A stretch of 64,000 nt of DNA from a virus. The notes beneath the pieces were generated by a model. The model was not told the origin of the DNA, did no database searches, and saw nothing but the letters and a program-made list of their open reading frames with translations. Where the stretch lies: positions 1 to 64,000 of the IMG/VR virus record IMGVR_UViG_3300020596_000023; one strand, 5' to 3'. How positions within the stretch are numbered: position 1 is the stretch's first letter; each line of letters starts with the position of its first letter. Shown one piece after another: positions 1 through 64,000 of this stretch. The position numbers and the translations under genes were made by a program.

Positions 1-111
1 TTGTCAAATGAAGAATTTGAACAAGGGTACATTGCACGTAACCCTAAAAACCACAATGATTTATGGTATGTGGCAAAGAAATATTTTGATGATAATCTTG
101 AGCCAGTTTAA
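1..111 (+). CDS. 3' end of small phage hypothetical protein (partial)
   Basis: Frame 1 open from window edge: LSNEEFEQGYIARNPKNHNDLWYVAKKYFDDNLEPV*. Confidence 0.6.
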   Translation: MSNEEFEQGYIARNPKNHNDLWYVAKKYFDDNLEPV

Positions 112-149
112 TTAAATTTCTTTTCACAATTTCTAAAAAAAACAAAAAT

Positions 150-584
150 ATGCAATTCTCAGTAAAATTTGAAAACCCCAACTCGTGCGAGTTGAGTGGA
201 ACAATAAAATCGCAGGTAGGTCTGCGACGGATATGCATCATCAAAGATTATACAGGATGCTGGGATCTTGATGAGCGGTTAATAACCGGGAGCATCTATC
301 CGGTTATTGTACGAGAAGTAGAAGTGCACATAACAAAAGAGGAGGCGCAAAGAGCAGGACAGTTATTTTTAGATAACTTTCAAGTTACTATAACCGTTCC
401 AAAAGAAAGTCTAAACGGCTTTTTCTTTCTGGACGTAGTGACAGAAACTGATAGTACTAATAACCAAATCCGGAGTGTCAGAATGGAATGGGTTATTAAT
501 AAAGAGAAGCTTTATGCTGCATGGGCAGAAGCTGGATTTCCGACGGACTGGAATCCAAACGGAGACAAAGACCAGCAAAGTTAA
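150..584 (+). CDS. hypothetical protein
   Basis: 144-aa ORF, AT-rich leader, followed by terminator-like hairpin. Confidence 0.7.
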   Translation: MQFSVKFENPNSCELSGTIKSQVGLRRICIIKDYTGCWDLDERLITGSIYPVIVREVEVHITKEEAQRAGQLFLDNFQVTITVPKESLNGFFFLDVVTETDSTNNQIRSVRMEWVINKEKLYAAWAEAGFPTDWNPNGDKDQQS

Positions 585-598
585 AATTAAAATTTTTT

Positions 599-633
599 AA
601 GTAGTCGTGCCAATAGGTGCGGCTACTTTTTTT
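599..633 (+). terminator. intrinsic terminator
   Basis: GTAGTCGTGCC-AATA-GGTGCGGCTAC stem with G-U pairs, then T tract. Confidence 0.6.
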
Positions 634-659
634 GTTTAACACGAAAAAAAAAAAGAAAG

Positions 660-1094
660 ATGAAAAATCGCATACTGAAGATACTCCTAAGAGACAATCC
701 AAAACATTGGGTAGTATTAATACTACTGGCTCGTACGGTAGCAGAATATATCGTTAAGACCACGCCACGGGGCGCAACATTTATAGATCTTCTTGGAAGA
801 ACTCAAACCAGCGGAATAACATATAGCGACGTTGACGCATATGGCTATGTTGAGTTTTGGTGGGGCTATGATCCCATTGCTTCTGCAAATAGTAAAAACC
901 TTCAACGAAGAGCTATGAAAGCGTTTGAGGCTGAGCTCTTAGAACGTGTTGCAGCTTTAAACCTTGGAATAAACACAGAAAAACTTTATTTTACCCAAAA
1001 AGGTGGAAGAAAGCTTGACGTAGATGACATGAAAAAAATACAGTTAAAACGTGCGTTAAAACAGCTCTTACGAGAAAAATCTAAGTGTGTATAA
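660..1094 (+). CDS. hypothetical protein
   Basis: 144-aa ORF co-oriented with neighbours. Confidence 0.7.
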   Translation: MKNRILKILLRDNPKHWVVLILLARTVAEYIVKTTPRGATFIDLLGRTQTSGITYSDVDAYGYVEFWWGYDPIASANSKNLQRRAMKAFEAELLERVAALNLGINTEKLYFTQKGGRKLDVDDMKKIQLKRALKQLLREKSKCV

Positions 1095-1106
1095 GCCACA
1101 CCTACC

Positions 1107-1161
1107 AACCTACAGTAATTCTGGAATTACTCTGGTAATTCTGGAATTACTAAAGTAGGTT
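1107..1161. repeat. tandem near-palindromes, operator-like
   Basis: GTAATTCTGGAATTACT at 1115 and 1135 (20-bp period), bracketed by AACCTAC...GTAGGTT. Confidence 0.8.
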
Positions 1162-1313
1162 CTAAGATGTATCTACGATTGCGTAAACAATTTTTGTTTT
1201 GTAACGACACTTACAAGATCGTACTAATTTACTTAAATATCTACGACTTGAGTTAAAGTCGTAAAAATTTAATCTATAACGGAATTTACAAGATCGTACT
1301 AAAACTAACTACT

Positions 1314-1580
1314 ATGAAAATTACTTTCATTCTAAGCCATCATGCGATACTTAGAATAGTTCAGAGGCAAATTGAAGATCCAAATAATACCGAACCTATT
1401 ATAGCAAACAGTAGGATCCGTAAAAAAATCTTATCTAATTGTACTATAACTAGATATGATTTTAGTACAGAATACTTTGTAACTAATGAAATTTACAGAC
1501 AAGTTTACGTCTGTAGAAAACTTGATACTGACCGGTATTTAGTTATTACCGCGTTCAGGATGAATCAAGACAGACCATAA
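1314..1580 (+). CDS. hypothetical protein (DUF4258/RelE-like fold possible)
   Basis: 88 aa; N-terminal SHHAILRIVQR and C-terminal LVITAF resemble small RNase-fold proteins. Confidence 0.55.
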   Translation: MKITFILSHHAILRIVQRQIEDPNNTEPIIANSRIRKKILSNCTITRYDFSTEYFVTNEIYRQVYVCRKLDTDRYLVITAFRMNQDRP

Positions 1581-1592
1581 AAATAAAATAAA

Positions 1593-1826
1593 ATGAATGA
1601 GATCGTACAATATTTAGTAAGTATCGCAATAGCTATAATAATTATTTTAGCTGGAATAGTTATTATAGTAACTCAAGTTTCTAATGCAGTTGGCAGAATA
1701 AATAATCCGTTTTATACCGTAGCTATAACAATTGGTATAATTGGAATATTGTCTGGCTTAGTTGTAATAATTCTATTTTTTTTTAATCAAATAAAAATAA
1801 TGAACAATGACACTACAAGATGTTAA
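1593..1826 (+). CDS. small two-TM membrane protein
   Basis: 77 aa with two long hydrophobic stretches. Confidence 0.65.
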   Translation: MNEIVQYLVSIAIAIIIILAGIVIIVTQVSNAVGRINNPFYTVAITIGIIGILSGLVVIILFFFNQIKIMNNDTTRC

Positions 1827-2169
1827 GGATCATAATGCATTATCAGGGCCTATCAAAGGCACTCTTGATAAGTTCTGTGATCTATGGTATGCTATTGCCA
1901 TACGCGATGGTAACTCCGAAGAGGTTGCAATAAGAATAGCTTTAGATAAGCTAGGTTCAACAATGCTTGATATGTCGAAGAAAACTCACTACTACCTTAT
2001 TACTGTATTTGACAATAATGAGGTGAAACAATACGAAGAATCTGTTAAAGTTGGATCAAGCAATGTAGCTGATATAAAAGCTGCATTTACCGAAACTCTT
2101 AACAAAAAATATAAAGAGTGGAAGTTTGAGTGGTATCTTGGAGATCAAAATACATTCAAGAGATCGTAG
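1807..2169 (+). CDS. hypothetical protein
   Basis: 120-aa ORF overlapping the upstream stop. Confidence 0.7.
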   Translation: MTLQDVKDHNALSGPIKGTLDKFCDLWYAIAIRDGNSEEVAIRIALDKLGSTMLDMSKKTHYYLITVFDNNEVKQYEESVKVGSSNVADIKAAFTETLNKKYKEWKFEWYLGDQNTFKRS

Positions 2170-2239
2170 ATAAACTAACAAACCTTAACTATACCCAACA
2201 AGGGTATAGTTATAATATTTATTACTAAAACAAAAACTG

Positions 2240-2392
2240 ATGCCAAACTTATTAACAGTAATATTACTTGTACTTATTTTAGTTTGTATTGCCGTTTCAC
2301 AAAAAGCTGTTGAACGTCAAAACATACTCATAGCTAAGGCTTTGTATGTCATAGCTATAATATTGGGTATCGTAATTTGCATAACAACCTAA
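2240..2392 (+). CDS. small two-TM membrane protein (not in ORF track)
   Basis: MPNLLTVILLVLILVCIAVSQKAVERQNILIAKALYVIAIILGIVICITT*, 50 aa, read by eye. Confidence 0.55.
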   Translation: MPNLLTVILLVLILVCIAVSQKAVERQNILIAKALYVIAIILGIVICITT

Positions 2393-2569
2393 TCAACACT
2401 CCCTGCTCTGCTATTGCTTTCGTGTAGCGTGATTTGTAGAATCTAGCATCAGGGAGTATTTAAATTTGGTTTAGTCTAATTAAAGTTAGAATCAATTAAA
2501 TCCTCTAAGATTAAACGATATTGCTGTAAATTTTGAAAATATCTTACAAACTATAAACAACCATTTCTA

Positions 2570-2815
2570 ATGAGAAGTATCGAAAAAATCCAAGTAATTG
2601 TAGGTATAACGATCACTACAATAGCTTTTATGATTTCGTTGAAGGTAGCAGGAGTTATGCTAATTGCAACTCTTATAGTTTTATTTACAGAATTGCAAAT
2701 TGCAAAAAGTTCTAATCAACAAAAGATTGACGCATTGTTAAACATACGAGTGATCGTATTACTTTTGTGTTTATTCTTGTTAATTACTATCGCAGTAAAC
2801 TTTAAAAATTCATAA
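2570..2815 (+). CDS. small membrane protein
   Basis: 81 aa, mostly hydrophobic. Confidence 0.65.
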   Translation: MRSIEKIQVIVGITITTIAFMISLKVAGVMLIATLIVLFTELQIAKSSNQQKIDALLNIRVIVLLLCLFLLITIAVNFKNS

Positions 2816-2816
2816 C

Positions 2817-3254
2817 ATGAGTTACAACAAATTTATTCCATTGGTAATGTTGATGTTTTTATTCTTTATGGCATTTGAAACTTGCAATGCCCAATGCCAC
2901 GGTAATCGGTGGATTGTTGGAAACAACAATACTAGCGTATTCCAACAAGCACGCAATGGCATTAACGCTATTGTCATTAAAGATTCTGACTTTAATGTAA
3001 TCAAATTCAACCAACCGCTGATAGTAACTAACATCAAAGTTACTGGCAAATCTTTTAATAATCCTAATAATACAGTATTTGAATCTATAGATTTTAATGA
3101 ATCTGAAAACAATACAGATCAAATCTGGATTGTTGGAAAAGAGATCATTGAGGCTATTGATTCAGGTTGGTTTCTAAAGTTTAAAATAACACTTAAAATT
3201 GGAGATGAATATAGCATTATCACAATTTGCAAGTGTGCTGAGATTCGGGAGTAA
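2817..3254 (+). CDS. putative secreted protein
   Basis: Signal-peptide-like N-terminus ending CNA|Q, as in Bacteroidetes exported proteins. Confidence 0.65.
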   Translation: MSYNKFIPLVMLMFLFFMAFETCNAQCHGNRWIVGNNNTSVFQQARNGINAIVIKDSDFNVIKFNQPLIVTNIKVTGKSFNNPNNTVFESIDFNESENNTDQIWIVGKEIIEAIDSGWFLKFKITLKIGDEYSIITICKCAEIRE

Positions 3255-3277
3255 GGATTCTTTTCATAGCGATTTAC

Positions 3278-3312
3278 AACAGCTTCGTAATAACAATTAC
3301 GGGGCTGTTTTT
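3278..3312 (+). terminator. intrinsic terminator
   Basis: AACAGCTTCGTAAT / ATTACGGGGCTGTT stem plus T tract. Confidence 0.7.
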
Positions 3313-3347
3313 ATTTAATAACAAACAATTAAAACATACTCGCCTGT

Positions 3348-3827
3348 ATGAAAAATAATACCAATTATTACTGGCCGGATTCTATGGATTCTGCTATTGC
3401 AGATAAAGTTGTAGGATTAGTTAGAACTTTAACAATCTGGAGTAGCTGTAGTCCACAAACTACTTGGGCTAAAGCTTTAGATGTTCCAAGAGCTTTAAAA
3501 GCTCTTCTGCTACAAACCGAACCAAAATCTTCGTATGCTTATGTAATGCAAACAGAATGCTGGTTTCCACAATTCATTGTGAAACTAGGATTCAAAAAAA
3601 ACGGGCTTGCATTAACACAAGCTACGTATCAGGCTGGTAGAGTTATAATACCAGATTATACTAAACTGTACAGAATTGAGTTTACCTCACAAGGTACTAT
3701 TCTAGTCTGGTATGGTGAAAATCATACCGATCTATTTAGGTACAGTAAATACGGGTTCAGTCATGTTACTGATACAAAGGATCAAAATTTAACAGTGTTA
3801 GAATTATTTCAAAAACAAACTAAATAG
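3348..3827 (+). CDS. hypothetical protein
   Basis: 159-aa ORF. Confidence 0.7.
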   Translation: MKNNTNYYWPDSMDSAIADKVVGLVRTLTIWSSCSPQTTWAKALDVPRALKALLLQTEPKSSYAYVMQTECWFPQFIVKLGFKKNGLALTQATYQAGRVIIPDYTKLYRIEFTSQGTILVWYGENHTDLFRYSKYGFSHVTDTKDQNLTVLELFQKQTK

Positions 3828-3833
3828 TAAACG

Positions 3834-4001
3834 ATGGCAACACCAGCTAAATCTGACAAGATTGTAAAAAGGAAAACTTTGGTAGCAAAATCTGATTCTC
3901 CAGGTTATGAGACTATTAAAGTAAGTAAGGATACGAAAGATTCTTACAAGGAGGAAAAAAAGAAAAATCAACCTATTTCAACTAAACCTAAACCTGAATA
4001 G
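3834..4001 (+). CDS. small basic protein (not in ORF track)
   Basis: MATPAKSDKIVKRKT...KPKPE*, 55 aa, tightly packed after previous gene. Confidence 0.5.
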   Translation: MATPAKSDKIVKRKTLVAKSDSPGYETIKVSKDTKDSYKEEKKKNQPISTKPKPE

Positions 4002-4104
4002 TATGTGGTGGGAAGAATACAACTTAGAAGAAGCCTTCGTGGATTATTCTGAAATTTATCCTATAGAAAGAATTGAATCTGATTTGATACCGTTTTGACA
4101 AGAC

Positions 4105-4138
4105 GGAATCCAGCAGGCTTCTTCTTTCTACCGGCAAC
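4105..4138 (+). repeat. dispersed motif A copy 1
   Basis: GGAATCCAGCAGGCTTCTTCTTTCTACCGGCAAC. Confidence 0.9.
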
Positions 4139-4140
4139 TG

Positions 4141-4179
4141 AAACAAGCTGTAATTACCTAATTACGGCTTGTTTGTTTT
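4141..4179 (+). terminator. intrinsic terminator
   Basis: AAACAAGCTGTAATTA-CC-TAATTACGGCTTGTTT followed by GTTTT. Confidence 0.7.
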
Positions 4180-4202
4180 ACTTTAACAAAAGCAATTTAA
4201 CA

Positions 4203-4967
4203 ATGAAATATTTAACAGGCGATTCAAGATGGGTTACATTCTGCCCTAAATTTAGCAATTCTCTTTATTTAGATCAAGCTGGTCAGTTTGATGAAAGACC
4301 TCAAATAGTCACTGGCATTACTCAATTATTAGTATTACTGGCTATGCCAGTTCTATTAGTTTATTCAATTTATTATTTGTTTCTAATACCATTTATATTT
4401 TTTGGGTGGGGTGAATTATATATTAGTTTACCAGTTAGAACTGGAATACAAAGTTGGAGTAGTGCTTCTTGGGGATTCACTTATCACAGCAATACTGTAT
4501 GGATATATGTAGGTGGAGATGATCGTGGTAAATCGTGTAAAACCATAAAAATGCCATGGCATTCTTTTTGGGTAAGAACATCTACTAAATTAAAAAATGG
4601 TAATTGGTTTCATGAAACTATAGATAGGGAATTAGATTTTATGAATGAAGATATTATAGCAGTCGGTGGTTATGGTTGGTTAGAAAAAAACAAATATGTT
4701 GAAGTACACCCGTTTTTAGATAAATATAATAATACTACAGTTACTGCAACTGTAAGTATTATTAAAAGGGAGTGGAGATTTTATTGGCCTGTTTTGACAA
4801 AACTGTTTGTTAATAATGTTTTAACTATTATGGTAGAGTTTGATGAAGAGGTAGGTAAAAATAAAGGTTCATGGGAAGGTGGATTTGTAAGTTGTAAGTA
4901 CAAACTTAGAAAAGACGAAAGTGTGTTAAACTGTTTAAAAAGGCTGGAATCAAAACAACCATTTTAA
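4203..4967 (+). CDS. membrane-associated hypothetical protein
   Basis: Probable start MKYLTGD at 4203, since the track start at 4095 runs through a terminator; hydrophobic segment, Trp-rich. Confidence 0.7.
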   Translation: MKYLTGDSRWVTFCPKFSNSLYLDQAGQFDERPQIVTGITQLLVLLAMPVLLVYSIYYLFLIPFIFFGWGELYISLPVRTGIQSWSSASWGFTYHSNTVWIYVGGDDRGKSCKTIKMPWHSFWVRTSTKLKNGNWFHETIDRELDFMNEDIIAVGGYGWLEKNKYVEVHPFLDKYNNTTVTATVSIIKREWRFYWPVLTKLFVNNVLTIMVEFDEEVGKNKGSWEGGFVSCKYKLRKDESVLNCLKRLESKQPF

Positions 4968-4969
4968 TT

Positions 4970-5320
4970 ATGACCATAATAGAAGCTTTTGAATCAAACC
5001 CATATTTACCAAAGTTTATTCAATTTTGTATTGATCTAAATGAAGACATTAGCAGTTTAGATCAAGCTACTAATAGTCATATTTATGGACTGTTAGTACT
5101 ATGGCTGTCTACGGTAAATATCGGTATTAGTTTAACTAATACTGATATAATATCGTATTTCATAAAATCAGAACTACAAAATAAACTTGACATGGATTGT
5201 TTTTTATTTGAAAAACAATCTAGCTTTACTGTAATTAATCGTAAACCAAAATCGGAATTTATGAAAGTACTCATAGATGCCATAACTACACTAAAATATA
5301 TTCAGAATGATGACTTATGA
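4970..5320 (+). CDS. hypothetical protein
   Basis: 116 aa, overlaps the helicase start. Confidence 0.65.
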   Translation: MTIIEAFESNPYLPKFIQFCIDLNEDISSLDQATNSHIYGLLVLWLSTVNIGISLTNTDIISYFIKSELQNKLDMDCFLFEKQSSFTVINRKPKSEFMKVLIDAITTLKYIQNDDL

Positions 5321-6716
5321 CAATCTAACTGATGGTCAAAAGAGTGCGATTGAATCTATTAGAAAATGGATTCAAGAAGGTGCTAATGCTATGAGTTTTA
5401 CTGGTGCTGCTGGTACTGGTAAGACCACAACAATCAAGTTTCTGCTTGATATATTAATGGGTGAATACTCTGTACTGCTTTTAGCACCAACTCATGCTAG
5501 CAGAGGTATTCTATCAAATATGAGTGGTTACGATGTTTCTACAACCCACTCAGCATTAGGGCTTAGGCCTGATGTTGACCTTGCTGACTACGATCCAGAT
5601 AAGCCAGAATTTGCACAAACTGGAAAGTGTATTGTAAATAACTATGATATAGTTATTCAAGAGGAGGCAAGTATGATAAATCAAGAGTTAATGGATTTAC
5701 TAGTTAACTCTACTAATTGTATAATTTTTATGGGAGATGAATGCCAGCTTCCACCTATAGGTGCAGATTCTTGTCCAGCTTTAAGTTTAGAGTATAAGAC
5801 TACTCTAACTATGGTTATGAGACAAAAATCGAACAACACTTTATTAAAAGTGTTGAGTTTAATGAGATGTATTATTTCACAGAAATGTGGATATAATTAT
5901 CAAGATAACTCAGTTGAGTTAATTGAACAATTAGGATTAACTGGTATGCCTAGTAGCTGCTTATCATTAATTCAACAAGTTTGGAATAGTAATGCTAGTG
6001 ATGGTTCTATTTGTTTTGATCCAAAAGTACATCTATTAATAAAGGATTGGGAAATCTCTGATATAGATCGAGATAAGTATTTATTCACAGCTTTTACTAA
6101 TAAAAAGGTAGACGACCTTAATAGAATTTGTGCAGAACTCTTAGACATTAAACCATTCCGTGAAGGTTTTAGAGTAATCTTTACAAAAACTTTCAAAAGT
6201 GGAACTTTAGCAGATATTACTAATAATACTAGAGGTAGGGTATTACGAATTGATCCTACTATATTTCAGTATAAAATTGGTAAAGAAACTATCAATTGCA
6301 TTAAAATCATATTTGACATTGATGGTAAAGAGTATTCTGTATTAACTCCTACTACTGGAAATCTTGATAATTATATTATTAAACATGGAGATATAATAAA
6401 CGCTGCTAGCAAATCTAAGAAACAAGATAGTTGGAATGAATTTGAATGTATGATAGGAACAGTACAACCTTTTAAAGACTACTTAAACAAAGCGTTTTCA
6501 CAAGAGTTGGAATCAAGGTTTATATATGTTGATACTAGAAAACGTCCTAAACAATATATCAAGCCGGGCTATGCTATAACTGTGCATAAATCTCAAGGTT
6601 CCACAATCCCTACAATGGTTGTGGCAATTAATGATATTGCACAATCAAGAGACCTTGCAGATAAGCTACTTTATGTAGCTCTTAGTAGAGCTAGCGAAAA
6701 AGTTTATATCGTATAA
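5307..6716 (+). CDS. SF1 Dda/RecD2-like DNA helicase
   Basis: GAAGTGKT, APTH, EEASM, GDECQLPP, YAITVHKSQGST, YVALSRA. Confidence 0.92.
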   Translation: MMTYDNLTDGQKSAIESIRKWIQEGANAMSFTGAAGTGKTTTIKFLLDILMGEYSVLLLAPTHASRGILSNMSGYDVSTTHSALGLRPDVDLADYDPDKPEFAQTGKCIVNNYDIVIQEEASMINQELMDLLVNSTNCIIFMGDECQLPPIGADSCPALSLEYKTTLTMVMRQKSNNTLLKVLSLMRCIISQKCGYNYQDNSVELIEQLGLTGMPSSCLSLIQQVWNSNASDGSICFDPKVHLLIKDWEISDIDRDKYLFTAFTNKKVDDLNRICAELLDIKPFREGFRVIFTKTFKSGTLADITNNTRGRVLRIDPTIFQYKIGKETINCIKIIFDIDGKEYSVLTPTTGNLDNYIIKHGDIINAASKSKKQDSWNEFECMIGTVQPFKDYLNKAFSQELESRFIYVDTRKRPKQYIKPGYAITVHKSQGSTIPTMVVAINDIAQSRDLADKLLYVALSRASEKVYIV

Positions 6717-6740
6717 AACTAAACAATTCCAATTAAGATC

Positions 6741-6776
6741 CTACCTCTAAGTTCCCACTTAGGGGTAGCTTTTTTT
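6741..6776 (+). terminator. intrinsic terminator
   Basis: CTACCTCTAAGT / ACTTAGGGGTAG stem plus T7. Confidence 0.75.
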
Positions 6777-6841
6777 AACTAACAAAAACTTTTAAAAAGT
6801 AGTTAAGCTTTAACTACTATTTTTTCACCAATTCTAATTGT

Positions 6842-7348
6842 ATGAAATCGGTCTATGGTTTATTATTATTCCTTTCAGGAATTTTTGTGGCTGGCTCTAA
6901 AAGTCCAGAACAAATTATCAGTTACATTAAAATAACTGATACTGTACAAGTGTTAGTACCTACAACAGCGGAAGTTTATTTATTAGCAAGATTAATTGAA
7001 TCAGAAGCTAGTAGATCACAAACCGGTGTTGAAAGAATATCAGGCAGAATAGCTGCCGGCAATGTTGTAATGAACAGGTTACGAGCAGATTTGAAATCTG
7101 GTAAAACCGTATCTCTTAAAAAGATAATCTACAAAAAAAATCAATTTTGTGGAATCAAGGTTAAAAGATTTCGAGATAAGCCAAGTAGAGAATCTTTGAT
7201 AGCTGCAACAATTGCACTATTAGATTTGAACTTACTGCCTGATAATATACTGTTCTTTAATTCTCCTAATGCTCCTAATATTTGGAATAAGACAGAATTA
7301 GTGGAATGGGCTAGAATAGCAAAACATTCATTCAAATATAGATCATAA
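6842..7348 (+). CDS. cell wall hydrolase (SleB/Hydrolase_2 family) with N-terminal hydrophobic segment
   Basis: LLARLIESEA, AAGNVVMNR, NQF, LFFNSP, IAKHSF. Confidence 0.85.
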   Translation: MKSVYGLLLFLSGIFVAGSKSPEQIISYIKITDTVQVLVPTTAEVYLLARLIESEASRSQTGVERISGRIAAGNVVMNRLRADLKSGKTVSLKKIIYKKNQFCGIKVKRFRDKPSRESLIAATIALLDLNLLPDNILFFNSPNAPNIWNKTELVEWARIAKHSFKYRS

Positions 7349-7352
7349 TACA

Positions 7353-7553
7353 ATGTCAACAAAAGGAAACACGCTTTCAATGACTATTGAAGTTGAATTG
7401 GGAGATGCTTTTAATTTATTACATGAAGAAGAATTCACTTGGTTTCAAAATGAAGTATTAGTGGGTAATGGAACTTTAGTGTTACACTCTGACGAAATAG
7501 GAGATATTATTGGAATTATAAAGAAAGTTTCAGATGTGCGGTATATCTCTTAA
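7353..7553 (+). CDS. small acidic hypothetical protein (cassette-like)
   Basis: 66 aa, followed immediately by an attC-like hairpin. Confidence 0.65.
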   Translation: MSTKGNTLSMTIEVELGDAFNLLHEEEFTWFQNEVLVGNGTLVLHSDEIGDIIGIIKKVSDVRYIS

Positions 7554-7559
7554 TATTAC

Positions 7560-7627
7560 TTATAACGTTTGGCAGCTAACTGAAAGTTTTTGTTTTTAAC
7601 AAAAATTTTAGTTAGCTGCTGTTAGCA
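7560..7627 (+). mobile_element. attC-like recombination site
   Basis: TTATAAC-GTTT, long imperfect palindrome GCAGCTAACTGAAAG...TTTTAGTTAGCTGC, then T-GTTAGCA. Confidence 0.55.
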
Positions 7628-7682
7628 AATGTAAAATCTCCCTTTTGAGTGTAAGATGCTCGTAATAATAAGCAATAATAAA

Positions 7683-7892
7683 ATGGAAACAGAACAAAGA
7701 CAAAAATGTGTAGTAAGGTATCAAATTGCAACTTATTCGGGAGAAGAGGTTGTTTATTGTGATGCCAATGATGATAATGATGTTATCACCGCAAAAGCCA
7801 AACGCCAGATAAAGCAAAAATCAGGCGGTTCACTACCCTTTGGTTACGAAAGCTATAATATCATTGAGCGTGAAGATTACTACGGAGGATGA
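7683..7892 (+). CDS. small hypothetical protein (cassette-like)
   Basis: Likely start METEQRQ; bounded by GTTAGCA (7621) and TGCTAAC (7919). Confidence 0.7.
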   Translation: METEQRQKCVVRYQIATYSGEEVVYCDANDDNDVITAKAKRQIKQKSGGSLPFGYESYNIIEREDYYGG

Positions 7893-7986
7893 GTGCGTTG
7901 GAGAAATAATTTTATTTCTGCTAACATACAGCTTTGCATAAATGGTGCTTATGGAAATAACTTTATCAACTTAAAACAAAATAACA

Positions 7987-8202
7987 ATGGCACACGAAAA
8001 CTTCAATTTAAACAAAACATCTCTTGACGAAAAGCCTGTAGTAGCTACTGTAGGCTTAACTAAAGAAGAGGTTGATGAATTACAACTCCTTAGATTCTTA
8101 CAAACAAGTAACGAAAGATACCTGAGTACATGGGAGTTTGATAGAATTGCAGAATTGAGTAGAAAAGAGTTTGAAAATGCAGGGTCGACCCATTGCATCT
8201 AA
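7987..8202 (+). CDS. small hypothetical protein (cassette-like)
   Basis: 71 aa; stop TAA lies inside the left end of the next attC-like site. Confidence 0.7.
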   Translation: MAHENFNLNKTSLDEKPVVATVGLTKEEVDELQLLRFLQTSNERYLSTWEFDRIAELSRKEFENAGSTHCI

Positions 8203-8300
8203 TGTTTGTCGGCTTAGCAATGTCTGGTGGCATTGCACAAAGGTTCAAGTTTACAACAAGGCTTATTGCCACCGAATATAGCCAAACCGCTGTTATGTGC
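8195..8300 (+). mobile_element. attC-like recombination site
   Basis: CTAAT-GTTT, arms CGGCTTAGCAATGTCTGGTGGCA / TGCCACCGAATATAGCCAAACCG, then CT-GTTATGT. Confidence 0.55.
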
Positions 8301-8477
8301 TAGGCGGATTATCAGCACTAAATTTAATTTGAAACGAAATGAATGAAGAGCAAGCAATGGATAATCATTTGTTAATGGTCAAAAAGATGAACTATTTGAT
8401 TATGAACGAAAGTTCTCAAAATAACATATAAGTTGTAGCTTTACGTTGGTGGTGTTTCCACCATTAAACTACTAATC

Positions 8478-8927
8478 ATGAAATTCTTAAACAAACCACT
8501 TCTCCTCTTCCAGTTTCTTTTGCTTCCTGTGCTATTAAGCGCACAGGATCCTTACAAGATTACCAATGAAAAAGCCATTGGCTTTGCAGCGATTGCGGCA
8601 GGATCTCTGATGGATGGGATCTTGGAAGGCTATCAGTTCGATGGGCGCAAGTCTTTTGAACGGAAATGGGGATCAGACCCTTATGGGTTTTGGGGTTCAA
8701 AATCATGGCAAGCAACGCATACGTGGTATGCCAAAACCATGGGCGTACCGGACTTTTACCACATGGCAGATGACACGCGAAAAATAGGCTACATCACAGG
8801 AGGTGTCATGATTGGTATTGGAATGAAGGATAATAAAAAATGGTGGCACTATGCTTTGGATATTGGGATTAGCGCTGTCGTAAGTGCTGGAGCAAAACAA
8901 GTAGGACTAATTTGGGTTAGGAATTAA
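8478..8927 (+). CDS. putative exported/membrane protein
   Basis: Signal peptide ending LSA|Q, Gly/Trp-rich amphipathic segments, visibly higher GC than neighbours. Confidence 0.75.
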   Translation: MKFLNKPLLLFQFLLLPVLLSAQDPYKITNEKAIGFAAIAAGSLMDGILEGYQFDGRKSFERKWGSDPYGFWGSKSWQATHTWYAKTMGVPDFYHMADDTRKIGYITGGVMIGIGMKDNKKWWHYALDIGISAVVSAGAKQVGLIWVRN

Positions 8928-8966
8928 CTTCCCTGCACTGAGCTAATCTAAATTAAAATTTTTACT

Positions 8967-9001
8967 ATCGCCGGTAGAAGAAGAAAGTCCTGATAACTTC
9001 C
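8967..9001 (-). repeat. dispersed motif A copy 2
   Basis: Reverse complement GGAAGTTATCAGGACTTTCTTCTTCTACCGGCGAT. Confidence 0.9.
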
Positions 9002-9040
9002 ATCTTCTACCGTTTTTATTTACTTCAAAATAATTTCAAA

Positions 9041-9211
9041 ATGGATGAGATAAAATTAAAAAAAGCTATTACTATACTTCAAAAAAAGATCACAGACTAC
9101 AAGCATAAAATTTCATTAGATACATCAACTCCAAAATTACTTGATATTAATATAGCCGATGCAAAGTTGATAATAGAACTCTACAATTTTTACAATATGT
9201 ACAAACCATAA
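9041..9211 (+). CDS. small hypothetical protein (not in ORF track)
   Basis: MDEIKLKKAITILQKK..., 56 aa, fills the gap before polA. Confidence 0.55.
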   Translation: MDEIKLKKAITILQKKITDYKHKISLDTSTPKLLDINIADAKLIIELYNFYNMYKP

Positions 9212-9221
9212 TAATCGTAAA

Positions 9222-11564
9222 ATGACTCTATATCTTCAAAATGAATCTGATCAAACTATACAGCACCTTCATAAGCTCTTCAACGAATCTTATGAAGGTG
9301 TTTTTGTTTGCTTAGACACGGAAACTACAGGCTTAGATGTATTAAAACTAAGGCCATTACTAATGAGCTTAAATAGTAATTATGGTACTATAGTTTTAAA
9401 TCTAGCTAAACTCAGTAAAGACTTTATTAAATCTATATTTAATCAATATGGATTGAATAAAACGTATTTAGCTCACAATGCTAAATACGATGGTAATGTA
9501 ATGTATCACTATTATGGACTGGATTTGGATTGGTATTGCACAATGGTATCAGATCAAAAGCTTTCACAAGGATTAGGTTATTCTGAAAAAGATCGGCCTG
9601 ATGGAGTTAGATATAATTTATCTGATACGGCACAAAGACATCTAAAAGTTCCCGCATTAAATAAAGAGCAGCAATTATCATTTGTAGATTATTTAGGTTC
9701 TGAGTTTAGTGATGCACAGATTGAATATGCTGGTAAAGATGTAGACTATCTATATCCTATTATGAAAAATCAATTATTGTGTGCTGCTCAATTTGGAATA
9801 AAAAATCTACTAACTGAAAGTGAGATTCTGTCAGAAGTTTGTATTGCGGAATGTACTGGTGTTTTAATAGATAGAACTAAATGGATTAATATTGCTGAAC
9901 AAGTATATGCAGAGATTCAGAATATTGCAAAGGAATTAGACCAGATAGTAAAGACTAATAAAGTTCTGATTAAAAAAAGAGGATTTATACCATTGTCTGG
10001 TAATTACGATTTATTTACTGAAACTGATTGGGTAAGAGAGTTCTATCAAAATAAAAGCAGCAAAGCTAAACTAACTGCTTTATTCAATCAAGGAGTTAAT
10101 TGGGCCAGCCCTACACAAGTAACTTTTATTTGTGGCCAGCTAAACTATCCCCTACCTGTTAAAGATGAAGATATTTATTTAGTACCAGATATTAAAGTTA
10201 CTAATAACAAAAGAAAAGTTATAAGTAGTATTAAATATACTACCAAAAAGGACAAGCTAGAAGTAATGCTTCAAAACTTTGAGCATCCTAATAAAGAGTT
10301 TATTGAATTGATATTCAAGTACAACTCGTTACGAACGCTATTTGCAACTTATGGAGGTAAGTGGTTAAATAAGCTGCATAATCATAGAATCTATACTGCT
10401 TTTAGAACTATGTCTGCTGTTACAGGTAGGTTTCAATCAGGTGGTGGTACTAAATTACCTGATAAAATCAATACTCAGAACATTCCAAGTGCCGGAGATT
10501 ATCGGCACTGTTTTGTCGCTGACAAAGGTCACAGCCTAATCACAGCGGATCTTTCCGGAGCAGAAGTAATTATCCTTGCCGATAAAGCGAATGAGCAGAG
10601 TGTGTACGACAGAGCCGTTATTGACGATGATTCTCACAGCCCTGTAGCACAATATACATGGCAACAAATATATTTATTCCGAGCAGGGAAAGAGATGGGA
10701 TTGTGGTACGACGTAGCCAAGTTCAGGCAGGAAAAGGACAATCCTGCTGTCAAAGGATATTTTAGCCAGTATGGTACAATTGAAGCTAAAGAATGCTTTA
10801 GGCTATCTCAAGAACTTATAGTATCTAAAAAAGAGAATAAGCATATTAGAAACAAATTCAAGAGTTCCACATTTGGTGGAATCTATGGAATGGAATTTCG
10901 TAAGTGTGCAGAAACTCTTGGAATAGATTGGGAAGAAGCTAAAGTAGCTTTACAATCCATGAAAGATTGTATGCCTAAATGCTATGAGTATGTAGAATCG
11001 GAAGTTAAGCTTGCCGCTAAACAGGGTTACTCTATACTTAATAAATACGGTGGAAGTAGAATTACTTTTCCTTTAACTCAAGCATTAGTACATCAAAACA
11101 AAAATGCTTATGATAGTATTGATGCAATCAAAGAAGTTAAAGCAGTCCGTAATTATCCTATGCAGGGTACTCAAGCTGATATGATTAAGCTTGCAATAGC
11201 TAACATCAGAAAGCTTAGAAAGATTGGACTTGAAGTAACTCTATTATTACAAGTGCATGACGAACTGGTCTATCAGACACCAGAACAATTTGATGGAGTT
11301 TCAAAAGCTTGGCTAAATAATAAAGCCAATGCTTTTGAATTTACGATAAAGTACGAAAGAGAAGTAAGCTTTGATTCGGCATTAAAATTTTGTGAAAAAT
11401 ACTCAGATCATGTAGTTTCTATTAAAACTCCTGGATTAAGTATTAACTATAAAATCAGTAATGCTTTGACTATTCCAATAATCATGCTGTATTCTGCTGA
11501 TCTATATCTTGAGCGATTTACTATGGGTTCAAGTTTAGAGGTGCAGAAATATTGGCAGAAATAA
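9222..11564 (+). CDS. polA: DNA polymerase family A with 3'-5' exonuclease
   Basis: Exo DTETTG, HNAKYD, YAGKD; TGRF; motif A DLSGAE; motif B RNKFKSSTFGGIYG; NYPMQGTQAD; motif C VHDE. Confidence 0.96.
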   Translation: MTLYLQNESDQTIQHLHKLFNESYEGVFVCLDTETTGLDVLKLRPLLMSLNSNYGTIVLNLAKLSKDFIKSIFNQYGLNKTYLAHNAKYDGNVMYHYYGLDLDWYCTMVSDQKLSQGLGYSEKDRPDGVRYNLSDTAQRHLKVPALNKEQQLSFVDYLGSEFSDAQIEYAGKDVDYLYPIMKNQLLCAAQFGIKNLLTESEILSEVCIAECTGVLIDRTKWINIAEQVYAEIQNIAKELDQIVKTNKVLIKKRGFIPLSGNYDLFTETDWVREFYQNKSSKAKLTALFNQGVNWASPTQVTFICGQLNYPLPVKDEDIYLVPDIKVTNNKRKVISSIKYTTKKDKLEVMLQNFEHPNKEFIELIFKYNSLRTLFATYGGKWLNKLHNHRIYTAFRTMSAVTGRFQSGGGTKLPDKINTQNIPSAGDYRHCFVADKGHSLITADLSGAEVIILADKANEQSVYDRAVIDDDSHSPVAQYTWQQIYLFRAGKEMGLWYDVAKFRQEKDNPAVKGYFSQYGTIEAKECFRLSQELIVSKKENKHIRNKFKSSTFGGIYGMEFRKCAETLGIDWEEAKVALQSMKDCMPKCYEYVESEVKLAAKQGYSILNKYGGSRITFPLTQALVHQNKNAYDSIDAIKEVKAVRNYPMQGTQADMIKLAIANIRKLRKIGLEVTLLLQVHDELVYQTPEQFDGVSKAWLNNKANAFEFTIKYEREVSFDSALKFCEKYSDHVVSIKTPGLSINYKISNALTIPIIMLYSADLYLERFTMGSSLEVQKYWQK

Positions 11565-12076
11565 ATAAACAAACTGTGGAACACATTGAAGAAATTTTAA
11601 ATGAAGCTGCGTTAATTATAGATCCTGAAATAAAAAATTATGACGCTTATATTTTTAAGAATTTACGTGATATAGTATTAGTAACTACTTTACCAAAGTT
11701 AGTAACTCAGTCATTAATTAAGTTGATTGACTTAGCTGAAACATTAAATGAACAAAATAAGGTTTTAAAAGAACAGATGAATCTAAACGAAAATTATTTA
11801 GATGTTCTGCAAAAAAGATGTACAACACTTGAAATTGAAGCTGACAAAGTTCAAATCAAACAAGCGGACAAAGTGCAATTCAACCATACCACATATGGTT
11901 ATCCTGTTAAGAATGGTGTTAGAGACGGATTACGTATAAGCCTAGACTATCACAAATTTTATACAGTCAAAGTAGTGTATACTGATAGAATTGTTGTGAC
12001 TTTAGAAGATACTGATTTAGAATTAGAAACTTTTCAAGACTTTATTAGAACGAAGTACATAAGAATTAAAGTTTAA
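11552..12076 (+). CDS. hypothetical coiled-coil protein
   Basis: 174 aa, overlaps the polA stop. Confidence 0.7.
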   Translation: MAEINKQTVEHIEEILNEAALIIDPEIKNYDAYIFKNLRDIVLVTTLPKLVTQSLIKLIDLAETLNEQNKVLKEQMNLNENYLDVLQKRCTTLEIEADKVQIKQADKVQFNHTTYGYPVKNGVRDGLRISLDYHKFYTVKVVYTDRIVVTLEDTDLELETFQDFIRTKYIRIKV

Positions 12077-12080
12077 CTGA

Positions 12081-12118
12081 TAATAATTTAGCTCTACCTA
12101 AGTAGGGCTAAGTTATTA
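12081..12118 (+). terminator. hairpin, possible terminator
   Basis: TAATAATTTAGCTCTAC / GTAGGGCTAAGTTATTA. Confidence 0.5.
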
Positions 12119-12134
12119 ACTAAATTAAATTTAC

Positions 12135-13688
12135 ATGATTCATCTTGATGAAAGAACTCAACGACAAATACAAGGTCTTCAAAAATGGAGACTTAACAAA
12201 GGAATAGGTGGCCTAGAGTGGTCTACAGGTGTTGGTAAAACTACAGCAGCTATTTGGTTTGCCATAAAAACTACTAGGGAAAAACACCCTACTTGTTCAA
12301 TTGGAGTTGTAGTACACAATCCTAATATGAAGAAAACTTGGAAAGCTAATTTGAAACGCTTTAAAGTTGAAGATGTTGTAGTAGCTACTGCAAGTGAATT
12401 TATATCGGAAGCTTATAGAAAAGATCATCCATTAGCATTTGATTTAGTAGTTCTGGATGAACCTATGTCAATGATGGGTACAGAAACTAAACAAATCTGG
12501 TCAGGCACAATCATCGCAAAATGGTGGTTATGGTTAGATGCTAGTATGGATCGTGATAATCCTACGGTAAAAGAATTTCTAAATCTTTTCCCGATGGTAG
12601 ATTATATCGGAGAAAAAGAAGCTATGGCAAAAGGATTTACTAGTAAATCTATTATAATCAACTATGGTCTTGACTTACCGGAAGATATTAAAGTAGAGTA
12701 TGAAGAGCTATCTATAGAAATAGAAATACTCCGTAAGTCTTTCGGTAAAGAAGGTTTAGCTGCTGCTAATTGGTGTTTGTCAGGTAAATCAGAACAAAAC
12801 TCTAAAGGTGATTGGATAAGATTGCCAAGAGAAGTTATGGTTATGAAAGTTGCTGCTAGTTTAGGCTATACCAGTGACATATCTACTAGAATTGTACAAG
12901 AGCAAAACGAACTAAGAAAATTGGAGCTTATTAGAACTCAAATTGAATGTAATCCACAGTCTTTATTAGCTAAAGCAAGCACTTTAATGGAATTGACTCG
13001 TAAGAGAGTTTTTATGCTGTATAAACATGAAAGAAAGATTGAAGTAGCTAAAGCTATTATAAAAGCTTTAGTTGATAAAAAGATTATTTGTTTTTCTGAA
13101 AGCAGAGAGTTTATTAAAGACTTGACTAATCAACTTAATCTAGCTGATATAGCTGCTGTAAGCTGTTATTCAGATAGAGAGAATATGCCTATGGGAATGG
13201 GTATAGATGGACTGTCATTTTATCCAATAAGTGCAGATTTAGTTAAGTATAAATCAGGCGAGAAGAAAGGACAAACTAAAATGTTTGGAGATACTTCTTT
13301 AAATAATGCTGCTAAGTCAGATTTCAAATTTGGCATAGTTACTAAGCTTATATCAGGCAGATCAATGGTAAAAGGTTATGATGATCCTAAGATACAAATT
13401 GTAATAATTTGCTCTGGCAGTAGCAATGCTGATACATTTGTACAAAAGAAAGGTCGATCAGAAAGACTTGATGTAGATGATCCAGATAAGACTGCTGTAA
13501 CGATTTGTTTGTACTTTCAAAATACGGTTGATCAATATTGGTTAAATAGGTATCAGAAAAAGACGACTGTACCTATAACATCTTTAATTGAACCGTATCA
13601 TTCTGTTAACGATATTAAAAACATAATTGATGGCACAGGAAATTCAGACCAACAAAATGGTCAAGCTTTTAGCTCGATATTCAGCTGA
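12135..13688 (+). CDS. SF2 DNA helicase
   Basis: TGVGKT, VLDEP, KGYDDP, QKKGRSER. Confidence 0.85.
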   Translation: MIHLDERTQRQIQGLQKWRLNKGIGGLEWSTGVGKTTAAIWFAIKTTREKHPTCSIGVVVHNPNMKKTWKANLKRFKVEDVVVATASEFISEAYRKDHPLAFDLVVLDEPMSMMGTETKQIWSGTIIAKWWLWLDASMDRDNPTVKEFLNLFPMVDYIGEKEAMAKGFTSKSIIINYGLDLPEDIKVEYEELSIEIEILRKSFGKEGLAAANWCLSGKSEQNSKGDWIRLPREVMVMKVAASLGYTSDISTRIVQEQNELRKLELIRTQIECNPQSLLAKASTLMELTRKRVFMLYKHERKIEVAKAIIKALVDKKIICFSESREFIKDLTNQLNLADIAAVSCYSDRENMPMGMGIDGLSFYPISADLVKYKSGEKKGQTKMFGDTSLNNAAKSDFKFGIVTKLISGRSMVKGYDDPKIQIVIICSGSSNADTFVQKKGRSERLDVDDPDKTAVTICLYFQNTVDQYWLNRYQKKTTVPITSLIEPYHSVNDIKNIIDGTGNSDQQNGQAFSSIFS

Positions 13689-14205
13689 TTGGATGCAAGC
13701 AGGGTTTAGCATAATTGATTATCTATTAGTACATAAAAGCTACTATAAGATGTGCAATGTACATGGTGAATTGCAATTGCAAATTGCAGAATACTTCCGA
13801 CGGTTTCCAGATGAACGATCGCTTACAAATACAGATAAATTTAAACGACCTTATGCTGATCTGGCATTAGAGGTTAAAGAATTGATTCATGGTGTTGAAG
13901 ATTTTTATCTTCAATTAGTTAAAGATCTAAGATTTAGCTACCCGACTGTAAACAGTGCAAATCACAGATTACAACTAATTACGGATTTAAATCTTTGTGA
14001 TTTCTATAAGGTAGCTTTAGAGGATAATCCTATAGAAAATCACAATAGGATTATCAATCTAATTGCAAATACTAAAGAATCTTTGAACATGAGTATAACG
14101 AAGTTCTTGGATTTGTGGAAAGATCTGGAAGCAGAATACAATAACAAAGTTGCTGGTGGTTACGAAGTAAATACCACTTATGAAGCTTTAAATAATAATG
14201 TATGA
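13627..14205 (+). CDS. hypothetical replication-module protein
   Basis: 192 aa between SF2 helicase and DnaB, overlapping both. Confidence 0.65.
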   Translation: MMAQEIQTNKMVKLLARYSADWMQAGFSIIDYLLVHKSYYKMCNVHGELQLQIAEYFRRFPDERSLTNTDKFKRPYADLALEVKELIHGVEDFYLQLVKDLRFSYPTVNSANHRLQLITDLNLCDFYKVALEDNPIENHNRIINLIANTKESLNMSITKFLDLWKDLEAEYNNKVAGGYEVNTTYEALNNNV

Positions 14206-15329
14206 TTTTTGCAAATAGCGAAGACGCTGTATTACAAGCGATGAAAGAATTGAAAGATGAGAGAGATGGTACAGCGCAAGGTATAATAAGTAGGTATCCT
14301 GCTATGAATAGAGCCGTGAACAAGATGTTCCGGCCTTATCATATTTATGGTATAGCAGGGGCAACTGGTTCGATGAAGAGTTATTTGTTTGAGCGATTAA
14401 ACTTAGATTTTACTAATAGTATAATAGCTGTTAGCAAATCCGATTTTACTGCTGATACAATTAAATATTTATTAGACCGCTGTAATTTTGTTGAGCAAGG
14501 TGAAGAGGTTATACTATTTCCTCTAAACAATCAAAAGATCGCAACCTATACCTGTAATTTAGAATTGGCAACAAAACGACAATTACAAAGAAGATTAGGC
14601 GATATAGTAAAACAAGGTCTTAATTATATGTTATCATCTAAGCTCGATCCAATATCAAGCTTGGTTGGTAAAGATATATATATTAAAGTTACTGACGAAG
14701 AGTTAAAGTTGTATGAAGTCATACTATCTCAAATTCATAATCCAGTCCATCAGAAGTTTATAGATAAGACTCAACATTTAGAGTATATCTTAAATTCTAT
14801 TTGGGAAGATTTTGATAATAGTGATTACGATCAGTGCGTACTGGGTATAGATCATGTATTGCTATTAAAAAGATCAGAAGATGACTTTAGTGCTATGAAT
14901 AATGTTATTAGAGATTTGATAGAGTTTGCTAAATTAGGTACTACTATCTTTCCTATAACACAATTCAACAATAACTACAGCAAACCAGATAGGTGGAAGA
15001 ATCCATCTAAGCATTTCCCAGAAAGGGACGATATATACATGGGTGGACAATTTTTGCAAGGGGTAGATGCTATGTTCTGCATGATTCAACCAGCAGCCTA
15101 TAAATGTCAATTGTATAGTACTGCTAAATTACCTACTAACAAATTACTGCATGTATCTAATATTAAAGGTCGTGAAGGTAGTGAAGGTGATTTATGGTTT
15201 AAGAATTATATAGAGCATGGTGAAATAAGACCTTGTATTTTACAAAACTTTGGAGAATATTCTGAACTAACTGAAATTAAAGATTTGTATGAACAAAGAA
15301 AATTTGACCTCGACCGAGGACTTTATTGA
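14202..15329 (+). CDS. dnaB: DnaB-like replicative helicase
   Basis: AGATGSMKS (variant Walker A), NLE, IDHVLLL, TQFN, KGREG. Confidence 0.8.
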   Translation: MIFANSEDAVLQAMKELKDERDGTAQGIISRYPAMNRAVNKMFRPYHIYGIAGATGSMKSYLFERLNLDFTNSIIAVSKSDFTADTIKYLLDRCNFVEQGEEVILFPLNNQKIATYTCNLELATKRQLQRRLGDIVKQGLNYMLSSKLDPISSLVGKDIYIKVTDEELKLYEVILSQIHNPVHQKFIDKTQHLEYILNSIWEDFDNSDYDQCVLGIDHVLLLKRSEDDFSAMNNVIRDLIEFAKLGTTIFPITQFNNNYSKPDRWKNPSKHFPERDDIYMGGQFLQGVDAMFCMIQPAAYKCQLYSTAKLPTNKLLHVSNIKGREGSEGDLWFKNYIEHGEIRPCILQNFGEYSELTEIKDLYEQRKFDLDRGLY

Positions 15330-16119
15330 AGATGCTACTTTGATTGAAGCTGTTGAAGACCAACAGCCAATGCAAACAATGCTTCTAACTACACAGACAG
15401 AACTTGATCCATTATCAACTATGTCTATAGCTAAACGTGAGGAGTACGCTTATGCCGCAGCGTTATTGCAAAGTGAAGCTGTAAAAGGCTACACAAGAGT
15501 TAGTGATGTAATGCAAGCTATGGAAATAGCAGATTATTTACGTAAACCAATTGCATGGGTGTTAAACCACTTCACCCCGATAAATGGTAAACTAACTTCT
15601 GATAGTCATGCTGACATGATCTTAGCTCAAGAACGTGGATTGCAGCTAGAAATTATTTATAACTACAAGCCACTGCGCTATTTATTTGTAAACGGATTAG
15701 ATGAGCCTATAAAAGAACATCTAATAATGGATGATTCAAACTACCTAATTTTTAGAAATGCTTTAGAGCTTGAGCTAATGTCTGAAATACAACGTAAAAA
15801 TAAAATCGTATGTGTTTGGGCAAGCATGGATGATTCATCCATCTATGATAGAATTAGCCGGGTTAAAGGCACATTAGAAATAAATGGTAAAGTTCAAGTT
15901 GCCTATGGTCAATTCCTCTTTAGTGAAGCTGAGACAGCATTATTAACTTCCAAGAGTAATTGGAAATGTTATCCTGCTGACTGTTTATTAGCTAGATCTA
16001 AGAAGAGATTGAATAGAACTCTCTCCGGTTGGGTTACTTCTTTTTACAATACAGAGGAACTCGCTTCTATGGAAGATATTGCAATTTCTAAAGAAAGTAT
16101 TGCAAGCGACACAAAGTAG
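15289..16119 (+). CDS. putative ssDNA-annealing recombinase (RecT/Bet-like)
   Basis: PINGK and C-terminal NWKCYPADCLLARS...TEEL pattern of phage annealing proteins. Confidence 0.6.
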   Translation: MNKENLTSTEDFIEDATLIEAVEDQQPMQTMLLTTQTELDPLSTMSIAKREEYAYAAALLQSEAVKGYTRVSDVMQAMEIADYLRKPIAWVLNHFTPINGKLTSDSHADMILAQERGLQLEIIYNYKPLRYLFVNGLDEPIKEHLIMDDSNYLIFRNALELELMSEIQRKNKIVCVWASMDDSSIYDRISRVKGTLEINGKVQVAYGQFLFSEAETALLTSKSNWKCYPADCLLARSKKRLNRTLSGWVTSFYNTEELASMEDIAISKESIASDTK

Positions 16120-16130
16120 TAATAACTTTG
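16100..16130 (+). promoter_or_regulatory. Bacteroidetes-type housekeeping promoter
   Basis: TTG (16100-16102), 20-nt spacer, TAACTTTG (16123-16130) matching -33 TTG / -7 TAnnTTTG. Confidence 0.6.
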
Positions 16131-16185
16131 TGCTATCAATTTGTTACATCATTTCACATTTTTTATAACAATTAATATATTATTT

Positions 16186-16968
16186 ATGGCTAGTCTGAAT
16201 TTGATTGACGCGTTTCAAACGCAAGTAGCTCCTAAACCTACAGCTGCTAAACCTGTTAGTGTACGTCGTGACAGTACAGGTATTACGTTTTCCAGTATGG
16301 GTAAAAGCTATGTGACGGAAACTATCCTAAACTCATTCAATTGGGTATTAAATCGCATTGCATCTAAAGTAGTTGCTTTGCCAAAGGCCAGCGTCGGCCT
16401 TTCATCCAGTCTCACTGTGACAAATCCAAATGGCACGGTAAGCTTCGGCTATCTATTTGATGGAAACACCACAGCGAATGATGCTGCTAGAAAAATCGCA
16501 GATGTAAAGCAATCTGAACTGGAAGCTGGTGGTGCGACTAAAGTTAATCGGCAAAGCCCTGAATTTACCATCTTGAAAAATGCTGAACTCAAAGTATTTA
16601 CAGCCGAAGAAAAAGCAGTTCCAGAAGTAGGTTCAGTAGTTGTTTTCGGTAAAACTCGCTATGAGGTACAAGCTACTGAGCTTGCAACTTATTTCCGGGA
16701 AACGGCTGAAGGTGAACTATTTGGTTTGCACCCTGCAAAAGGGTTCATGGTAATAAATGTTGGAGAAAGTATGGTAATGGGTGTAGTTGAAAATGGCGAA
16801 ACTATTGAAGAAGGCGCAACTTATCTCAATGGTGCTGGTGTAGTTGTAGATTTCGAGCAATTGGTTGACAATGCTATCGCAATTGTTAAAAGTGCACCAC
16901 TTCGTGGAATCACGGTTCGTAACCGTAAGCCTAAAACTACGGAAGAAGCCGTAGTTGTCGGATCTTAG
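16186..16968 (+). CDS. hypothetical protein, probably highly expressed
   Basis: Likely start MASLN; has its own promoter and terminator; CGT/GGT codon use. Confidence 0.8.
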   Translation: MASLNLIDAFQTQVAPKPTAAKPVSVRRDSTGITFSSMGKSYVTETILNSFNWVLNRIASKVVALPKASVGLSSSLTVTNPNGTVSFGYLFDGNTTANDAARKIADVKQSELEAGGATKVNRQSPEFTILKNAELKVFTAEEKAVPEVGSVVVFGKTRYEVQATELATYFRETAEGELFGLHPAKGFMVINVGESMVMGVVENGETIEEGATYLNGAGVVVDFEQLVDNAIAIVKSAPLRGITVRNRKPKTTEEAVVVGS

Positions 16969-16986
16969 TTTCGGATTTAGTTTTAC

Positions 16987-17022
16987 AAAATGGCTGTCAG
17001 GTATTTACTTGGCAGCCATTTT
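16987..17022 (+). terminator. intrinsic terminator
   Basis: AAAATGGCTGTCAGG / CTTGGCAGCCATTTT. Confidence 0.75.
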
Positions 17023-17081
17023 CATTTACATTAGCAATCCTTTTAGTGTTTTTTATTGTACAATTAAAAACAAATTAATCT

Positions 17082-17828
17082 ATGTCTAATCAAAAGCAGT
17101 CTTTTGATTTCAATGCAGCAACAGAGCAACCTCTGATTAAAAAGCTGCCCTTACAGATCAGTTCGGAGACTCCAATTTTGTTGGTGAATTTCGTTGAAGC
17201 ATTTTTTACGACTGGGGTCAAAAAAGATCCTAACTTCAAAACCGGTGTAGCCCGACCTGCAAAAGATGTGCCGGTCACACCAGAGATGGTTACAGAAGAT
17301 TCATTGCGTCATTACATCAACTTTGTATTTGAGAGCGGTACGTTGTATCGCAGCAATGTCAGTACAATTGTGTGGGAGCCAAACCTGCAAATTGCAAACA
17401 ATGTAGTTAGGGCAATTTGTTTTGCTGTAACTGGCCAAGAGCCTGTAGTGTTCTTTAATATTAAGTCTTCTAAAGAGGGTGGGTATTCTTTGACATTGCC
17501 GGGTGAAGCTGAACCCACTTTAGTAAAGACAGCAGTTCAAGTAATTGAACAAATTGTCAATGCCATCGGCAAGATGGTAAAAGTCGCTCCTATTACGGTT
17601 TGGTTAAAGTTGAAGCGGAATGATGGCAATGGTGGTCGTCCAAATGAATTAGTATTTGGGCTTGGAAACTTTATTGCTACTGGCAGTGCTGATTGCCCTG
17701 AATTTATTCAACCAGCACCAAACGAAAGATTTGATGTAATTGAAGAAAATTCTGCTCGAACAGTTACTACCCCTGCTGCTGCTGCTATTGCAACAACACA
17801 CAAAAATCCTTTTGCACCTAAGCAATAG
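17082..17828 (+). CDS. putative ssDNA-binding protein
   Basis: Lies before the primase and has a flexible Ala/Thr tail ending NPF; function inferred from context only. Confidence 0.45.
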   Translation: MSNQKQSFDFNAATEQPLIKKLPLQISSETPILLVNFVEAFFTTGVKKDPNFKTGVARPAKDVPVTPEMVTEDSLRHYINFVFESGTLYRSNVSTIVWEPNLQIANNVVRAICFAVTGQEPVVFFNIKSSKEGGYSLTLPGEAEPTLVKTAVQVIEQIVNAIGKMVKVAPITVWLKLKRNDGNGGRPNELVFGLGNFIATGSADCPEFIQPAPNERFDVIEENSARTVTTPAAAAIATTHKNPFAPKQ

Positions 17829-17867
17829 TATTTGAGCAATAGCATTTTTAGCTAATTTATTTATTTG

Positions 17868-17900
17868 ATCCCCAACTTGAAACATAGTTGGGGATTTTTT
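17868..17900 (+). terminator. intrinsic terminator
   Basis: ATCCCCAACT / AGTTGGGGAT plus T tract. Confidence 0.8.
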
Positions 17901-17921
17901 ATTTCTACAAACTGATAAGTT

Positions 17922-19004
17922 ATGATTCCAAATACAATATATTCTAAGAGCGAACTTAGGAAGTACTTAAAAAAATTAAATATAGATGATATTGATCTGT
18001 ACTCTATTTATACTGGATATACTAGACAAGACATATTAACATCGTTATATAATGGTAAACATCTTCATTCTTTTATGAGGTCTGATTCTACACCATCGTT
18101 AGGATTTTATATAGGTGACAATGGTACTATACGATTCAAAGATTTTGGTGGAGATGGTGGAGATGTTTTTACAGTAGCTAATATACATCATAGAAAAGCT
18201 TTACAAGGTGGATTATTTGTAGAGCTTTTACAAGCTATATACAATGACGTACTAAAGAAAAACAATTATACTGTTTCTAAGGAGCAGATCACATTATTGC
18301 CAAAACAAAAAGTTACTGTAGATGTAGACCTTAGAGATTGGTCTAATTATGATTATCAATATTGGGTTAGAGGTTATGATTTTGACAGTTTAGAAGAAGT
18401 GGAATATTATTCTACTTATGCTGTTGATATAATCTATCTCAATGGTAAGTTCTATAAAAAGTCTTCTCCTAAGTTTCCAATTTATGGCTATTTAGTAACT
18501 ATGCTAAATGGAGACTTCTTTTGGAAATGTTACTTACCAAAACAAACTCCTAAATTTATTACAGGTGGTATAGGATTAGATTTTATGCCTTATGTATTAA
18601 ATGATTTGAAACCAACTGATCCACTAGGATTAATTAAAAGTAGAAAAGATGCTATGGTTGTGTATGACCATATACAAACTTTGTTAGTACCAAATTCTGA
18701 AAATTCTACTGGTATGTCGAAACAAGAATTAGGCTTATTTAAGAATAGAAGAGTTAATACTTATATTGAACAAGATGAAGGAGGTTTGATAGGTATCAGT
18801 CAATTAGAAACAAATTTGGGAAAAACGGTAACTCGCAGGCTTCTCCCTTCTACCGGCGACGGCAACAAACAGATCAACGACTTTGCTGAACTTCGTAAGT
18901 TCTTACGTAAAGATAAATTTAAAGAGTTCTGTCAATGGTATTTTCCACAACCAAAATTAACTTTAACTGAAATTCATAATTTCATAAATAAACTAAAACA
19001 CTAA
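17922..19004 (+). CDS. dnaG: DnaG-type primase (crAss-like)
   Basis: RSDSTPS, FKDFG, KSRKDAM, PNSE, variant TOPRIM EQDEGG, NDFAE. Confidence 0.8.
   Translation: MIPNTIYSKSELRKYLKKLNIDDIDLYSIYTGYTRQDILTSLYNGKHLHSFMRSDSTPSLGFYIGDNGTIRFKDFGGDGGDVFTVANIHHRKALQGGLFVELLQAIYNDVLKKNNYTVSKEQITLLPKQKVTVDVDLRDWSNYDYQYWVRGYDFDSLEEVEYYSTYAVDIIYLNGKFYKKSSPKFPIYGYLVTMLNGDFFWKCYLPKQTPKFITGGIGLDFMPYVLNDLKPTDPLGLIKSRKDAMVVYDHIQTLLVPNSENSTGMSKQELGLFKNRRVNTYIEQDEGGLIGISQLETNLGKTVTRRLLPSTGDGNKQINDFAELRKFLRKDKFKEFCQWYFPQPKLTLTEIHNFINKLKH
18827..18860 (+). repeat. dispersed motif A copy 3
   Basis: GGTAACTCGCAGGCTTCTCCCTTCTACCGGCGAC inside the primase gene. Confidence 0.9.
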
Positions 19005-19006
19005 AT

Positions 19007-19471
19007 ATGATTGTTAATTATTTGAAACATCAAAATAAGTTCATTGAACTCCTCCCAAAGAGTGATAATAATGATCCAGACGAAATTGGTAATCTAACTA
19101 AATTTCTCCGTGAAGCTGAGTTCAAAACTTTAGTTAGAAACATTTTCTTTAAATACAGAGAAGTTTATCCACAATTTAGACTACCTAAGAATAATAGCTT
19201 AGATTGGTTTCATAACCACTTTGCTTTATCATTCGATGATGAGTTAGTATTAGACTATGGTAATGTTTATATACCAAATTCTAATGTTGACGAAGATTGT
19301 TACAATTCTTTTCTATCCGTATTAGATTATCTTAATCCAGAACAAGATGCTGAATTTATTCTCAAACTCACAGAACCATCTGATAGGCAATTGGCCTATG
19401 GATGCAGGATTTACAATCCCCTTCTTGGACAATCTGGAAGAAATGCTGATTACAGAAAAGCAGCATTTTAA
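19007..19471 (+). CDS. hypothetical protein
   Basis: 154 aa; 3' end overlaps UDG. Confidence 0.65.
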   Translation: MIVNYLKHQNKFIELLPKSDNNDPDEIGNLTKFLREAEFKTLVRNIFFKYREVYPQFRLPKNNSLDWFHNHFALSFDDELVLDYGNVYIPNSNVDEDCYNSFLSVLDYLNPEQDAEFILKLTEPSDRQLAYGCRIYNPLLGQSGRNADYRKAAF

Positions 19472-20015
19472 TGTCTTTCCAAAACAAGCTAATATTTTTA
19501 AAGCTTTAGAAGAAACTAATCCAAATGACATTAAAGCTGTCATAATTGGACAAGATCCATATCCTACAGCTGGTCAAGCTATTGGAGTTGCATTTGCTAG
19601 TGATACTATGACTGCATCTTTAGATAAGATTGAAAAAGCTTTAAGATTGTTATTGTCTGACAGTAAATTTATACTAAGGCCGTCTATGACAGAATTTAGA
19701 AGTAAGGTTTTGCTTTTAAATTCTGCTCTAACTGTAAGAGAAGGAAAACCTAATGCTCACTATAGCTTTTGGCAACCATTTATGGTAGAGCTAATTAAAA
19801 CTATTACTGAGCTTTGTCCAGATGTCCCATTGTTCTTATGGGGTACACAAGCTTTGAAACTATTTGAAGTTGCTTTGAAAAAACATAAGTTAAATTCTAC
19901 TACTGTTTATATTTCAGAGCATCCAGCATTTGCTGCTAGAAGAGGTAAAGCTTTTGTCATCAATGGTGGTGACAAATTAATTAAAATTGTTTATGGAAAA
20001 AAGGCCTGTAGATAG
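19347..20015 (+). CDS. ung: uracil-DNA glycosylase, family 1
   Basis: IIGQDPYP, AIGVAF, LLLNSALTV, LWG, HPA. Confidence 0.93.
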   Translation: MLNLFSNSQNHLIGNWPMDAGFTIPFLDNLEEMLITEKQHFNVFPKQANIFKALEETNPNDIKAVIIGQDPYPTAGQAIGVAFASDTMTASLDKIEKALRLLLSDSKFILRPSMTEFRSKVLLLNSALTVREGKPNAHYSFWQPFMVELIKTITELCPDVPLFLWGTQALKLFEVALKKHKLNSTTVYISEHPAFAARRGKAFVINGGDKLIKIVYGKKACR

Positions 20016-20148
20016 AACTAAGGTTGGTAAGAAAGCTGAAAAGAAGTTACAAAAAAAGACTTGTGCTTGCTTACAGACTAAATGTCTTTGTAAACTAACT
20101 AAATTAAAAAGAAATGACAAAGGAAGATTCGTTATTGAACCGCAATAG
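19993..20148 (+). CDS. small basic Cys-containing protein (not in ORF track)
   Basis: MEKRPVDRTK...CACLQTKCLC...EPQ*, 51 aa, overlapping both neighbours. Confidence 0.4.
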   Translation: MEKRPVDRTKVGKKAEKKLQKKTCACLQTKCLCKLTKLKRNDKGRFVIEPQ

Positions 20149-20746
20149 CTTATTGCTTGATCCAGATGAAAGAGACTTATTTAATCAGATATTAGAAGCT
20201 GACTTGGAAGAGTCTGATGAAGATCACTCTGATAATCTATCAATTTTGCAAGATCAACTATCTGTAGAATATATTGATAGATATATTAAGTTTATTAAAC
20301 TACTAGAAGCAGAAAGCGGAATTTTGAAAGAGCGAGCAAATACCTTTCAGAAAAGAACAAAAAACGTAGAAGCTAGAATATCCTTCTTAAAAGAACAGAT
20401 TTGTATTTTAGTTAATCAAGCTGGAACTGTTTCTAAAACTGGAACTAAATTTGTACAAGGAGAGATGTTCAAAGTTACTAGAATTATAACTACGTCTAAA
20501 CAAGTTAATGTAGAAGATCTTGAACCAAACTGTATAGAGTTTAAAGTTACTGCAATGGTTAAGACTAAAAACGAAGCTTTAATGCTTCGAGATAGTCTTG
20601 AAAATGCGGTTGTAGAATCTGTACCTATCAAAGATCAAGTAGACGTTATTGTTAAAGATTTAGCTGAAAGAGCTAAACGTACTGAAACTATTATGAGAGA
20701 ATCCGGTGTAACTGTTATTCCTTCATCTTATCCAAGATTCAGCTAA
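20114..20746 (+). CDS. Siphovirus Gp157-like protein
   Basis: Coiled coil LKERANTFQKRTKNVEARISFLKE and overall length/pattern. Confidence 0.65.
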   Translation: MTKEDSLLNRNSLLLDPDERDLFNQILEADLEESDEDHSDNLSILQDQLSVEYIDRYIKFIKLLEAESGILKERANTFQKRTKNVEARISFLKEQICILVNQAGTVSKTGTKFVQGEMFKVTRIITTSKQVNVEDLEPNCIEFKVTAMVKTKNEALMLRDSLENAVVESVPIKDQVDVIVKDLAERAKRTETIMRESGVTVIPSSYPRFS

Positions 20747-20982
20747 TGCTAAAATTCATTAAGAGGTTAATCAATTCAGGCAATCAAGATAGTGCGGCTA
20801 GTACTATTGCTAAAGAAGTTTTAGAAAAACAAGCTACTGTTAGTCATGAGCAAGCAGTAAGATTGAATACCGTAAGATACGGTGACCCTAAGGAAGCTAA
20901 GAAAGCTGCAAATGATTTATTAAAACCTGTTGACTCTAAAAGATCTCGATTAGATGAAACAAAAAGTAAACAAAAAAAATGA
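20746..20982 (+). CDS. hypothetical protein
   Basis: 78 aa, TAATG coupling. Confidence 0.65.
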   Translation: MLKFIKRLINSGNQDSAASTIAKEVLEKQATVSHEQAVRLNTVRYGDPKEAKKAANDLLKPVDSKRSRLDETKSKQKK

Positions 20983-21266
20983 TAAAAATAAAAAGACTTG
21001 AACCATTCATAGTTACTTCTTGTGAAGTACAAAAAGGTAACATAATTTCTACAGAAGACATTTGTGTCACTAAAAAGATTGCTAAAGGTACACAACGCTT
21101 TGGCTTTATACCTTCTACATTAAATCAAGATGATTACAGTCTTGAACCCATTGATGTACAAGTTGATGGTAGAACTAAAATCAATTTGATTAAACACTGT
21201 ACAGACGGTATTATTGCTAAACTTACGGGTAAATACAAAATTTTTGGAAATGATGTCTCCAAATAA
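20979..21266 (+). CDS. hypothetical protein
   Basis: 95 aa, ATGA coupling. Confidence 0.65.
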   Translation: MIKIKRLEPFIVTSCEVQKGNIISTEDICVTKKIAKGTQRFGFIPSTLNQDDYSLEPIDVQVDGRTKINLIKHCTDGIIAKLTGKYKIFGNDVSK

Positions 21267-21693
21267 TTTGAAGTTGAATTACTGGTTTTATCAAGTTCCA
21301 GAAGACAACGATATAGATTGGGAAAATATAGGTTCAATGCTAAAAGATTCTATAAGAATGTTTTTGCAAGAAAACGTAGCTGAGTATATCGCTGACATAA
21401 CAGACTGTTTCGATAAATCAGAAGTTACTATAACTTCCCAATTTAAAGTTGAATCAGATTTTGGAGATTATTATGTTGATGGTGTTGTAGTTATTATTGA
21501 AATAGTATCGCAATGTTGCTGTCTTATTTCAGTATTAACTACAGCATTAATTGATTTGTATTGTTGTGCCGAAGATGTCAGAGATATGATAAGAGAACTG
21601 CACTGTGCAGAAGTTGACTTAAATCTTTATCCAACCTTAATTTATAATATCCATGTTGAACGTAATGCACAATCCACGACCTGTCTTAATTGA
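21214..21693 (+). CDS. acidic hypothetical protein
   Basis: ORF, probable start near 21250; Asp/Glu/Cys-rich. Confidence 0.6.
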   Translation: MLNLRVNTKFLEMMSPNNLKLNYWFYQVPEDNDIDWENIGSMLKDSIRMFLQENVAEYIADITDCFDKSEVTITSQFKVESDFGDYYVDGVVVIIEIVSQCCCLISVLTTALIDLYCCAEDVRDMIRELHCAEVDLNLYPTLIYNIHVERNAQSTTCLN

Positions 21694-22642
21694 CAAATTT
21701 GCAAGTCATACTAGATTGGAACTAGAAGTAAACATACCAGATGTTCAGCATATTTTGAATTGTAGTAGGACTAATTTCAATATTGTCAAAAAACCTTTGC
21801 TTATTCAAATTGGTCATACTATAGACGATAAATGTAAATTTTCGTTTATTGAGACTGGTAAGTTTATTTTAGGTAAAAAAGACAAACTTGATCACGTCTT
21901 TAACTCCGTTGTAACAAATCGTTACCATGTGATTCAGAACTCTGATATGTTAGAACTTACTATGAATATCATTAACGAGTTTAATAATCAGAACGAGTTC
22001 AAGCCATTTATTTATTATAATAGCGGTAGCACTCCTGATAGTTCTATTTGTTATTATAGTTTCAAAGTAACTGATATTGAATTGCCAATTATTGGTAAGA
22101 CTGATTACTACTTAGTTGTTGTAGCTAATCACAACAAGTGTTCTTGTAAAATTATGTTTACACCTGTTAGAGTTGCTTGTCATAACGCACTTGATCGAGC
22201 TTATAGAAGTTCCGGATGGTCGTTGCTCATTTCTCATAAATCTAAGATTTCAGATAAAAAATTACTAACTAACTTTAGTAATTTCTTTTTTAAGTCTGAG
22301 GATAGTCTTAAAAAAGACTGGCAAGATATGAATAGTCGTACACTTGAATTTGATACGTATAAGATTATTCTAAGAGAACTCTATCAAATAAAGCCTACTA
22401 TGTCAATCTACGATAAGAGCATTGACAAGCGAGTACGAAAGGCTATAACGGATTTAGCAGCCACATATTATGACGGACTTGGTCAGTCAAGTTTAGAAGA
22501 CCATACAGTTGCTAAAGCTGTATCTGCTATTACCTGTTATGAGCAAAATTATATTGATGATAAAAAAGTTAAGCTAAAGACTTTCTTTGAACCATTATTG
22601 TCTCATAAATTTTATAATTGTTTAAAAAAACATTTAAACTAA
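21653..22642 (+). CDS. DUF932/DUF945 family protein
   Basis: VVTNRYHVIQN, TPVRVACHNAL, ISH. Confidence 0.8.
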   Translation: MLNVMHNPRPVLIDKFASHTRLELEVNIPDVQHILNCSRTNFNIVKKPLLIQIGHTIDDKCKFSFIETGKFILGKKDKLDHVFNSVVTNRYHVIQNSDMLELTMNIINEFNNQNEFKPFIYYNSGSTPDSSICYYSFKVTDIELPIIGKTDYYLVVVANHNKCSCKIMFTPVRVACHNALDRAYRSSGWSLLISHKSKISDKKLLTNFSNFFFKSEDSLKKDWQDMNSRTLEFDTYKIILRELYQIKPTMSIYDKSIDKRVRKAITDLAATYYDGLGQSSLEDHTVAKAVSAITCYEQNYIDDKKVKLKTFFEPLLSHKFYNCLKKHLN

Positions 22643-23193
22643 TGGGTATAACTGAAAAAACATTTGAGTTCCTGAATGCATCTAAAGATAGAAATAGCAT
22701 GACTAAAAAGGACTTGAAAAGATCAGCTTTAAATAGCCTTATGTTGATTGCAGAAGAGTTCGGAGAGTTGTTAGCTGCTTTGAATTTAGATGATCGCTTA
22801 CGAAAACGTATAGCTTGGCAGGTTTTTGAGGGTAATTCTTCAAAGCTTGTTAAAATAGATGTTCCTGAAATTGTTGATGCTCTTTGTGATCTCAAAGTAG
22901 TCATAAGTAATTTTGAGTATTTCTTGTACTTGGAAAAAACTGTAGCTAATGCAATTGATGCTGTTGAAGAAAACAATCTTACTAAATTCATTACTATGGA
23001 TTTTGTAGAAGCTAGTGTTGAAGCTTACAAAAAACTTGGCATTAATGTAATTGCTGTAGAAAATCCTTCTACACATTTATTTGCATTAATAGATTCTAAT
23101 GGTAAGATTCGTAAACCTATAACTTACATACCTGTCCAACTTCAAATAGATTTTACTACTATTAAAACTGTAGAAGAAATTTTAGAAAGTTAA
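22642..23193 (+). CDS. MazG-like/PRA-PH-like nucleoside triphosphate pyrophosphohydrolase
   Basis: LIAEEFGEL, EIVDALCDL, NNLTK, GKIRKP; likely start MGITE. Confidence 0.8.
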   Translation: MGITEKTFEFLNASKDRNSMTKKDLKRSALNSLMLIAEEFGELLAALNLDDRLRKRIAWQVFEGNSSKLVKIDVPEIVDALCDLKVVISNFEYFLYLEKTVANAIDAVEENNLTKFITMDFVEASVEAYKKLGINVIAVENPSTHLFALIDSNGKIRKPITYIPVQLQIDFTTIKTVEEILES

Positions 23194-23222
23194 ATCAATT
23201 AGACAAAGTTTGTATTAATCGT

Positions 23223-23253
23223 AAGCCCGCTTGTGCAAACAAGTGGGCTTTTT
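23223..23253 (+). terminator. intrinsic terminator
   Basis: AAGCCCGCTTGT / ACAAGTGGGCTT plus T tract. Confidence 0.8.
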
Positions 23254-23277
23254 CATTTCACTAAAACTCAAGTCAAG

Positions 23278-23547
23278 ATGGTATTATTGTCAATAAATAG
23301 TAGAGTAAGATGTTGCTCTAGGCATAAAGAATATTTAGTACCTGTCATAGGTACATTTAAATTTCGCGAAACAGAGGCTTGGTGTCCTTATTGTGGAGCT
23401 ACTTATGAGTTTTTCGATGGATATTCTTATGCCGAAAAAAGTCTAATACTTACAAAGAGGTCAGAACTATTTGCCGAGTTATCTAATAATTATTTATCAG
23501 ATAAGGCAGAAGACTACGAGTATAACCAAAAACCAGATAAAGTCTAA
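23278..23547 (+). CDS. small zinc-ribbon-like protein
   Basis: CSRH...WCPYCG; start moved downstream of the terminator. Confidence 0.6.
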   Translation: MVLLSINSRVRCCSRHKEYLVPVIGTFKFRETEAWCPYCGATYEFFDGYSYAEKSLILTKRSELFAELSNNYLSDKAEDYEYNQKPDKV

Positions 23548-23576
23548 TTAGCTAAATTTTTAAACATAAACAATTT

Positions 23577-24032
23577 ATGAAAACGTACATAAACAAATAC
23601 AAACTTCAAATGGTCAAAGACTCTGTAATAGAGTATTCTACACTTCCTACTACTTGTAGTAACGATTGTTTTGATATTCTTAAAAGATTTCTTGATCCTG
23701 CCATTACTAGATGTCAAGAGCAATTTTCAATACTAGGTCTTAACACAGCATTAAGACCTATTGGATGGACTGAAATTAGCCTTGGTGGTAGTGCTGAAAC
23801 AACTGTTGATCCTAAGATAGTATTTCGTGCAGCATTACAAGGCGGCTATACTAGGATCATATTATGTCATAACCATCCTTCTGATGCTATGAAGCCGAGT
23901 ACTGCTGATTTAGAAATCACGCAAAGTTTAGTAAAAAGTGGTAAACTACTTGACTTAATTATACTTGACCATATTATAGTAGATAGCGAACTTGAGAATT
24001 TTTACAGCTTTGCTGATAATAATTTGATTTAA
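23577..24032 (+). CDS. radC: RadC-like JAB/MPN domain protein
   Basis: QEQF, VDPKIVF, CHNHPSD, PSTAD, LDHIIV. Confidence 0.92.
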   Translation: MKTYINKYKLQMVKDSVIEYSTLPTTCSNDCFDILKRFLDPAITRCQEQFSILGLNTALRPIGWTEISLGGSAETTVDPKIVFRAALQGGYTRIILCHNHPSDAMKPSTADLEITQSLVKSGKLLDLIILDHIIVDSELENFYSFADNNLI

Positions 24033-24091
24033 CTGCACTTTAGAACTGAGAAAGAATTGAAACAATATTAATTAACATCAATTAATAAGTT

Positions 24092-24598
24092 ATGAGTAAT
24101 AAAAGTATGTTCCAATTAATTAAAATAGGTAGTAAAACTGAAATAAAAGAATTTGCTACTTGGGATGAATACCATGACTTTCGCATAACTAACTATGTCA
24201 GTTATGCTAGCGGAAGTTATGGTAGTGAAGCAGAACTTAGAATAGGTACTAAAATGCTAGACGATCCCTGTAAATTTTGTGGTAACCATGTAGTTACTAC
24301 TTATTATGAACCTATAAAAACTCAACTAAGAGAAAGATGTATTTGCTTTAGTTGTAACTTTTGGTATGAAATTGTGCAAAATAAAAACAATAAAAAACGG
24401 GTTTTTATAAATGGTAGTGCATATACGATTCAACCAGAAACTGAAAAAGGTAGTAGAGGTTTTGGTGGTAAACAGTTTACGATTAAAAAGTTTGATGAAG
24501 TTGAAATTATAATTACTACTAATTTATGGAGTAGTGGTGAAATACCAGAATATTTTAAAAACCAGTTACCAGACAATGCAGTTTTAGTAACAATCTAA
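24092..24598 (+). CDS. hypothetical protein with CxxC pairs
   Basis: CKFCG, CFSCNFW, GFGG, TTNLWSSGEIP. Confidence 0.75.
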   Translation: MSNKSMFQLIKIGSKTEIKEFATWDEYHDFRITNYVSYASGSYGSEAELRIGTKMLDDPCKFCGNHVVTTYYEPIKTQLRERCICFSCNFWYEIVQNKNNKKRVFINGSAYTIQPETEKGSRGFGGKQFTIKKFDEVEIIITTNLWSSGEIPEYFKNQLPDNAVLVTI

Positions 24599-24609
24599 AA
24601 TTTACAACA

Positions 24610-24849
24610 ATGCTTGAATTTGATTTTCCGATACAACAAACTGTTAGCACTTTCTATAATGGAAGTTTAGTTATAAATGCTATGTCAAAACTAGAAGCTA
24701 TAGAAATACTATCTAAAATGACTTACGAAGAAGTACACGAAGCTGTAACTCTTTGGGAGATTAATTTAGACGTTGATAGTACTGAACCTATTGAAGTGTT
24801 TGATGAAACAATGAAAAGAATAACAACTAAAAAAATGGAAGATGACTAA
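24610..24849 (+). CDS. small acidic protein, paralogous to the N-terminus of 25200..25814
   Basis: 79 aa; shared VxAxxxxEA and IEVF patterns. Confidence 0.65.
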   Translation: MLEFDFPIQQTVSTFYNGSLVINAMSKLEAIEILSKMTYEEVHEAVTLWEINLDVDSTEPIEVFDETMKRITTKKMEDD

Positions 24850-25213
24850 ACAGGAACAGAAAAATAATCTTACAGCTTTTATGAGTAAGCTGCATTCTAC
24901 TAAAGACGAAATTATTGTAAAGTTTCAAAGAGACTTGATAAAACTGCTAACTTCTAAAGGAGATGACTATTCTAATTCAGATAGGTTATCAAACTTTAAA
25001 GAAGTAGCAGCAATGCTACATTCTGATCCAAGACTGGTTTGTTTGCAAATGATTGCTGTAAAAATTAGTAGGTTATCAAATCTGCTAAATACTAGTAAAG
25101 AACCTAATAATGAATCTGTAGATGATACTATAGATGATTTAAATGGTTATGCTTTATTGTTAAAACTAATTGATTTGGAACTTAAAAAAGAAGATGTAAA
25201 TGGAACAATTTGA
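24842..25213 (+). CDS. nucleotide-modification-associated domain protein (DUF1599/Nmad1-like)
   Basis: KGDDYS, NF, KISRL, ESVDDTIDDLNGY. Confidence 0.7.
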   Translation: MTKQEQKNNLTAFMSKLHSTKDEIIVKFQRDLIKLLTSKGDDYSNSDRLSNFKEVAAMLHSDPRLVCLQMIAVKISRLSNLLNTSKEPNNESVDDTIDDLNGYALLLKLIDLELKKEDVNGTI

Positions 25214-25814
25214 ATTTGAATTGAGACAGCCATATACAGGTACAGCTGAATCTGTAATTAAAGTTAAGGCAAACAATCTTGAAGAAGCTACTGCTATTGT
25301 ATCAAAGTTAGCTTATGAGACTTTAGAAGAAGCAGCCGTTAAAACTGATGGATGGATTTATGACGTTGATGAAGCTATTGATACTATAGAAGTTTTTTAT
25401 AAAAATAACTTTGTGTGCAATACTAAGTTTTCTGAGTATGTAGCGGATTCTACTAATAGCGAAAAGTTACAAATTGGAAACTTAGAGGGAATTGAACTAA
25501 TTGATAAAGAGCGTAATGAACAACTAATTAAGCATGGATTTTCTGTAGAGTCCGATGTTGCTAATTACGGAGCATCTTCTCAATTTGGTGTTCTAGCTGA
25601 TGTTGCTAAAGCTTGTATAGGCATTCGATACTTTGACGGCAATCATATATCTTATATTAAAGAATTTCCTTTTGGTTGGCCAAAAGAGTCTGCTACAGCT
25701 ATTGCACATAAACCTTACAAAGAACGATTGATTATTGCCGGAGCTTTAATAGCTGCTGAAATTGATAGGTTAATTTACATTGAAAATTTAGACAATAATA
25801 AGACAGAACTCTGA
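25200..25814 (+). CDS. two-domain phage protein with all-alpha C-terminal domain
   Basis: IDKERNEQLIKHGF...LIIAGALIAAEIDRL, a pattern common in phage proteins. Confidence 0.7.
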   Translation: MEQFEFELRQPYTGTAESVIKVKANNLEEATAIVSKLAYETLEEAAVKTDGWIYDVDEAIDTIEVFYKNNFVCNTKFSEYVADSTNSEKLQIGNLEGIELIDKERNEQLIKHGFSVESDVANYGASSQFGVLADVAKACIGIRYFDGNHISYIKEFPFGWPKESATAIAHKPYKERLIIAGALIAAEIDRLIYIENLDNNKTEL

Positions 25815-25871
25815 AAGAGTATGAATAGATTCTAGGAATAATAGTACTGGTAGTAAACCTACATTAATATC

Positions 25872-25909
25872 AATAACCCCAAAGTTCCCCAACTTTGGGG
25901 TTATTTTTT
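25872..25909 (+). terminator. terminator ending the + strand module
   Basis: AATAACCCCAAAGTT / AACTTTGGGGTTATT perfect 15-bp stem plus T tract. Confidence 0.85.
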
Positions 25910-26061
25910 AGCCTCGACTGATTTGTATTTGAAGGGGTCTGAGGCTGTACAGGATTACTCAGGATAGACGATAAATTTATAGTAATGTATTGGTATGAAT
26001 CGAATTGAGATCGTGGAAGGTGTGGAAGATATGGCAGCACTGTTGGATCAGTTTTTGCATG

Positions 26062-26096
26062 GTTGCCGGTAGAAGAGGAAAACCCTGCTAGATTCC
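26062..26096 (-). repeat. dispersed motif A copy 4
   Basis: Reverse complement GGAATCTAGCAGGGTTTTCCTCTTCTACCGGCAAC. Confidence 0.9.
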
Positions 26097-26129
26097 ATTC
26101 TTACCCAATTCTTACCCAATTCTTACCTA
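26097..26129. repeat. 11-bp tandem repeat x3
   Basis: ATTCTTACCCA ATTCTTACCCA ATTCTTACCTA. Confidence 0.85.
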
Positions 26130-26132
26130 CCT

Positions 26133-26165
26133 AAAACAAAAAAGGGGTAGTATTTACACTACCCC
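26133..26165 (-). terminator. terminator ending the - strand module
   Basis: GGGGTAGT / ACTACCCC stem preceded by an A tract on +. Confidence 0.8.
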
Positions 26166-26198
26166 AACCTAAATAGAAACAAATTGAATTAGATCTTT

Positions 26199-29100
26199 TT
26201 AGTAAGACCGCCTATTTAAAAACCAAGATAAAGCTTCTTCCATATCTCTATCCATATTCTTTAACAACACTGCTAAGTCTTCAATATTTTTATAAATCTT
26301 AGTCTCATCTCTTCTTCGACCAGTTTGGTATCTTTCAAAATCTCCACCAGTTGCAAGACTATACCCATCTGCACCAAGCTGAGTTAGTAATATTATCAAT
26401 CTATTTACCATAGTTAAAGCAATACTAGGAGTTCTTAAAGTTGATAGCATCTCATTAGGATTTATAAAAGTTGTTAATTCTTTAAATCCTCTAATAGAGT
26501 AAAAACTAATTGTTACCAGTAAAGCTTTTACAGCTTCATCATCTTCATCTTCTTTCAAAGATGCTGCTGTCATGCCAAGTATGTACAAAGTTGTAGCAGT
26601 CATTAAATCTCTAGTAGTTTTCTTAAGATTCGATCTTTGCCAATCTTCTAACTTATTTACTTTGAGGTTTCTTAACTTATTGAGTTTACCTATACCTTGA
26701 AATGATAGTAGTTCCCATTTCAATATTTTAGCATCTCTGTACAATTCAGCTAATAGTCTTATGCTAGTTGTGTAATAACCTTCGTTGTAAACTCCTTGTG
26801 CTCTACTATAAAATTTATCATCTTCAATTAAAGCGTCATATGGAACTCTGGCTGAACCGAAGCTTCTGAATCTTCTATGAACACCTCTAGGAGCAAACTT
26901 TCTTAATAGCATTATTAGTTGCCCCCACCAAGCTCTTTGAACCTCAGCCTTCATGTTAGGATTGTATTGACCTTGCAGATCGGCATTGACATCTTTAATT
27001 AACCGGCTTACATACAATTCAATCTCTTCCGATTCATTCTGGAAAGTTAAATCACCAGTCTTACTAGTATATACTACCTTTGGATTACGAATAAGCTTAT
27101 TACCTTCTACAGTGTAAGCTTCGTCTAAAGTCATTGCTTTATCTACATCTTTAGTAGCATTGCCTTCTTTGTCAAGATAATTCTTATCTTTATCCAATAC
27201 TTTGATATTATTAAGCATTGCATAAGCAGCAGTTGATTGTAAGCCATGCTCTGCCATATTGGACATAAAGTGCAATCTACTACCCTTAAAGAATTGTAAA
27301 GCTCTAGTTGATTCTAAAAAATGACTACCTACGGCTCTCCAATCGGTCAAGATCGTAAACTTTTCATTTAATAAGTTAGTCTTGCTAGTTGATACTCGTT
27401 TGCCAATATCGTTCACAATATGCAAAGTATCACTGTAATACTTTACTTGAGCTTTTCTCAAATCTTTAGCATCAAAATGCCTACTAGCCGCAGCTTCTAT
27501 AAAATTGTAGATGTTACCCGTCATTAAGTTTGTACCAGCAGAATAATAATTACCAACCAGTAATACATCAGCAGTGTACTTACTAATTGCATTAGCAAAC
27601 TGGGACATTTTAAAGCTAGAACTAGTACTAAGACCATAAATTTTATCATCTATAAAAGATTCCAAAGCTTTATAAGAATTAGAATTTTTACCTTTTGACA
27701 CAACAGGTCTAGGTATGGATTTACCAGTTAAAGCATCTATGTAAGATTTAACTCCTTCTAATGCAGATGGTGCAGTTTTGACTACATCTCTTTCTGCTAT
27801 AGCAACTTTAACTAATTCCGCTGTAAATAGTATCTTAGATTTCTCCGAATAATTTTTAGCCATCTGGTAATTTAAGGCTAATATTGTAGGTATATCTAAG
27901 CTAGCTTCACCCTCTTTTGCTGAGAATCTGTAGTTAACTGGAACTCTTTTGTAAGGCTCACCTTTCTCATCAGTTAAAATAGAAACTTCACGATTAATCT
28001 GTTTAATAGCCAGACTAGAAGTATCTGCTGTAACTCCTGTTCTATCTGAACCATAACCAGGCTCAGTTGCTTCATCTCTTTTGAATCGCCCAAATTTAGT
28101 CTTGACATAATTAAACAACCCTTGTTCACCTACAATTTCATATATGGATTGCTTGGCTACTGTAGGAAGTTTTACAACTCTTGTGCGAGTTGAACCTGAT
28201 ATTAACCGATCATATTCCAATAAGAATTTATCCGATTCAGCTATAATATTATAATAACTATCATAAGCTTTTTTCAAATTAGGATCATTCTGAACCTTAG
28301 ACCAATTTGGATTCTTCCATTTATCAGTTGGCACTACTTCATCAAACTCATTCTTACCAGCTTTGATATATTCAGGTTTAAGAAAACTATCATACCATTT
28401 AGCCTTAGGCTTTACTTTATGGTATTGTTTGTTATTGGTTTTAAGAATACTAAATACTGGTAATGGTATAGGATTGTTAGAGTTACTACCAATAACATCA
28501 GCTACTGTAGTTTTAGCACTAGCTCTAAAATTCTTGTTAGGTTCAAATACGACATTGTTTCTAAAAAAATCTTTAAGAGATTGTACAGTTGTATTATTAA
28601 CAGCATTCAGAAAAGCTTCAAAAGAATCTTTAACGTCTGTTAATAAACGATCCGATTCGGATGAGTCCCAATTAGGATTAGTTTGATAGTCTTTGAACAA
28701 TTTAGTTTTAGCTCTGTAATCTTTGTTCAAATTTTTAACGATAACATCTTTATTAATTTGCTTGTAATAATCTTTGTAAAAGACTTTGCTAATTACATCA
28801 GTAGTATTAAGATCGAGGAACTCTTGTTCTTTGCCAGATTGTTTAGCAGCTTTTCGTGCAGCAGTAAATTCAGATTGTTTAAACTGTCTAGTATACATGT
28901 CTTTGAACAATCCTTTGAAGTTCGATACAGCTATAGCTATTTCTAATTCCATACCATCTTTACGAATACCATCAGTATCGTAAATGCTAAAGACTTGATT
29001 ATACTTAGCTTCAAGACCCGCAAGTAGCTTCGAGACTTCGGGGGGAAGACTTAATATATCAACTTTACCATTTTCTTTAAATGGTCTTAGTAAAGCTGCT

Positions 29101-31154
29101 CTTTCTTGTCTATAACTTAGAAAAATTTGTTCAGCTTCTGGGTATTGTTTTAGATAGTCTAATACCTTATAGTACTCATTAGTAAAAGGACTGTCAAAAT
29201 TGTTTCTGCTAAACTCTTCTGCAAGTATTCTTAACTCGTTTGGATCATTCTCTGATCCAGTCCGTAAAGCTTCGTAATACCTAGACCACAAATCTTTTTG
29301 AATAGAAAATACTTGTGGGTAGTACTCAGTAGTTAAATAAGCTTCTTTGCCTTTCGTAGTTACAAACTCACCAGTTTCTTCATTATAAGCTATTTTAGGT
29401 ACAAGCAACTCATCATACTTGTTAGCTTGATTTAATGTATCTCTTACATTCTTTTCATAATCAATTGTAATAGAATATAATTCTTTATAAACTTCCGTAG
29501 TAGCAGTATCTACAGCATAGTCAGCACGATCAATCATTTCAGAAACAATCTGAATTAAATCATCATTTAAGGCGTTTCTATCTAAGAACATTCGTTCAAA
29601 GAAGGATATGTCATTAGGAGAACTTTGAAGCAGACTTGATACTCTTTCAGCCTCTTCTTGCAATATTCTTTTTCTATTAGACTTTAATCTGCTAGCCACA
29701 AATTTCTTACGGTTTTCGTTGTAAGCGCGTTTTGTAGCATCCTTTTTATCAGCTTCTTTTAATTCCTTTCTATGAGCATTGTCATATTCTAATTGATATT
29801 GGCTTTCGTACTTAGCGCTGATTCTACCTTTACCCTTCTCTATTAATTTTTGAGATAAAAACATTGTACTGATCTTATTAACCTTAGCTTTTACAGATAG
29901 GTTTCTAGCAAGCAAATCAGCCATATAAGACTTGACAGTTTTAAACTTCCTTAAATTTTCATCACCAGCAAATAAATCTTGAAGCTCTTTAGCAAATTCA
30001 GTATCGTCTGACATTAATACTTGAACGTCTTCAAGATTATCAAAGACCCCTACGTATTGATAAAGCCTGTACAAGCTTTCATCCGTAACGCTAGATTCAT
30101 TTAATAAACTTAACTCTAACTTATTTATACGAGTTTCAACCAACCCAATCTGATTAGACATTTCTGCAATAAATCCTAATATTGCATTGACATTATGACT
30201 AGTTTTGTATTGTTCAAATAACTTCCTAAGATTTTCTAAATGAACATAGGAAGTTGAATTAGTCTTTTGAGCTTCTGTTAAGTTTGAAAAATAAATCTTA
30301 ATCTTTTTTTCAATAGAAGTTTTTAGCTTAGCAGTGAGTTCTACTAATGGCTTTAGTATTCCTTTAGCAAATCTCTGATCTAACATTCTTGTTTTTCTAA
30401 CACCTCTCAAAACTTTGACAAGCTCGCTTAAATCAGTATTAGTTAAATATGTATTTAAAAAGTCTTTTGATTCTGTTGGAGTAATGTTAAAAGTCTCTGC
30501 TATGTAATCCACTACTTTATTATAGAATACATCCCATTCAGGTGTATCTCTAAAATCCTCATTAGATAAAGCCAACATTAATAATTCATTATTAAAGTCT
30601 TTAGGACTTATTGAATCATAGACCTTACTCAACAAATCATTTAATGGTGTCTTTTCTGCCAGATTAATGCCAGCTGCTCTTAAATTTTCTGGTAAGATTG
30701 ATAAAGCAATTAAACCAGTACGACTGTTAGATTCAATCTCATTTATGTAATCTAAGTCTATAATAACATCAATACCAATCTCATCAATAGTTCCAATTAA
30801 GCCAGAGTTATTGGGTTTGGTCACAGCTGCTTGAATTGGTTCAATTTTGTTAGTTACTTCAGAAACTTTGACTTTACTAGAAAGACTACTCAATACACCA
30901 AAGACATTTGCTATAGTAATCTTAGAAGTATTTGATTTAGGTCTTACTACATCAGATAGACCTAATTTAACCAATTCAGCCAATTCAACTTCACCATTAG
31001 CATCCAATGGTATGTTTGGATAAGAATCTAAAAAGGCTTGAGATGTACTAACATCCCAAACCTTAGCAGCTATATTAGAACCATAAAGCTTTTTCAGCTT
31101 ATCGTACAATTGACTTGGTTCTCCACTCTTATTAAAAAAGTTACAACTCACCAT
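26199..31154 (-). CDS. large virion cargo/ejection protein
   Basis: 1651 aa, helical, directly downstream of the virion RNAP gene as in crAss-like phages. Confidence 0.7.
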   Translation of the reverse strand: MVSCNFFNKSGEPSQLYDKLKKLYGSNIAAKVWDVSTSQAFLDSYPNIPLDANGEVELAELVKLGLSDVVRPKSNTSKITIANVFGVLSSLSSKVKVSEVTNKIEPIQAAVTKPNNSGLIGTIDEIGIDVIIDLDYINEIESNSRTGLIALSILPENLRAAGINLAEKTPLNDLLSKVYDSISPKDFNNELLMLALSNEDFRDTPEWDVFYNKVVDYIAETFNITPTESKDFLNTYLTNTDLSELVKVLRGVRKTRMLDQRFAKGILKPLVELTAKLKTSIEKKIKIYFSNLTEAQKTNSTSYVHLENLRKLFEQYKTSHNVNAILGFIAEMSNQIGLVETRINKLELSLLNESSVTDESLYRLYQYVGVFDNLEDVQVLMSDDTEFAKELQDLFAGDENLRKFKTVKSYMADLLARNLSVKAKVNKISTMFLSQKLIEKGKGRISAKYESQYQLEYDNAHRKELKEADKKDATKRAYNENRKKFVASRLKSNRKRILQEEAERVSSLLQSSPNDISFFERMFLDRNALNDDLIQIVSEMIDRADYAVDTATTEVYKELYSITIDYEKNVRDTLNQANKYDELLVPKIAYNEETGEFVTTKGKEAYLTTEYYPQVFSIQKDLWSRYYEALRTGSENDPNELRILAEEFSRNNFDSPFTNEYYKVLDYLKQYPEAEQIFLSYRQERAALLRPFKENGKVDILSLPPEVSKLLAGLEAKYNQVFSIYDTDGIRKDGMELEIAIAVSNFKGLFKDMYTRQFKQSEFTAARKAAKQSGKEQEFLDLNTTDVISKVFYKDYYKQINKDVIVKNLNKDYRAKTKLFKDYQTNPNWDSSESDRLLTDVKDSFEAFLNAVNNTTVQSLKDFFRNNVVFEPNKNFRASAKTTVADVIGSNSNNPIPLPVFSILKTNNKQYHKVKPKAKWYDSFLKPEYIKAGKNEFDEVVPTDKWKNPNWSKVQNDPNLKKAYDSYYNIIAESDKFLLEYDRLISGSTRTRVVKLPTVAKQSIYEIVGEQGLFNYVKTKFGRFKRDEATEPGYGSDRTGVTADTSSLAIKQINREVSILTDEKGEPYKRVPVNYRFSAKEGEASLDIPTILALNYQMAKNYSEKSKILFTAELVKVAIAERDVVKTAPSALEGVKSYIDALTGKSIPRPVVSKGKNSNSYKALESFIDDKIYGLSTSSSFKMSQFANAISKYTADVLLVGNYYSAGTNLMTGNIYNFIEAAASRHFDAKDLRKAQVKYYSDTLHIVNDIGKRVSTSKTNLLNEKFTILTDWRAVGSHFLESTRALQFFKGSRLHFMSNMAEHGLQSTAAYAMLNNIKVLDKDKNYLDKEGNATKDVDKAMTLDEAYTVEGNKLIRNPKVVYTSKTGDLTFQNESEEIELYVSRLIKDVNADLQGQYNPNMKAEVQRAWWGQLIMLLRKFAPRGVHRRFRSFGSARVPYDALIEDDKFYSRAQGVYNEGYYTTSIRLLAELYRDAKILKWELLSFQGIGKLNKLRNLKVNKLEDWQRSNLKKTTRDLMTATTLYILGMTAASLKEDEDDEAVKALLVTISFYSIRGFKELTTFINPNEMLSTLRTPSIALTMVNRLIILLTQLGADGYSLATGGDFERYQTGRRRDETKIYKNIEDLAVLLKNMDRDMEEALSWFLNRRSY

Positions 31155-31164
31155 TGTGTTTTAT

Positions 31165-34100
31165 TTAACAGGTAACAGCATCTTCATCATAAGAATCCAA
31201 TCTTGAGCTATCACCAATATCTTCTATATTTCCAGAGTACTGATTCATGTAGCTAAAGAAAGCATTCTGTTCTGGTATTACACTAAATTGCCCAGACTCA
31301 GTTTTAATATAACCATTGCTTAATCTATTCACAGGTGTAAACCAAAATACGTCATCTACTTTGGCAACACTTGTTTGGATTATCTCAGTAGTATTACCAT
31401 CCTTTATAATAAAGGTATAGAAGTTAGGATTAAATCCTAATTCTTTCTTTTTAGCCTTGCTTAGACTGAATGTATTCATACCATTTATATCTCTAAAAGC
31501 ATCTCCTTCTGGTAATGTATTCTTATTGATAAAGTTAATCTTAGAAAGCTTAGGATCTTTCCAACCATTACGACCAGCTAAATCAATTAAACCTTCATAA
31601 GTTATTTCTAGTTCAGTTAATCCAAACTTAGAAGCTTGTTGTAAGCCATCTAACCAACCTCTTGTTAGTAATTCAGTAACAGGTATGTAATTACCAAAGC
31701 TATTACCAGAGAATGCAAAACCTTGAGTTATATAATTATACTTAATTAAATCTTCACCTAAATCTTTCAGAAACTCACTGTTTGAATTAAGTAAAGCTGC
31801 AAAGCTATCAGTTAGATAAGTATCTAAACCATCACTAAGATGAGGCTTATCAAATTTAATTTCATAGAAACTCTTAAGATTAAAATCACCTTCACTAATC
31901 TTTGGTGATAAATGATATAAGATATTAGTTTCTGAAATTGACTCTCTTAACTTGTACTTAATAAACCAGAGTTTATTAGCTGTTGATAACTGCTTAAACT
32001 CATCTATGTCCATTTTAGTATTAGTATTAGGGACAGCTTTTAGAATCCTAGAGATTTCCACATCAGTCATATCGTTTCGCAATAAGCTGAATGAAGCAAC
32101 TTCTACAATTTTCTTGTGGACTTCCGGAGAATACTTTGTTCCGTATGTATTAGCTGCTGTAAGCACCTCACCCTTTAAATCCAAGAAGTACTTATCTAAT
32201 ACCCTCAAATATGCTTCCATGTTGTCTCTATAAGTCTTAATAGACTTATAAGCATCTGTAGTATCCAGTACAGTTCTAACGTCTCTAGCTTCATCACCAT
32301 ACATGGAATATACAGTAGAATCAGAAGCATTTAGACTGTCATAGCTGTCTATGGATTTAAACAATTCAGGAATATTAGTAGCTTTGGTTCTATCAGGTGT
32401 AGTACCATCCATGACTTTTTTATAGTCGTAATTTATCTTAGTTAATCTATTCCAAGTTTTATATAAGCCAAGTTGATACAAGTATTGATTTTCAGCTTTT
32501 TGCAATTCCGCTATACTGGCTTTAGCAAACGACTTAGGTTTTTCATTCTTAAAGTAAAGAATAGAAGCTTCCATTTCTGCACTATTCAAGTCTACTGCCG
32601 GTATATCTTTATAAGCTACGTAAGGAGTATTGGTCAGCTTAGAAATATCTTTTAAAGCTTTCATATAAGCTTTAACAGGATCAACGGCTTTACCATTATA
32701 AATCATGCTATTCTGAGATGCACTGTAAGCTCTCATAATTACAGGTTGAATCAGAAGCAAAGAAGCTTCTTTTAATGGTATGCCTAAAGTGCGCATCAGC
32801 ATATAGTTTGAAGCCGTAGCTAAATTCAGGTTCAATAATGTTCCTTCTTTTACTATATCCAAAACGTTAGCTAAGGTCTTAGCCAATCCGATAGAAATTA
32901 AATCTCCATTAGGATCAGTAAAGTCTTGATTGTTCCAACCAAACTGCTTGTGGTTAATTGTGGCTTTGTTACCTTCAACAGCAACCTGCCCATACTTATC
33001 TTGCAAGTCTTTTAAATCGTATTTAGACAAATCGTAAGAAACCCCGATTAGTTCTGTAGTAGCTAACTTCAATTTCTGTACAATCGGAATCATACTATTA
33101 TAAACTGCTGCAATACCTTTAAGATGTGTACCCATCATGTTAGTAGAACGAAGTTTGTCTTGTGCAGCCAAGCTATTATGATTCTGACCATCCTCTACTA
33201 TATTCAGTAACTTCTTTTGTTCTCTAATAACTACCTTAATTTCTTCCACAGAAGACGGAACAATATGTTCTTCTATTTGAGAAGGATGTTCTATAATAGC
33301 TTTGTAACTGTCAAAGATAAAGTTGTTTAGTTCTTTGTTATCCCAATCTTTAACAGGTTTAGCTAAGTTGTACTTGATTGGATTGTTTTCTTTATCCAAA
33401 TATTGGAAGAGCAAGTATTCGCTATCTACGTCAAAATCATGGCCTGTCTGAGCTACTAATGCTGCTGGCAATACAATAGTGCTACCCACAGCTTCCGGTA
33501 AGAATCCAACTACTTTTAATGACAAAAAGCTATACTTACCTTCAAGAGGCGTTCTATGTCCTAGAATATTTCTAGCTTCTTCTGGTAACTCATTAATGTT
33601 AATCCTCTGACCATTTTCAAAAAACTTGCTAGTCCAAGCGGGTAGTAAACACTCAGTTTCTATATACTTACTTTTACCATCAGAAACTATTGATTGTTTC
33701 AGATTGATTTTACCAGTAGCCTTAATTCGTTCTACGATTTCAGTAGTAAAGCTCGTTGTATCAATACTATCAGTATCAATAAAACTACTAATAAACGAAT
33801 CAGACAATAATGTAGCATGACCACCGGCTATTGGAATCTTAATACCTTTCTGAATAAAAAGACTAATTAGTAAGCTTTGAAACTTATTACTAAAGCTTGG
33901 TATAGCTAAAGAAATAACAAAGTTATCACCAGCTTCATTGATTTTTAATAAGTCCTTATAATGATGCGGAAGATTGTTTTTATTCATGTAATCTTCCAGA
34001 ATTACAGCTACATTTTTAGGATCACTGATAGATTTAATTAATTCATTAGTACCTTTTGTAGATAATTCTGAGAACACTGATTGAATCTTTTCATGCAGTT

Positions 34101-37100
34101 CTTTACCAGTAAATGTGTTACCCTTAATATCAAATTCAACAGCATCAGGTATATTACTGAATAAAACTTTTTTAGCTTGAATTGATAACGGATTCGTGGT
34201 GTCTTTCAAATGTTCTGGAACATCCAATTGTACACCCCATTGCTCATTGTCTAATTCAAGTACATTCAGATTAGCAATAGTAAGTTCGTTAGAACTTAAA
34301 TTTTCTAAGCTTACTGTAGACACCCGTTTGTTGCCAACCTTAACAGCAGATTTGGTATAAATGTGAGATAAGTCTTTAGGGGCAACAGCTAATAATTGTT
34401 CTAATACTGTACCTTTAATTAAACCCGGAATCAATATTTGTACAGATGTTTTAATTTGTACATTCTCCATCGTATTAGTAACACTGTTATAAGATCTATT
34501 AGCATAGTAAGGCTTTAATACCTGAAGTACTTCTTTCAAATACTTATCGTTGTAGTCCCTACCAGCCCTAAGATCAGCTATAAGCTTTTGCATAGTCTTA
34601 CCACGAATACCCCGATCTTGTAAATACTTTTCAAAAAAGTCCAGTGTGATGAAACCTTGCCCATCTGTAGAATTTACAGATAAGTATGGAGACATCTTAT
34701 TATAAACATCTTGTTCTAACGCATTTTTAATTCCTGAACCAAATGCAACAGAATGGTCATAGCTTAAACTTGTATATTTCTTATTAGAGACTTGTAAAGC
34801 TTTAGCTAAGTTAACACTGTTTGGCTCTAGGGTGTCAGGTGTTATTATAACATCTGGCACAACTATATACTTACTACGTTTACCTCGATGCTTAGTTGAA
34901 AGATATTGGGTAGGTGAAATTAATTGCTTAGATCGTTTATTGTGATCTGTTATACTTTTGTATTCAGAATTATTACCATTAAATAAACTAGCAATCTCTT
35001 GTTGAGCTATAAAGTTATTTAGAACAAACTCATAAATCATATCAGATTCATTACTGTAAGAAGATTTCTTAACATCTTCTTTGAGATCACTAGCTATAGC
35101 AGAATAGAGGTTAAAGCTTTGAGCTACTTCAACCTTTACAAAGTTATTTATGAACTTATCCAGCAATCTACGTTTGTTTGGAGATAAAGTAGAAGTATCA
35201 TAAACTCCATTATAAAATATAGACAATGGAAAAGCTAGCTTAGATTCTTCACCTTTAAAAACTAACTGGTCTTTTTCATCCAATCCTATAATATCGCTAA
35301 TCTTTCTAACTTTACCTTTTTCCGTATAAGTCAAAGACAAAGTTTGAAATACTTGACCAGTTGGTAATCCATCAGCATCTATTATAATAGGATTGTTATT
35401 ATCATCTACAGATTTGTAGTGATGATTTACAAGAAGTTGATCTTTGACTTCATCAGATAGAATCGTAGTATCTGCAAATAATAACAGTCTAGCATTATCA
35501 GCTTTTCTTAAATCATGATAGATTATATTTAGTAAAGCATTCTTTAACGGAGTATTATCAATCAATTCCCCATTAACAATTCCATTATATTTAGGAGCTT
35601 TAATTACAGCTTGATTGCTACTATCTGATAAGGTTGGTAAACTGTAATAGCCATAAGCTTTTTCCTTTAAGTATAGAGCAAGCTTAGAAGCAGACCAATC
35701 TAAATCAGTAACACCATCATACATTTTACCTGTAAATGTATCAGCATCGGTAATTCCATTAAACCAATAGAATTTAAAGTTTTTAGCATTATTGTCTTTC
35801 AAATCCATAGTCTTGAAGTCAACAATCGCATTCAACCAGTTACTGTACTTCAAAGCATTGTCTTGTAGATAAGTTTGAACCATATCTACAATAGTATTAT
35901 AAGCGTTCATTTTATTTATAGTACGCTTATTAAATACCTGAGCTAATCTGCTAAAGAATTTATTTATAAACAAAGGCTTCTGCAAAGCATATTGCAAAGT
36001 TCGTTCAGCATTGTAAAAGCTTGGCTCTTTTAGATCTAAAAACACTTCTTCAAAGAATGCAGCAATTTCACCAACTCGTCCTTGCTCATCAAACGTAATC
36101 TTATCATGAATCAGAGTTTGATTAAACAATTCTTCGCCAAGCTTAAATATAGCTGCTCTAATTCTTTCAGCTATTTCAGGTTTAGTTCTAGTCTTAACTT
36201 CACTTTTTTCAAAGTATGTCGTATTACCAACAGCATCCAAAGCTAAATCTAATTGAGGCTTTGTTATAGTAATGCCTAAAGCTCTAAGCATGGATAACAT
36301 ATCTTTCTTAGTAGCAGAATCTACACGATCTTTGCTTTTACTCAAAGCTTGTCTAACTTTAATATTCCATTCACGAAACTTCTGAATCTTAGCAGAAGTA
36401 ATCAAGCTTTTTCCTTTATTGCTATTGTAAGATTCTACTACAACTTTAACAGCATCGGCCATACTATTAGTAAGTCTGTAACTAATAGTAGGAACTCGTA
36501 ATGCTAAAGTTTTATCAGTAGTATGAGTTAATTGAATTGAATTAACTTTAGGCTTATTGAAAGTTGTAAACAACTTCTCTTGGTATTCCTCATCAGTTTT
36601 AAGTCTTTGATAAATTAAAGCAAAGCTTGGATTCAATTTAGCTAACTCTAATATTTTAGACATCATTTCATCGATGTCAATAGAATCTGCTAATTGCGTA
36701 CTAAGACTACTGTAGATTATAGAGAAGTTTTCTACTTCTGGCAATTCCGCTAAGTTGTCTTTACTTGGCACGAAACTGAATATAGGGTTTCCCGAAGCGT
36801 CAAAAGTAAACTTAAACGAACTAATTTTCTCAGTTGTCATTAAGAATCGCTTCAATTCAAAATCAACCGTAGCTTTAGAACTTACTTTAGTCTGAGATGC
36901 ATCATCCCAAAGCTTACTCATTTGTTGTCGGGTTAAAGCCGATGTATCAATATTTTCATCAGAGCTTACATCAACTTTAAGGTTGTTCTTAACATATTCT
37001 ACAACTTTACTCCAATAAGTGTTATCGTTAGAATCTAACAGATTCATCAGATAAGTTGTAGTTTTATAGGCTATAGAATCTTCGTCTTTACCAATTAGAT

Positions 37101-40100
37101 TTTTAGCTAAAGTTAATTTGAACTGGTTTTTCAAAGTAGGAACTTCACCAGATTCAATCATTTCTGGAGTTATAGCAGATTTATATTTATCTCCATAAGC
37201 TTTAATAAATCTCATAGAAATTAATCCACCATATTGAATATATTTAAGTTGTTCGTCTGGCTTGAATATCGCAAAAGCATCTGGCAAAGCTTGACCTGTA
37301 GGAGCTTTAGAGAATCTGAGTATGTCTTGGTTTGGATAATTCATTTTAGCAGAGTTTTTAAAATCACCTCTACTAGCACTTTCAAACAGTAAATCAATAC
37401 GATCAATTTTACCAAAGTAAGTTTGAAGCATTCTATATAATTTCTCAAAAAATGCTTTTACCTTACGAGAGAATCCTTGTGGTTCTTTGCCAACTTGTTT
37501 AGTCAGCATAAAGCCTCTAAACTTCTCAGCTAAAAATTCTTCTACTCTAAGTTTGGAATCTTCTGTCAGTAAATCTTCTTCTAGTCCATATCTTTTATTA
37601 GCTTCTTCTAACAAATTCAATCTATCTGATTCATTCAAATACATATTGAATATAGCATGGAAAGCTTCGTGGTACTCAGTACCAACTATACTATATTTAG
37701 ATAGAGTTACAGCAGCTTTTCTAAATACTCCATAAACTACATCACCATTATCCATTAATTGTTCTGGTAATATTTCAATAGGAATTTCGTCACCTAGTAT
37801 ATTCTGGAAGTTTTCAATTTGAGATTGATTAGACTCAATTAATTCGTCTTTAGTAGAATTAGTAGAAGCTTTGAAGAATAATGCATCTGTGAGCAAATCA
37901 GTTAAATCTGAATCAGTAGAATCTTGAATAGAATTAGGATCAATTGAAGTGATAGCATCAACTTGAGAAAGATCGGAATTAACCGGGCTTTCCTCTTCTA
38001 CCGGCAATGGGTTAAGAACTGTATCACTGACTTTATCTTTCCTAACGTTCTTAGCTTCACTAACTTCCGTCTTACTCTCATCACTCCAAGTTTTTAATAC
38101 AACTCGAGTATTAACATTATCAACGCCATTATTAGCAGCAATCTTACCACCAAATAAAGACAGTATATTACCCTCAGAATCTTCTGTAGTTTTTATATTA
38201 ATTCCAAACCTATCACTATTCAAGATGCTATCATGAAGTTCTTGTTCACGACCATCTTCCAAATATAAGTTGTACCTTTTTCCAGACAGTACATCTTTAA
38301 GAGTGTCAGAAAATACTTCTCTATTAGCGTCATTTAGAACTAATATGTCTTTACCATTTATAGGAATCTTATTTCCAACATTGCTGTTATATTCCTCATA
38401 AGATTCGTACTTAGTTTTCTTACCAGTCCAAACCCTTTTAGTTAATCTGATCTCATCATTAGGAGCTACATAGATTGTGTACAACTCTGTATAATCTCCA
38501 TTTAATATTTCTATTCGACCTTTACTATTAGCATTTGGACCATGAACTAAAAACGTAGGAGCATATAGGTTATCTTTGGCATCTCGAACATTTGATCTAA
38601 ACAGAGTTATCCTATTAATAGCTTTTTTTATCTCAATCATTGAATCATCTTTAAAAGGACTTAACCCAGTCTTTAATCCTTTTATAAGTTGATTTAGTAA
38701 TTTAATAACGTCTGTAATTGACTCAGAATCTAATTTGTTACCGCTTATATATAATGGTATAGCAGTTTGAGTATCGTCATAGTCGGTAAAATCTATTGAC
38801 AAATTGGGGCTAGCTGGAACTAATACAAAAACATTACTTGAACTGTACAACATATCTTCATTGTACGTGGCACTAATGGACTTAGTGTCGTAGGCTTGAC
38901 CCTCACCGATGAGTGGGGATAATGTAGAGCTTACAACAGAACCGCCATCTTCGGGAATGTGGTACAGCCGTACAGACATAGCTTTGGCAATCCTGGACAA
39001 TAGAGAAAGCTGATTATTCCCAGTTTTTTTCCTTGCACCAGCAGATACTTTCTTTAATAAAATTTTACTATTTTTGTTTTTAGCAAAAGCAGTTCTAATT
39101 TTTACAGTCTCTAATAAGTTAACTCTACGAGCTAACGCAGCGTTTGAATTACCATCGGATTCAAGTCTGTTTATTTCTTTCTCAATAGAACTAACTCTAT
39201 TGATATAACCAATCAAAACATTTTTATAATAAACACCTATTGGAGCTTCGTTAGGGTCAGTTGATTTGAAGTTATCTTCGACTTCGGGTATTTTCAAATC
39301 AAGCTCAACTTGACCATCTTTTTTAATAATCTCTCTAAGCTCGTTAAGAGCTTTTACAGTTTTAGCATCGTTATCAGATATAACGATAGTTGTATCAGTC
39401 TCAGATACTATATCTGGATTGACTATACTATGCAAGTAAATACTTGCAAATTGGCTTTCATCTGATCTTTCCTGAGCTATTGAATCTTGTTCAGTTATAG
39501 CTTTGATAGGTTCTTGTTCTGTATTAGTATCAGTATTGTAAACTGGAACAAGTTCAGCAACTGTGTTTACTGTATCTAACTCTAATACAATCTCATCTGG
39601 AATATTATCTACAACTGGAACTTCCAGATTAATTGATTCATGTTCAGAGTTTAATTCAGTTGCAATAATTTCTCCAACTGTTGTAGTTGTTTCAGACTCT
39701 ATGACTTGTTGTACAATAGCAGAATTATCTTGAGTATCTTCAGATAACTCCTGAACAGTTAGTTCAAGTTGTACAGCAGATTTAACTGATTTAGTAGCTC
39801 TGGATTTTCTGGTTTTTTTAAAATTAGATTTAACGGATTTGGTAGCTCTGGATTTTCTGGTTTTTTTAGGATTAGCTATAACAGAGTTAAGATCAATTAT
39901 AATAGCTTGATTTTCTTCAATTGGTTTAATTAGTTCAATTGATTTATTTGCTTCATCAGAAACAATAGTTTCATCAGAAGCAATAGTTTCATCAGAAGCA
40001 ATAGTTTCAGAATCAGTAATAGTACTAATAATGTCATTTTCTAAATCAGTAGTATCAGCAATAGAACTCAAACTATCTTCTTCTGGATCAACTAACGTAA

Positions 40101-42477
40101 TGTTTCCAATTGCTTTACTACGATTAGTTAAGTTTATTCCAAGTCTGCGAGATAATTCAGATACCCTTCGTTTGGCTTTAGATATTAACGGTTCTTGATT
40201 TTCCTGTAATTCTTTTAAAGCTTCCTTTAAGATTTTGGCTTCTTCCTTATTCTTAGGGTTTAATTCAGCTTTAATTTCTTTTACCGTCTTACCTTCTTTG
40301 ATTTTAGTATCAATATCTAAAATCAATTTAGCTTTGCTATTATCTGCTTTTTTCTTGTCTTGAGCTTTAAAGGCATTTTCAACTTCTTTGATTCTATCTG
40401 GCTTTAAAAAGTCATTAGCAAGAATATCCAGTTGATTTGAAAACGCTGTAGCTATCTTAACCTCTGTCATAGCATCAACCGCAGCTTTCAAATCTTCTGT
40501 AACTTCACCTTTATAAACTAAGTCTTCACTTATTCCTTGTTGTCCTAATTTTTCAATAGCATTATACAATCTATTCTGATCTGGAAAAAACTTAGTTATT
40601 TCTGGATTGTTTTTTAATACAGATATAGCTTGCTTAGTAGATAACTTTTCTACAAGCAATTGCTTACTATTCCGTTCTACAGGATCAGAACTATTACTTT
40701 GTAAAATGTTAGTAGCTTTGGCTAAACCTGCTTGACTTAATTGATTGAAATAATTCTTGTCTTTTTCAGCTTGCGTTATAATATCAGCTAAAGCTTGCTT
40801 TATATGTGCCGGCTGTTTAGAATAGAATAATTTCTGATAAACTGATTTGTAACTATTTTCAGCAGCAGTAGCACCAGCTTTTAAAGAATAAAATACAACT
40901 TCATCTAAGCCAGTAATTCCATTAGTATTAGGATCAGATGTAACATTCTCTTTAAAGTTTTTGCTTGCAAAAGTATCCATGAGCAAATCCATGTTTCCAG
41001 TTTTGGAAGCAGCAGTACCCATATCAAAGCCAGACTTGTAACTCTCAAGCTTAATTTCTTCAGTAGCATCTTCTTTAGATAAACTACCATTGTTATAAGA
41101 TTTTACAATAGCTTGAATTCTAGTATTGGCTTCTTTGATAAAACCTAGCCTACTTTCGATCTCTCCAATCTTGGAACTGGTAGCAGCTTTATTATCTGCT
41201 TTATTCATAAATCCACCAACAACATTGAAAGCTTTACCGCCAAGCATTCCAAAAAATCCAGCCTCTAAACCTTTATCATCAAAAGCATCTTCTAAAAACT
41301 TAGTAACAACATTGTTACCTTTTTTACCTAAGTTAGTTCCAACTCTTTCTCCTGCTTGACTAGAAGCATAGTTTATCATTTCTTCTGGAAACTCACTAAA
41401 TCCAGAAGCTAATGGCTTCAAGTATTTTTCGATAATACCCGGATTATATTTAACCCCAGACTTTAAAACTTCGTTCTGAGCAACACTAACTTCTTTACTT
41501 ATAATACCAGTCCTAGTCCTACCTCTAATGCCTTTGAATATTCCAGCTACCTGAAATAAATCAAAAGCAAAATTCATGGTGTTTAACTTATAAGTTGTCC
41601 AACCTGATTTGTTTCCTAAAGCTTTAGCAAATTGTTCCCTAGTTAAATCTTTAGGAACTTCATTCTGTCCGTCTAAAACTTTTTGAAATTCCTCATCACT
41701 CAAATCAGCTAAGACTTTGTAAGAACTGTTCTTAACATTTACTGAAACCTCCGCAGCATCTCTCATAGATTCAGCATTACGCATGAATCCAGCAATTGTA
41801 CCAACTTCACCCCAATACTTAGTAGCATCACTAACTTTATCAGCAAGTTTTACAGTCTTTGCTAACCATCCAGCACCTTTAACTATACCAGTACCACCAG
41901 CTAACATACTAATACCGCTAGCTATAGATACCAGGTTTTGTGCCCACCAACCTGTATCTCCCCATTGCCAAGATTCGCCGGGATTCTTCTGATATATAGG
42001 AGCATATTCAGCACTTTTTTCTCTAATGCCTTTACCAAACTCAGTCATCCAATTACCAAACTCATATTCTTCTTTGGCTAAATAATCTGCAAGTCTACCT
42101 CCAGTAATATCTCCAAAAGCACCAACACCTTCAATTGTACCACCTATCAATTCACCTACCACAGCTTGATTTAAAAATCCCCAAACTTGGCTACCCTTCG
42201 TTTGTTTACTTGCTCTAACTTTATCTAAGCTATCCATAGTATATACACCATAAGGCATATACTTTTCATACTCTTTAGGATCAATTGTAGTATTTGATCT
42301 ATCATCAGATAAAATAGCACCTGTCTCTACATTAGGACTAGGAGTAGACAAGTTCTTCTGCAAGCTTGTACCTAATCTTGTAGGATCCGGTCTGACATCT
42401 TTAACTAAAGTCTGATTATCAAATCCTGTATTTTTATTCAAGCTTAAACCAAGCCCAGTACTTCTCTGCTTTCCCAT
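31165..42477 (-). CDS. giant virion-associated DNA-dependent RNA polymerase polyprotein
   Basis: 3770 aa; QTGHDFDVDS catalytic-type motif (33424-33438), STDGQG, HRTP; HEAFH zincin-like motif (37657-37671). Confidence 0.88.
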   Translation of the reverse strand: MGKQRSTGLGLSLNKNTGFDNQTLVKDVRPDPTRLGTSLQKNLSTPSPNVETGAILSDDRSNTTIDPKEYEKYMPYGVYTMDSLDKVRASKQTKGSQVWGFLNQAVVGELIGGTIEGVGAFGDITGGRLADYLAKEEYEFGNWMTEFGKGIREKSAEYAPIYQKNPGESWQWGDTGWWAQNLVSIASGISMLAGGTGIVKGAGWLAKTVKLADKVSDATKYWGEVGTIAGFMRNAESMRDAAEVSVNVKNSSYKVLADLSDEEFQKVLDGQNEVPKDLTREQFAKALGNKSGWTTYKLNTMNFAFDLFQVAGIFKGIRGRTRTGIISKEVSVAQNEVLKSGVKYNPGIIEKYLKPLASGFSEFPEEMINYASSQAGERVGTNLGKKGNNVVTKFLEDAFDDKGLEAGFFGMLGGKAFNVVGGFMNKADNKAATSSKIGEIESRLGFIKEANTRIQAIVKSYNNGSLSKEDATEEIKLESYKSGFDMGTAASKTGNMDLLMDTFASKNFKENVTSDPNTNGITGLDEVVFYSLKAGATAAENSYKSVYQKLFYSKQPAHIKQALADIITQAEKDKNYFNQLSQAGLAKATNILQSNSSDPVERNSKQLLVEKLSTKQAISVLKNNPEITKFFPDQNRLYNAIEKLGQQGISEDLVYKGEVTEDLKAAVDAMTEVKIATAFSNQLDILANDFLKPDRIKEVENAFKAQDKKKADNSKAKLILDIDTKIKEGKTVKEIKAELNPKNKEEAKILKEALKELQENQEPLISKAKRRVSELSRRLGINLTNRSKAIGNITLVDPEEDSLSSIADTTDLENDIISTITDSETIASDETIASDETIVSDEANKSIELIKPIEENQAIIIDLNSVIANPKKTRKSRATKSVKSNFKKTRKSRATKSVKSAVQLELTVQELSEDTQDNSAIVQQVIESETTTTVGEIIATELNSEHESINLEVPVVDNIPDEIVLELDTVNTVAELVPVYNTDTNTEQEPIKAITEQDSIAQERSDESQFASIYLHSIVNPDIVSETDTTIVISDNDAKTVKALNELREIIKKDGQVELDLKIPEVEDNFKSTDPNEAPIGVYYKNVLIGYINRVSSIEKEINRLESDGNSNAALARRVNLLETVKIRTAFAKNKNSKILLKKVSAGARKKTGNNQLSLLSRIAKAMSVRLYHIPEDGGSVVSSTLSPLIGEGQAYDTKSISATYNEDMLYSSSNVFVLVPASPNLSIDFTDYDDTQTAIPLYISGNKLDSESITDVIKLLNQLIKGLKTGLSPFKDDSMIEIKKAINRITLFRSNVRDAKDNLYAPTFLVHGPNANSKGRIEILNGDYTELYTIYVAPNDEIRLTKRVWTGKKTKYESYEEYNSNVGNKIPINGKDILVLNDANREVFSDTLKDVLSGKRYNLYLEDGREQELHDSILNSDRFGINIKTTEDSEGNILSLFGGKIAANNGVDNVNTRVVLKTWSDESKTEVSEAKNVRKDKVSDTVLNPLPVEEESPVNSDLSQVDAITSIDPNSIQDSTDSDLTDLLTDALFFKASTNSTKDELIESNQSQIENFQNILGDEIPIEILPEQLMDNGDVVYGVFRKAAVTLSKYSIVGTEYHEAFHAIFNMYLNESDRLNLLEEANKRYGLEEDLLTEDSKLRVEEFLAEKFRGFMLTKQVGKEPQGFSRKVKAFFEKLYRMLQTYFGKIDRIDLLFESASRGDFKNSAKMNYPNQDILRFSKAPTGQALPDAFAIFKPDEQLKYIQYGGLISMRFIKAYGDKYKSAITPEMIESGEVPTLKNQFKLTLAKNLIGKDEDSIAYKTTTYLMNLLDSNDNTYWSKVVEYVKNNLKVDVSSDENIDTSALTRQQMSKLWDDASQTKVSSKATVDFELKRFLMTTEKISSFKFTFDASGNPIFSFVPSKDNLAELPEVENFSIIYSSLSTQLADSIDIDEMMSKILELAKLNPSFALIYQRLKTDEEYQEKLFTTFNKPKVNSIQLTHTTDKTLALRVPTISYRLTNSMADAVKVVVESYNSNKGKSLITSAKIQKFREWNIKVRQALSKSKDRVDSATKKDMLSMLRALGITITKPQLDLALDAVGNTTYFEKSEVKTRTKPEIAERIRAAIFKLGEELFNQTLIHDKITFDEQGRVGEIAAFFEEVFLDLKEPSFYNAERTLQYALQKPLFINKFFSRLAQVFNKRTINKMNAYNTIVDMVQTYLQDNALKYSNWLNAIVDFKTMDLKDNNAKNFKFYWFNGITDADTFTGKMYDGVTDLDWSASKLALYLKEKAYGYYSLPTLSDSSNQAVIKAPKYNGIVNGELIDNTPLKNALLNIIYHDLRKADNARLLLFADTTILSDEVKDQLLVNHHYKSVDDNNNPIIIDADGLPTGQVFQTLSLTYTEKGKVRKISDIIGLDEKDQLVFKGEESKLAFPLSIFYNGVYDTSTLSPNKRRLLDKFINNFVKVEVAQSFNLYSAIASDLKEDVKKSSYSNESDMIYEFVLNNFIAQQEIASLFNGNNSEYKSITDHNKRSKQLISPTQYLSTKHRGKRSKYIVVPDVIITPDTLEPNSVNLAKALQVSNKKYTSLSYDHSVAFGSGIKNALEQDVYNKMSPYLSVNSTDGQGFITLDFFEKYLQDRGIRGKTMQKLIADLRAGRDYNDKYLKEVLQVLKPYYANRSYNSVTNTMENVQIKTSVQILIPGLIKGTVLEQLLAVAPKDLSHIYTKSAVKVGNKRVSTVSLENLSSNELTIANLNVLELDNEQWGVQLDVPEHLKDTTNPLSIQAKKVLFSNIPDAVEFDIKGNTFTGKELHEKIQSVFSELSTKGTNELIKSISDPKNVAVILEDYMNKNNLPHHYKDLLKINEAGDNFVISLAIPSFSNKFQSLLISLFIQKGIKIPIAGGHATLLSDSFISSFIDTDSIDTTSFTTEIVERIKATGKINLKQSIVSDGKSKYIETECLLPAWTSKFFENGQRININELPEEARNILGHRTPLEGKYSFLSLKVVGFLPEAVGSTIVLPAALVAQTGHDFDVDSEYLLFQYLDKENNPIKYNLAKPVKDWDNKELNNFIFDSYKAIIEHPSQIEEHIVPSSVEEIKVVIREQKKLLNIVEDGQNHNSLAAQDKLRSTNMMGTHLKGIAAVYNSMIPIVQKLKLATTELIGVSYDLSKYDLKDLQDKYGQVAVEGNKATINHKQFGWNNQDFTDPNGDLISIGLAKTLANVLDIVKEGTLLNLNLATASNYMLMRTLGIPLKEASLLLIQPVIMRAYSASQNSMIYNGKAVDPVKAYMKALKDISKLTNTPYVAYKDIPAVDLNSAEMEASILYFKNEKPKSFAKASIAELQKAENQYLYQLGLYKTWNRLTKINYDYKKVMDGTTPDRTKATNIPELFKSIDSYDSLNASDSTVYSMYGDEARDVRTVLDTTDAYKSIKTYRDNMEAYLRVLDKYFLDLKGEVLTAANTYGTKYSPEVHKKIVEVASFSLLRNDMTDVEISRILKAVPNTNTKMDIDEFKQLSTANKLWFIKYKLRESISETNILYHLSPKISEGDFNLKSFYEIKFDKPHLSDGLDTYLTDSFAALLNSNSEFLKDLGEDLIKYNYITQGFAFSGNSFGNYIPVTELLTRGWLDGLQQASKFGLTELEITYEGLIDLAGRNGWKDPKLSKINFINKNTLPEGDAFRDINGMNTFSLSKAKKKELGFNPNFYTFIIKDGNTTEIIQTSVAKVDDVFWFTPVNRLSNGYIKTESGQFSVIPEQNAFFSYMNQYSGNIEDIGDSSRLDSYDEDAVTC
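37975..38008 (+). repeat. dispersed motif A copy 5
   Basis: GGAATTAACCGGGCTTTCCTCTTCTACCGGCAAT inside the RNAP gene (antisense). Confidence 0.9.
39778..39867. repeat. in-frame duplication, 48-bp period
   Basis: Encodes KKTRKSRATKSVKS twice. Confidence 0.9.
39952..40005. repeat. 18-bp tandem repeat x3
   Basis: TTCATCAGAA(A/G)CAATAGT, encoding TI(A/V)SDE. Confidence 0.9.
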
Positions 42478-42479
42478 AT

Positions 42480-44903
42480 TTAGTTCTTACGAGTTTGAAG
42501 ATAAACTGCTCTTTGAATATCATCTACAGACCTGAACAATATTCTTTCTTCTATTGGTGAATCTTCTGATACAGTAGGATTTAGAATAAAATCTGTAGCA
42601 TCACCTAGATTCAAATTACGATCTCGATCTACCATAGTATTATTACCATCTTCTGCTAATTGATATACAGTATTTGTGCCAAGTGGTAAACCATTCTCAT
42701 CTTTGTAAGTATGTCTTTTCTTTATAATTCTGTATTCACCTGACCCAATTTTAATAAGAGCAGATACAGCAGGTTTAGTATCAACTTTACTTTTATCAGT
42801 AATAGCTGCTAATTGTGGAGTCAATTTTGTTTTACTTAATTGTGGATAAGTTGCACTAGCAGCCATGTGTAATCCTTGTTCATACGAAGGTGTGTTAGGC
42901 TTACTAACATTCATTAAATATTCACCAACTTTTAATCGTTCTTCACTACCACCACTACTAGGCAATACATACTGTTGTGGTAGTAATTTCTTTCCAGTCT
43001 TACTATCAATCACATTTATCATGTGAGGAAACCCAGAAGCTAATTCACCATCAGTAATAGTAGATTGAATTTTTATATCACCTTTTTTTACTTCTGGAAA
43101 AGTTTTATAAAGATGTTCTAAGATCTCATCAAAAGGTTGACCTGTTTCTGCCATCTGGTATTCACCTCCATTTTCAATCATGTGTCTACCAATCAATTCA
43201 TTTACTTTTCTAATTGTACCAGACTTTTGACCCATATCCGGCTCATCCAGAATATTGAAAGTTTGACCTTTAGGAGCATTAGGATCAACTGACTTTTTAT
43301 TTACATTATCTTGAAATGATCTAGCTTGATCTATAATTTTATTCTGAATAGAAATCTTTCTACGATTAATCTCATCTATTGTAGTACCACCCCAAATTTG
43401 AGGCATATATACCTTAGGAACTTTCTTATCCTTACTAGTATAAGGCTTAGTCAATTCCTGTATAAACTCAGATTTACTAAGTTTAGGAATACCAGATTTT
43501 TCACCTTTCTGAACTTTATACTCTTTCAAATAACTTTGATAAGACTTATCAGCATTTAAGTTATAGTCAGGAGTTTCTTGATAAGCCATAACTTTACTTT
43601 TATAAGTTCCTTTAGCTACAGCTAATTCAGATTGTAACAATCGTTGTTGTTCTTTCAATTCATCGTAGTTACCAGCACCACCTTGTTGGTTCTGAGTTAA
43701 AGCTCTTTCTATTTGTTTTAGTTGAGCTTCTTTAATTTTAATATTATCTAAGATTTTCTCAATTGGAACTATCTCTTTTGCAATAATAACACCTTCATTG
43801 CTAATAGTAAGACTAGCATCAAATGTTTTATCTCTAGCATCAGTACGATCTTGCTTATACTTTTCTAGCTTCAACCTATTAGAAGCTTCAATACTTTCCA
43901 TTAATATATTATCAGTAAGATATTTTGTATCAATGCTGGTAAAACCTGCCTTATCAGCAGCAGGTAAAATAAATCCATCAGCAATTTGAGAAGATAGAAT
44001 TGATTCAGCAAGTCCTTCTAATAATGCAGGACTAGCTTTAGCTTTATCAGGATCAATACCTTGAGATATTAAAAACTTAGTAAGTTCTTCATCGGTTATA
44101 CCAAGTTGTTCAAACATGTCCATATCAAATGGATTACCATTCGATATAGTATTAACTTTAAACATTGCTTCTTCCTTAATCAATTCTGCATAAGCTGGAT
44201 TAGTTTTTACAACCATCCTTAAAGCATCTACAACTTCATTTTCATCTACATAAGTTTGATCTCCTACTCGTAGATAACCTTTAGGAGTGGAGATATACTC
44301 ATGCTTGTTGCCTTTACCATCAGTCCAAGTCAAAGGTTTCTTACTCTCTTTCCAATCTTTTACAAGATTCATCATATCTGTAGAAATATCTTTGTTCTCT
44401 ACAGAGTTATAACCTTGAAACATAGTAGTAGGTTTTCCTGTAACAGGATCAAATTCTACAGTACTATTTTGATTTTCAGATAACGCTAAAGCTCTATCAT
44501 ATTGGGTTTGTCTGATGCCATTCTCCTTAGCACCAACTCGTTTAGTTTGAGTTTCCCTATATTGGTCATAAGCAGTTTTATCTCTCAAAGCTGCTCTAAC
44601 AGTATCGTTCTCATCAAACTCTGTTACTACTTTAGTCAACTCTCTTCCAATATTTTCATAGTCAGGTCTTTGAGATAAAGCATCTAATTTAGATCGAGTA
44701 GTACCTACTACTTCATCTACTAAAGGTTGGTAAGGATTACGAACATTTAAACCTTTCAAAGCTGAATTAGCTGTTGATAAATTAGCTTCATTAGTCCGAT
44801 ACCTTTGATCTAATGTTTTACCTAAATCATCCAATGCTTGAAAGTTCATTGGAACATATGTACTCATAGGTTCAGCATAGCTTAAATCCCTTAACACTGC
44901 CAT
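42480..44903 (-). CDS. virion cargo/ejection protein
   Basis: 807 aa; STYVPMNFQAL start and position between cargo 1 and RNAP. Confidence 0.7.
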   Translation of the reverse strand: MAVLRDLSYAEPMSTYVPMNFQALDDLGKTLDQRYRTNEANLSTANSALKGLNVRNPYQPLVDEVVGTTRSKLDALSQRPDYENIGRELTKVVTEFDENDTVRAALRDKTAYDQYRETQTKRVGAKENGIRQTQYDRALALSENQNSTVEFDPVTGKPTTMFQGYNSVENKDISTDMMNLVKDWKESKKPLTWTDGKGNKHEYISTPKGYLRVGDQTYVDENEVVDALRMVVKTNPAYAELIKEEAMFKVNTISNGNPFDMDMFEQLGITDEELTKFLISQGIDPDKAKASPALLEGLAESILSSQIADGFILPAADKAGFTSIDTKYLTDNILMESIEASNRLKLEKYKQDRTDARDKTFDASLTISNEGVIIAKEIVPIEKILDNIKIKEAQLKQIERALTQNQQGGAGNYDELKEQQRLLQSELAVAKGTYKSKVMAYQETPDYNLNADKSYQSYLKEYKVQKGEKSGIPKLSKSEFIQELTKPYTSKDKKVPKVYMPQIWGGTTIDEINRRKISIQNKIIDQARSFQDNVNKKSVDPNAPKGQTFNILDEPDMGQKSGTIRKVNELIGRHMIENGGEYQMAETGQPFDEILEHLYKTFPEVKKGDIKIQSTITDGELASGFPHMINVIDSKTGKKLLPQQYVLPSSGGSEERLKVGEYLMNVSKPNTPSYEQGLHMAASATYPQLSKTKLTPQLAAITDKSKVDTKPAVSALIKIGSGEYRIIKKRHTYKDENGLPLGTNTVYQLAEDGNNTMVDRDRNLNLGDATDFILNPTVSEDSPIEERILFRSVDDIQRAVYLQTRKN

Positions 44904-44904
44904 A

Positions 44905-46488
44905 TTACATTACTTTAGGTAAGTATTTAGAAAGAATACCACTAAGACCATTTGTAGGATCAGTTTGTGGAGTATTTGTACTATAACTAGAATTACTAGT
45001 AATTCCAGTTTTCTTATACTTTTGCAAGACAGTTTCAAATGGGATACCGGCTTCTAAGTCTTGCATTGCTTGTATAATATTACTACGTTCCAATACACCA
45101 GTATCAGCATATTTAGTTAATTCAATAAGCATAGTTTGCCTATCTCTAATAGCCATGTTTTTATCTCTCTCACCCATCCTCAAATCTTCTGTAAGATTAG
45201 CAGCATTAGCACTAACTCTAGTAACAATATCATCCTTCTGTTGCATCTGCATTAACTTATTTTGATTGATCAAACTAGTATTTGCAACTCTATTCTGATA
45301 TTCTGCTTGGAGGCTTTGATTAACTAAAGCATTCTCCTGATTAACTTTATCTGTAGTTAATTGATTTTTCATACCAATACTTTGACCTCGCAATTGACCA
45401 AGTCTTGCAGCTAATACGGAACTACCAGAAGTATTACCAGTAATAACATTACCATAGTTCTGTTCTGAATTATTTACGTTAGCAATCATACCACTATTAT
45501 CATATTTGGTACGAAGCTTAGGAGCTTGAGTTAGAACTGGATCAGGCACTTGTACTGACCTATTAGTTAATAACAGATTAGTTATGTTATCTACAAATGG
45601 AGATACTTTATTCAAGTCTAATCCAAATTTACCTTTAGGCATTTGTTGTTGCATCATTGCTTCTGCTTCTTGTTGAGCAGCTTGTTTCATCTGCTCTTGT
45701 GTATTGAACAATTCAATCATCGGATTTTCAGAAACTTTTTGAGCATTCCTGAAACCTTTATTTCTTTGCACGTAAGTTTTACCTTTTTTGCTATCAGTGT
45801 CAGCTTGAGTTCTAACCATTTCTTCTGATTCAAACTTGTTAGACTCTAATAACTCTTTTGCAAGATCCGCAAAAGTTTTATTAGTACCGGGAACAGCCAT
45901 ACTATTAGAAAATACCTTACCTTTATAAATAACTTCACCACCTTCCACTTCTGCCTTCATTCCTTTATTCATAAGAATTACACCAGTATTACCATCTTTA
46001 TTAGAATCTTCTTCGTGAGTATCACCTACAACTTTTATACCATTTGAATTTAGCTTCTTCAAATATCCACTGGAAATAGCAATAGGTTTAGCATCACCCA
46101 TATCACCACCATAATTGTAATACCCTTTAACGCCTAAACCCTTTGTAGGATAGTTTCTCATGATTTCAGCACTACGATCTTGCTCTATAAGCATTTCCTG
46201 TTGTTTTTGTAACTTCCGTTGTTCTTCTGCCTCTTTCTTGGCTTTAAGTGCATCAATCAAGCCTTTGCCAAGACCCAAAACTCCACCCGCTATTGAACCT
46301 ACTGGGCCAAAAGAACTGCCAGCAGTAAAGCCCTGTAAGCCCTCCGATAGTGCTGATGTGGCTACTCCTAAACCTGAATTGTTCTCGTCTTGAACCCTAC
46401 TATTTTGAGTAGAAAGCAATTGACTTAGAACCATACTTAATGATCCTAAGTCTCCACCATAGTTATACTTAACAATCTTTTTCATCAT
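44905..46488 (-). CDS. virion cargo protein with Gly-rich hydrophobic segment
   Basis: GPVGSIAGGVLGLG, YNYGG twice, GDTHEE, AEVEGGEVI. Confidence 0.75.
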   Translation of the reverse strand: MMKKIVKYNYGGDLGSLSMVLSQLLSTQNSRVQDENNSGLGVATSALSEGLQGFTAGSSFGPVGSIAGGVLGLGKGLIDALKAKKEAEEQRKLQKQQEMLIEQDRSAEIMRNYPTKGLGVKGYYNYGGDMGDAKPIAISSGYLKKLNSNGIKVVGDTHEEDSNKDGNTGVILMNKGMKAEVEGGEVIYKGKVFSNSMAVPGTNKTFADLAKELLESNKFESEEMVRTQADTDSKKGKTYVQRNKGFRNAQKVSENPMIELFNTQEQMKQAAQQEAEAMMQQQMPKGKFGLDLNKVSPFVDNITNLLLTNRSVQVPDPVLTQAPKLRTKYDNSGMIANVNNSEQNYGNVITGNTSGSSVLAARLGQLRGQSIGMKNQLTTDKVNQENALVNQSLQAEYQNRVANTSLINQNKLMQMQQKDDIVTRVSANAANLTEDLRMGERDKNMAIRDRQTMLIELTKYADTGVLERSNIIQAMQDLEAGIPFETVLQKYKKTGITSNSSYSTNTPQTDPTNGLSGILSKYLPKVM

Positions 46489-49400
46489 TAAATGTTTTTA
46501 AATCTAGTACCAGCAATACTAGGCTTTATGTCCAAACCAACTTCGATTATAGTCATCTCAATAAAGTTTGCATTAGTTATAACCAATCTAACTATGATAT
46601 TATTAGATAAAAATGGTCTAATATTCATAACCTTACTAGCATTTAAATTTGCAGTATTAGGTTCGTCAGTAGCTAACAAAACTGCATTATCAGGATTAAT
46701 TACAGTATCTCTGAATTTACCAAATATCCAACCATCACCCCTTTTAGCTAAGTTAGTATTGCCAATACCCGGCAAGTTAGTAACTCTACTTAATTGAATT
46801 AAACCACTACTTTGATTCTGATTGTAAACCATTATTTGATTAATAGTATTAGTATGACTAATGTCTTTATCAGAGAAAGCTTCTGTTAACCAACTTATAT
46901 TAGCTATCACCAAACTCTGTTCTGTATTAGATAGGCTAATATCAATGTAGCTGTTATAACTAAAACCATAGTAGTAACCTCTTAAATTTGGATTCAAATT
47001 GTGTGCCCACAATCCAAACAGTACAGTAGAAGGATTATTATAAATAGCTCTTAAACCTCTAATGCTAAACATATAAACAGTGGGAAAACAATCATGCTTA
47101 CATACCCATTCTTGTCTAGCTAAATCGTAGCTATAAGTATGACCAGCATTGACTTCCTTACCATCGCTAGCTACAGTTGTTATAAACAATCTATGAAAGT
47201 CTTTGTCATAACCAACTGTAACTCCTGAACCATTAAAAGGATTATCTAAGTAACTTACAACTCTCTTAAAAATAGTTTCAAACTCCCATCTGATAGCATT
47301 AGTCAATTCTTCTAATTGACCATTAAATAAATAAAATCTACCAGTAGTAGCATCAAAGAAAACAACTCCATTAGGACATACTATACAACTCCATTTACTT
47401 TTACTACCACTAAAAGCTCCATCACTTTCAATAACAGGTTTAGGCTTTTGTAAAAATAAGTCTGCACCATATAAAGCTACAGCACTATCACCAGTCTCAA
47501 GAACTTCCTGTGGATCAAAATAGTAAGTACCATATTCAGTAGTTACAAACAATCCATTATTATAACTTCTGACATTAGTAACTACACCAGTATTACGCTC
47601 CATTTCGGAATAGTCGTTAGCTCTAAATGTTCTGAATCGAATCATTGTAGATTCATCAGCTTGAACTAAGCTTCTAGCTATTCGATATGGAAACTTACTG
47701 ATAGTATCGGTGGAACAAGTAGTATCTTCCGCACACCCCTTTTTGACAAATCGCCGGTAGAAGGAGAAAGCCTGTAATTTACTGTAATCACCGTTGTATC
47801 CGTAGTAGTTGCCATGCCTTAAATATTCGATCTCATCAAATGGTGTTTCTACAGGTACAACATATTGATGTAGCATACTCTTAGGATAAAACTTTTCCCA
47901 ATCTTCTGTACCTTCCTGTCTTAGCCAAAGATTGGCAACATCATAAGCAGGTACAGTATATAATGCACCTACATAAGGATTAATCAATCCACTAGGAGTT
48001 GGCATTACATTGTGAAGCTTAAAACTATATTGAGCTATAACACAATCTCCTCCATGAACAAATCCTACTTCTAATGATGGTAAGAACGTAGTACCAGTAA
48101 AAATCAATTCTTGGCTATAATAATTATTATACAAGTCAGGTCTATAACTATAAAGGCTAGCCATTAATAAACCATGATCTGTATTAATCATAGTATTATC
48201 AAAGTCAACTTTTAAAGTTTCTTCACCTAACAAATTAGAATCAGGATCACCACTAATTAAAACATTCTCAGGATAATACTGAGTATTAGTAATCTTTCTG
48301 ATTGCTTCATAATCATTATCATCTATAGTATCTTGGAGCATTCTATAATATGATAAAGCCCCATTAATAAAACTATGATCTGCTTCAACCCCTGGACTAG
48401 TTTCAGGAATACTTATCTTAAAATGAGTCTTTAGATAATTAGCTGTAATAGTAGGAGTAGTATTTAATAAACTAAAATTGTGAAACCTAAAGCTTTCAGC
48501 ATGTTCTACAGCAGTATGACTTAATGGAAGAGCAACAGGATCAACACTGTTATACTCTTTGTTACTGATATAACCTAAAGCAATGTGACTACTATTAGTA
48601 AAGTCTCTTTGAGCATAAAAGATACCCCAATAACAAATCTGAGATTTCAGTTCATTTGGAATAATTACATTACTTATGTCCAACCTTAAAACTCTAGTAC
48701 ATAATCCATCAAGATCAACAATAGCTCCATCAAAAAATACATCATTGCCAAACCGTCTTTTGATATGTTCAAGACTTGGAGTCTTATGGTGTCTTACGTT
48801 TTCTCCTGCAAAGTCTGGAAAACAATCTGGATAAGTCTCAGTAGCATTCTCCCAATAACCCATAGTTCCATCAGCCTTAGAAGTATCAAAGACTTGAAAG
48901 AACTTAACCGCATTTCCTAAATCATTTGCAAGTTCCATTTGAGATAAATGAACAGCAGGATTAGCAGCAATAATATTTGCTAATAACGCTGTCTCATCTA
49001 AACCAGTTAAGTTAGTACTAGGTCTTGATAGAAGATCAAAATCATTTTCAGCAGAAGTATTTTCCCAATCTGTAGTGCTTGCAACTCTACCGGGAATATG
49101 TAGTATGTTCCATACTCCTTTATGAGTATAGAATCCTATGTACATTGCATAGACTTCATCGGGAAAAAAGCCTTGTAAACTTACTTGACGATTAGGGTCT
49201 TTATAACTTTCATCAGGTAAATCAGATTCAATTCCAATTGGAAATTCGTAATTCCAGTTAATTATAACAGCGTTAGCAATCTCTTGCAAGCTTTCAGGAT
49301 CAATACTATCTTCTGTAAGATTTCCTAAATACAATCTCTTATCAAGTATTGTACCAGTTTCTGCTTTGGTATATTTAGCATTTACTCCTAAAACTTCTTC

Positions 49401-50336
49401 AATACTTATAACTGAATCAACTTGACCAGTTACAATATATTCCATGCTACTAGAAATTATATCAATTTCTAATTCTGTAAAAGCTGATACAACTCCTCCA
49501 CCTGTTCTAACTACACCTACAACTAATTTAGGGTAGTTAGTATCTATGTTAGTAAATACTAGTCTTATACTTTTACCAGTCCTGATAGTGTCTATTGTAG
49601 CATCAGAGCCTTCAAAATCAATTATGGTATAATTATCACCTGATACATACGGGTTAGTTTCAGTCGAAAGATGAGAGTCAATTAAAGCCTCATAGATGTT
49701 AATCGTAGTAGCTGTTATAAATGGATCAGTTCTACTACCATCAATACTTTCATATTGAGTAAATACCGAATAGTTGCCAGTTAATAATTGACCTCCGGAA
49801 TTTCTAATTGTCACCGAACTTATCTGAGGTGGGCATGTGTCTGGAATCAATTCTAACAAATTTATGTTAGCTTCATCCACAATAAATTTAGTTGTAGGAT
49901 CAACTTCAAATGGTAAGCAATCTAAATTTATTGATCTTATATTATTAGCATTAGATGTAACACCTTCCCACCACACTAAAATCAAATCACCTTTAAAATT
50001 ATATTCATATACTCCTTGAATTGGAGTAGTTACTGTAAATATTAAAGTAATCGATTTTAGAACATCAGTCCTAATATTATTCTTAACTCTACTAATTGTG
50101 CTAACAGATTCAAAAACACCTGACACTAATTCAATGTTGACTGAAAATAAAATATCTTCTATAGGTGTTGATATAAACCCTGTAGAAGCTCCAACTTTAT
50201 TAGTACCAATTTGTAAAGTACCCGGTTCATTAGTTTTGCCAGTTTGATATTTATTTACTATATTTCTGGCTTTAACTAAACTACCTATAGGTCTTTCAGA
50301 TTTATTAGTACTTGTTATAAGACCGATAGGTTTCAT
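46488..50336 (-). CDS. tail stabilisation/muzzle protein
   Basis: 1282 aa, beta-rich; RLYLGNL, FFPDEVYAMYI, MGYWEN, VRHHKTP; position after ring proteins. Confidence 0.8.
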   Translation of the reverse strand: MKPIGLITSTNKSERPIGSLVKARNIVNKYQTGKTNEPGTLQIGTNKVGASTGFISTPIEDILFSVNIELVSGVFESVSTISRVKNNIRTDVLKSITLIFTVTTPIQGVYEYNFKGDLILVWWEGVTSNANNIRSINLDCLPFEVDPTTKFIVDEANINLLELIPDTCPPQISSVTIRNSGGQLLTGNYSVFTQYESIDGSRTDPFITATTINIYEALIDSHLSTETNPYVSGDNYTIIDFEGSDATIDTIRTGKSIRLVFTNIDTNYPKLVVGVVRTGGGVVSAFTELEIDIISSSMEYIVTGQVDSVISIEEVLGVNAKYTKAETGTILDKRLYLGNLTEDSIDPESLQEIANAVIINWNYEFPIGIESDLPDESYKDPNRQVSLQGFFPDEVYAMYIGFYTHKGVWNILHIPGRVASTTDWENTSAENDFDLLSRPSTNLTGLDETALLANIIAANPAVHLSQMELANDLGNAVKFFQVFDTSKADGTMGYWENATETYPDCFPDFAGENVRHHKTPSLEHIKRRFGNDVFFDGAIVDLDGLCTRVLRLDISNVIIPNELKSQICYWGIFYAQRDFTNSSHIALGYISNKEYNSVDPVALPLSHTAVEHAESFRFHNFSLLNTTPTITANYLKTHFKISIPETSPGVEADHSFINGALSYYRMLQDTIDDNDYEAIRKITNTQYYPENVLISGDPDSNLLGEETLKVDFDNTMINTDHGLLMASLYSYRPDLYNNYYSQELIFTGTTFLPSLEVGFVHGGDCVIAQYSFKLHNVMPTPSGLINPYVGALYTVPAYDVANLWLRQEGTEDWEKFYPKSMLHQYVVPVETPFDEIEYLRHGNYYGYNGDYSKLQAFSFYRRFVKKGCAEDTTCSTDTISKFPYRIARSLVQADESTMIRFRTFRANDYSEMERNTGVVTNVRSYNNGLFVTTEYGTYYFDPQEVLETGDSAVALYGADLFLQKPKPVIESDGAFSGSKSKWSCIVCPNGVVFFDATTGRFYLFNGQLEELTNAIRWEFETIFKRVVSYLDNPFNGSGVTVGYDKDFHRLFITTVASDGKEVNAGHTYSYDLARQEWVCKHDCFPTVYMFSIRGLRAIYNNPSTVLFGLWAHNLNPNLRGYYYGFSYNSYIDISLSNTEQSLVIANISWLTEAFSDKDISHTNTINQIMVYNQNQSSGLIQLSRVTNLPGIGNTNLAKRGDGWIFGKFRDTVINPDNAVLLATDEPNTANLNASKVMNIRPFLSNNIIVRLVITNANFIEMTIIEVGLDIKPSIAGTRFKNI
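47750..47783 (-). repeat. dispersed motif A copy 6
   Basis: Reverse complement AGTAAATTACAGGCTTTCTCCTTCTACCGGCGAT inside the muzzle gene. Confidence 0.9.
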
Positions 50337-50968
50337 TAGCCTCTAGTTGATGGTAAGTTAAATATTCGCTTGTTTGCGTAGAAGGATTCTTCCGGACTTG
50401 GAGTATTACAAGCATTCCTAGCTCTACTCCTATAAATTTCACATAGTTGCATTAATTCAGGATAACCAAACATAGGATGCTTTAGACCTCTTAAAGTCAA
50501 GTATGTAATAACCTTATAAGAAATATAGTCTAGCAAAGGTTCTATTGCTGGTATCTGTAATTGACCACTAATTGTCGGATAATAGTGAATATCTACATGA
50601 CCACTTTCTGTACCAAACCATACATAAGGATACTCTAAGTAGTAGACATTTACTCTATAATCAGCAACAGCAAAGTTTCTAGTTCCTTGTAAAGATGGAT
50701 TGTAAAACACAGGAGCTAATATGTTATTGCCAATCTGCAATTTATCTAAAGCTTCAAAAGTACAAGGTAGTTTCAGTTTGTAATTAGCTATAACTGAATC
50801 AGCATCTACAACTATACCAAAAATATCCTTATTAGCCATATCTCTAAAACAACCTAGAACCCATCCATCTAAGTCACCTCTCCAACCATCTTCTGTAATA
50901 CCAAAGTTAGTTGCTAGTCTGGAAACAAACGTGTCAAGACTAATCCGTTTATGAATGCTTACGCTCAT
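50336..50968 (-). CDS. tail ring/tubular protein
   Basis: 210 aa; KLPC, HVDIHYY, IP pattern; crAss-like synteny. Confidence 0.65.
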   Translation of the reverse strand: MSVSIHKRISLDTFVSRLATNFGITEDGWRGDLDGWVLGCFRDMANKDIFGIVVDADSVIANYKLKLPCTFEALDKLQIGNNILAPVFYNPSLQGTRNFAVADYRVNVYYLEYPYVWFGTESGHVDIHYYPTISGQLQIPAIEPLLDYISYKVITYLTLRGLKHPMFGYPELMQLCEIYRSRARNACNTPSPEESFYANKRIFNLPSTRG

Positions 50969-51746
50969 ACTTTTGGTATGTTAATGCTAGATCAGGATTT
51001 GCCTGTATAGCTTTTGTGAAAACTCTTAGAGCATTAAGATTATCTACAGTTCTTGTAAGATGATAACTACCATATTTTATATAACTCAAAGTGTAGTTAT
51101 TCAATTCCTTACAATACTTAGGTCTATACTGTATTCTTAACCACGGCTTAGGTTTATCGTAATATTCAAAGTACTTCTGACCATCAAGACAATCCTTGCT
51201 ATACACTTTAATACCCTGAGCTTCCAAGGCTTTTTTATTCCTAAAGCTTTTGACTCTATCTAATAAAAGTCTAGGCTTATCATTCTCATCCAGCTTAACT
51301 CGTGGTATATAGATTATAGCTTTTAAATTAAAAAAGACTTGACCATTCCAAGTAAGACAAGGTTCCTTACTTTTATGAATCAGTTGTTCTAGTATCCATG
51401 AATTATAAAAAGCTAAATTAATTACGTATTCTTCATAAGTTAAGTTATTAGCTATACCGTAATAAGCTAATTTATCTTCTAACTCATTTATATTTACTTT
51501 ATAACTATCCCTGTCTTTAAGCATCCGTTCTGACAAGTCTGACTCCATCTGCCCAATTAAAGAATTAATTCGTTCTATCTGATTTTTATAAACTTTGTGC
51601 TGTTGTACTAATTCAAATACTTTTGAATGAATGTATCTTTTGAAAAATACGTAAGCTTCTTTGTTTTCTCGAATCTTACATAAAGAAACTTTAAGTCCAA
51701 ATCCGTTTGGATTAATTTTAACCTTGACCTGATTCTGAATTTGCAT
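50949..51746 (-). CDS. basic protein at the position of the crAss IHF-like gene
   Basis: 265 aa, Lys/Tyr-rich, LTYEEY...N...LI pattern; synteny. Confidence 0.5.
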   Translation of the reverse strand: MQIQNQVKVKINPNGFGLKVSLCKIRENKEAYVFFKRYIHSKVFELVQQHKVYKNQIERINSLIGQMESDLSERMLKDRDSYKVNINELEDKLAYYGIANNLTYEEYVINLAFYNSWILEQLIHKSKEPCLTWNGQVFFNLKAIIYIPRVKLDENDKPRLLLDRVKSFRNKKALEAQGIKVYSKDCLDGQKYFEYYDKPKPWLRIQYRPKYCKELNNYTLSYIKYGSYHLTRTVDNLNALRVFTKAIQANPDLALTYQKYERKHS

Positions 51747-52377
51747 AGGATTGAGTGTTAGTGTCTTTTGCTTGCTGATAACTACCTAATATTGTCTGAT
51801 ACGCCAAAGCAACTAAATCGGCAGGATAAGGTAGTATATCATCGTCTGTTAAACAATTAGCAGATCCTTGATTAACTTCTTCTACTGATTGTGGATCAGC
51901 AAAAGCATGTCTAATCATAATATACTTAGGCATAACTGAGTTAAACACATAGATTCGATTATCACCATAGGTATACCGAATATGTTCTTTACCAACTTCA
52001 TTACAATGAGCATATCGCATGTTATTATAATCCGTGTAAGTAAATCCATATTGTCCATTAGGATTACCTACATAATTAAACGGTGCATGAGAATGAACAG
52101 TAATTATTGCGGGAACGTCTTGAACTGATCGTAACATAATAGTAGGATCAGAACTTAAACCAACTTGATCTAAAACAGCATTATAAGATTCTAGCGTTAA
52201 GTACAAGCTTTGCAAAGCGTCTCGTCTTAAACTAGGAACATTACGTTCGCTGTCTCTTCTTAATAGTAATGGCATTAAAGCTTTGAATCGTTGTTTAATC
52301 AACTCTACAAAACTATACTCTGTAGCTCTTCCAAGCTCATGAGCTATACCATAACCAAACTTGTTTAATGTTTGCAT
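51718..52377 (-). CDS. tail ring/tubular protein
   Basis: 219 aa; TLN start, RIYVFN, FADP, YPAD; synteny. Confidence 0.65.
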   Translation of the reverse strand: MQTLNKFGYGIAHELGRATEYSFVELIKQRFKALMPLLLRRDSERNVPSLRRDALQSLYLTLESYNAVLDQVGLSSDPTIMLRSVQDVPAIITVHSHAPFNYVGNPNGQYGFTYTDYNNMRYAHCNEVGKEHIRYTYGDNRIYVFNSVMPKYIMIRHAFADPQSVEEVNQGSANCLTDDDILPYPADLVALAYQTILGSYQQAKDTNTQSYANSESGQG

Positions 52378-52395
52378 CTTGTCTTAATAAAGTTT

Positions 52396-52415
52396 GGGGA
52401 GTATTTCTACTCCCC
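52396..52415 (-). terminator. hairpin, possible terminator
   Basis: GGGGAGTA-TTTC-TACTCCCC. Confidence 0.55.
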
Positions 52416-52451
52416 TTACCAAAACTAACAAATTATAATCCCATGTACTTA

Positions 52452-52826
52452 TTATTCTGTTAATAGTGTAGGACTACCCAAAAGCAAATCGTCAATTGTA
52501 GCATTTTTAGCTTCGATGATTTGATCTTTCTTAGCTATGACTTTTGTAGACTTAACTTGATTATTAATCAGCAAGCCTATAAAATTGACAACACCCATAA
52601 CACTGGCAATTACAACTTTAATAGAATCAGTTATCCATGCAATTCCATGATCTGCTGTAAGTAGCCAAAAGCCTACACCACTAACTGCTGTAAGAATTAC
52701 AGTAATTGTAGCAAACAAATTCTTATTGTTTACTTCGAGTTTATCTACTAGTCCTTGAATAAAACTAGTAATACCTCTACCAACTGCGTTGATTTGTAAA
52801 AACTCCAAAATTCCCTGAAGTGTCAT
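52452..52826 (-). CDS. putative holin (two TM)
   Basis: Two hydrophobic helices and charged C-terminus in the late module. Confidence 0.5.
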   Translation of the reverse strand: MTLQGILEFLQINAVGRGITSFIQGLVDKLEVNNKNLFATITVILTAVSGVGFWLLTADHGIAWITDSIKVVIASVMGVVNFIGLLINNQVKSTKVIAKKDQIIEAKNATIDDLLLGSPTLLTE

Positions 52827-52844
52827 ACGATTGATGTTTAGTTA

Positions 52845-53405
52845 TTAAGAATGATGAAACAGATATTTAATTTTTAAAGCTCTACTTGGAAAATCCCCAT
52901 AAGGATTACCACCCCTAAGTTTTTCAAATGTTGCTACAAATAGGTACAACTCTTTATCATTTTGTTTTACCACGGCACAACCTATAGCTAATGAATCATC
53001 TTGTTTTATAAGATCAGCTATATCACCATCTAAAGTTTCTACAAGTATTATACAGCTTTCCTGCATAAAACAATTTAAAATAACCTGTGCTGTAGAAAGA
53101 TCAACTAGCCGTCTTGTCAATCGTTGCTTCCAAGACTTATGATTACTATACCTCTCATCCACCAAGCTTATATAAACTGGATGACCTAATTTTGGTACTC
53201 CACCATTATTTTCAACCCGTAGTACTGCTACTCTATTGTAGATATTAGTATCGTAAGCTTCTGTTAATAACTGAGCTAATTGCAAATAACTTTCCATGTA
53301 TTTTTTAAAAGCTATTCGTTTTAAACCAAATTTAATTAGAGGTATCATAATTATTATAGGTATAATGATTAACCAAACAACTAAAGCTTTTTCATTTATT
53401 GTCAT
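52845..53405 (-). CDS. single-TM protein with soluble domain (holin/antiholin-like)
   Basis: N-terminal TM; RVAVLRVENNGG...YISLVDE. Confidence 0.5.
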   Translation of the reverse strand: MTINEKALVVWLIIIPIIIMIPLIKFGLKRIAFKKYMESYLQLAQLLTEAYDTNIYNRVAVLRVENNGGVPKLGHPVYISLVDERYSNHKSWKQRLTRRLVDLSTAQVILNCFMQESCIILVETLDGDIADLIKQDDSLAIGCAVVKQNDKELYLFVATFEKLRGGNPYGDFPSRALKIKYLFHHS

Positions 53406-53441
53406 ACAGGATCAAATTTGCAATTTCGCTCAAACCTACAA

Positions 53442-53666
53442 TTAGATTGTAGGTGCATTAGTAGAGTGGTCACTAATTGGTATTACAGTCCAACCTAGAA
53501 TTTCAGGATTAATCAGACCTTTGCTTTTAGCTAATTGTAAACAGTTAGCTACAGTAATAGAATTTGATTTAACCTCAAAAGTACAAGCTTCTCTTACAGT
53601 TATTGTAGGAAACCAAGTTTGTTTCTTTTTAACGTCAGAAACGACAGACACAAGGAAATGTACCAT
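53442..53666 (-). CDS. hypothetical protein
   Basis: 74-aa ORF co-oriented with the late module. Confidence 0.5.
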   Translation of the reverse strand: MVHFLVSVVSDVKKKQTWFPTITVREACTFEVKSNSITVANCLQLAKSKGLINPEILGWTVIPISDHSTNAPTI

Positions 53667-53777
53667 AGCAGTTTAAATTGTTATAGAGCCAACTTGAGAT
53701 GTAAAATTATTCACAACTTCTGCGTTAACTCCGTTAGTAATAAGTATAAACCTTTTTTAGCTGTTACTATTGCTATG

Positions 53778-56576
53778 TTAGTATTTTATTACAGAAGCCC
53801 TAAAAGTTCCACTTGCAGGATCAATAGCAGATCCTGTGGAATTGTAAGCTTCAACGCTTACCGTATTTGTTGCGGATACCCACGGTTGACCAAAAATTAA
53901 GCCAGTAGATTTACTGCCATTATCTATGCCAACCAGAACGACATCTCCAATCGCCGCGCCAGTTACCGTAATTGTTAAAGTTTCGGTAGCTAAAGAAGCT
54001 ATGCTGCCGTAATTCAATACCCCGGTTCCAGTTAAAGTTTTACTTAAAATATGCCGAGTACTTCCGGTTGTTACAAAATAATTAGTGCCATTAAACTCAA
54101 CTGCACCGTTTATAGGTGTGGTTAAGTTTGTGCCAGAAGTAAGTTGTACTGGTGCAACTAAGGTAGTTCCAGCGGCTAAAGTTAATCTTGATGTTGGTGT
54201 AATGCCAAGACCTACTAATCCACTTCTATTAATTATCATGTGTTGATTGTAAGAATCACCACCATTACCAACTTCAAGAATATTAAGTTCTTGGGTTCTA
54301 AGATGTGTACCAGAAGCAACCGATGGTGCGGAACTAACAGTAAACACAGTTGTAGAAGATACGGCTATTATTGTCCGGTAACTTACGTTAGTTGAGACAG
54401 TTCCCATAAGCGCAATACCTTGACCAACGGCAATATTGACATCTGGTGTAGTTATAGTTATTACTGCGCCAGCCGCAGTCCAATTATCTGTTAGAACGGT
54501 TGTTAGACCTTGTACTCTTAATTGTGCAGTTCCTCCGGTAAAATGTGTCAAAGCTGTTCCAAAATTTGTAGAACCTGTTTCTTGCGCACTAGGCCCATTC
54601 CCAAATATCCAAGTATCTACACCGCCAGAAATAAGATGCCTCCCAACAACTCCTGCATTGGCATGAGTAGTTCTAACATTGTTTCCTATACCTAAAGCTC
54701 CTCCACTTGCTACAACTTCAAATCCGATAGCAATACCGGGTGAACTTACTGTATTAAATCCACCTAAGACTAATCCATTAGCAGCATTAAAATCATTAGA
54801 TACTCCAACCGCAACTTTTGTATTAAAAAAGCCACTGCCGGTCTGTACATTGATTAACTCGTTTATTACTCCTGTGATTCCTGTACCTCTAACAAAAAAA
54901 CCAGCAGAAGCATTTAATCCTGCGGTAAAAGGTGCAAACCCAATTTCGCCAAAAATAGTAGAAGAGCCGGCTGGTACACCCGTTTTCCAACCCGTTCCTT
55001 CAACTACTATAACGGGCGGTGCTTGATTTACCGCTAGTGTAGCAGCAGTGGTGTTTCTAAGATGGAAGCTTTTGGCCTGAGTATAAGCCGCTCCTATGTT
55101 ATTCATTGTAAGCGTAAGCTTGTCGTTTATATCTACCGTGCCGCCCGACGTGGCAGAAATTATGTCGCCTGAATACGGTCCACCGTTTATCGCCGCCGTT
55201 AAAGCCCACCGCCCCGAGGGGTTAGCCGGACCCTGAATCGGCGTAACGTTTGCTCGAAAAGCGACCGCCTGACTTGCCGCAGTAATATCAGTTTTCCAGC
55301 CATTCCCCTCCCAAGTTGTAGACGGAGAAATCTGTTGCGCAGCGGCCCCAGCGGCGATTGGGTTCCGAAAAAGAGCCCCCGTCGCATCGAATTTATACTC
55401 ATGCCCCCCGACCATTTGTAACCCCAAACTGGAGTTTGCCGGAATCGTCGCAACCCGCGCGGTTGATGCGGGGATAGCGCCGTTAGCGGAATAAATAGTG
55501 TTAGATGCGGCAACCGCTACCGAAATGTCGTGCGGCGTTGCGACCTCGGTAGTATCTATTCGCAAAACCCCACCCACTATATCCGAGCCAAAACCAACCG
55601 CCATTTCGGTAACTACATTAGCCGAGGTGTACCCGCCTAATTTCGTGGCCGTACCGGTTAAAGTATTTAGTTTTAAATTCCCGCCTACATGAAGAGTTGC
55701 CTGTGGCGCTGTTTGGTTTATTCCAACTCTGTTATCGTTTCGTACTGTTAAAATTTCAGTATTTGCTGCATTGCGCAGCTTTACTACCGCTTCGAGAGTA
55801 TCAGAAGTTGCGCCTTTTATAGTAAGCTTGTCGCTTGCATAAGTAAAATTAGGGCTTCCAATAATCTTACCATTGGAATTACCGTACAAAACCTGAGTAT
55901 TTGTCACAAGCCCTGTCGTAGTTGTAGTCTTAGGGATAGAATCTAAATTGGGAGTTAAGAGTTCTAAAGCATCAACAGCTTCTTGCATATTGGTTACAGC
56001 AACTCCACCAATGGTATCTACTATACGAATACTATCTGCAAGTAATGATAAACCTAAACTATCCAAATCTACAGGTACTATGCTTTGAGTCAAGTAGAGC
56101 TTATTACCTACAAGATAAGGATATTGAAGCTCATCATATTTATCAACAACGCTGGTATGTATAGCTATAGCTTGTTTTGCTACCTCTGATAAACCTAATA
56201 GAACTGCTACAGGCAATGAACCAGTCTCAGATTGAATACAACCTACACCAGTATCAAACTCTACAGTACCATCTGTTAAAGCTTCAACATCAACACTAAT
56301 AGTACTGCCAACAGCAGAATTAATTTCTAAGATTTTAAATCGTCTACCACTAGCATCCCATACTATATGACCTATTATAACTGAGTCTACAGTATAAACA
56401 CCAGCAGGATCATTTAAAAACCCAGATACAATCAAACCTTTGGCTCCACCTGGCCCACCCGATGTTGGTTGGACAACTACAGTATACAATGCAGCCATTT
56501 TAGTTTTCAAGGTATCTTGCGAATAAGATACAGTTACACTCAAAATAAAACTCAATAAAAGCAATAGCTTTTTCAT
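53778..56576 (-). CDS. tail-fibre/adhesin-like protein with N-terminal signal peptide
   Basis: 932 aa Gly/Thr/Ala-rich; RVGINQTAP and GLVGLGITP fibre motifs; YadA-like IAIG/LGIG repeats; MKKLLLLLSFILSVTVSYS|Q. Confidence 0.7.
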   Translation of the reverse strand: MKKLLLLLSFILSVTVSYSQDTLKTKMAALYTVVVQPTSGGPGGAKGLIVSGFLNDPAGVYTVDSVIIGHIVWDASGRRFKILEINSAVGSTISVDVEALTDGTVEFDTGVGCIQSETGSLPVAVLLGLSEVAKQAIAIHTSVVDKYDELQYPYLVGNKLYLTQSIVPVDLDSLGLSLLADSIRIVDTIGGVAVTNMQEAVDALELLTPNLDSIPKTTTTTGLVTNTQVLYGNSNGKIIGSPNFTYASDKLTIKGATSDTLEAVVKLRNAANTEILTVRNDNRVGINQTAPQATLHVGGNLKLNTLTGTATKLGGYTSANVVTEMAVGFGSDIVGGVLRIDTTEVATPHDISVAVAASNTIYSANGAIPASTARVATIPANSSLGLQMVGGHEYKFDATGALFRNPIAAGAAAQQISPSTTWEGNGWKTDITAASQAVAFRANVTPIQGPANPSGRWALTAAINGGPYSGDIISATSGGTVDINDKLTLTMNNIGAAYTQAKSFHLRNTTAATLAVNQAPPVIVVEGTGWKTGVPAGSSTIFGEIGFAPFTAGLNASAGFFVRGTGITGVINELINVQTGSGFFNTKVAVGVSNDFNAANGLVLGGFNTVSSPGIAIGFEVVASGGALGIGNNVRTTHANAGVVGRHLISGGVDTWIFGNGPSAQETGSTNFGTALTHFTGGTAQLRVQGLTTVLTDNWTAAGAVITITTPDVNIAVGQGIALMGTVSTNVSYRTIIAVSSTTVFTVSSAPSVASGTHLRTQELNILEVGNGGDSYNQHMIINRSGLVGLGITPTSRLTLAAGTTLVAPVQLTSGTNLTTPINGAVEFNGTNYFVTTGSTRHILSKTLTGTGVLNYGSIASLATETLTITVTGAAIGDVVLVGIDNGSKSTGLIFGQPWVSATNTVSVEAYNSTGSAIDPASGTFRASVIKY

Positions 56577-56607
56577 GTTATTATATTAATTAGGTCAATC
56601 AAATTAG

Positions 56608-57237
56608 TTAAGCCATTACAGCTACAAAATACCAACGAGTAAAAGCATTCAATCCCGGTACAGTCAATTCAACCATATTACTACCAATTGCAGTAAACTG
56701 CTTTTGTGGGGTATTATCGTTGTCTACAATATTGGGCAAACCGCTACTAGGAATACCTACATCTTGTGCAGAAGCATTCACAATTTGCCATACACACAAG
56801 TAAGCAGTATTTGCAGTAGGATTAATTGAAGTATCTCCCCAAACTATACGAACAGTAAAACTTCCTGCATTTAATATAGAGGTAGCTCCATCTACTGTAA
56901 AGCCTTTAAGAATTGTATCTTCTGGAATAGTTATAGTACCAACACCACCAGAAACTGCATAAACTACATCTGTTGAAGTAGCTGTAACTGTACAAACTAA
57001 CCCTGCACCACCAGTACCAGCAATATATTTATAATCAGTAGAAGCAGTAATAGGCCCTAGAAGAGTATCTTCAAGACCTTCAATTAATTCTAAGATGTTC
57101 AACATTACATCTTTGACATCAGTTGCAGAAGCTACATCGTCTTTACCAAACCGTTCTTTTAACATAAGTCTCAAGTTTGCTAAAGTCTTATATCCATTTA
57201 TAAACAAGTTATTAGCTTGCCTATTAAATCCTGCCAT
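56608..57237 (-). CDS. putative structural/tail appendage protein
   Basis: 209 aa, beta-rich C-terminal part. Confidence 0.6.
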   Translation of the reverse strand: MAGFNRQANNLFINGYKTLANLRLMLKERFGKDDVASATDVKDVMLNILELIEGLEDTLLGPITASTDYKYIAGTGGAGLVCTVTATSTDVVYAVSGGVGTITIPEDTILKGFTVDGATSILNAGSFTVRIVWGDTSINPTANTAYLCVWQIVNASAQDVGIPSSGLPNIVDNDNTPQKQFTAIGSNMVELTVPGLNAFTRWYFVAVMA

Positions 57238-57239
57238 TG

Positions 57240-57605
57240 TTATATGATTGTAGTAGTGATAAAAGTGTCCATGTCGTAAGCTGACCAGACTGCATCAAGA
57301 TCATAACCAATTTGACCTAATTGATCTTTTAAAATATTGTAATCAAAGTCCTCTTTTACTTGAGATAGAGTTGTGTATGGACTTACAAATAATGTAGATT
57401 TCCATTCAATTATCTTCAATCGGATCAAATTTTGAATAGCTACTAAAGCTAAAGACTTGATCTTAACATTCTCAAATGGTCTACCTAATCTATCTGCATC
57501 AATCTGAAAATTCAGATCACTATAATATAATGTCTTCAAGATTTGCATAGCATCTGCATCAGCTTGATTCAGATAATCTAGGTTATTTATATTAGGAAAT
57601 TCCAT
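57240..57605 (-). CDS. putative collar/tail hub protein
   Basis: 121 aa; synteny only. Confidence 0.5.
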   Translation of the reverse strand: MEFPNINNLDYLNQADADAMQILKTLYYSDLNFQIDADRLGRPFENVKIKSLALVAIQNLIRLKIIEWKSTLFVSPYTTLSQVKEDFDYNILKDQLGQIGYDLDAVWSAYDMDTFITTTII

Positions 57606-58140
57606 AGTGACTGTTTAAATAGGTAAAGTGATCTGTAGCAGCATCTAACCATTTACCTAAAGTAATTATGCTATTATTTAAATCAGCAGTAAGTACAGTA
57701 AACATAAAGCTGTTTGTAAGTACTGAGTTCATCAGAGCTAAATAGCTAAAGCTTATATGTTGTGCCATCAAATAGCAATGCTGCAAATGCGCATTAGCAT
57801 CAAACAGATAACCACAGTCACAAGCATAAGTAGTACAAGCCATCTGTTCAATCAAATATCTACCACTACTATTCAATCCAGCAATTATTGCTACAAATAC
57901 AGGTATGATATAGCTACCTAAATAAGTATCATCACTTGTCCTATATTCATCAAATACATACATACCATCTTCAAGCGTTATAGATAATGTACCAGAAGCA
58001 GATATACTATCCGTAGTTTCTATAACTTCTAAAACATAGTTATCGCTTAACTGCTTAATTTTAATGTAAATACCATAAGCATTATCATTGACAACACTGT
58101 AAGTATTATTAGATGGATTAGTTATTAATAGCATAATCAA
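57592..58140 (-). CDS. putative collar/tail hub protein
   Basis: 182 aa; LEDGMY, CxxxxCDC. Confidence 0.55.
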   Translation of the reverse strand: MIMLLITNPSNNTYSVVNDNAYGIYIKIKQLSDNYVLEVIETTDSISASGTLSITLEDGMYVFDEYRTSDDTYLGSYIIPVFVAIIAGLNSSGRYLIEQMACTTYACDCGYLFDANAHLQHCYLMAQHISFSYLALMNSVLTNSFMFTVLTADLNNSIITLGKWLDAATDHFTYLNSHYGIS

Positions 58141-58151
58141 TTTGAATTGGA

Positions 58152-58174
58152 GGGGCTAGCACATCACTAGCCCC
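58152..58174 (-). terminator. hairpin after structural gene
   Basis: GGGGCTAG / CTAGCCCC. Confidence 0.6.
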
Positions 58175-58201
58175 ATTGGATAAACATCGTTTCACCTATG
58201 A

Positions 58202-59248
58202 CTACCCTCCAATTGTTTGTTCCGAAGGTGTTGAGAACAATACAGCAGCAATTGTGTCGAAGCTGGTTAATACTGCTGTAGCAGGAACAAATGCAATCAA
58301 GTAGTTTCCACGAGTACCTTCTGCACGTTGAGCGCCACCCATGTCACCGCTATTAGCAGAACTAATTTCATAAGTAGTCAAGCCAACGGCTGTATCTACT
58401 TTAGTAGGAATCATTTCATCAATTACGGAAGGTGCAGCAAACCAGAAATTCTGATCTACAGTGCCAGTAAATACACGACCTTGCGAAGATACTTGAGCAT
58501 CTTGTTCGTATTGGCGAAGCTTGTTATACAAGTTTGTACCAACTTGACCCGGACTGCTAGATTCAGTAGTGCCATCCCAATGACGTTGAGCATTAGCAAG
58601 TACACCACTTGCACCAACTTCAAAGATACGAGCATTGTCAATTGCAGTAAAGCGGATACCTGCAACATTCGTAGTATCCATAATAGCTACTGCATTTGCA
58701 ATACGACCTGCATCAGCATTTACCAAAGCAATAAGCCTATTTGTAAGAGTGATGAAAGTATCAGCAGCAGTTGCGACAACTTCATAAATCTCTACATTGC
58801 CTACCAAGTTTTGGTGTGGATAGCTACGATCTGTTATAGTAACACTAGCGACATCCCCCAAAGCAATAGTAGCGGGCAATGCCATAGCTGCGATAAGAGT
58901 ACCACCAATTACTTGGTTGCGCAGAACAAATGCAACAGCAGCAGTTTTAGCTCTCCGAGCATTACGACTAATCATAGTAGTATGACGAAGAGTGCCAGCA
59001 CTATCACGGTAGTAAATCTGGAAGCTGTTGCTTGTAATCAAGTCAGCAGCCGTTGTACTAGTTAGTACTAACGTTTGCGTATCGGTTACAATTGCAATAG
59101 CTCCTACTGCAAGTAAAGTTCGTACCTCATTCAGTGTAGCGCAAGTGCCACCACCAGTTTTAGCGAGGTAGGTAGCATTAGCAGCACCGACTAACCAAGT
59201 TGGTTCTGCTGATTTATTGTGCCTATAGTTAGGCTCATACATTGCCAT
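58202..59248 (-). CDS. putative auxiliary capsid protein
   Basis: 348 aa Ala/Thr-rich, high-expression codon use, three genes after MCP. Confidence 0.6.
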   Translation of the reverse strand: MAMYEPNYRHNKSAEPTWLVGAANATYLAKTGGGTCATLNEVRTLLAVGAIAIVTDTQTLVLTSTTAADLITSNSFQIYYRDSAGTLRHTTMISRNARRAKTAAVAFVLRNQVIGGTLIAAMALPATIALGDVASVTITDRSYPHQNLVGNVEIYEVVATAADTFITLTNRLIALVNADAGRIANAVAIMDTTNVAGIRFTAIDNARIFEVGASGVLANAQRHWDGTTESSSPGQVGTNLYNKLRQYEQDAQVSSQGRVFTGTVDQNFWFAAPSVIDEMIPTKVDTAVGLTTYEISSANSGDMGGAQRAEGTRGNYLIAFVPATAVLTSFDTIAAVLFSTPSEQTIGG

Positions 59249-59268
59249 ATAAAAATGGTTTAATTTTG

Positions 59269-60375
59269 TTATTGAATTGTTCTTAAAATCTCTGCTCTAG
59301 TTGATATTGCTGCAAGCTTTACAGCTTCCTTTACTACTTCCATAGCAATGAATCGTTTGTTACCATAACTTACACCTAAGTCCAAACCCTGATTAATCTC
59401 ATGGTCTATTAACTTAGGCAGTCTTAAATATTTCAATTCGTATTGAAACAGATTAAACTTGTTATAATGAAAAGCTAGTAGATGTTGGCCTGACATGCTA
59501 CAATAAGGTGAAGACTTTTTTACTTTAGTATAAGGATCATCTGATCCTACACCTTCATATTCATCATCTAAAAACCTTACGTTTTCAACCCATCTGGAAG
59601 TGCCAGTACTAATTTGCTTACTTAATACAAACGATTGTTTTACAATAGAATCTACTGCTTCAAGTCCAGTAGTATCTGTATAAGTAACAGTCATATCAAC
59701 TAAAGATGTAGTCAAACTATTAGGCTTTTGAACTAAAATGTAACTGTCTTTAACATACAAGTCAGCAAACCGTTCGTAGTAGACTTCTACAAAATGTGAA
59801 GCATTACCACCGTATTGCAACAAGTATCTATTAAAAACCAATGGATACAAGTTTATATCAGAAAGCCCTGTAATTGACAGAGTTACTAATCTAAACATAT
59901 CAGCATCACCTACCGGTGCACCTATATCATTATTAACAGTACAATTGATGTAAAACTTACGAAGCTTCTCACTAATAGTAGTTGCTGTAAGAGTTGCATT
60001 TAATTTAATTACCCAATAATTAAAAGTACTACCTACTGTAGAAGTACTTCTATCAGAACAATAAGAATTAGAATTTAATCTAACTCCTATTGTCCTATAG
60101 AAATCTTGTGGAAAGAATCCACGTACAGCCCTGTCATTGAAAAGATATAACGGATTGGTGTAAAAAGATTGTAGACTTTGCAACAACTCCGCAGCTACAA
60201 CATTATCACTATAACCTAAAGTAGTTTTATCAGCAGGGAAATACTTGTCAATGACAGATAACTGACCATAGTTCAGCCATTCATCTATCTTATGATTTGT
60301 GAACGTAGTGTTCTCAAAGTCACCACTTTCTTGAAGTAACATTTGAAACTGTACGTGAATTTCTTGCCAAGTCAT
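59269..60375 (-). CDS. tail ring protein (crAss gene 74-like)
   Basis: MTWQEIHVQF, IDEWLNYGQ, YLRLP, EVVKEAV. Confidence 0.7.
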   Translation of the reverse strand: MTWQEIHVQFQMLLQESGDFENTTFTNHKIDEWLNYGQLSVIDKYFPADKTTLGYSDNVVAAELLQSLQSFYTNPLYLFNDRAVRGFFPQDFYRTIGVRLNSNSYCSDRSTSTVGSTFNYWVIKLNATLTATTISEKLRKFYINCTVNNDIGAPVGDADMFRLVTLSITGLSDINLYPLVFNRYLLQYGGNASHFVEVYYERFADLYVKDSYILVQKPNSLTTSLVDMTVTYTDTTGLEAVDSIVKQSFVLSKQISTGTSRWVENVRFLDDEYEGVGSDDPYTKVKKSSPYCSMSGQHLLAFHYNKFNLFQYELKYLRLPKLIDHEINQGLDLGVSYGNKRFIAMEVVKEAVKLAAISTRAEILRTIQ

Positions 60376-60386
60376 ATCTACAAAAG

Positions 60387-61349
60387 TTAGTTACTACCGT
60401 TAGTCATTTTCATCTTCAAAAACGAGTAAGTTTCCGCATTAACCGGAGTTCTTAGCCACTGCACCGCTGACATCATATTACTACCAATACTTTGGTTATC
60501 GTAGAACAATGCACCGCTATTATCTGCTCTCTTAATAATATCTTTCGATACCAACCAATTAACCAAAGCTTCATCAGCCAAACTATTGGACTCAACTACT
60601 CGAATGAATTCTACTGGATTTTCTTCTACAAAATCATAGATGCTAATTAAAGCACTATCCTTATCGTTATGAGTAGGACGATTTGCAGCTAACAATACCA
60701 TATTCATCTTATCAATATCCAACGTGACCTCTGCTCTAAGTTTAGAAGCTTTATCTTTAATGCGAATTGCAGTAATTCGGTTTTCACGAACTTGCACTTC
60801 TGTAAATAAGTAAAACTTAATGAAAGTACCTTTATTACGTTCCTCATAATTATTAGCTACAGTAGCATTTACTAGACACATGCGAAATATTGCATAGTCC
60901 CTAGAATTAAGTGGAACTAACTTATCATCAACAATCTTAAATCCTACTTCTAACGGATAGTGCGAACGAGTAGAAACTTCAATAAGAAACCCTTTCCAGT
61001 AATCTTGAACAGACTTAGTATAAGTAGCTTTGTCGTAGTCAATACCTAGAATATCTAACATGATTTCACGTTCTTCTTCTAAACTATCAAACACTTGACG
61101 AATACCTTTACCTTTCTGAGTCAATGTTGGGCCAATCTCCAACCATGATTTATAATCATTCTCGATTTGTCTACTACCTTGTTTTACAATCGGTAATACG
61201 AAGTGAGTTTCTTTAGCTCTAACTTCAACAATACAAGAATTAATTACTTTACCAATAAACGGATTATCTGCCCCGGAAAAAACAAGCTTAGGCTCACTTA
61301 TATTAGTACTACCTTCCGCAGAAGTCTGTACTTTTTGTGTTACTGCCAT
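60387..61349 (-). CDS. conserved protein downstream of MCP (crAss gene 75-like)
   Basis: 320 aa; DYWKGF, NPVEF, IGSNMMSAVQWL; synteny. Confidence 0.7.
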   Translation of the reverse strand: MAVTQKVQTSAEGSTNISEPKLVFSGADNPFIGKVINSCIVEVRAKETHFVLPIVKQGSRQIENDYKSWLEIGPTLTQKGKGIRQVFDSLEEEREIMLDILGIDYDKATYTKSVQDYWKGFLIEVSTRSHYPLEVGFKIVDDKLVPLNSRDYAIFRMCLVNATVANNYEERNKGTFIKFYLFTEVQVRENRITAIRIKDKASKLRAEVTLDIDKMNMVLLAANRPTHNDKDSALISIYDFVEENPVEFIRVVESNSLADEALVNWLVSKDIIKRADNSGALFYDNQSIGSNMMSAVQWLRTPVNAETYSFLKMKMTNGSN

Positions 61350-61388
61350 TACTATTAAGTTTATTTTAGTTTTTAAAATCAGTCTCTA

Positions 61389-62891
61389 CTAATAACCGAA
61401 TGCGGTATAATCTGGTTGGAACTGAACTGACCAAGTGTCATTAAACATAACCAAACCTTGAGTGCATAAGAAGTGAACACTTGTACGATCTGTACCAGTA
61501 GCAAGCTGCAAGTATTCTCCATTACCCTTGTAATTCAAGAACCCTGTCTTACTTACATCTGCCATACCTTGTTCCAAGCCTTTAACTTCACCACGACCAG
61601 CTTCCGACAACAATTGTAAGTTGCTTTGACCATCATAGTCAGAAGCATCTACAATGTAGGCTTCATAACTTGCAAGACTACGACCACTTACAGGGTGAAT
61701 TGGAGCAGCATCAGCATAACCAGACTTATTCAAAAATTCCAATGGAACCAATACATAAGTAGGGCCATCAATATGCTTGTAAGCTTGAATGTAGTTACCC
61801 AAAGTCAAACGACCTTGCACTTCACTCAAGAAGTCTTTACTAGTATTAGCAGATACTAATTGGAAGATTCGAGAATCAACCATAGCATTATGCCATTCCT
61901 CAGCAAAACCACCACCACAGAAAATTGGAATAGTTTGATTGCCATCATCAGGCTTACCACGGAAAGTTGCACCAAGAATCCTATTGATATAAGATTCCGT
62001 CAAAGTTGAGTAAGTCAATGATTGTGTAATCTGCTGCTTCAAACCGGGAGCAGAAGGAACATAATCATTACTGTAATCATCAAACAAGTGAGTTGTACCG
62101 TCAGCAGCATAGCTATATTCAGACAAGAACAATTCCATGTGTTTGTCTTTCTTAAATTCCAACCATTGCTGGAACTCATACCAAGACAACCAGTAGTTAC
62201 TGTTATTACCCATAGTATCAACAAAGTTAAATTCTACCACTTTGTTGGCAATGTTACCTGCCATGTGATAAGACTTACGCAATGTGTTGATACAGCCCTT
62301 CCGACGACCCGGAGTTTGAACATGTCCGTAGTTGCCAATAGAATTAGCAACACTAACTTTACCCGGACCGACTTGACCCCAAATTGCATTAGGTAAAGTA
62401 TCACGATACGGAATAGTAGCACCTGGTCTAATTGCCATCAATCGGTAACGATACCGACTTTCACTAATACGTTTTGGTGTATCTTGTACACGACAAATTA
62501 CACCTGATGGAGAACGAACAGAAGTTTCATAGATAAACCAATCGGTTTTGAAATCCAGAATAACTTCCATACCACCACCAATAGTATCGGATGAGGCGTA
62601 ACTAGAAGCAGCTACAGCCTCAGTTTCTTTCATAGCACCAATAACCGGATACTCAAAGAAATGATTGTGTACTTCTGCTTTACCAATTCTACCACCACCT
62701 TCTAGCATTGCTAAGAGAGGAAACATTTTAGAACTATCATTCCAATTTCCCATCAACTTAGTAATGACTGGCCTCAACAAGTCTGGTTGAGACATATAAG
62801 CAGAAGTCAGGTTATTAACTGAGGTAAACTTATCTGTATTGATTCCCTCAGCATGTACCGTGATCCTACTATGCAGATCATTTGCTGCCAT
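61389..62891 (-). CDS. major capsid protein
   Basis: 500 aa; LRKSYHMAGN, SAPGLKQQI, CGGG, YKHIDG, IHPVSG, crAss-like MCP patterns. Confidence 0.88.
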   Translation of the reverse strand: MAANDLHSRITVHAEGINTDKFTSVNNLTSAYMSQPDLLRPVITKLMGNWNDSSKMFPLLAMLEGGGRIGKAEVHNHFFEYPVIGAMKETEAVAASSYASSDTIGGGMEVILDFKTDWFIYETSVRSPSGVICRVQDTPKRISESRYRYRLMAIRPGATIPYRDTLPNAIWGQVGPGKVSVANSIGNYGHVQTPGRRKGCINTLRKSYHMAGNIANKVVEFNFVDTMGNNSNYWLSWYEFQQWLEFKKDKHMELFLSEYSYAADGTTHLFDDYSNDYVPSAPGLKQQITQSLTYSTLTESYINRILGATFRGKPDDGNQTIPIFCGGGFAEEWHNAMVDSRIFQLVSANTSKDFLSEVQGRLTLGNYIQAYKHIDGPTYVLVPLEFLNKSGYADAAPIHPVSGRSLASYEAYIVDASDYDGQSNLQLLSEAGRGEVKGLEQGMADVSKTGFLNYKGNGEYLQLATGTDRTSVHFLCTQGLVMFNDTWSVQFQPDYTAFGY

Positions 62892-62924
62892 ACAATAAAA
62901 ATTAAATTAGGTTATAGAATACTT

Positions 62925-64000
62925 TTAAAATACCAATTTAGATACATCAGCTTTTACTTCAACCCCACCATTTCCAGTATTTATTCTTTGTGTTGGTGGT
63001 GCAGTAGTTTGTTTAGTTATAATAGCTTTAACTGTACGTCTTGTAGTATCAGAAGTAGCTTTTACTAAAAGCTTATTAAAATCAGCTAATTTAATTTTAC
63101 CAGTACTAACTGCATACCTTAGATATTTCTCAGCAAGGAAATGCTCATCAGTCATAACTTTACTAAACTTAGCTTCTTCTGTTTCACCATTTTTAGGTTC
63201 GGCTAAAAACTTATAAAAATTAGTAGCATCGGAAGCTTCCAGTTTAAATCCGTTCAAATCCAAACTATTTATCTTAGATTCAACTTTACCCCAATAAGCC
63301 TTACGATCTGCTAATTCTTTAGATTGTTGTATACTAGCTTTTTCAACCTTCAATTGATCTTGCTCTTGATAGAACTTAGTCAAAGACTCTTTAGCAGTTT
63401 TATAATAGTCTGAAAGCTGTTCGGTGTCTCTCAAAGCCGTATAGATGCTCTCAGGGTCTTTCACATGAGCGACATTGGTAAGGAAATGTAGCACTACAGA
63501 CTTGGTTTGATCTGCTGATGGTGTTTCTGATATGCTTCCAAAATCAATCCTGTCATTATTATTACGAGCCAAAAATTGATCCACTGTGCCGCCACCTATT
63601 AGATGTAGGATAAGATCAGAAGCTATTGGGTTGTCTTTACCTAAGTCTTCAATAGTTGCTAAGGTTTGAGCTTGGCCAACCTTTGTGACAATATCAATTA
63701 AAGATTCAGCCGAACCGTTAAAAAACAAGCTTCTCTCTTCTACCGGCAATAGTGAAAGAACAGGTTCAAGTCGTTCTTGCACTATTTTGTTTAAAATAAT
63801 ATGATCTACATTTACATCTTCATTTAAACCAACTTCACCAGTCTCTTCATTAAAACTAAATTCTTCTTTCTTTGCAATAAGAAAGTCTTTACCATCTCGT
63901 TGTACAAACAAGTTACCATCTGCACCAATTATGTAAGGTAATTCATCAGTAGTACTAGTTTCTCCAGTAGTCTCAAGACTATCAGAAGTATCGGTACTAT
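62925..64000 (-). CDS. putative scaffold-like protein upstream of MCP (probably 5'-truncated by the window)
   Basis: Acidic helical ORF; frame appears to stay open to the window edge. Confidence 0.6.
   Translation of the reverse strand, partial: STDTSDSLETTGETSTTDELPYIIGADGNLFVQRDGKDFLIAKKEEFSFNEETGEVGLNEDVNVDHIILNKIVQERLEPVLSLLPVEERSLFFNGSAESLIDIVTKVGQAQTLATIEDLGKDNPIASDLILHLIGGGTVDQFLARNNNDRIDFGSISETPSADQTKSVVLHFLTNVAHVKDPESIYTALRDTEQLSDYYKTAKESLTKFYQEQDQLKVEKASIQQSKELADRKAYWGKVESKINSLDLNGFKLEASDATNFYKFLAEPKNGETEEAKFSKVMTDEHFLAEKYLRYAVSTGKIKLADFNKLLVKATSDTTRRTVKAIITKQTTAPPTQRINTGNGGVEVKADVSKLVF
63717..63750 (+). repeat. dispersed motif A copy 7
   Basis: GTTAAAAAACAAGCTTCTCTCTTCTACCGGCAAT inside the gene (antisense). 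Confidence 0.9.

Follow-up and report, generated by a model that had tools for sequence, protein, structure and literature searches.

The phage genome studied here (G000, IMGVR_UViG_3300020596_000023; 73,196 bp, of which the first 64,000 nucleotides form the window analysed) carries a repeated DNA site that is real, selected at the level of the DNA and indifferent to strand and gene, that belongs to a family of lineage dialects, and whose closely spaced copies are inverted relative to each other. The enzyme reading the site and its action there we infer: with a probability of roughly 35%, the motif may be recognised, in a strand-specific manner, by a phage enzyme of replication or recombination that co-evolves with it, and serve in priming, nicking or nuclease control. 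In the literature, we found no published description of the motif.

The core of the site, TTCTACCGGC, occurs in seven exact copies in the window, and the full 73,196 bp hold the same seven, so that the motif was rightly called genome-wide in the initial annotation, which also had all seven positions and strands correct (4126(+), 8970(-), 18848(+), 26065(-), 37996(+), 47753(-) and 63738(+)). Its estimate of well under one chance copy agrees with 100 dinucleotide shuffles, which gave an expected count of 0.02 and never reached seven copies. Under a second-order Markov model the core is the top-ranked 10-mer (expected count 0.074, p=2e-12), and a search allowing one mismatch returned no extra site against 1.13 expected. 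In all seven copies, the identical 10-base core is embedded in a shared element of about 35-50 nt with the consensus CGGWA-N5-CAGGCTT-YYYYY-core-RAY, in which tract positions switch between C and T yet remain pyrimidine. The flanking consensus proposed earlier is real, and it extends further to AAARAAC(W)G, an A-rich box beginning 5-9 nt past the core. Along the genome, the strands of the core read + - + - + - + (four plus, three minus). The copies are located as follows:

4104..4155 (core 4126-4135), plus strand: copy 1, probably intergenic, 67 nt upstream of the ATG at 4203 of a co-oriented Acb3-like gene.
8950..9014 (core 8970-8979), minus strand: copy 2, between the gene 8478-8927 and the PolA gene.
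18826..18877 (core 18848-18857), plus strand: copy 3, sense in the DnaG/Toprim-type primase gene 17922-19004, reading LLPSTGD.
26045..26097 (core 26065-26074), minus strand: copy 4, in an island of about 230 bp between convergent terminators.
37974..38025 (core 37996-38005), plus strand: copy 5, antisense in the gene for the 3770-aa virion RNA polymerase (31165-42477, minus strand), reading PLPVEEES.
47733..47784 (core 47753-47762), minus strand: copy 6, sense in the gene for a 1282-aa virion structural protein (46488-50336, minus strand), reading FYRR.
63716..63767 (core 63738-63747), plus strand: copy 7, antisense in a 393-aa gene (62925-64106, minus strand) beside the major capsid gene, reading LLPVEERS.

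The earlier count of three intergenic copies holds in general, with copy 1 intergenic only if its gene starts at ATG 4203, since a TTG-start ORF from 4095 would include it. Copy 2 is paired with an inverted, degenerate version of the motif, TTCTACCGTT, on the plus strand at 9005-9014; the two are divergent and together form a strong hairpin followed by TTTTT on the plus strand (fold z = -4.3, with none of 200 shuffles equally stable), which a simple terminator scan did not call. Copy 4 adjoins three tandem TTCTTACCCAA units, and its island is bounded by two terminators, one belonging to the plus-strand gene arm (about 25876-25906) and one to the minus-strand arm (26144-26165), a position that makes an mRNA role unlikely for this copy. 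Copy 5 falls in a poorly conserved linker of the virion RNA polymerase, and the primase that holds copy 3 has a PHROG DNA primase match. As for the label scaffold that the 393-aa gene had received, it derives from gene position, PHROGs and Pfam being without a match.

Several lines of evidence place the constraint on the DNA rather than on the protein, as had been proposed. When synonymous codons were shuffled within genes, leaving the three intergenic copies untouched, none of 200 genomes retained the four coding copies (one survived in 16 genomes, and the other 184 had lost them all); a codon-shuffled background, named beforehand as the refuting test, hence did not reproduce similar counts. 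The translations given earlier for the coding copies (PSTGD, FYRR, LPVEEES and LPVEERS) are correct but amount to three distinct readings, not four, because both antisense copies share the frame LPVEE[ER]S. Over G000 and four related phages (G001-G004, 79-91 kb, about 40% capsid identity), coding copies lie in several frames, 27 in sense and 20 in antisense orientation, which bears out the view that orientation does not follow transcription; unpaired intergenic copies in this clade point four times toward the downstream gene and four times away from it. Most copies are intragenic, and intergenic copies are nevertheless enriched in G000 (3/7 vs 7% non-coding sequence, p=0.011) and in G004 (5/13, p=0.026). 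The copies appear to arise by substitution: within well-aligned RNA-polymerase blocks, none of three sites shows an indel relative to orthologues (for example, GSSITGKEL of G001 aligns to GNTFTGKEL of G000), and a 56%-identical primase retains PSTG though its flanks have diverged, preceded by LPFF, residues with pyrimidine-rich codons. A peptide was rejected as the object of selection, given the DNA-level constraint, the several frames and the presence of both sense and antisense copies. A structured RNA was likewise ruled out, Rfam at gathering score giving no match in the window and six of the seven copies folding no better than shuffles; tRNAs were also absent from the window. Together with the relatives described below, the codon shuffle gives good support to the earlier proposal of a cis-acting site system under DNA-level constraint, independent of the direction of transcription. 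Each of the specific functions listed with that proposal (packaging or ejection checkpoints, programmed nicks, RNA-polymerase loading, genome organisation) is at most a candidate.

The exact G000 word is absent from G001-G004, where one-mismatch matches stay at control level. Instead, the top-ranked word of each relative is its own version of the motif, in every case with a pyrimidine tract upstream:

G001: CTATTACTGGGAA, 23 copies (12 plus, 11 minus).
G002: TCTA[CT]AGGGA, 10 copies, some of which read TCTATAGGGAG.
G003: TTACAGGGA, 10 copies.
G004: TTTAGTAC[AG]GGCG, 13 copies.

The build common to the five genomes is a pyrimidine tract leading into T-A-C-N-G-G; across dialects, the junction keeps T-A, one base and G-G, and the portion upstream is lineage-specific. 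Further dialects were found in L061/L062, in L077 and in L071/L080. The prototype gut phage p-crAssphage (BK010471) has 31 copies of CTC[TC]ACGGGG, extended to YYCATC-CTC[TC]ACGGGG, with 13 on the plus and 18 on the minus strand (11 sense, 9 antisense and 11 intergenic, assigned by hand). It resembles G000 in the pyrimidine tract followed by Y-A-C, one fixed base and G-G, in the use of both strands and of genes as well as spacers, in inverted close pairs, in a tendency to alternate and in having lineage dialects. The two differ in that the G000 word has C-G-G-C after TAC where p-crAssphage has a G run, in copy density (7 per 73 kb vs 31 per 97 kb), in the longer conserved flanks of G000 and in background, G000 coming from an environmental lineage whose polymerase is of family A, that of p-crAssphage being of family B. 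The motif build is absent from Cellulophaga phage phi14:2. In the sole gene with sites in both G000 and G001, the sites occupy different alignment columns (192 vs 163) and opposite orientations. The relatives do carry an equivalent motif, each with its own word on a common build, and judged by sequence comparison the G000 copies are a lineage dialect of a site common to many crAss-like phages, a pyrimidine tract plus Y-A-C-N-G-G.

The arrangement of the copies looks ordered as well. All 14 neighbouring pairs spaced by 450 bp or less are inverted (distances 28-433 bp), and eight of the nine pairs within 150 bp are divergent. Strands alternate at 6/6 steps in G000, at 21/30 steps in p-crAssphage (p=0.02, including 10 consecutive sites) and at 38/58 steps in the five clade genomes pooled (p=0.012), the pooled value falling to a non-significant 30/50 (p=0.10) once close pairs are left out. 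Spacing is evener than random in G000 (P=0.017-0.028), G004 (P=0.04) and p-crAssphage (P=0.013), and no regular spacing was seen in G001-G003. It is possible, if unlikely, that the copies are sites for a sequence-specific phage protein binding duplex DNA, for which the strand would be irrelevant and which would organise, compact or package the genome or, like stoperators, regulate or block transcription. An asymmetric element of 18-35 bp in 7-31 copies per genome is typical of a monomeric DNA binder, the intergenic enrichment (11/31 in p-crAssphage, besides G000 and G004) and the near-equal strand numbers expected from random orientation fit such a protein, and C/T variation within the pyrimidine tract would suit readout of shape or N7. 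However, random orientation explains neither the uniformly inverted close pairs nor the strict alternation runs, a roadblock would do harm at the intragenic majority of copies, and no DNA-binding regulator emerged as reader, the IHF-like gene of crAss phages being present in motif-less phi14:2 too. Stoperators of Cluster A mycobacteriophages are oriented with transcription, mainly intergenic and found in temperate phages with an immunity repressor. They resemble the present motif in being tens of asymmetric copies spread over a phage genome for a single phage protein reader, but their orientation, intergenic bias and temperate, repressor-based context do not hold here.

Alternating inverted copies could also let segments flip by site-specific recombination, a reading that is largely refuted and that we consider extremely improbable. 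The strict alternation in G000 would fit it, as would a strain-variable cassette region whose end is some 30 nt away from copy 2. Yet any exchange involving two coding sites would disrupt the genes for the RNA polymerase, the primase and structural proteins, and the Pfam and PHROGs scans returned no recombinase. Four metagenome runs gave no joint at 18848, 26065 or 37996 among the best-supported joints listed, and contigs bridge these three sites collinearly.

Promoters of T7-like single-subunit RNA polymerases are asymmetric sequences of about 20 bp in many near-identical copies, mostly intergenic and co-directional with genes, and they need a T7-type polymerase gene. The motif shares with them an upstream half specific to each lineage, with T-A and then G-G common to all lineages; it differs in bearing no relation to genes in its orientation, and the scanned ORFs yielded no T7-type polymerase gene (no PF00940-type match in the 50 ORFs, short of the very large ones, scanned with Pfam). 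An mRNA promoter, whether sigma-type or T7-type, was rejected, the copies being mostly intragenic and showing no preference for a place upstream of genes or for their direction. A related reading, which we rate as rather unlikely, has the giant virion RNA polymerase using the copies as promoter-like starts for non-coding, antisense or primer RNAs, or being held there on packaged DNA. It would account for dialects that vary upstream around a constant T-A/one base/G-G junction, for the TCTATAGGGAG copies of G002 and for the chiefly divergent close pairs, which resemble bidirectional starts; in p-crAssphage, six of seven unpaired intergenic copies face the downstream gene (assigned by hand). Polymerase genes span 3541-4070 codons in motif-bearing phages vs 2180 in phi14:2, a length correlation with one negative genome. 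The early transcripts of phi14:2 shared no upstream motif (bioRxiv 10.1101/2020.03.07.982082). Against polymerase starts stand the mostly intragenic location and the missing gene-orientation bias among both coding and intergenic copies of the clade.

Programmed nick sites had been proposed as an analogy. Published nick motifs comprise CGACxxxxxCCTA/CTCCGG in phiKMV-like phages and TACT/RTGMC and WACTRTGAC in tf/LUZ24-like phages, and the T5-like, phiKMV-like and tf-like motifs occupy one strand only (PMC3517423, PMC11780129). They are short asymmetric words, each genome having 4-14 or more exact copies, occur both within and between genes whatever the direction of transcription, vary among relatives in a way that suggests co-evolution with an unknown enzyme and, in two consensus sequences, have a T-A-C element at or adjoining the nick, all features that recall the present motif. 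The analogy holds as far as a near-invariant, asymmetric word that is over-represented and varies among relatives is concerned, but it fails on the single-strand rule, our motif lying on both strands in G000 (4+/3-), G001 (12+/11-) and p-crAssphage (13+/18-). The element here is also longer (18-50 bp), and the frequent close inverted pairs would be hazardous if nicked: were every copy cut, pairs 28-150 bp apart would yield staggered double-strand breaks.

DNA uptake sequences (DUS/USS) and Chi sites are words of host genomes read by host machinery. Like the motif, they are over-represented in either orientation, arise by substitution in tolerated frames, form hairpins from intergenic inverted pairs, have family dialects and occur roughly once per few kb. 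In contrast to them, neither the extended motif nor its 10-mer shows enrichment among the bacterial genomes sampled, and the element is longer than Chi. The extended motif gave 13 single matches in unrelated taxa among 32 million genome contigs, with about 9 calculated for chance, and in 401 genomes sampled from the phylum of a Pontibacter genome, the 10-mer reached no more than 35 occurrences in any one of them, as did the reversed control. The resemblance to uptake sequences, with a core and weaker flanks, both orientations, dialects, preferred frames and intergenic inverted-pair hairpins, would also suit a selfish word spread by biased gene conversion, biased transmission or a miniature mobile insert and serving no phage function; the 35-50 shared nucleotides in G000 are long for point mutation alone. 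We consider this improbable: coding copies lack indels in alignable regions, terminal repeats and target duplications are missing, G000 has no decaying one-mismatch copies, sampled bacteria show no host-wide enrichment, and nothing akin to sequence-biased uptake is known to us in phages. A miniature mobile element or in-frame insert was rejected on the three indel-free polymerase sites and the lack of terminal structure in the alignments.

Under the favoured reading of a strand-specific replication or recombination site, a phage-encoded factor would read the asymmetric site and co-evolve with the word, and the site would act on the DNA through whichever strand bears it. Selection would maintain sites on both strands every 3-10 kb or so, essential genes included, each marking the start or control of a strand-specific transaction in replication or recombination, possibly primer synthesis, a strand-specific nick or helicase-nuclease switching. 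An inverted pair would let both strands be served at one place and, between genes, would form a hairpin as well. Three enzymes are candidate readers:

17922..19004, plus strand: DnaG/Toprim-type primase, putative reader; its homologue P0024 carries PF13155.
5307..6716, plus strand: SF1 (RecD/Pif1-like) helicase, putative reader.
70104-71132 of the genome, outside the window: PD-(D/E)XK-type exonuclease, putative reader.

The candidates were narrowed to these three by their phyletic profile: in tblastn searches, all three were found in six of six motif-bearing genomes and were not detected in phi14:2, a contrast in which phi14:2 is the one genome lacking the motif and which is only as reliable as tblastn is sensitive. 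HNH and GIY-YIG proteins, integrases and T7-type RNA polymerases were not seen among 50 ORFs scanned with Pfam and 20 proteins with PHROGs, scans that left about half of the genes without a match and that stopped short of the RNA polymerase and, for Pfam, of the very large ORFs. For the product of 50949..51746, put forward earlier as a binding partner, no homologue could be detected in G001-G004, all of which bear the motif, so that it is a poor candidate for a clade-wide reader. Against the favoured reading, no enzyme is tied to the site, and known primases read about three bases and known Chi sites 5-8, compared to 18-50 for the motif.

The crAss-like phages include the most abundant human gut viruses. 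The comparison of dialects isolates a common core, a pyrimidine tract then Y-A-C-N-G-G; the window also extends the motif family to an environmental clade whose polymerase is of family A, and the phyletic profile leaves three candidate readers. The motif can also serve as a signature to recognise and sub-type such phages in metagenomes. That 7-31 selected copies persist even in essential genes, with the build kept across distant crAss lineages, points to an undescribed central DNA transaction. As a speculative extension to which we give low odds, the site may be a private, strand-specific punctuation of many Crassvirales, from the gut prototype to environmental family A phages, read by the DnaG-type primase or by an SF1 helicase with a PD-(D/E)XK nuclease, and serving to start DNA synthesis or tame a nuclease at many points on both strands. 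If true, this punctuation would be a phage-encoded equivalent of signals of the primosome or Chi type, its word co-evolving with its reader.

An exact search for the 10-base core word TTCTACCGGC returned all seven positions and strands that the initial annotation had reported. Against these seven copies in the window, dinucleotide shuffles gave an expectation of 0.02, and seven was reached in 0 of 100 shuffles. One-mismatch variants added none in the window (1.13 expected), and the last 9 kb of the 73,196-bp contig, beyond the window, contained no further copy. Ranked by a second-order Markov model, the word was the most improbable 10-mer of the whole phage genome, G000 (expected 0.074, p=2e-12), in which the other repeated words (CAAGATCGTA, AAAGACTTGA) form no coherent family. 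The annotation had also named a codon-shuffled background as a test that could refute it. When synonymous codons were shuffled within each gene, the four coding copies were kept in 0 of 200 genomes, with none retained in 184 and one in 16. Shuffles, Markov ranking and codon shuffling thus rule out chance or codon bias as the source of the copies, which are set as follows.

Copies of TTCTACCGGC in the window (start coordinate, strand, setting)
4126, + strand: probably intergenic, 67 nt upstream of the ATG at 4203
8970, - strand: intergenic, with a degenerate inverted partner at 9005
18848, + strand: sense, in the gene matching PHROG 'DNA primase', read as PSTGD
26065, - strand: intergenic, in a 230-bp island flanked by the terminators of two convergent gene arms
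37996, + strand: antisense, in the 3770-aa RNA polymerase gene, read as LPVEEES
47753, - strand: sense, in a 1282-aa virion structural gene, read as FYRR
63738, + strand: antisense, in a 393-aa gene beside the capsid gene, read as LPVEERS

The copies align across about 35 nt as CGGWA-N5-CAGGCTT-YYYYY-TTCTACCGGC-RAY, where C and T, and no purine, occur at the five Y positions, and the left flank is one base longer in two copies. An A-rich box, AAARAAC(W)G, begins 5–9 nt past the core. The readings proposed for the four coding copies were correct; they amount to three rather than four, because both antisense copies (37996 and 63738) use one frame. Among the three copies proposed as intergenic, 8970 and 26065 are so, and 4126 is intergenic only if its gene starts at ATG 4203, as a TTG-start ORF from 4095 would contain it. 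Just downstream of this copy, the 254-aa protein encoded at 4203-4967 matches Pfam Acb3 (CBASS inhibitor, E=1.3e-21) and is likely an anti-defence gene product. The 8970/9005 pair is the sole strongly folding copy of G000 (z=-4.3), its hairpin being followed by TTTTT on the + strand, after the gene at 8478-8927; a simple terminator scan of 8700-9300 nevertheless made no calls. The region 7353-8937 is strain-variable: three 98–99% identical metagenome contigs (L042-L044) have different or fewer small genes there and cease to be homologous left of 8937, a point some 30 nt away from the motif hairpin. Within the untranscribed island that the convergent terminators enclose, copy 26065 is directly adjoined by a tandem array of three 11-bp units, TTCTTACCCAA (26099-26131), and one strain (run X6) carries a 44-bp deletion at 25824-25869. 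In a comparison of low power, with about two changes expected, strains at 98–99% identity showed no change inside the covered cores and no clear SNP clustering beside the motif. Such clustering has reportedly been seen near phiKMV-type nicks.

G000 is a distant crAss-like phage, and the runs containing its DNA are labelled microbial mat or freshwater metagenomes. Its capsid protein is less than 30% identical to that of every deposited crAss phage (37 records matched, all below 60%), and about half of its genes lack a family match. Capsid and terminase profiles retrieved from IMG/VR four near-complete relatives, G001-G004 (79–91 kb, ~40% capsid identity), together with several fragments. The G000 word has no exact copy in these four genomes, and its one-mismatch matches stand at control level. 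In an unbiased census, the top-ranked word of each relative was instead a dispersed GC-rich motif built as in G000, that is, a pyrimidine tract followed by T-A-C, one base that is constant per genome, and G-G.

Lineage-specific versions ("dialects") of the motif in related genomes and fragments
G001: CTATTACTGGGAA, 23 copies, 12+/11-
G002: TCTA[CT]AGGGA, 10 copies, 8+/2-
G003: Y-tract + TTACAGGGA, 10 copies, 7+/3-
G004: TTTAGTAC[AG]GGCG, 13 copies, 5+/8-
Fragments L061/L062: TTACAGGCAAAG
Fragment L077: TTACAGGGG
Fragments L071/L080: TCAAAGGCGC

The comparison set holds no close relatives at 60–90% identity. A metagenome scan with PolA recovered only 99–100% identical strains, IMG/VR scans with the homologous proteins P0003 and P0023 found no closer relatives, and a homologue search for the capsid-adjacent gene gave only a 98% copy. 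ORFs of the relatives are simple ORF calls; in one such call the G003 terminase gene (L029, ~15907-16536) is split, yet tblastn matches 811 residues; possible reasons for the split are an intron, recoding and a frameshift. Two further IMG/VR fragments carry repeated words that may be promoter-like: ATCGTCTTTAT (L012, 4 copies in 17 kb) and ACCATCTTTAT (L004, 4 copies in 11 kb).

Beyond this clade, the prototypical crAssphage (p-crAssphage, BK010471; gene context assigned by hand from annotation tables) carries 31 copies of YYCATC-CTC[TC]ACGGGG-[GA]GT (13+/18-), the most improbable words of its genome. In Cellulophaga phage phi14:2, neither a word census nor a family-pattern search detected a comparable word. 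Given the relatives' own words, the p-crAssphage motif and its lack in phi14:2, the G000 element is, judging by sequence, a dialect belonging to a family found in very distant, though not all, Crassvirales. A search of openly accessible article texts found no description of the family; the p-crAssphage motif strings turned up only in unrelated papers, and term searches of PMC10354031 and PMC8375218 gave no mention of such a motif. The additions here are the environmental clade, the shared core and a list of candidate readers, the proteins that would recognise the motif.

Over the five clade genomes (G000-G004), coding copies are 27 sense and 20 antisense and use several frames. The motif is therefore not a peptide or mRNA signal, and the DNA-level constraint unlinked to transcription direction that the initial annotation had proposed is upheld. 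Frames are non-random, in that 10 of 11 G001 sense copies read [SP][IF]TGK, as expected if these residues are ones that the proteins tolerate. The sense and antisense counts also exclude an mRNA promoter, as do the unpaired intergenic copies, which point to the downstream gene in four cases and away in four. For phi14:2, a preprint (10.1101/2020.03.07.982082) reports that the early transcripts made by the virion polymerase share no upstream motif. That the motif is a polymerase initiation site for something other than mRNA is, in our estimation, rather unlikely. The virion RNA polymerase gene of G000 (31165-42477) has 3770 codons vs 2180 in phi14:2, 3541-4047 in the relatives and 4070 in p-crAssphage; among the few genomes compared, the longer, fused form coincides with motif presence.

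Further identities were also considered. Structured RNA is excluded by zero Rfam matches, zero tRNAs and no fold apart from the 8970 pair. A mobile insert is excluded because no indel occurs at sites in well-aligned RNA polymerase blocks; since G001 GSSITGKEL aligns over G000 GNTFTGKEL there, the G001 polymerase copy arose by substitution. Motif position is only approximately conserved between G000 and G001 in the polymerase linker, and not at all in the capsid-adjacent gene. Recombination sites have next to no probability: in four metagenome runs none of the best-supported joints listed falls at a motif site, and the three sites compared are each spanned by contigs. Avoidance of CCGG everywhere except in the motif is refuted by 74 CCGG sites vs ~57 expected. 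No host-wide enrichment of the word was seen in the bacterial genomes sampled. A word generated by drive we regard as highly improbable.

The copies of G000 switch strand at six of six steps and are more evenly spaced than random (minimum gap 4.8 kb, P=0.028; CV 0.35, P=0.017). In p-crAssphage the strand changes at 21 of 30 steps (p=0.02), ten successive sites from 30491 to 58727 alternating throughout, and the spacing CV is 0.67 (P=0.013). Pooling the five clade genomes gave 38/58 alternations (p=0.012), or 30/50 (p=0.10) without pairs closer than 400 bp, and spacing in G001-G003 showed no regularity. The strongest regularity of strand structure is the inversion of close pairs. With thresholds set after the data were seen, neighbours ≤450 bp apart were inverted in 14 of 14 cases (G001-G003 and p-crAssphage), and eight of nine pairs ≤150 bp apart were divergent, with their G-G ends outward, as is the G000 8970/9005 pair. 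A site for a duplex-binding organiser or regulator is a possible, minority reading of the motif.

The build of the motif recalls T7-type promoters, uptake sequences and Chi, yet it lacks a defining feature of the first and, as far as the bacterial genomes sampled show, of the other two. Its closest published parallel is the nick motifs of T5-like, phiKMV-like and tf-like phages (PMC3517423, PMC11780129), likewise short, asymmetric words in exact copies, gene-indifferent, with variants in relatives and with their function unexplained. All of those nick motifs lie on a single strand, whereas G000 copies occur on both. The nick analogy drawn in the initial annotation thus fails on the one-strand rule.

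G000 has two gene arms, one on the + strand that extends to 25.8 kb and one on the - strand that covers 26.2–72.4 kb. A tract of ~700 bp of near-pure A/T (genome 72,500-73,196, beyond the window), made of 10-bp units (ATAAAAATTT and its complement) with ACTAGT/CAATTG palindromes, carries no motif copy; since it lies at the arms' divergence point and the cumulative GC skew minimum, it may mark a replication origin or a genome end. The replication module comprises an SF1 helicase, a family A polymerase, an SNF2-type helicase, a weak DnaB-like protein, a primase whose homologue bears Toprim_2, and uracil-DNA glycosylase, Gp157, DUF932 and RadC-like proteins. It also includes a 276-aa protein (15289-16119) resembling p-crAssphage gp18 RecT (tblastn E=1.5e-4). 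A PD-(D/E)XK-type exonuclease (genome 70104-71132; PHROG 'exonuclease', phrog_298, E=8e-15) adjoins the terminase, 55 kb from the RecT-like gene, and the two resemble the members of a RecET-like pair that have come to lie far apart in the genome.

By tblastn, homologues of the SF1 helicase, primase and exonuclease occur in G001-G004 and p-crAssphage, and phi14:2 gave no match to any of the three. G001, G003 and G004 gave no match to DUF932, and G004 none to the RecT-like protein; the 50949-51746 protein, put forward by the initial annotation, has no homologue in G001-G004. The helicase, primase and exonuclease are accordingly leads as putative readers, a profile that hinges on one motif-less genome and is no proof. 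A 56%-identical primase keeps PSTG exactly at the motif position while its flanks diverge, and PSTG is preceded there by LPFF, residues with pyrimidine-rich codons. Judged from the protein alone, this agrees with the DNA word having been kept at that place.

The motif is shown to be an asymmetric recognition site under selection at the level of DNA, employed on either strand and co-evolving lineage by lineage. We infer, with a probability of roughly one in three, that it may serve a strand-specific replication or recombination transaction, such as priming, nicking or helicase-nuclease control, and that it may be read by a conserved enzyme, which would be the primase, the SF1 helicase or the PD-(D/E)XK-type exonuclease.

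What the first reader, a model, noticed from the sequence alone, without database searches (positions are those of the whole stretch)
4126..63747. Motif A copies alternate strictly in orientation and their spacing grows steadily
Seen: order is + - + - + - + (1 in 64 if random). Core-to-core gaps are 4844, 9878, 7217, 11931, 9757 and 15985 bp. Convergent pairs grow 4.8, 7.2, 9.8 kb and divergent pairs grow 9.9, 11.9, 16.0 kb. Same-strand periods rise monotonically: 14.7, 17.1, 19.1, 21.7, 25.7 kb. Inference (speculative): a geometric ruler, such as anchor points on concentric DNA layers in the capsid, staged ejection stops, or loop/inversion boundaries. Only seven points, found by eye.
Basis: partly seen in the sequence, partly recalled or inferred. 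Interest (0 to 1): 0.85.

Follow-up and report, generated by a model that had tools for sequence, protein, structure and literature searches.

The report
Evenly spaced strand-specific crAss-phage DNA signal
Seven copies of a 35-base DNA word in this crAss-like phage alternate between strands because this phage group spaces such words evenly along each strand separately, even through genes; what reads them is unknown.

Summary
A 35-nt word (aCGGnA-N7-cAGGCTTyyCyCTTCTACCGGCrA) occurs exactly 7 times in the 73,196-bp record, at the stated places, in the order + - + - + - +. It lies in intergenic DNA and in four ORFs, sense and antisense, in three reading frames, so it is a DNA-level signal.

The phage is a distant crAss-like phage. 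Nine of ten other Crassvirales genomes examined carry their own dialect (pyrimidine tract, then TAC-N-GG or similar). These include the prototype crAssphage and crAss001; phi14:2 has none.

Over 204 sites in 10 genomes:
- Sites ignore gene direction (80 sense, 65 antisense, 59 intergenic).
- Each strand's series is evenly spaced (18 series, Fisher P about 1e-24).
- Neighbours under 1.5 kb apart are on opposite strands in 51 of 51 cases. Neighbours 4 kb or more apart are not biased (38 opposite, 46 same).

Two interleaved even series give strict alternation of 7 sites in about 28-44% of simulations, against 1.6% at random. Alternation is therefore a by-product. The steady growth of spacing is not reproduced in any of 9 other genomes.

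I found no support for capsid layers, ejection stops or inversions. The function is unknown; my best guess is a strand-specific enzyme entry site (priming or nicking).

This scan has reported the same signal before on other crAss-like DNA. I found no published description.

The parts
4103..4137 (+). Motif A copy 1. It is intergenic, between ORF 3348-3827 and the Acb3-like ORF 4203-4967, and is followed by a terminator-like hairpin.
   Evidence: PWM 49.0
8968..9002 (-). Motif A copy 2. It is intergenic, upstream of the PolA gene (9222-11564), and antisense to the flanking + strand genes. It abuts a strain-variable region that ends at 8937.
   Evidence: (PWM 46.5)
8982..9016 (+). Weak partial inverted copy (TCTTCTACCG). 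With copy 2 it forms the only stable hairpin among the seven sites.
   Evidence: PWM 9.5, just above the threshold of 9.2; z = -3.35
18825..18859 (+). Motif A copy 3. It lies inside the primase-like ORF 17922-19004, sense strand, and reads ...GKTVTRRLLPSTGD...
   Evidence: PWM 56.1. The 35-nt block is unchanged in strain contigs L141 and L142.
26063..26097 (-). Motif A copy 4, in the convergent intergenic region between the + gene block (ends 25814) and the - gene block (starts 26199).
   Evidence: PWM 43.5
37973..38007 (+). Motif A copy 5. It lies inside the 3770-aa RNA-polymerase-like ORF 31165-42477 (- strand), antisense, and encodes PLPVEEESPVNSD in an acidic linker.
   Evidence: PWM 58.6
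47751..47785 (-). Motif A copy 6. It lies inside the 1282-aa virion-protein ORF 46488-50336 (- strand), sense, in a different frame from copy 3.
   Evidence: PWM 43.4
63715..63749 (+). Motif A copy 7. It lies inside ORF 62925-63911 (- strand; the frame stays open to 64106 on the whole record), antisense, just upstream of the major capsid gene 61389-62891. It encodes LLPVEERS in the same frame as copy 5.
   Evidence: PWM 47.4. The block is exact in strain contig L102.

Best explanation
Motif A is this phage's dialect of a DNA-level, strand-specific signal shared by most crAss-like phages. The shared form is a pyrimidine tract followed by TAC-N-GG or a close variant. Here it is lengthened to 35 nt by an upstream CGGnA element.

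Shown:
- Selection writes the signal through genes in any frame and either sense.
- Selection keeps the copies on each strand well apart and fairly even.
- Because both strands carry series of similar period, the copies interleave. That interleaving is why they alternate here.

Inferred:
- The apparent steady growth of spacing in this record is most likely chance or a local density effect.
- A phage-encoded protein reads the word on one strand at a time, and the word evolves together with that protein.
- Most likely the word marks where an enzyme enters or acts on that strand. One possibility is the start of a primer whose purine-rich RNA pairs with the pyrimidine tract. The other is a programmed nick of the kind known in T5, phiKMV-like phages and tf.

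My odds:
- About 0.85 that it is a member of the family-wide, per-strand-spaced signal and that alternation is a by-product.
- About 0.35 that the act is priming or nicking.
For: Motif and copies.

Three reading frames, sense, antisense and intergenic.

CrAss-like identity: major capsid protein 25-28% identical to gut crAss phages, and the same two-block layout as phi14:2.

Dialects in relatives:
- G001 CTATTACTGGGAAAG, 23 sites.
- G002 CTTCTACAGGGA, 10 sites.
- G003 TTTTACAGGGAGAA, 16 sites.
- G004 TTAGTACRGGCGA, 20-21 sites.
- crAss001 CTTCTGGAG, 29 sites.
- cr8_1 TTTTACGGGG, 29 sites.
- Rudgehvirus TCCTYTACAGGGGA, 29 sites.
- Prototype crAssphage ATCCTCYACGGGG, 32-33 sites.
- cr127_1, a 35-nt word with the same upstream CGGAA element, 9-10 sites.

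Independence from genes: 80 sense, 65 antisense and 59 intergenic of 204 sites. Of 56 intergenic sites that have a gene downstream, that gene runs the same way in 31 and the opposite way in 25.

Spacing: for 18 strand series, Fisher P(CV) = 1.7e-24 and P(minimum gap) = 2e-22. There is residual evenness beyond a hard exclusion zone, P = 0.003.

Neighbours: under 1.5 kb, 51 opposite and 0 same. Under 4 kb, 94 opposite and 16 same. At 4 kb or more, 38 opposite and 46 same.

Simulation: independent even series with CV 0.4-0.6 give 68-78% opposite neighbours; the observed figure is 132 of 194, 68%. The chance of strict alternation of 7 sites is 1.6% at random and 28-44% at CV 0.35-0.25.

The pooled composition profile shows only a 10-nt pyrimidine tract and a G-rich core, with nothing conserved beyond +-20 nt.

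Precedent for gene-independent, lineage-variable nick words: tf 5'-TACT/RTGMC-3' and phiKMV-like 5'-CGACxxxxxCCTA/CTCCGG-3' (passages of PMC3517423); WACTRTGAC (passages of PMC11780129).
Against: - With only 4 and 3 sites per strand, this record's own spacing is not significant alone (CV P = 0.06 and 0.12).
- G002 has 9 of 10 sites on one strand, so two similar series are not universal.
- Most of the evenness can be reproduced by a simple same-strand exclusion zone. The residual P is only 0.003 under a conservative null.
- Known nick words lie on one strand only, whereas here both strands carry sites. Opposite-strand pairs 11-250 bp apart (22 pairs) would make nicked DNA fragile.
- Six of 7 copies here form no hairpin better than shuffles, unlike classical single-strand initiation signals.
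- There is no step in GC or AT skew at 189 sites (t = 1.08 and -0.08).
- phi14:2 has a primase but no such word.
One of its grounds, few copies in crAss001, is weakened by the crAss001 dialect found here.
- No physical or expression data could be obtained.
Confidence: 0.6

Rival explanations
1. The copies would be anchor points on successive DNA layers in the capsid, or staged ejection stops, so spacing changes steadily from one genome end to the other.
For: In this record both gap series rise. Sites are evenly spread in all relatives. [quoted passage not shown] From recall only, T5's major nicks also spread out from one end. In the prototype crAssphage, one strand shows growing gaps (ring test P = 0.010).
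Against: Pooled gaps show no monotonic trend in any of 9 other genomes, even allowing for unknown termini (P 0.45-0.99; rho -0.29 to +0.28). Only 1 of 15 per-strand series reaches P = 0.01 or below. A capsid or ejection ruler should not care which strand carries the word, yet the rule is per strand, and opposite-strand sites can lie 11-250 bp apart.
Confidence: 0.07
2. A plain double-strand binding site for a phage DNA-binding protein, such as an HU/IHF-like or nucleoid-organising protein. Orientation would be irrelevant. Close same-strand copies would be missing only because direct repeats promote deletions.
For: Most of the evenness is reproduced by a same-strand exclusion zone. Orientation is random for neighbours 4 kb or more apart (38 opposite, 46 same). 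HU/IHF-like genes are annotated in crAss001 and phi14:2. Six of 7 copies here have no single-strand structure.
Against: The exclusion zone (minimum same-strand gaps of 1.5-14.7 kb) is far wider than expected for slippage or annealing between 9-20-nt repeats; this is inference. There is residual evenness beyond exclusion (P = 0.003). phi14:2 has an IHF gene but no word.
Confidence: 0.15
3. Promoters or other transcription signals of the giant phage RNA polymerase, giving both sense and antisense transcripts.
For: Some dialects end in ...TACAGGGAGA, which recalls the start region of T7-type promoters (resemblance from recall). The phi14:2 virion polymerase transcribes single-stranded DNA only (passages of 10.1101/2020.03.07.982082). 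Several gut dialects can form a small pyrimidine/G-run hairpin with a TAC loop on the motif strand only (my reading of the sequences).
Against: There is no orientation bias with respect to genes: 80 sense against 65 antisense, and for intergenic sites 31 with the downstream gene in the same direction against 25 opposite. Early phi14:2 transcripts share no upstream motif, and middle promoters are sigma70-like. phi14:2 has the polymerase but no word. There is no Rfam match in the window.
Confidence: 0.1
4. Boundaries of invertible or recombining segments, that is, site-specific recombinase sites in inverted orientation.
For: Neighbouring copies are inverted relative to each other. Homology between strains breaks about 30 nt from copy 2.
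Against: Inversion between copies 5 and 6, or between 6 and 7, would cut essential ORFs. Non-neighbouring copies are direct repeats. Contigs of 4 runs crossing copies 3, 4 and 5 show no strand-changing joints, though contigs drop rare variants. No recombinase family appeared among the 30 ORFs scanned.
Confidence: 0.03

Closest known systems
Dispersed pyrimidine-tract/TAC/G-run word of crAss-like phages
   Same: It has the same architecture (pyrimidine tract, TAC-N-GG). It lies on both strands, is written through genes, and is spaced per strand. Each phage has its own dialect.
   Different: This phage has the lowest density seen: 7 sites in 73 kb, with same-strand gaps of 15-26 kb against 5-9 kb in most relatives. 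Its word is long and bipartite (35 nt) with an upstream CGGnA element, which it shares only with cr127_1.
Localized single-strand interruption (nick) words of T5, phiKMV-like phages and tf / LUZ24-like phages
   Same: They are genome-wide and gene-independent, with lineage-specific variants of one consensus. tf's TACT/RTGMC and phiKMV's CCTA/CTCCGG resemble the TAC-N-GG core. tf nicks crowd towards one end.
   Different: Known nick words lie on one strand only; here the split is 4 + and 3 -. Nicks were not testable here. This word is 35 nt against 9-19 nt.
Single-strand initiation (priming) signals: phage G4 complementary-strand origin, RSF1010 ssiA/ssiB
   Same: They are strand-specific signals that can sit face to face on opposite strands. 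A per-strand need for regular starts would explain even spacing.
   Different: Those signals are hairpins. Six of 7 copies here fold no better than shuffles. There are many sites rather than one or two, and priming is untested.
Polar chromosomal words (Chi, KOPS; recalled)
   Same: They are short oriented words kept by selection throughout a genome, including inside genes.
   Different: Those are 5-8 nt, host-defined and co-oriented with replication arms. This word is 35 nt, private to the phage and interleaved on both strands. It is absent as a repeat from 185,579 species genomes, with 20 single hits at chance level.

Membership tests
Crassvirales per-strand-spaced DNA word | Pyrimidine tract followed by a TAC-N-GG-type core | tested here: met
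   All 7 copies read yyCyCTTC-TAC-C-GGC-rA. The pooled profile of 203 sites in 10 genomes shows 76% pyrimidine in the 10 nt upstream, followed by a G-rich core.
Crassvirales per-strand-spaced DNA word | Copies on both strands, independent of gene direction and reading frame | tested here: met
   3 intergenic, 2 sense and 2 antisense copies, in three frames.
Crassvirales per-strand-spaced DNA word | Same-strand copies evenly spaced and never close together | tested here: inconclusive
   + strand gaps are 14.7, 19.1 and 25.7 kb (CV 0.23, P = 0.06; minimum gap P = 0.024). - strand gaps are 17.1 and 21.7 kb (P = 0.12 and 0.16). This is consistent with the rule, but there are too few sites. The rule is strongly met in relatives.
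Crassvirales per-strand-spaced DNA word | Relatives carry their own dialect of the word | tested here: met
   9 of 10 other Crassvirales genomes examined have one; phi14:2 has none.
Phage localized-nick words (T5, phiKMV-like, tf) | All sites on one DNA strand | tested here: not met
   4 sites on + and 3 on -. Among relatives only G002 is one-sided, with 9 of 10.
Phage localized-nick words (T5, phiKMV-like, tf) | A physical ligatable nick at the word in virion DNA | not testable with these tools
   All 19 runs that hold this DNA are kept as assembled contigs, with no raw reads.
Single-strand initiation (priming) signals | Stable hairpin in the single strand | tested here: not met
   Folded as DNA, only copy 2 beats shuffles (z = -3.35), and it does so through its weak inverted partner. 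The other six have z from -1.30 to +0.98.
Site-specific inversion systems | Both orientations of the bounded segment present in the population, with a recombinase gene nearby | tested here: inconclusive
   No strand-changing joint appears in contigs of 4 runs over 18.5-38.4 kb, but contigs drop rare variants. No recombinase family was found among 30 ORFs scanned; not all ORFs were scanned.
Promoters of phage RNA polymerases | Sites upstream of genes and co-oriented with them | tested here: not met
   4 of 7 copies are inside ORFs, and copy 2 is antisense to its neighbours. Pooled over 10 genomes: 80 sense against 65 antisense; intergenic, 31 co-oriented against 25 opposite.

The most novel reading that the evidence does not exclude
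Most crAss-like phages, including the most abundant human-gut virus, would carry a private strand-by-strand address system. A phage enzyme would start or cut one DNA strand at a written word every 5-25 kb on each strand separately. This would be a mode of replication or genome processing not described for any phage. This record would be its sparsest, longest-word form. Its widening gaps would then be a real polarity from one genome end, like the crowding of nicks at one end of the tf genome.
Probability: 0.25. Interest if true: 0.85.

Novelty: new variant of a known kind. Interest (0 to 1): 0.6.

Why it matters
Crassvirales include the most abundant viruses of the human gut, yet how they replicate, package and protect their DNA is largely unknown. 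A word that selection writes through essential genes and spaces evenly on each strand implies a strand-reading step that nobody has described. Cultured members carry their own dialect (crAss001 with CTTCTGGAG), so that step is directly testable. For this finding in particular, the striking alternation now has a simple explanation, and the 'growing ruler' idea can be set aside unless a complete genome revives it.

Tried and rejected
- Structured RNA or tRNA remnant: Rfam gave 0 matches and ARAGORN found 0 genes in the window.
- Protein motif: rejected, because the word is read in three frames and on both senses.
- Same word in other viral contigs: the pattern GCTTNNNNYTTCTACCGGC gave 94 stretches, each of the 80 listed with a single match, no more than chance would give. 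No second phage with several copies turned up.
- Closer relatives: single-protein scans with PolA found none in viral contigs. In metagenome contigs they found only three 98-99% identical strain contigs. The nearest whole genomes share about 40% capsid identity.
- Link to polymerase type: PolA is present in G000-G004 and crAss001 and absent from six other records. However, the PolA-less phages cr8_1, Rudgehvirus, the prototype crAssphage and cr127_1 also carry a word, so this idea was dropped.
- Host-derived repeat: the 20-nt pattern gave 20 single hits in unrelated taxa among 185,579 species genomes, against about 17 expected by my arithmetic.
- Replication-type skew step at sites: none found.
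- Strain conservation: the blocks of copies 2, 3 and 7 are intact in strain contigs. At 1-2% divergence this has little power.
- Read evidence: only contigs were available. Laying 4 runs on 18.5-38.4 kb showed no pile-ups of ends and no strand-changing joints. The few 'skip' joints have short sides (21-43 letters) and none lies at a copy. This cannot show or exclude nicks or rare inversions.
- Literature: searches for the crAss001 word in either orientation together with 'crAss' found nothing relevant. Neither did searches on crAss-like with nicks (40), with over-represented motifs (69), with crAss001 promoters or hairpins (73), or with primase, origin and repeats (75).
- Not run: structure prediction, complex prediction and the protein atlas. 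No candidate reader protein was identified.


Full report
**What is there.** Reading the seven implied positions recovers one word. On the motif strand it reads aCGGnA-N7-cAGGCTTyyCyCTTCTACCGGCrA, about 35 nt, and aligns without gaps. The core TCTACCGGC occurs exactly seven times in the whole 73,196-bp record, of which the window is bases 1-64000: 4127+, 8970-, 18849+, 26065-, 37997+, 47753-, 63739+. The 13-nt core with up to 2 mismatches gives 10 matches against 1.08 expected, and 0 of 100 shuffles reach 10. A PWM scan adds only a weak partial copy at 9008+, which pairs with copy 2, and nothing between 63.8 and 73.2 kb.

**Context.** Genes run on the + strand from 150 to 25814 and on the - strand from 26199 to the end. 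The record encodes:
- a family A DNA polymerase, helicases and a primase-like protein;
- a crAss-type major capsid protein;
- a 3770-aa ORF in the position of the giant RNA polymerase.

The capsid protein is 25-28% identical to those of gut crAss phages, and the layout matches phi14:2. The window has no Rfam family and no tRNA. Copies 1, 2 and 4 are intergenic. Copy 3 lies in the primase-like ORF (sense), copy 5 in the polymerase ORF (antisense), copy 6 in a 1282-aa virion-protein ORF (sense, another frame) and copy 7 in the ORF next to the capsid gene (antisense). One word read in three frames and on both senses is a nucleic-acid signal, not a peptide motif.

**Relatives.**
- No close relative exists in the collections. 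Only 98-100% identical strain contigs were found.
- Four near-complete IMG/VR genomes with about 29-42% capsid identity were fetched whole. None has this word.
- Simple k-mer counting shows that each has its own multi-copy word of the same build: CTATTACTGGGAAAG, CTTCTACAGGGA, TTTTACAGGGAGAA and TTAGTACRGGCGA.
- The same holds for crAss001 (CTTCTGGAG, 29 sites), cr8_1, Rudgehvirus jaberico, the prototype crAssphage and cr127_1.
- phi14:2 has none.
- cr127_1 has few sites and a 35-nt bipartite word that shares the upstream CGGAA element with this phage.
- An idea that the word goes with family A polymerases failed.

**The rule behind the pattern.** Pooling 204 sites in 10 genomes gives the following.
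- Sites ignore gene direction: 80 sense, 65 antisense, 59 intergenic. Intergenic sites are not co-oriented with the downstream gene (31 against 25).
- Each strand's series is regular. For 18 series, Fisher P = 1.7e-24 for the coefficient of variation and 2e-22 for the minimum gap. Same-strand sites are never closer than 1.5 kb.
- Opposite-strand sites can be very close: 22 pairs under 250 bp against 6.7 expected.
- As a result, neighbours under 1.5 kb apart are on opposite strands in 51 of 51 cases, and under 4 kb in 94 of 110. At 4 kb or more the split is 38 to 46.
- Overall, 132 of 194 neighbours are opposite (P = 5.5e-7).

Simulating two independent even series with CV 0.4-0.6 gives 68-78% opposite neighbours. 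It raises the chance of strict alternation among seven sites from 1.6% (random) to 28-44% at the CVs near those seen in this record. Alternation here is thus an expected by-product of per-strand spacing and needs no coupling between strands.

Honesty requires two caveats. This record's own series are too short to be significant alone. Most of the evenness in relatives can be mimicked by a hard same-strand exclusion zone, with only a modest residual (P = 0.003 under a conservative null).

**Growth of spacing.** In this record the odd and the even gaps both rise. That has a chance of 1 in 36 and was found after looking. In nine other genomes pooled gaps show no trend (Spearman -0.29 to +0.28). 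A test on the closed ring of gaps, maximised over all rotations to allow for unknown termini, gives P 0.45-0.99. Per strand, 1 of 15 series reaches P = 0.01 (the prototype crAssphage + strand). I therefore treat the growth as chance or a local density effect. I note that crowding of nicks towards one end is documented for tf, and recalled for T5. The predicted next copy near 75.7 kb lies beyond the record. A sub-threshold candidate sits at 69,536-.

**What it does.** The evidence fits a signal that is read on DNA, one strand at a time, by something that evolves with the phage. Each lineage has its own dialect. The word of this phage is not a repeated element in any of 185,579 species genomes.

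Readings the evidence argues against:
- Promoters are disfavoured by the lack of orientation bias and by the phi14:2 data.
- Inversion sites are disfavoured because inversion would cut essential ORFs and no strand-changing joints appear in contigs of four runs.
- A capsid or ejection ruler does not explain why the rule is per strand.

The closest documented things are the nick words of T5, phiKMV-like phages and tf/LUZ24-like phages. These are gene-independent and lineage-variable, and their cores resemble TAC-N-GG. But they lie on one strand only, and close opposite-strand pairs would be hazardous if nicked.

A priming signal would explain a per-strand need for regular sites. It would also explain the anatomy, since a purine-rich primer on the pyrimidine tract would be stable. 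However, six of the seven copies here are not hairpins, there is no skew step at sites, and phi14:2 has a primase but no word. I put priming or nicking together at about 0.35, a plain binding site with direct-repeat avoidance at 0.15, and transcription signals at 0.10.

**Prior knowledge.** Earlier notes of this scan describe the same evenly spaced, strand-specific word in other crAss-like phages and also found no publication. My literature searches found none either. One of those notes records that a later check priced the primase reading low, partly because crAss001 has few copies of the gut word. Here crAss001 turns out to have a different word that obeys the same spacing rule, which weakens that ground.

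**Verdict.** This record is the sparsest, longest-word member seen so far of an apparently undescribed Crassvirales DNA signal.

Noticed in passing
window 7983-8937: Three strain contigs (98-99% identical elsewhere) all lose homology to the window exactly left of 8937. That point is about 30 nt beyond the 3' end of motif copy 2. The stretch holding ORF 8478-8927 is replaced by other DNA in them, so a strain-variable cassette region abuts a motif copy.
   Followed up: partly
window 4203-4967 (+): This ORF matches Pfam Acb3 (CBASS inhibitor), E = 1.3e-21, and is a likely anti-defence gene.
   Followed up: no
window 39778-39873: Two tandem 48-nt units, 92% identical, lie inside the 3770-aa polymerase-like ORF (family D7).
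   Followed up: no
MH675552 (crAss001), whole record; L146-L148: CTTCTGGAG occurs 29 times against 1.8 expected, and the PWM scan likewise finds 29 sites. They lie on both strands, evenly spaced per strand, and 7 of 7 close neighbours are on opposite strands. This is a cultured phage in which the signal could be tested.
   Followed up: yes
MT774393 (cr127_1); L154-L158: A 35-nt bipartite word TTTCGGAAC..CCTCYCGCCCTTGTGGCCAT occurs at 9-10 sites with wide same-strand gaps (7.8-17.5 kb). It shares the upstream CGGAA element with this window's motif. The two phages with the longest words also have the fewest sites.
   Followed up: partly
G004:C1:2385-2425 (L137): Two copies of that phage's word overlap head to head (11 nt apart) and form a perfect palindrome. 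Such back-to-back pairs under 250 bp are over-represented across the family: 22 against 6.7 expected, 14 divergent and 8 convergent.
   Followed up: partly
window 69536 (- strand, outside the 64-kb window, on the record): A degenerate motif-like site, GCTTCTATTATAGTTTACCGGCAG, scores below the PWM threshold. It is a possible decayed or weak - strand copy, 5.8 kb beyond copy 7.
   Followed up: no

Follow-up and report, generated by a model that had tools for sequence, protein, structure and literature searches.

The window analysed here is a stretch of 64,000 nucleotides of viral DNA (positions 1 to 64,000 of IMG/VR record IMGVR_UViG_3300020596_000023). The region from 7353 to 8927 is best explained as a decayed five-gene accessory island, in which small genes are separated by hairpin elements. 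Complementary sequences that enclose a gene are designated X (behind GTTA) and X' (ahead of the next TAAC). The features of the island are as follows.

6842..7348, + strand: cell-wall hydrolase gene (168 aa; Pfam PF07486 Hydrolase_2, E 1.5e-10), the left flank of the island and no cassette
7353..7553, + strand: cassette 1 gene (66 aa) from the ORF list, with no PHROG or Pfam match
7563..7624, + strand: hairpin element H1, 62 nt from TAACG to TGTTA and, by fold z and covariance model R1, a divergent short-class member
7621..7641, + strand: GTTA and X, the 5' arm of the cassette 2 bracket (inverted repeat 7620-7637 / 7909-7926)
7683..7892, + strand: cassette 2 gene (69 aa), which by its IMG/VR relatives belongs to a widespread small phage protein family with no assigned function
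7900..7925, + strand: X' and TAAC, the 3' arm of the cassette 2 bracket, from the sequence and the inverted repeat
7922..7986, + strand: degenerate element, TAACATA with neither hairpin nor GTTA and no R1 match, followed by the leader of ORF 7987
7987..8202, + strand: cassette 3 gene (71 aa) from the ORF list, with no Pfam match
8200..8295, + strand: hairpin element H3 (TAATG...TGTTA, 96 nt) of the ~88-nt class, with loop motif TTGCACAAAGGTTCAAGTTTAC
8296..8341, + strand: ultraconserved leader, consisting of a small hairpin GTGCTA...CAGCAC (8297-8318) and then an A/T-rich stretch to the ATG
8339..8431, + strand: ORF of 30 aa that follows the leader and is probably a remnant, with no matching X' seen by eye before TAACA at 8422
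8422..8477, + strand: truncated element, TAACATA and a small hairpin (8435-8472), with no TGTTA end
8478..8927, + strand: cassette 5 gene (149 aa), whose product has a signal-peptide-like N-terminus

The original prediction described two sites beginning with TAAY, ending in GCTGTTA and holding an imperfect palindrome, and all of these sequence statements proved correct. H1 starts with TAACGTTT at 7563 and ends in GCTGTTA with its last base at 7624. Its inverted repeat (7572-7590 / 7601-7619) is 19 nt long and 89% complementary, and the RNA fold of -28.9 kcal/mol (z = -6.0) was equalled in 0 of 200 shuffles. A covariance model, R1, built from 29 foreign elements of the short class, scored H1 at 25.8 bits (E 3e-4, filters off); this was the sole significant R1 match within the 64-kb window, the runner-up having an E of 0.32. 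H3 starts with TAATGTTT at 8200, ends in GCTGTTA with its last base at 8295, and has arms (8210-8232 / 8267-8289) that are 74% complementary. Taken singly, the H3 fold was not significant (z = -1.1, with 30 of 200 shuffles as good). This element could be aligned with 24 foreign mid-class elements, and a blastn comparison of 8200-8344 (H3 and leader) with contig L016 gave 78.8%. By themselves the end motifs show no enrichment in the window, where GCTGTTA occurs 14 times against 11.4 expected, and the 3 matches of TAAYGKTTKG against 1.3 expected are not significant. It is the homology to foreign elements, and not the end-motif counts, that places the finding above chance level.

Other readings of the two sites were rejected. 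As for tRNAs, ARAGORN reported 0 genes, and as for known RNAs, 0 Rfam matches in the window reached the gathering score; only miRNA-like noise with E values up to 1-10 appeared in the window region and six array loci. A scan for intrinsic terminators (a G+C-rich stem with a direct T run) called 6741-6768 and neither of the sites, and H1 was not classed as terminator-like because a T tail is missing behind the hairpin. Classical terminators, with G+C hairpins and T runs, are present in other intergenic regions of the same phage.

The complementary sequences GTTAGCA (7621) and TGCTAAC (7919-7925), which had been recognised earlier, both head an 18-nt inverted repeat (7620-7637 / 7909-7926) that is 83% complementary and encloses ORF 7683-7892. 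At each of two SNPs in the population (C>T at 7638, A>G at 7904), a Watson-Crick pair of this bracket becomes a T.G wobble, the pairing having been assigned by eye. The stop codon of ORF 7987..8202 does fall within the left end of the second site, where it is the TAA of TAATG. Two further sites, near 7919 and 8420, had been described as truncated, and this was borne out: TAACATA stands at 7922 and 8422, and neither copy has a proper partner for a hairpin. The small hairpin at 8435-8472 folds at -13.5 kcal/mol (z = -2.1), and in one variant contig (X6, a loose end) a different TAAC-type end is found before 7943.

The cassette 2 protein has 16 IMG/VR relatives in varied contexts; TAAC elements lie beside some of them (in L043, L046/L047, L050 and L051), and most are without. 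No relatives of ORF 7987-8202 were confirmed among viral contigs, and the same holds for ORF 8478-8927, which also had no family match and has a G+C content of 45-49% versus approximately 31% nearby. H3 runs on into the 46-nt segment 8296-8341, which has 90-100% identity to segments of otherwise unrelated viral contigs, including 94.6% to megaphage LR745206. A 36-nt pattern from this leader has matches in 35 IMG/VR contigs, and by nhmmer (E 1.9e-20) the leader is single copy in the 73-kb record. A tiny ORF running through it (CCG CTG TTA ... TGA, which overlaps the following ATG; ORF 8227-8346 in the window) was considered as a conserved protein and dropped; diverged copies of the leader close that frame directly behind GTTA, for example as GTTATAG.

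Both window sites belong to a widespread and apparently undescribed family of hairpin elements lying between small accessory genes in phages of Flavobacteria-like hosts. Searching the literature for the motif strings returned unrelated primers only. The short-class pattern is present in at least 131 IMG/VR stretches among the matches listed, and the family was also found in a 635-kb megaphage, in Polaribacter phage P12002L and in Flavobacteriaceae chromosomes. The phage types that carry it include crAss-like phages, a siphovirus, phages of approximately 160 kb and a megaphage. A loose fold scan for TAAC...GTTA was unspecific, giving 2 and 5 matches in two shuffles of G005 as well as matches inside ORFs, for which reason the analysis was based on homology, on covariance models and on the strict asymmetric form. 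The elements (n=63) fall into three length classes of 48-52, 85-92 and 125-127 nt, each with a conserved loop of its own, and the ends TAACG and TGTTA (TAAC / GTTA) are the family invariants. Among 29 distinct 48-mers, 96.8% of cells are paired versus 74.6% in shuffles, a value that 0 of 500 shuffles reached, and at 10 of the 12 stem pairs both partners have changed in a compensatory manner.

The elements lie in the gap from one gene's stop codon to the start of the following gene; in dense arrays one element follows nearly every small gene. In the ~160-kb phages (G006-G010), which encode UvsX, DnaB, RNR, PolB, and portal and capsid proteins, the arrays are confined to small-gene regions and the core gene blocks are without them. 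DNA methylases are frequent cargo next to the elements. The upstream ORF in L033 was read by eye as an integrase; Pfam identified it as an RNA ligase.

The bracket seen around cassette 2 is a general feature of the family. For neighbouring elements, the 14 nt behind GTTA pair with the 14 nt ahead of the next TAAC by a mean of 8.5 Watson-Crick and 1.5 G.U pairs, against 4.7 Watson-Crick pairs for the two flanks of the same element and 4.5 for random pairs. At least 11 of the 14 positions are paired in 27 of 42 neighbouring pairs versus 3 of 50 same-element flanks. In a further set of contigs, independent of the first, the values were 10.7 Watson-Crick and 1.2 G.U pairs (23 of 30 versus 9 of 102 same-element flanks), and the rule also holds, by eye, for methylase gene 0054 of isolate P12002L, a phage in which R1 recognises at least five family members. 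The complementarity of GTTA-X and X'-TAAC spans 16-18 bp, and a G.T occupies the 7th position behind GTTA in 31 of the 42 pairs. One gene, 91% identical in G007 and L014, is framed by two different X/X' sequences, each self-complementary, for which selection for pairing is needed. G.U outnumbers A.C in the brackets by only a little more than base composition gives (2.28 versus 0.92 in random pairs), and a coding-strand C-to-T bias could be another source of this excess. The arrangement GTTA-X...X'-TAAC is the geometry of integron cassettes.

Of 60 elements in phages, 45 point the same way as the ORFs on both sides and 0 point the opposite way. The suggestion that the bottom strands should be the folded ones did not hold, since the gene-sense (top) strand gives the better fold in 48 of 63 elements. 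Single mismatches comprise 229 G.U and 32 A.C on the top strand, and 173 G.U and 81 A.C on the bottom strand. The G.U pair within TAACG/TGTTA is invariant (29 of 29), a C.A mismatch (GGC/ACC) is conserved on the sense strand, and an asymmetric bulge lies on the 5' side of the top strand, the spacer being 4-5 nt at 5' and 1-2 nt at 3'. Covariance-model matches were found in 20 of 61 host genomes, with up to 8 in each, in ordinary intergenic regions with housekeeping-gene neighbours. In Flavobacteriaceae chromosomes the hairpin mostly runs against the genes on either side of it (23 of 28 and 9 of 11). Three contigs of one host genome, G031, start 57-58 nt ahead of a copy. The idea that host copies are closed long hairpins with cis-complementary flanks was rejected: these flanks have 5.18 Watson-Crick pairs versus 4.51 for random pairs, and at least 10 paired positions in 4 of 39 cases.

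Conservation lies in the spacers, while the genes between them change. A hairpin-plus-leader unit of approximately 175 nt is approximately 93% identical in G005, L004, L013, L024 and L032, with different genes on both sides, and at least 15 different genes follow the ultraconserved leader across the loci compared. G005 and G008 share a module in which TGTTA and TAACG are kept, and in G005 it has no adjoining hairpins. In alignments with other loci, 56 HSPs start exactly at TAAC; this pile-up of end points is real, and it was not counted as evidence for a mobile unit because the loci had been chosen for the leader.

Genes of the island are also naturally present or absent among variants of this phage. 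Cassettes 1 and 2 are missing from variant contigs in 3 of 4 runs (7356-7972 missing, joining 7355 to 7973), so that ORF 7987 comes almost directly after the hydrolase gene 6842..7348. Cassette 5 is missing in 2 of 4 runs (8443-8936), with joints from 8442 to 8937 (X2, and X6 at depth 989) and from 8342/8343 to 8937 (X9 and X4). These structural-variant joints lie at or just behind start codons, and the position between G and TT was not used. Downstream of 8327-8343, many alternative sequences occur in the same communities as loose contig ends. In one run, other sequence abuts H3, immediately before TAATG (8200) and immediately behind GTTA (8295).

The reading we favour, tentatively and at somewhat less than an even chance, is a system of punctuation at the level of the transcript, whose genes are swapped by recombination in the conserved spacers in the manner of the promoter-early stem-loops (PeSLs) of T4-like phages. 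The modular system is common in phages of Flavobacteriaceae-like Bacteroidota, and each spacer consists, in order, of stop codon, X', TAACG, structured hairpin, TGTTA, X, A-rich leader and the next ATG. The module would punctuate the polycistronic transcript: the local hairpin, and with it the long-range helix of 16-18 bp by which GTTA-X and X'-TAAC would loop each coding region, may mark sites of termination, processing or stabilisation for each message, for example by a host double-strand RNase. As the spacers are conserved while the genes are not, they would also supply the homology for ORF exchange, and whole ORFs could be swapped, gained or lost between co-infecting phages, as with PeSLs. 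The crAss-like phage studied here may have acquired an island of this kind, the structure of which would now be decaying. In favour of this reading are the paired stems, the bracket rule, the sense-strand signs, the spacers conserved amid changing genes, the small-gene setting and the natural variants. The family, its structure, the bracket rule, the strict co-orientation in phages and the varying gene content of natural populations are observed here; RNA as the folded molecule, and exchange by homologous or microhomology recombination, are inferred.

Against a role in the transcript stand the lack of a direct T tail behind the hairpins, the conserved C.A mismatch on the sense strand and the failure of a generic scan to call them terminators. 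Of the 15 runs listed, 0 are RNA. RNase III was found in 0 of 11 phage records, so a host enzyme must be assumed. The anti-gene orientation of the hairpins in Flavobacteriaceae chromosomes is not predicted by a purely transcript-level role, unless sense copies are selected against. Helices that enclose genes are also unusual for phage messenger RNAs. Processing stems enclose genes in rRNA operons, and the early genes of phage T7 are separated by RNase III sites; in both, as here, long double-stranded stems flank or separate polycistronic units. The T7 sites, however, are local hairpins, whereas here the helices would enclose genes and cleavage is only proposed. We know of no gene-enclosing stems for phage protein-coding genes.

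The original prediction was of an integron-cassette-like array. Its anatomy stands, in that arrays, structured sites, TAAC/GTTA ends and brackets are all present, and its mechanism, capture of genes through a host or helper tyrosine recombinase, was not supported. In an integron-like system, which we consider unlikely, units of the form TTA-X-gene-X'-TAAC-hairpin-G would exist as circles, and the folded single-stranded X'-TAAC-hairpin-GTTA-X would be cut between G and TTA. The enzyme, a tyrosine recombinase or some other recombinase specific for structure, would come from the host, a helper or another phage, and the arrays would be clusters of attC-like sites that lack an integrase (CALINs). 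A CALIN needs no integrase beside it. If circles were inserted at one constant point of the hairpin, the bracket rule would be predicted exactly, with selection unnecessary, and insertion of this kind would suit the invariant TAAC and GTTA, the variable yet paired stems, the lengths of 48-127 nt, the one-way arrays, the stop codons within sites and the other sequence that directly abuts H3 in one run. The reversed orientation in host chromosomes would likewise suit a site whose activity is set by the strand exposed during replication.

As originally noted, no integrase is visible in this phage: PF00589 has 0 matches in its own 73-kb record. Among other records it was found in 2 of 5 larger ones and 0 of 5 array-rich fragments, thus in only 2 of 11, where the genes lie 6-40 kb from the elements; the complete 92.5-kb genome G003 has none, and a Y1 transposase is present in 1 of 11 records. 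The boxes of site 1 (TTATAAC / GTTAGCA) and site 2 (TCTAATG / GTTATGT) fit RYYYAAC / GTTRRRY only partially, site 2 having TAAT and no AAC, although some relatives carry an exact GCCTAAC or GTTAGGC. The better fold of the top strand, the variant joints away from G/TT, and the shared module that in G005 has TGTTA and TAACG yet no neighbouring hairpins all argue against the integron-like reading, as does the conservation of hairpin and leader, parts of two cassettes, as one unit amid differing genes.

One member of the family, P12002L_attC1, has been published as a predicted attC site (Qi et al. 2023, PMC9892861). In that paper it was predicted by HattCI only, the Infernal attC model did not find it, and it was the sole site of six without a verified IntI1 recombinant. 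The paper also reports CALINs in virulent phages with methylases among their cargo, as in the arrays described here; this shared cargo and the HattCI call favour the integron-like view, while the Infernal and IntI1 results count against it. The elements resemble attC sites and CALINs in that it is the fold, not the sequence, that is conserved, the ends are AAC...GTT, the lengths are similar, the arrays run one way behind small ORFs, and each cassette begins with sequence that can pair with the site at its own 3' end. They differ in the absence of IntI, in an outer complementarity of 16-18 bp versus 7 in attC, in the asymmetric 4-5 versus 1-2 nt spacer, in the better folding of the sense strand, and in spacers that stay constant while genes change. 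A further version of this idea, which we regard as quite improbable, is that Bacteroidota phages carry an integrase-independent cassette system with the same units and an enzyme not yet recognised. Exchange would then proceed via a strand-specific folded site in a single-stranded DNA or RNA intermediate, and the opposite orientation in hosts would reflect the exposed strand, by analogy with integrons and IS200/IS605.

It is also distinctly unlikely that the elements are plain PeSL-type cassettes, in which the hairpin would be a mere terminator or attenuator, the leader a mere host-type promoter, and the bracket without a function of its own. Many X segments end in a T run, and a motif resembling the -33/-7 promoter consensus of Bacteroidetes was seen by eye behind some elements (in G008, behind 2164). 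Such motifs were found by eye in a few leaders only, and most leaders are too short for a promoter; a sigma-70 scan gave 10 matches against 10.3 expected, sigma-70 being the wrong promoter type for Bacteroidota. The rest of the phage terminates with ordinary G+C hairpins and T runs, and the bracket rule, the invariant TAACG/TGTTA ends, the discrete length classes and the conserved loops would be left unexplained. The genomic setting is that of PeSLs as described for the T4-like group (Arbiol et al. 2010, PMC2839356; Comeau et al. 2014, PMC4122927): both are composite intergenic stem-loop modules in small accessory-gene regions of large phages, positioned from stop to start and tied to gain, loss and replacement of ORFs. 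PeSLs, by definition, combine a sigma-70 consensus promoter with short G/C stems, whereas the promoter here is only putative. The invariant ends, three length classes, conserved loops and covarying gene brackets, and the spread of the family across very different phage types and host chromosomes, set the present elements apart.

A selfish miniature palindromic element of the MITE or REP type, spreading through phage and host intergenic regions with regulation as a side effect, would account for the chromosomal copies beside housekeeping genes, the discrete length classes, the presence or absence of a hairpin beside the same module in G008 and G005, and the three G031 contigs that begin near a copy as assembly-breaking repeats do, but we consider it very unlikely, given that the flanks inspected have no target-site duplication, the copies are not near-identical and their stems vary by compensated changes, the candidate transposase Y1 was found in 1 of 11 phage records, and neither the 45-to-0 co-orientation in phages nor the bracket rule is expected under random insertion. 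Correia elements of Neisseria and REP/BIME sequences are miniature palindromic repeats, and they share with the present family short intergenic palindromes of discrete sizes, many copies and, in some, promoter-like ends; they differ in that here there is no target duplication, host copies are few, stems are compensated and strand rules are strict.

Whether the elements act as transcript punctuation with ORF exchange, as we favour, or by another route, the bracket rule provides a clean, testable prediction under any mechanism, and Polaribacter phage P12002L is cultivable. Anti-defence and host-takeover genes turn over fastest in phage accessory regions, and details of how such genes are shuffled are known only for T4-like coliphages, through PeSLs. 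The family described here is sharply defined and easy to search by its invariant ends, three size classes and bracket rule; it marks accessory regions across diverse phages of an ecologically dominant bacterial group, and it explains the "integron sites" that attC predictors report in virulent Flavobacteria phages. In metagenomes, the element could serve as a marker of accessory genes and of hosts. If integrase-independent cassettes were to prove true, they would represent a second, independently evolved integron-like architecture that is native to viruses.

The window takes up 64 kb of a 73-kb IMG/VR virus record, and its phage is crAss-like (Crass_capsid match, E 9e-27). Its G+C content is approximately 31%, and its genes include those for PolA and a Dda-like helicase as well as an ORF of 3770 aa. 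The latter (31165-42477, minus strand) adjoins ORFs of 1651, 1282 and 807 aa in the structural arm of the crAss-like phage, and these may represent the giant virion protein/RNA polymerase block that is typical of such phages. Two hairpin sites lie within a stretch of small genes between a cell-wall hydrolase gene (6842-7348) and a DNA polymerase gene (9222-11564). Since the remaining intergenic regions of this phage carry ordinary G+C hairpins with T runs, the 7353-8927 region stands out as a foreign-looking island, with the following features.

7353-7553: cassette 1, gene
7563-7624: site 1, TAACG (7563) to TGTTA (7624), near-perfect stem
7683-7892: cassette 2, gene
7987-8202: cassette 3, gene
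8200-8295: site 2, TAATG (8200) to TGTTA (8295), arms 74% complementary
8296-8341: leader, conserved segment reaching the next ATG
8478-8927: cassette 5, gene

The statements of the original prediction about the sequence of 7353..8430 were all correct on re-check, including TAACATA at 7922 and 8422, both lacking a proper hairpin. The RNA fold of site 1 had a z of -6.0, and 0/200 shuffles folded as well; the fold of site 2 on its own was not significant (z = -1.1), and the TAA of its TAATG is the stop codon of ORF 7987-8202. Short end motifs alone were not enriched within the window.

A 635-kb uncultured megaphage shares window positions 8288-8342 at 94.6% identity, and a 36-nt pattern taken from 8296-8331 matched 35 IMG/VR contigs of 4 to 161 kb. 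These contigs showed no DNA-level relation outside the shared segment, and the layout of the element was identical in all of them.

Layout of the element, in order
Part 1: stop codon of the upstream gene
Part 2: short flank, often (TAG)CCTTGCACA
Part 3: TAACG and 3-5 spacer bases
Part 4: stem of 12-25 bp, variable in sequence, with a conserved loop
Part 5: 1-2 bases, then TGTTA
Part 6: second flank
Part 7: A-rich leader, then the next ATG

When measured from TAAC to GTTA, 63 curated elements fell into three length classes (48-52, 85-92 and 125-127 nt), each with its own conserved loop. The strict short-class pattern alone was found in more than 131 IMG/VR stretches, with contigs of 4 to 362 kb among the matches listed. 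In 29 distinct 48-mers, stem pairing was found in 96.8% of cells as compared to 74.6% in shuffles (0/500 reached the observed value), 10 of the 12 stem pairs had changed on both sides, and TAACG/TGTTA formed an invariant 5-bp closure that includes one G.U. No Rfam family corresponds to these hairpins. A covariance model built from 29 foreign short-class elements gave site 1 as its sole significant match in the window (E 3e-4; next best 0.32), while site 2 aligns with the class of about 88 nt and runs on into the conserved leader (nhmmer E 1.9e-20), which is single copy in the 73-kb record. The two window sites sit at the edge of an element family that is both large and sharply defined.

Successive length classes lie about 38-39 nt apart (element alignments A2/A3; loci L026, L030, L033 and L037), and the long loops seem to consist of two to four units of about 19 nt (CACAAAnGTTCAATTT-like), resembling the leader before start codons; some called ORFs start inside them. 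Most records hold the ultraconserved leader once, and one array fragment holds it twice (G007, locus L071, 8353-8416 and 10248-10310). The opening 10 bases of the leader are complementary to the most frequent 3' flank, TAGCCTTGCACA-TAAC, and are also able to form a local GTGCTG/CAGCAC hairpin, which may be alternative structures. At 8227-8346 the frame across GCTGTTA and the leader is open for 39 aa from a GTG, with its stop overlapping the next ATG region, and this leader type may encode a tiny conserved peptide; in diverged copies the frame is shut at once.

Five fragments carry an element behind nearly every small gene, reaching about 15 elements in 10 kb in the densest array, and zero elements in their core-gene blocks. 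CheckV estimated these fragments to be 8-19% complete, so the array phages would be roughly 160 kb; they encode UvsX, DnaB, RNR, PolB, portal and capsid proteins. Many of the genes beside elements are DNA methylases, and others encode DnaB, DnaA-type HTH proteins, ERF, YqaJ, HNH nucleases, thymidine kinase and RNA ligase. Smaller complete genomes have one or two elements each (two in a 92.5-kb genome with terminal repeats). Counting the strict asymmetric form TAACG...TGTTA in nine records, 45/60 elements were co-oriented with both flanking ORFs and 0 anti-oriented, 6 being ambiguous and 9 lying within called ORFs.

Behind the GTTA of one element lie 14 bases (X) that are reverse-complementary to the 14 bases ahead of the TAAC of the next (X'), so that each gene is enclosed by GTTA-X...X'-TAAC. 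This bracket rule was scored in two independent sets, the second obtained with a different search pattern.

Pairing of the 14-base flanks (Watson-Crick; G.U; pairs with at least 11 bases paired)
Neighbouring elements, first set: 8.5/14; 1.5/14; 27/42
Same element, first set: 4.7/14; 2.3/14; 3/50
Random pairs: 4.5/14; 2.3/14; 75/1961
Neighbouring elements, second contig set: 10.7/14; 1.2/14; 23/30
Same element, second contig set: 5.1/14; 2.1/14; 9/102

The bracket consensus is GTTA-nnn-GCAGTGCT ... AGCATTGC-nnn-TAAC, with a stop codon TAG within the 3' arm, and 31 of 42 pairs have a G.T at the seventh base behind GTTA. The original prediction had noted GTTAGCA (7621) and TGCTAAC (7925) on either side of ORF 7683-7892; these ends, part of an 18-nt inverted repeat that is 83% complementary, are an instance of the rule. 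The 69-aa product of this ORF carries the motif VKYQIATYSGE and has 16 relatives (L041-L056), on viral contigs that span 4 to 210 kb and differ widely in G+C and gene neighbours; the gene is a small phage gene that travels widely. One relative (L043:1300-1800) is itself enclosed by an element, the arms of a 22-bp stem (two G.T pairs) flanking the whole gene, with TAACGG at its head on the left side.

Part of the island region was present in 15 runs, all DNA (twelve microbial mat, and three freshwater with small shares), and variant forms were read from contigs of four runs. In three of these, 7356-7972 (cassettes 1 and 2) is missing with GCAG in its place, a form in which ORF 7987 is extended by seven N-terminal codons. 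In two, 8443-8936 is replaced by 23 other bases (in one at depth 989), and in two 8343/8344-8936 is missing; the island therefore gains and loses genes. Diverse sequences occur upstream of 8281-8288 and downstream of 8327-8343, and in one run other sequence abuts 8200 upstream and 8295 downstream. Cassette recombination would join at G|TT; the variant joints were instead at or just past start codons. The 149-aa ORF at 8478-8927, which has a signal-peptide-like N-terminus and a G+C content of 45-49% against 31% for the genome, is missing in variant populations; no family match or relatives were found for it, and it has the appearance of a cargo gene that was acquired recently.

As the spacers are conserved across changing genes, the match between X and X' would soon be lost unless pairing were selected, and the sequences point to an X/X' helix that would actually form. 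The only natural single-strand molecule with X, gene and X' in sense orientation (45 to 0) is the transcript, so RNA-level punctuation is favoured, in which the elements would serve in termination, processing or stabilisation of messages. Searches of 11 records gave no phage RNase III, so messages might be handled by a host double-strand RNase, and genes would be exchanged via recombination within the conserved spacers, as has likewise been proposed for the PeSLs of T4-like phages. Weak points of the RNA reading are the wobble bias, which is only modestly above composition expectation, and the reversed orientation of the copies in host chromosomes.

The brackets have the same geometry as integron cassettes, and under an integron-like mechanism the rule would follow without selection. 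We consider this mechanism unlikely: PF00589 is missing from the window's own record, complete genome G003 and all five array-rich fragments, and where present (2/11 records) is distant from the elements; a Y1 transposase was found in 1/11. The gene-sense strand gives the better fold in 48/63 elements, with single mismatches of 229 G.U and 32 A.C (other strand: 173 and 81). Many different genes stand behind one conserved leader, and five contigs with differing genes on both sides share a 175-nt hairpin-plus-leader unit at about 93% identity, which counts against an integron because the two parts of this unit would be assigned to two cassettes. One gene (91% identical) also occurs in two different X/X' frames, each self-complementary (G007 and L014), and a gene module shared by records G005 and G008 (862 nt, 89%) retains TGTTA-X and X'-TAACG even though the adjacent hairpins are missing in G005. 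The integron interpretation of the original prediction holds for geometry but not, on present evidence, for mechanism. A plain terminator/promoter cassette or a selfish palindromic repeat is less likely still than the integron-like reading.

In Qi et al. 2023 (PMC9892861), 10,705 phage genomes were screened with IntegronFinder and HattCI, giving 17 attC clusters without integrase, one of them in the virulent Polaribacter phage P12002L. The P12002L_attC1 oligonucleotide in its supplement is a short-class member of the TAACG...TGTTA family, located at KR136259 29973-30078 and adjoining methylase genes. This phage has at least five family members by covariance model, and the bracket rule is seen by eye around its methylase gene 0054. 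According to the same paper, P12002L_attC1 was predicted by HattCI only and was the single site out of six to give no verified IntI1 junction; the attC2 of that paper, which did recombine, is a different sequence outside the hairpin family. Our literature search found no account of the hairpin family, its size classes or the bracket rule. PeSLs are the nearest described system, and we place the elements, as a variant, among the spacers of regulatory or cassette type that are already known from accessory regions of phages.

The leader pattern also matched three metagenome-assembled genomes: a Flavobacterium, a Chitinophagales and a short contig binned as Oscillospiraceae. Of 401 genomes sampled from the family to which the Flavobacterium genome belongs, 11 had one strict short-class match each, compared to 0/401 for a reversed-pattern control, and covariance-model matches were found in 20/61 host genomes, with a maximum of 8 in one genome and some lying only a few kb apart in clusters. 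In Flavobacteriaceae-level genomes (L206-L246; G015-G394) the short-class hairpin sits in ordinary intergenic regions of the chromosome, and strict matches neighbour ordinary genes (two-component systems, TetR regulators, an amidohydrolase and an aldehyde dehydrogenase). Three contigs of genome G031 (C11, C12 and C16, positions 57-104) each begin 57-58 bases ahead of an element copy, which looks like a multi-copy repeat breaking the assembly. In a host subfamily (L207, L208, L210, L212, L216, L218, L230, L234 and L240) an extra conserved flank of about 35 nt lies behind TGTTA (AACGAAGTTAGCTGAAAATTTTTACAAAGTCAA...); on the gene-sense strand it resembles, by eye, a Bacteroidetes -33/-7 promoter.

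The cis complementarity of host-copy flanks was barely above random. Of 11 strict host matches, 9 ran opposite to the flanking genes, as did 23 of 28 model matches (2 co-oriented, 2 between convergent and 1 between divergent genes), an unexpected reversal of the phage rule (45 to 0) that is compatible with selection against sense copies or with a DNA-strand-dependent process. Specialists would be surprised by the bracket rule, by the spread of the elements across families and by the opposite strand rule in hosts, all of which can be tested directly in a cultivable phage.
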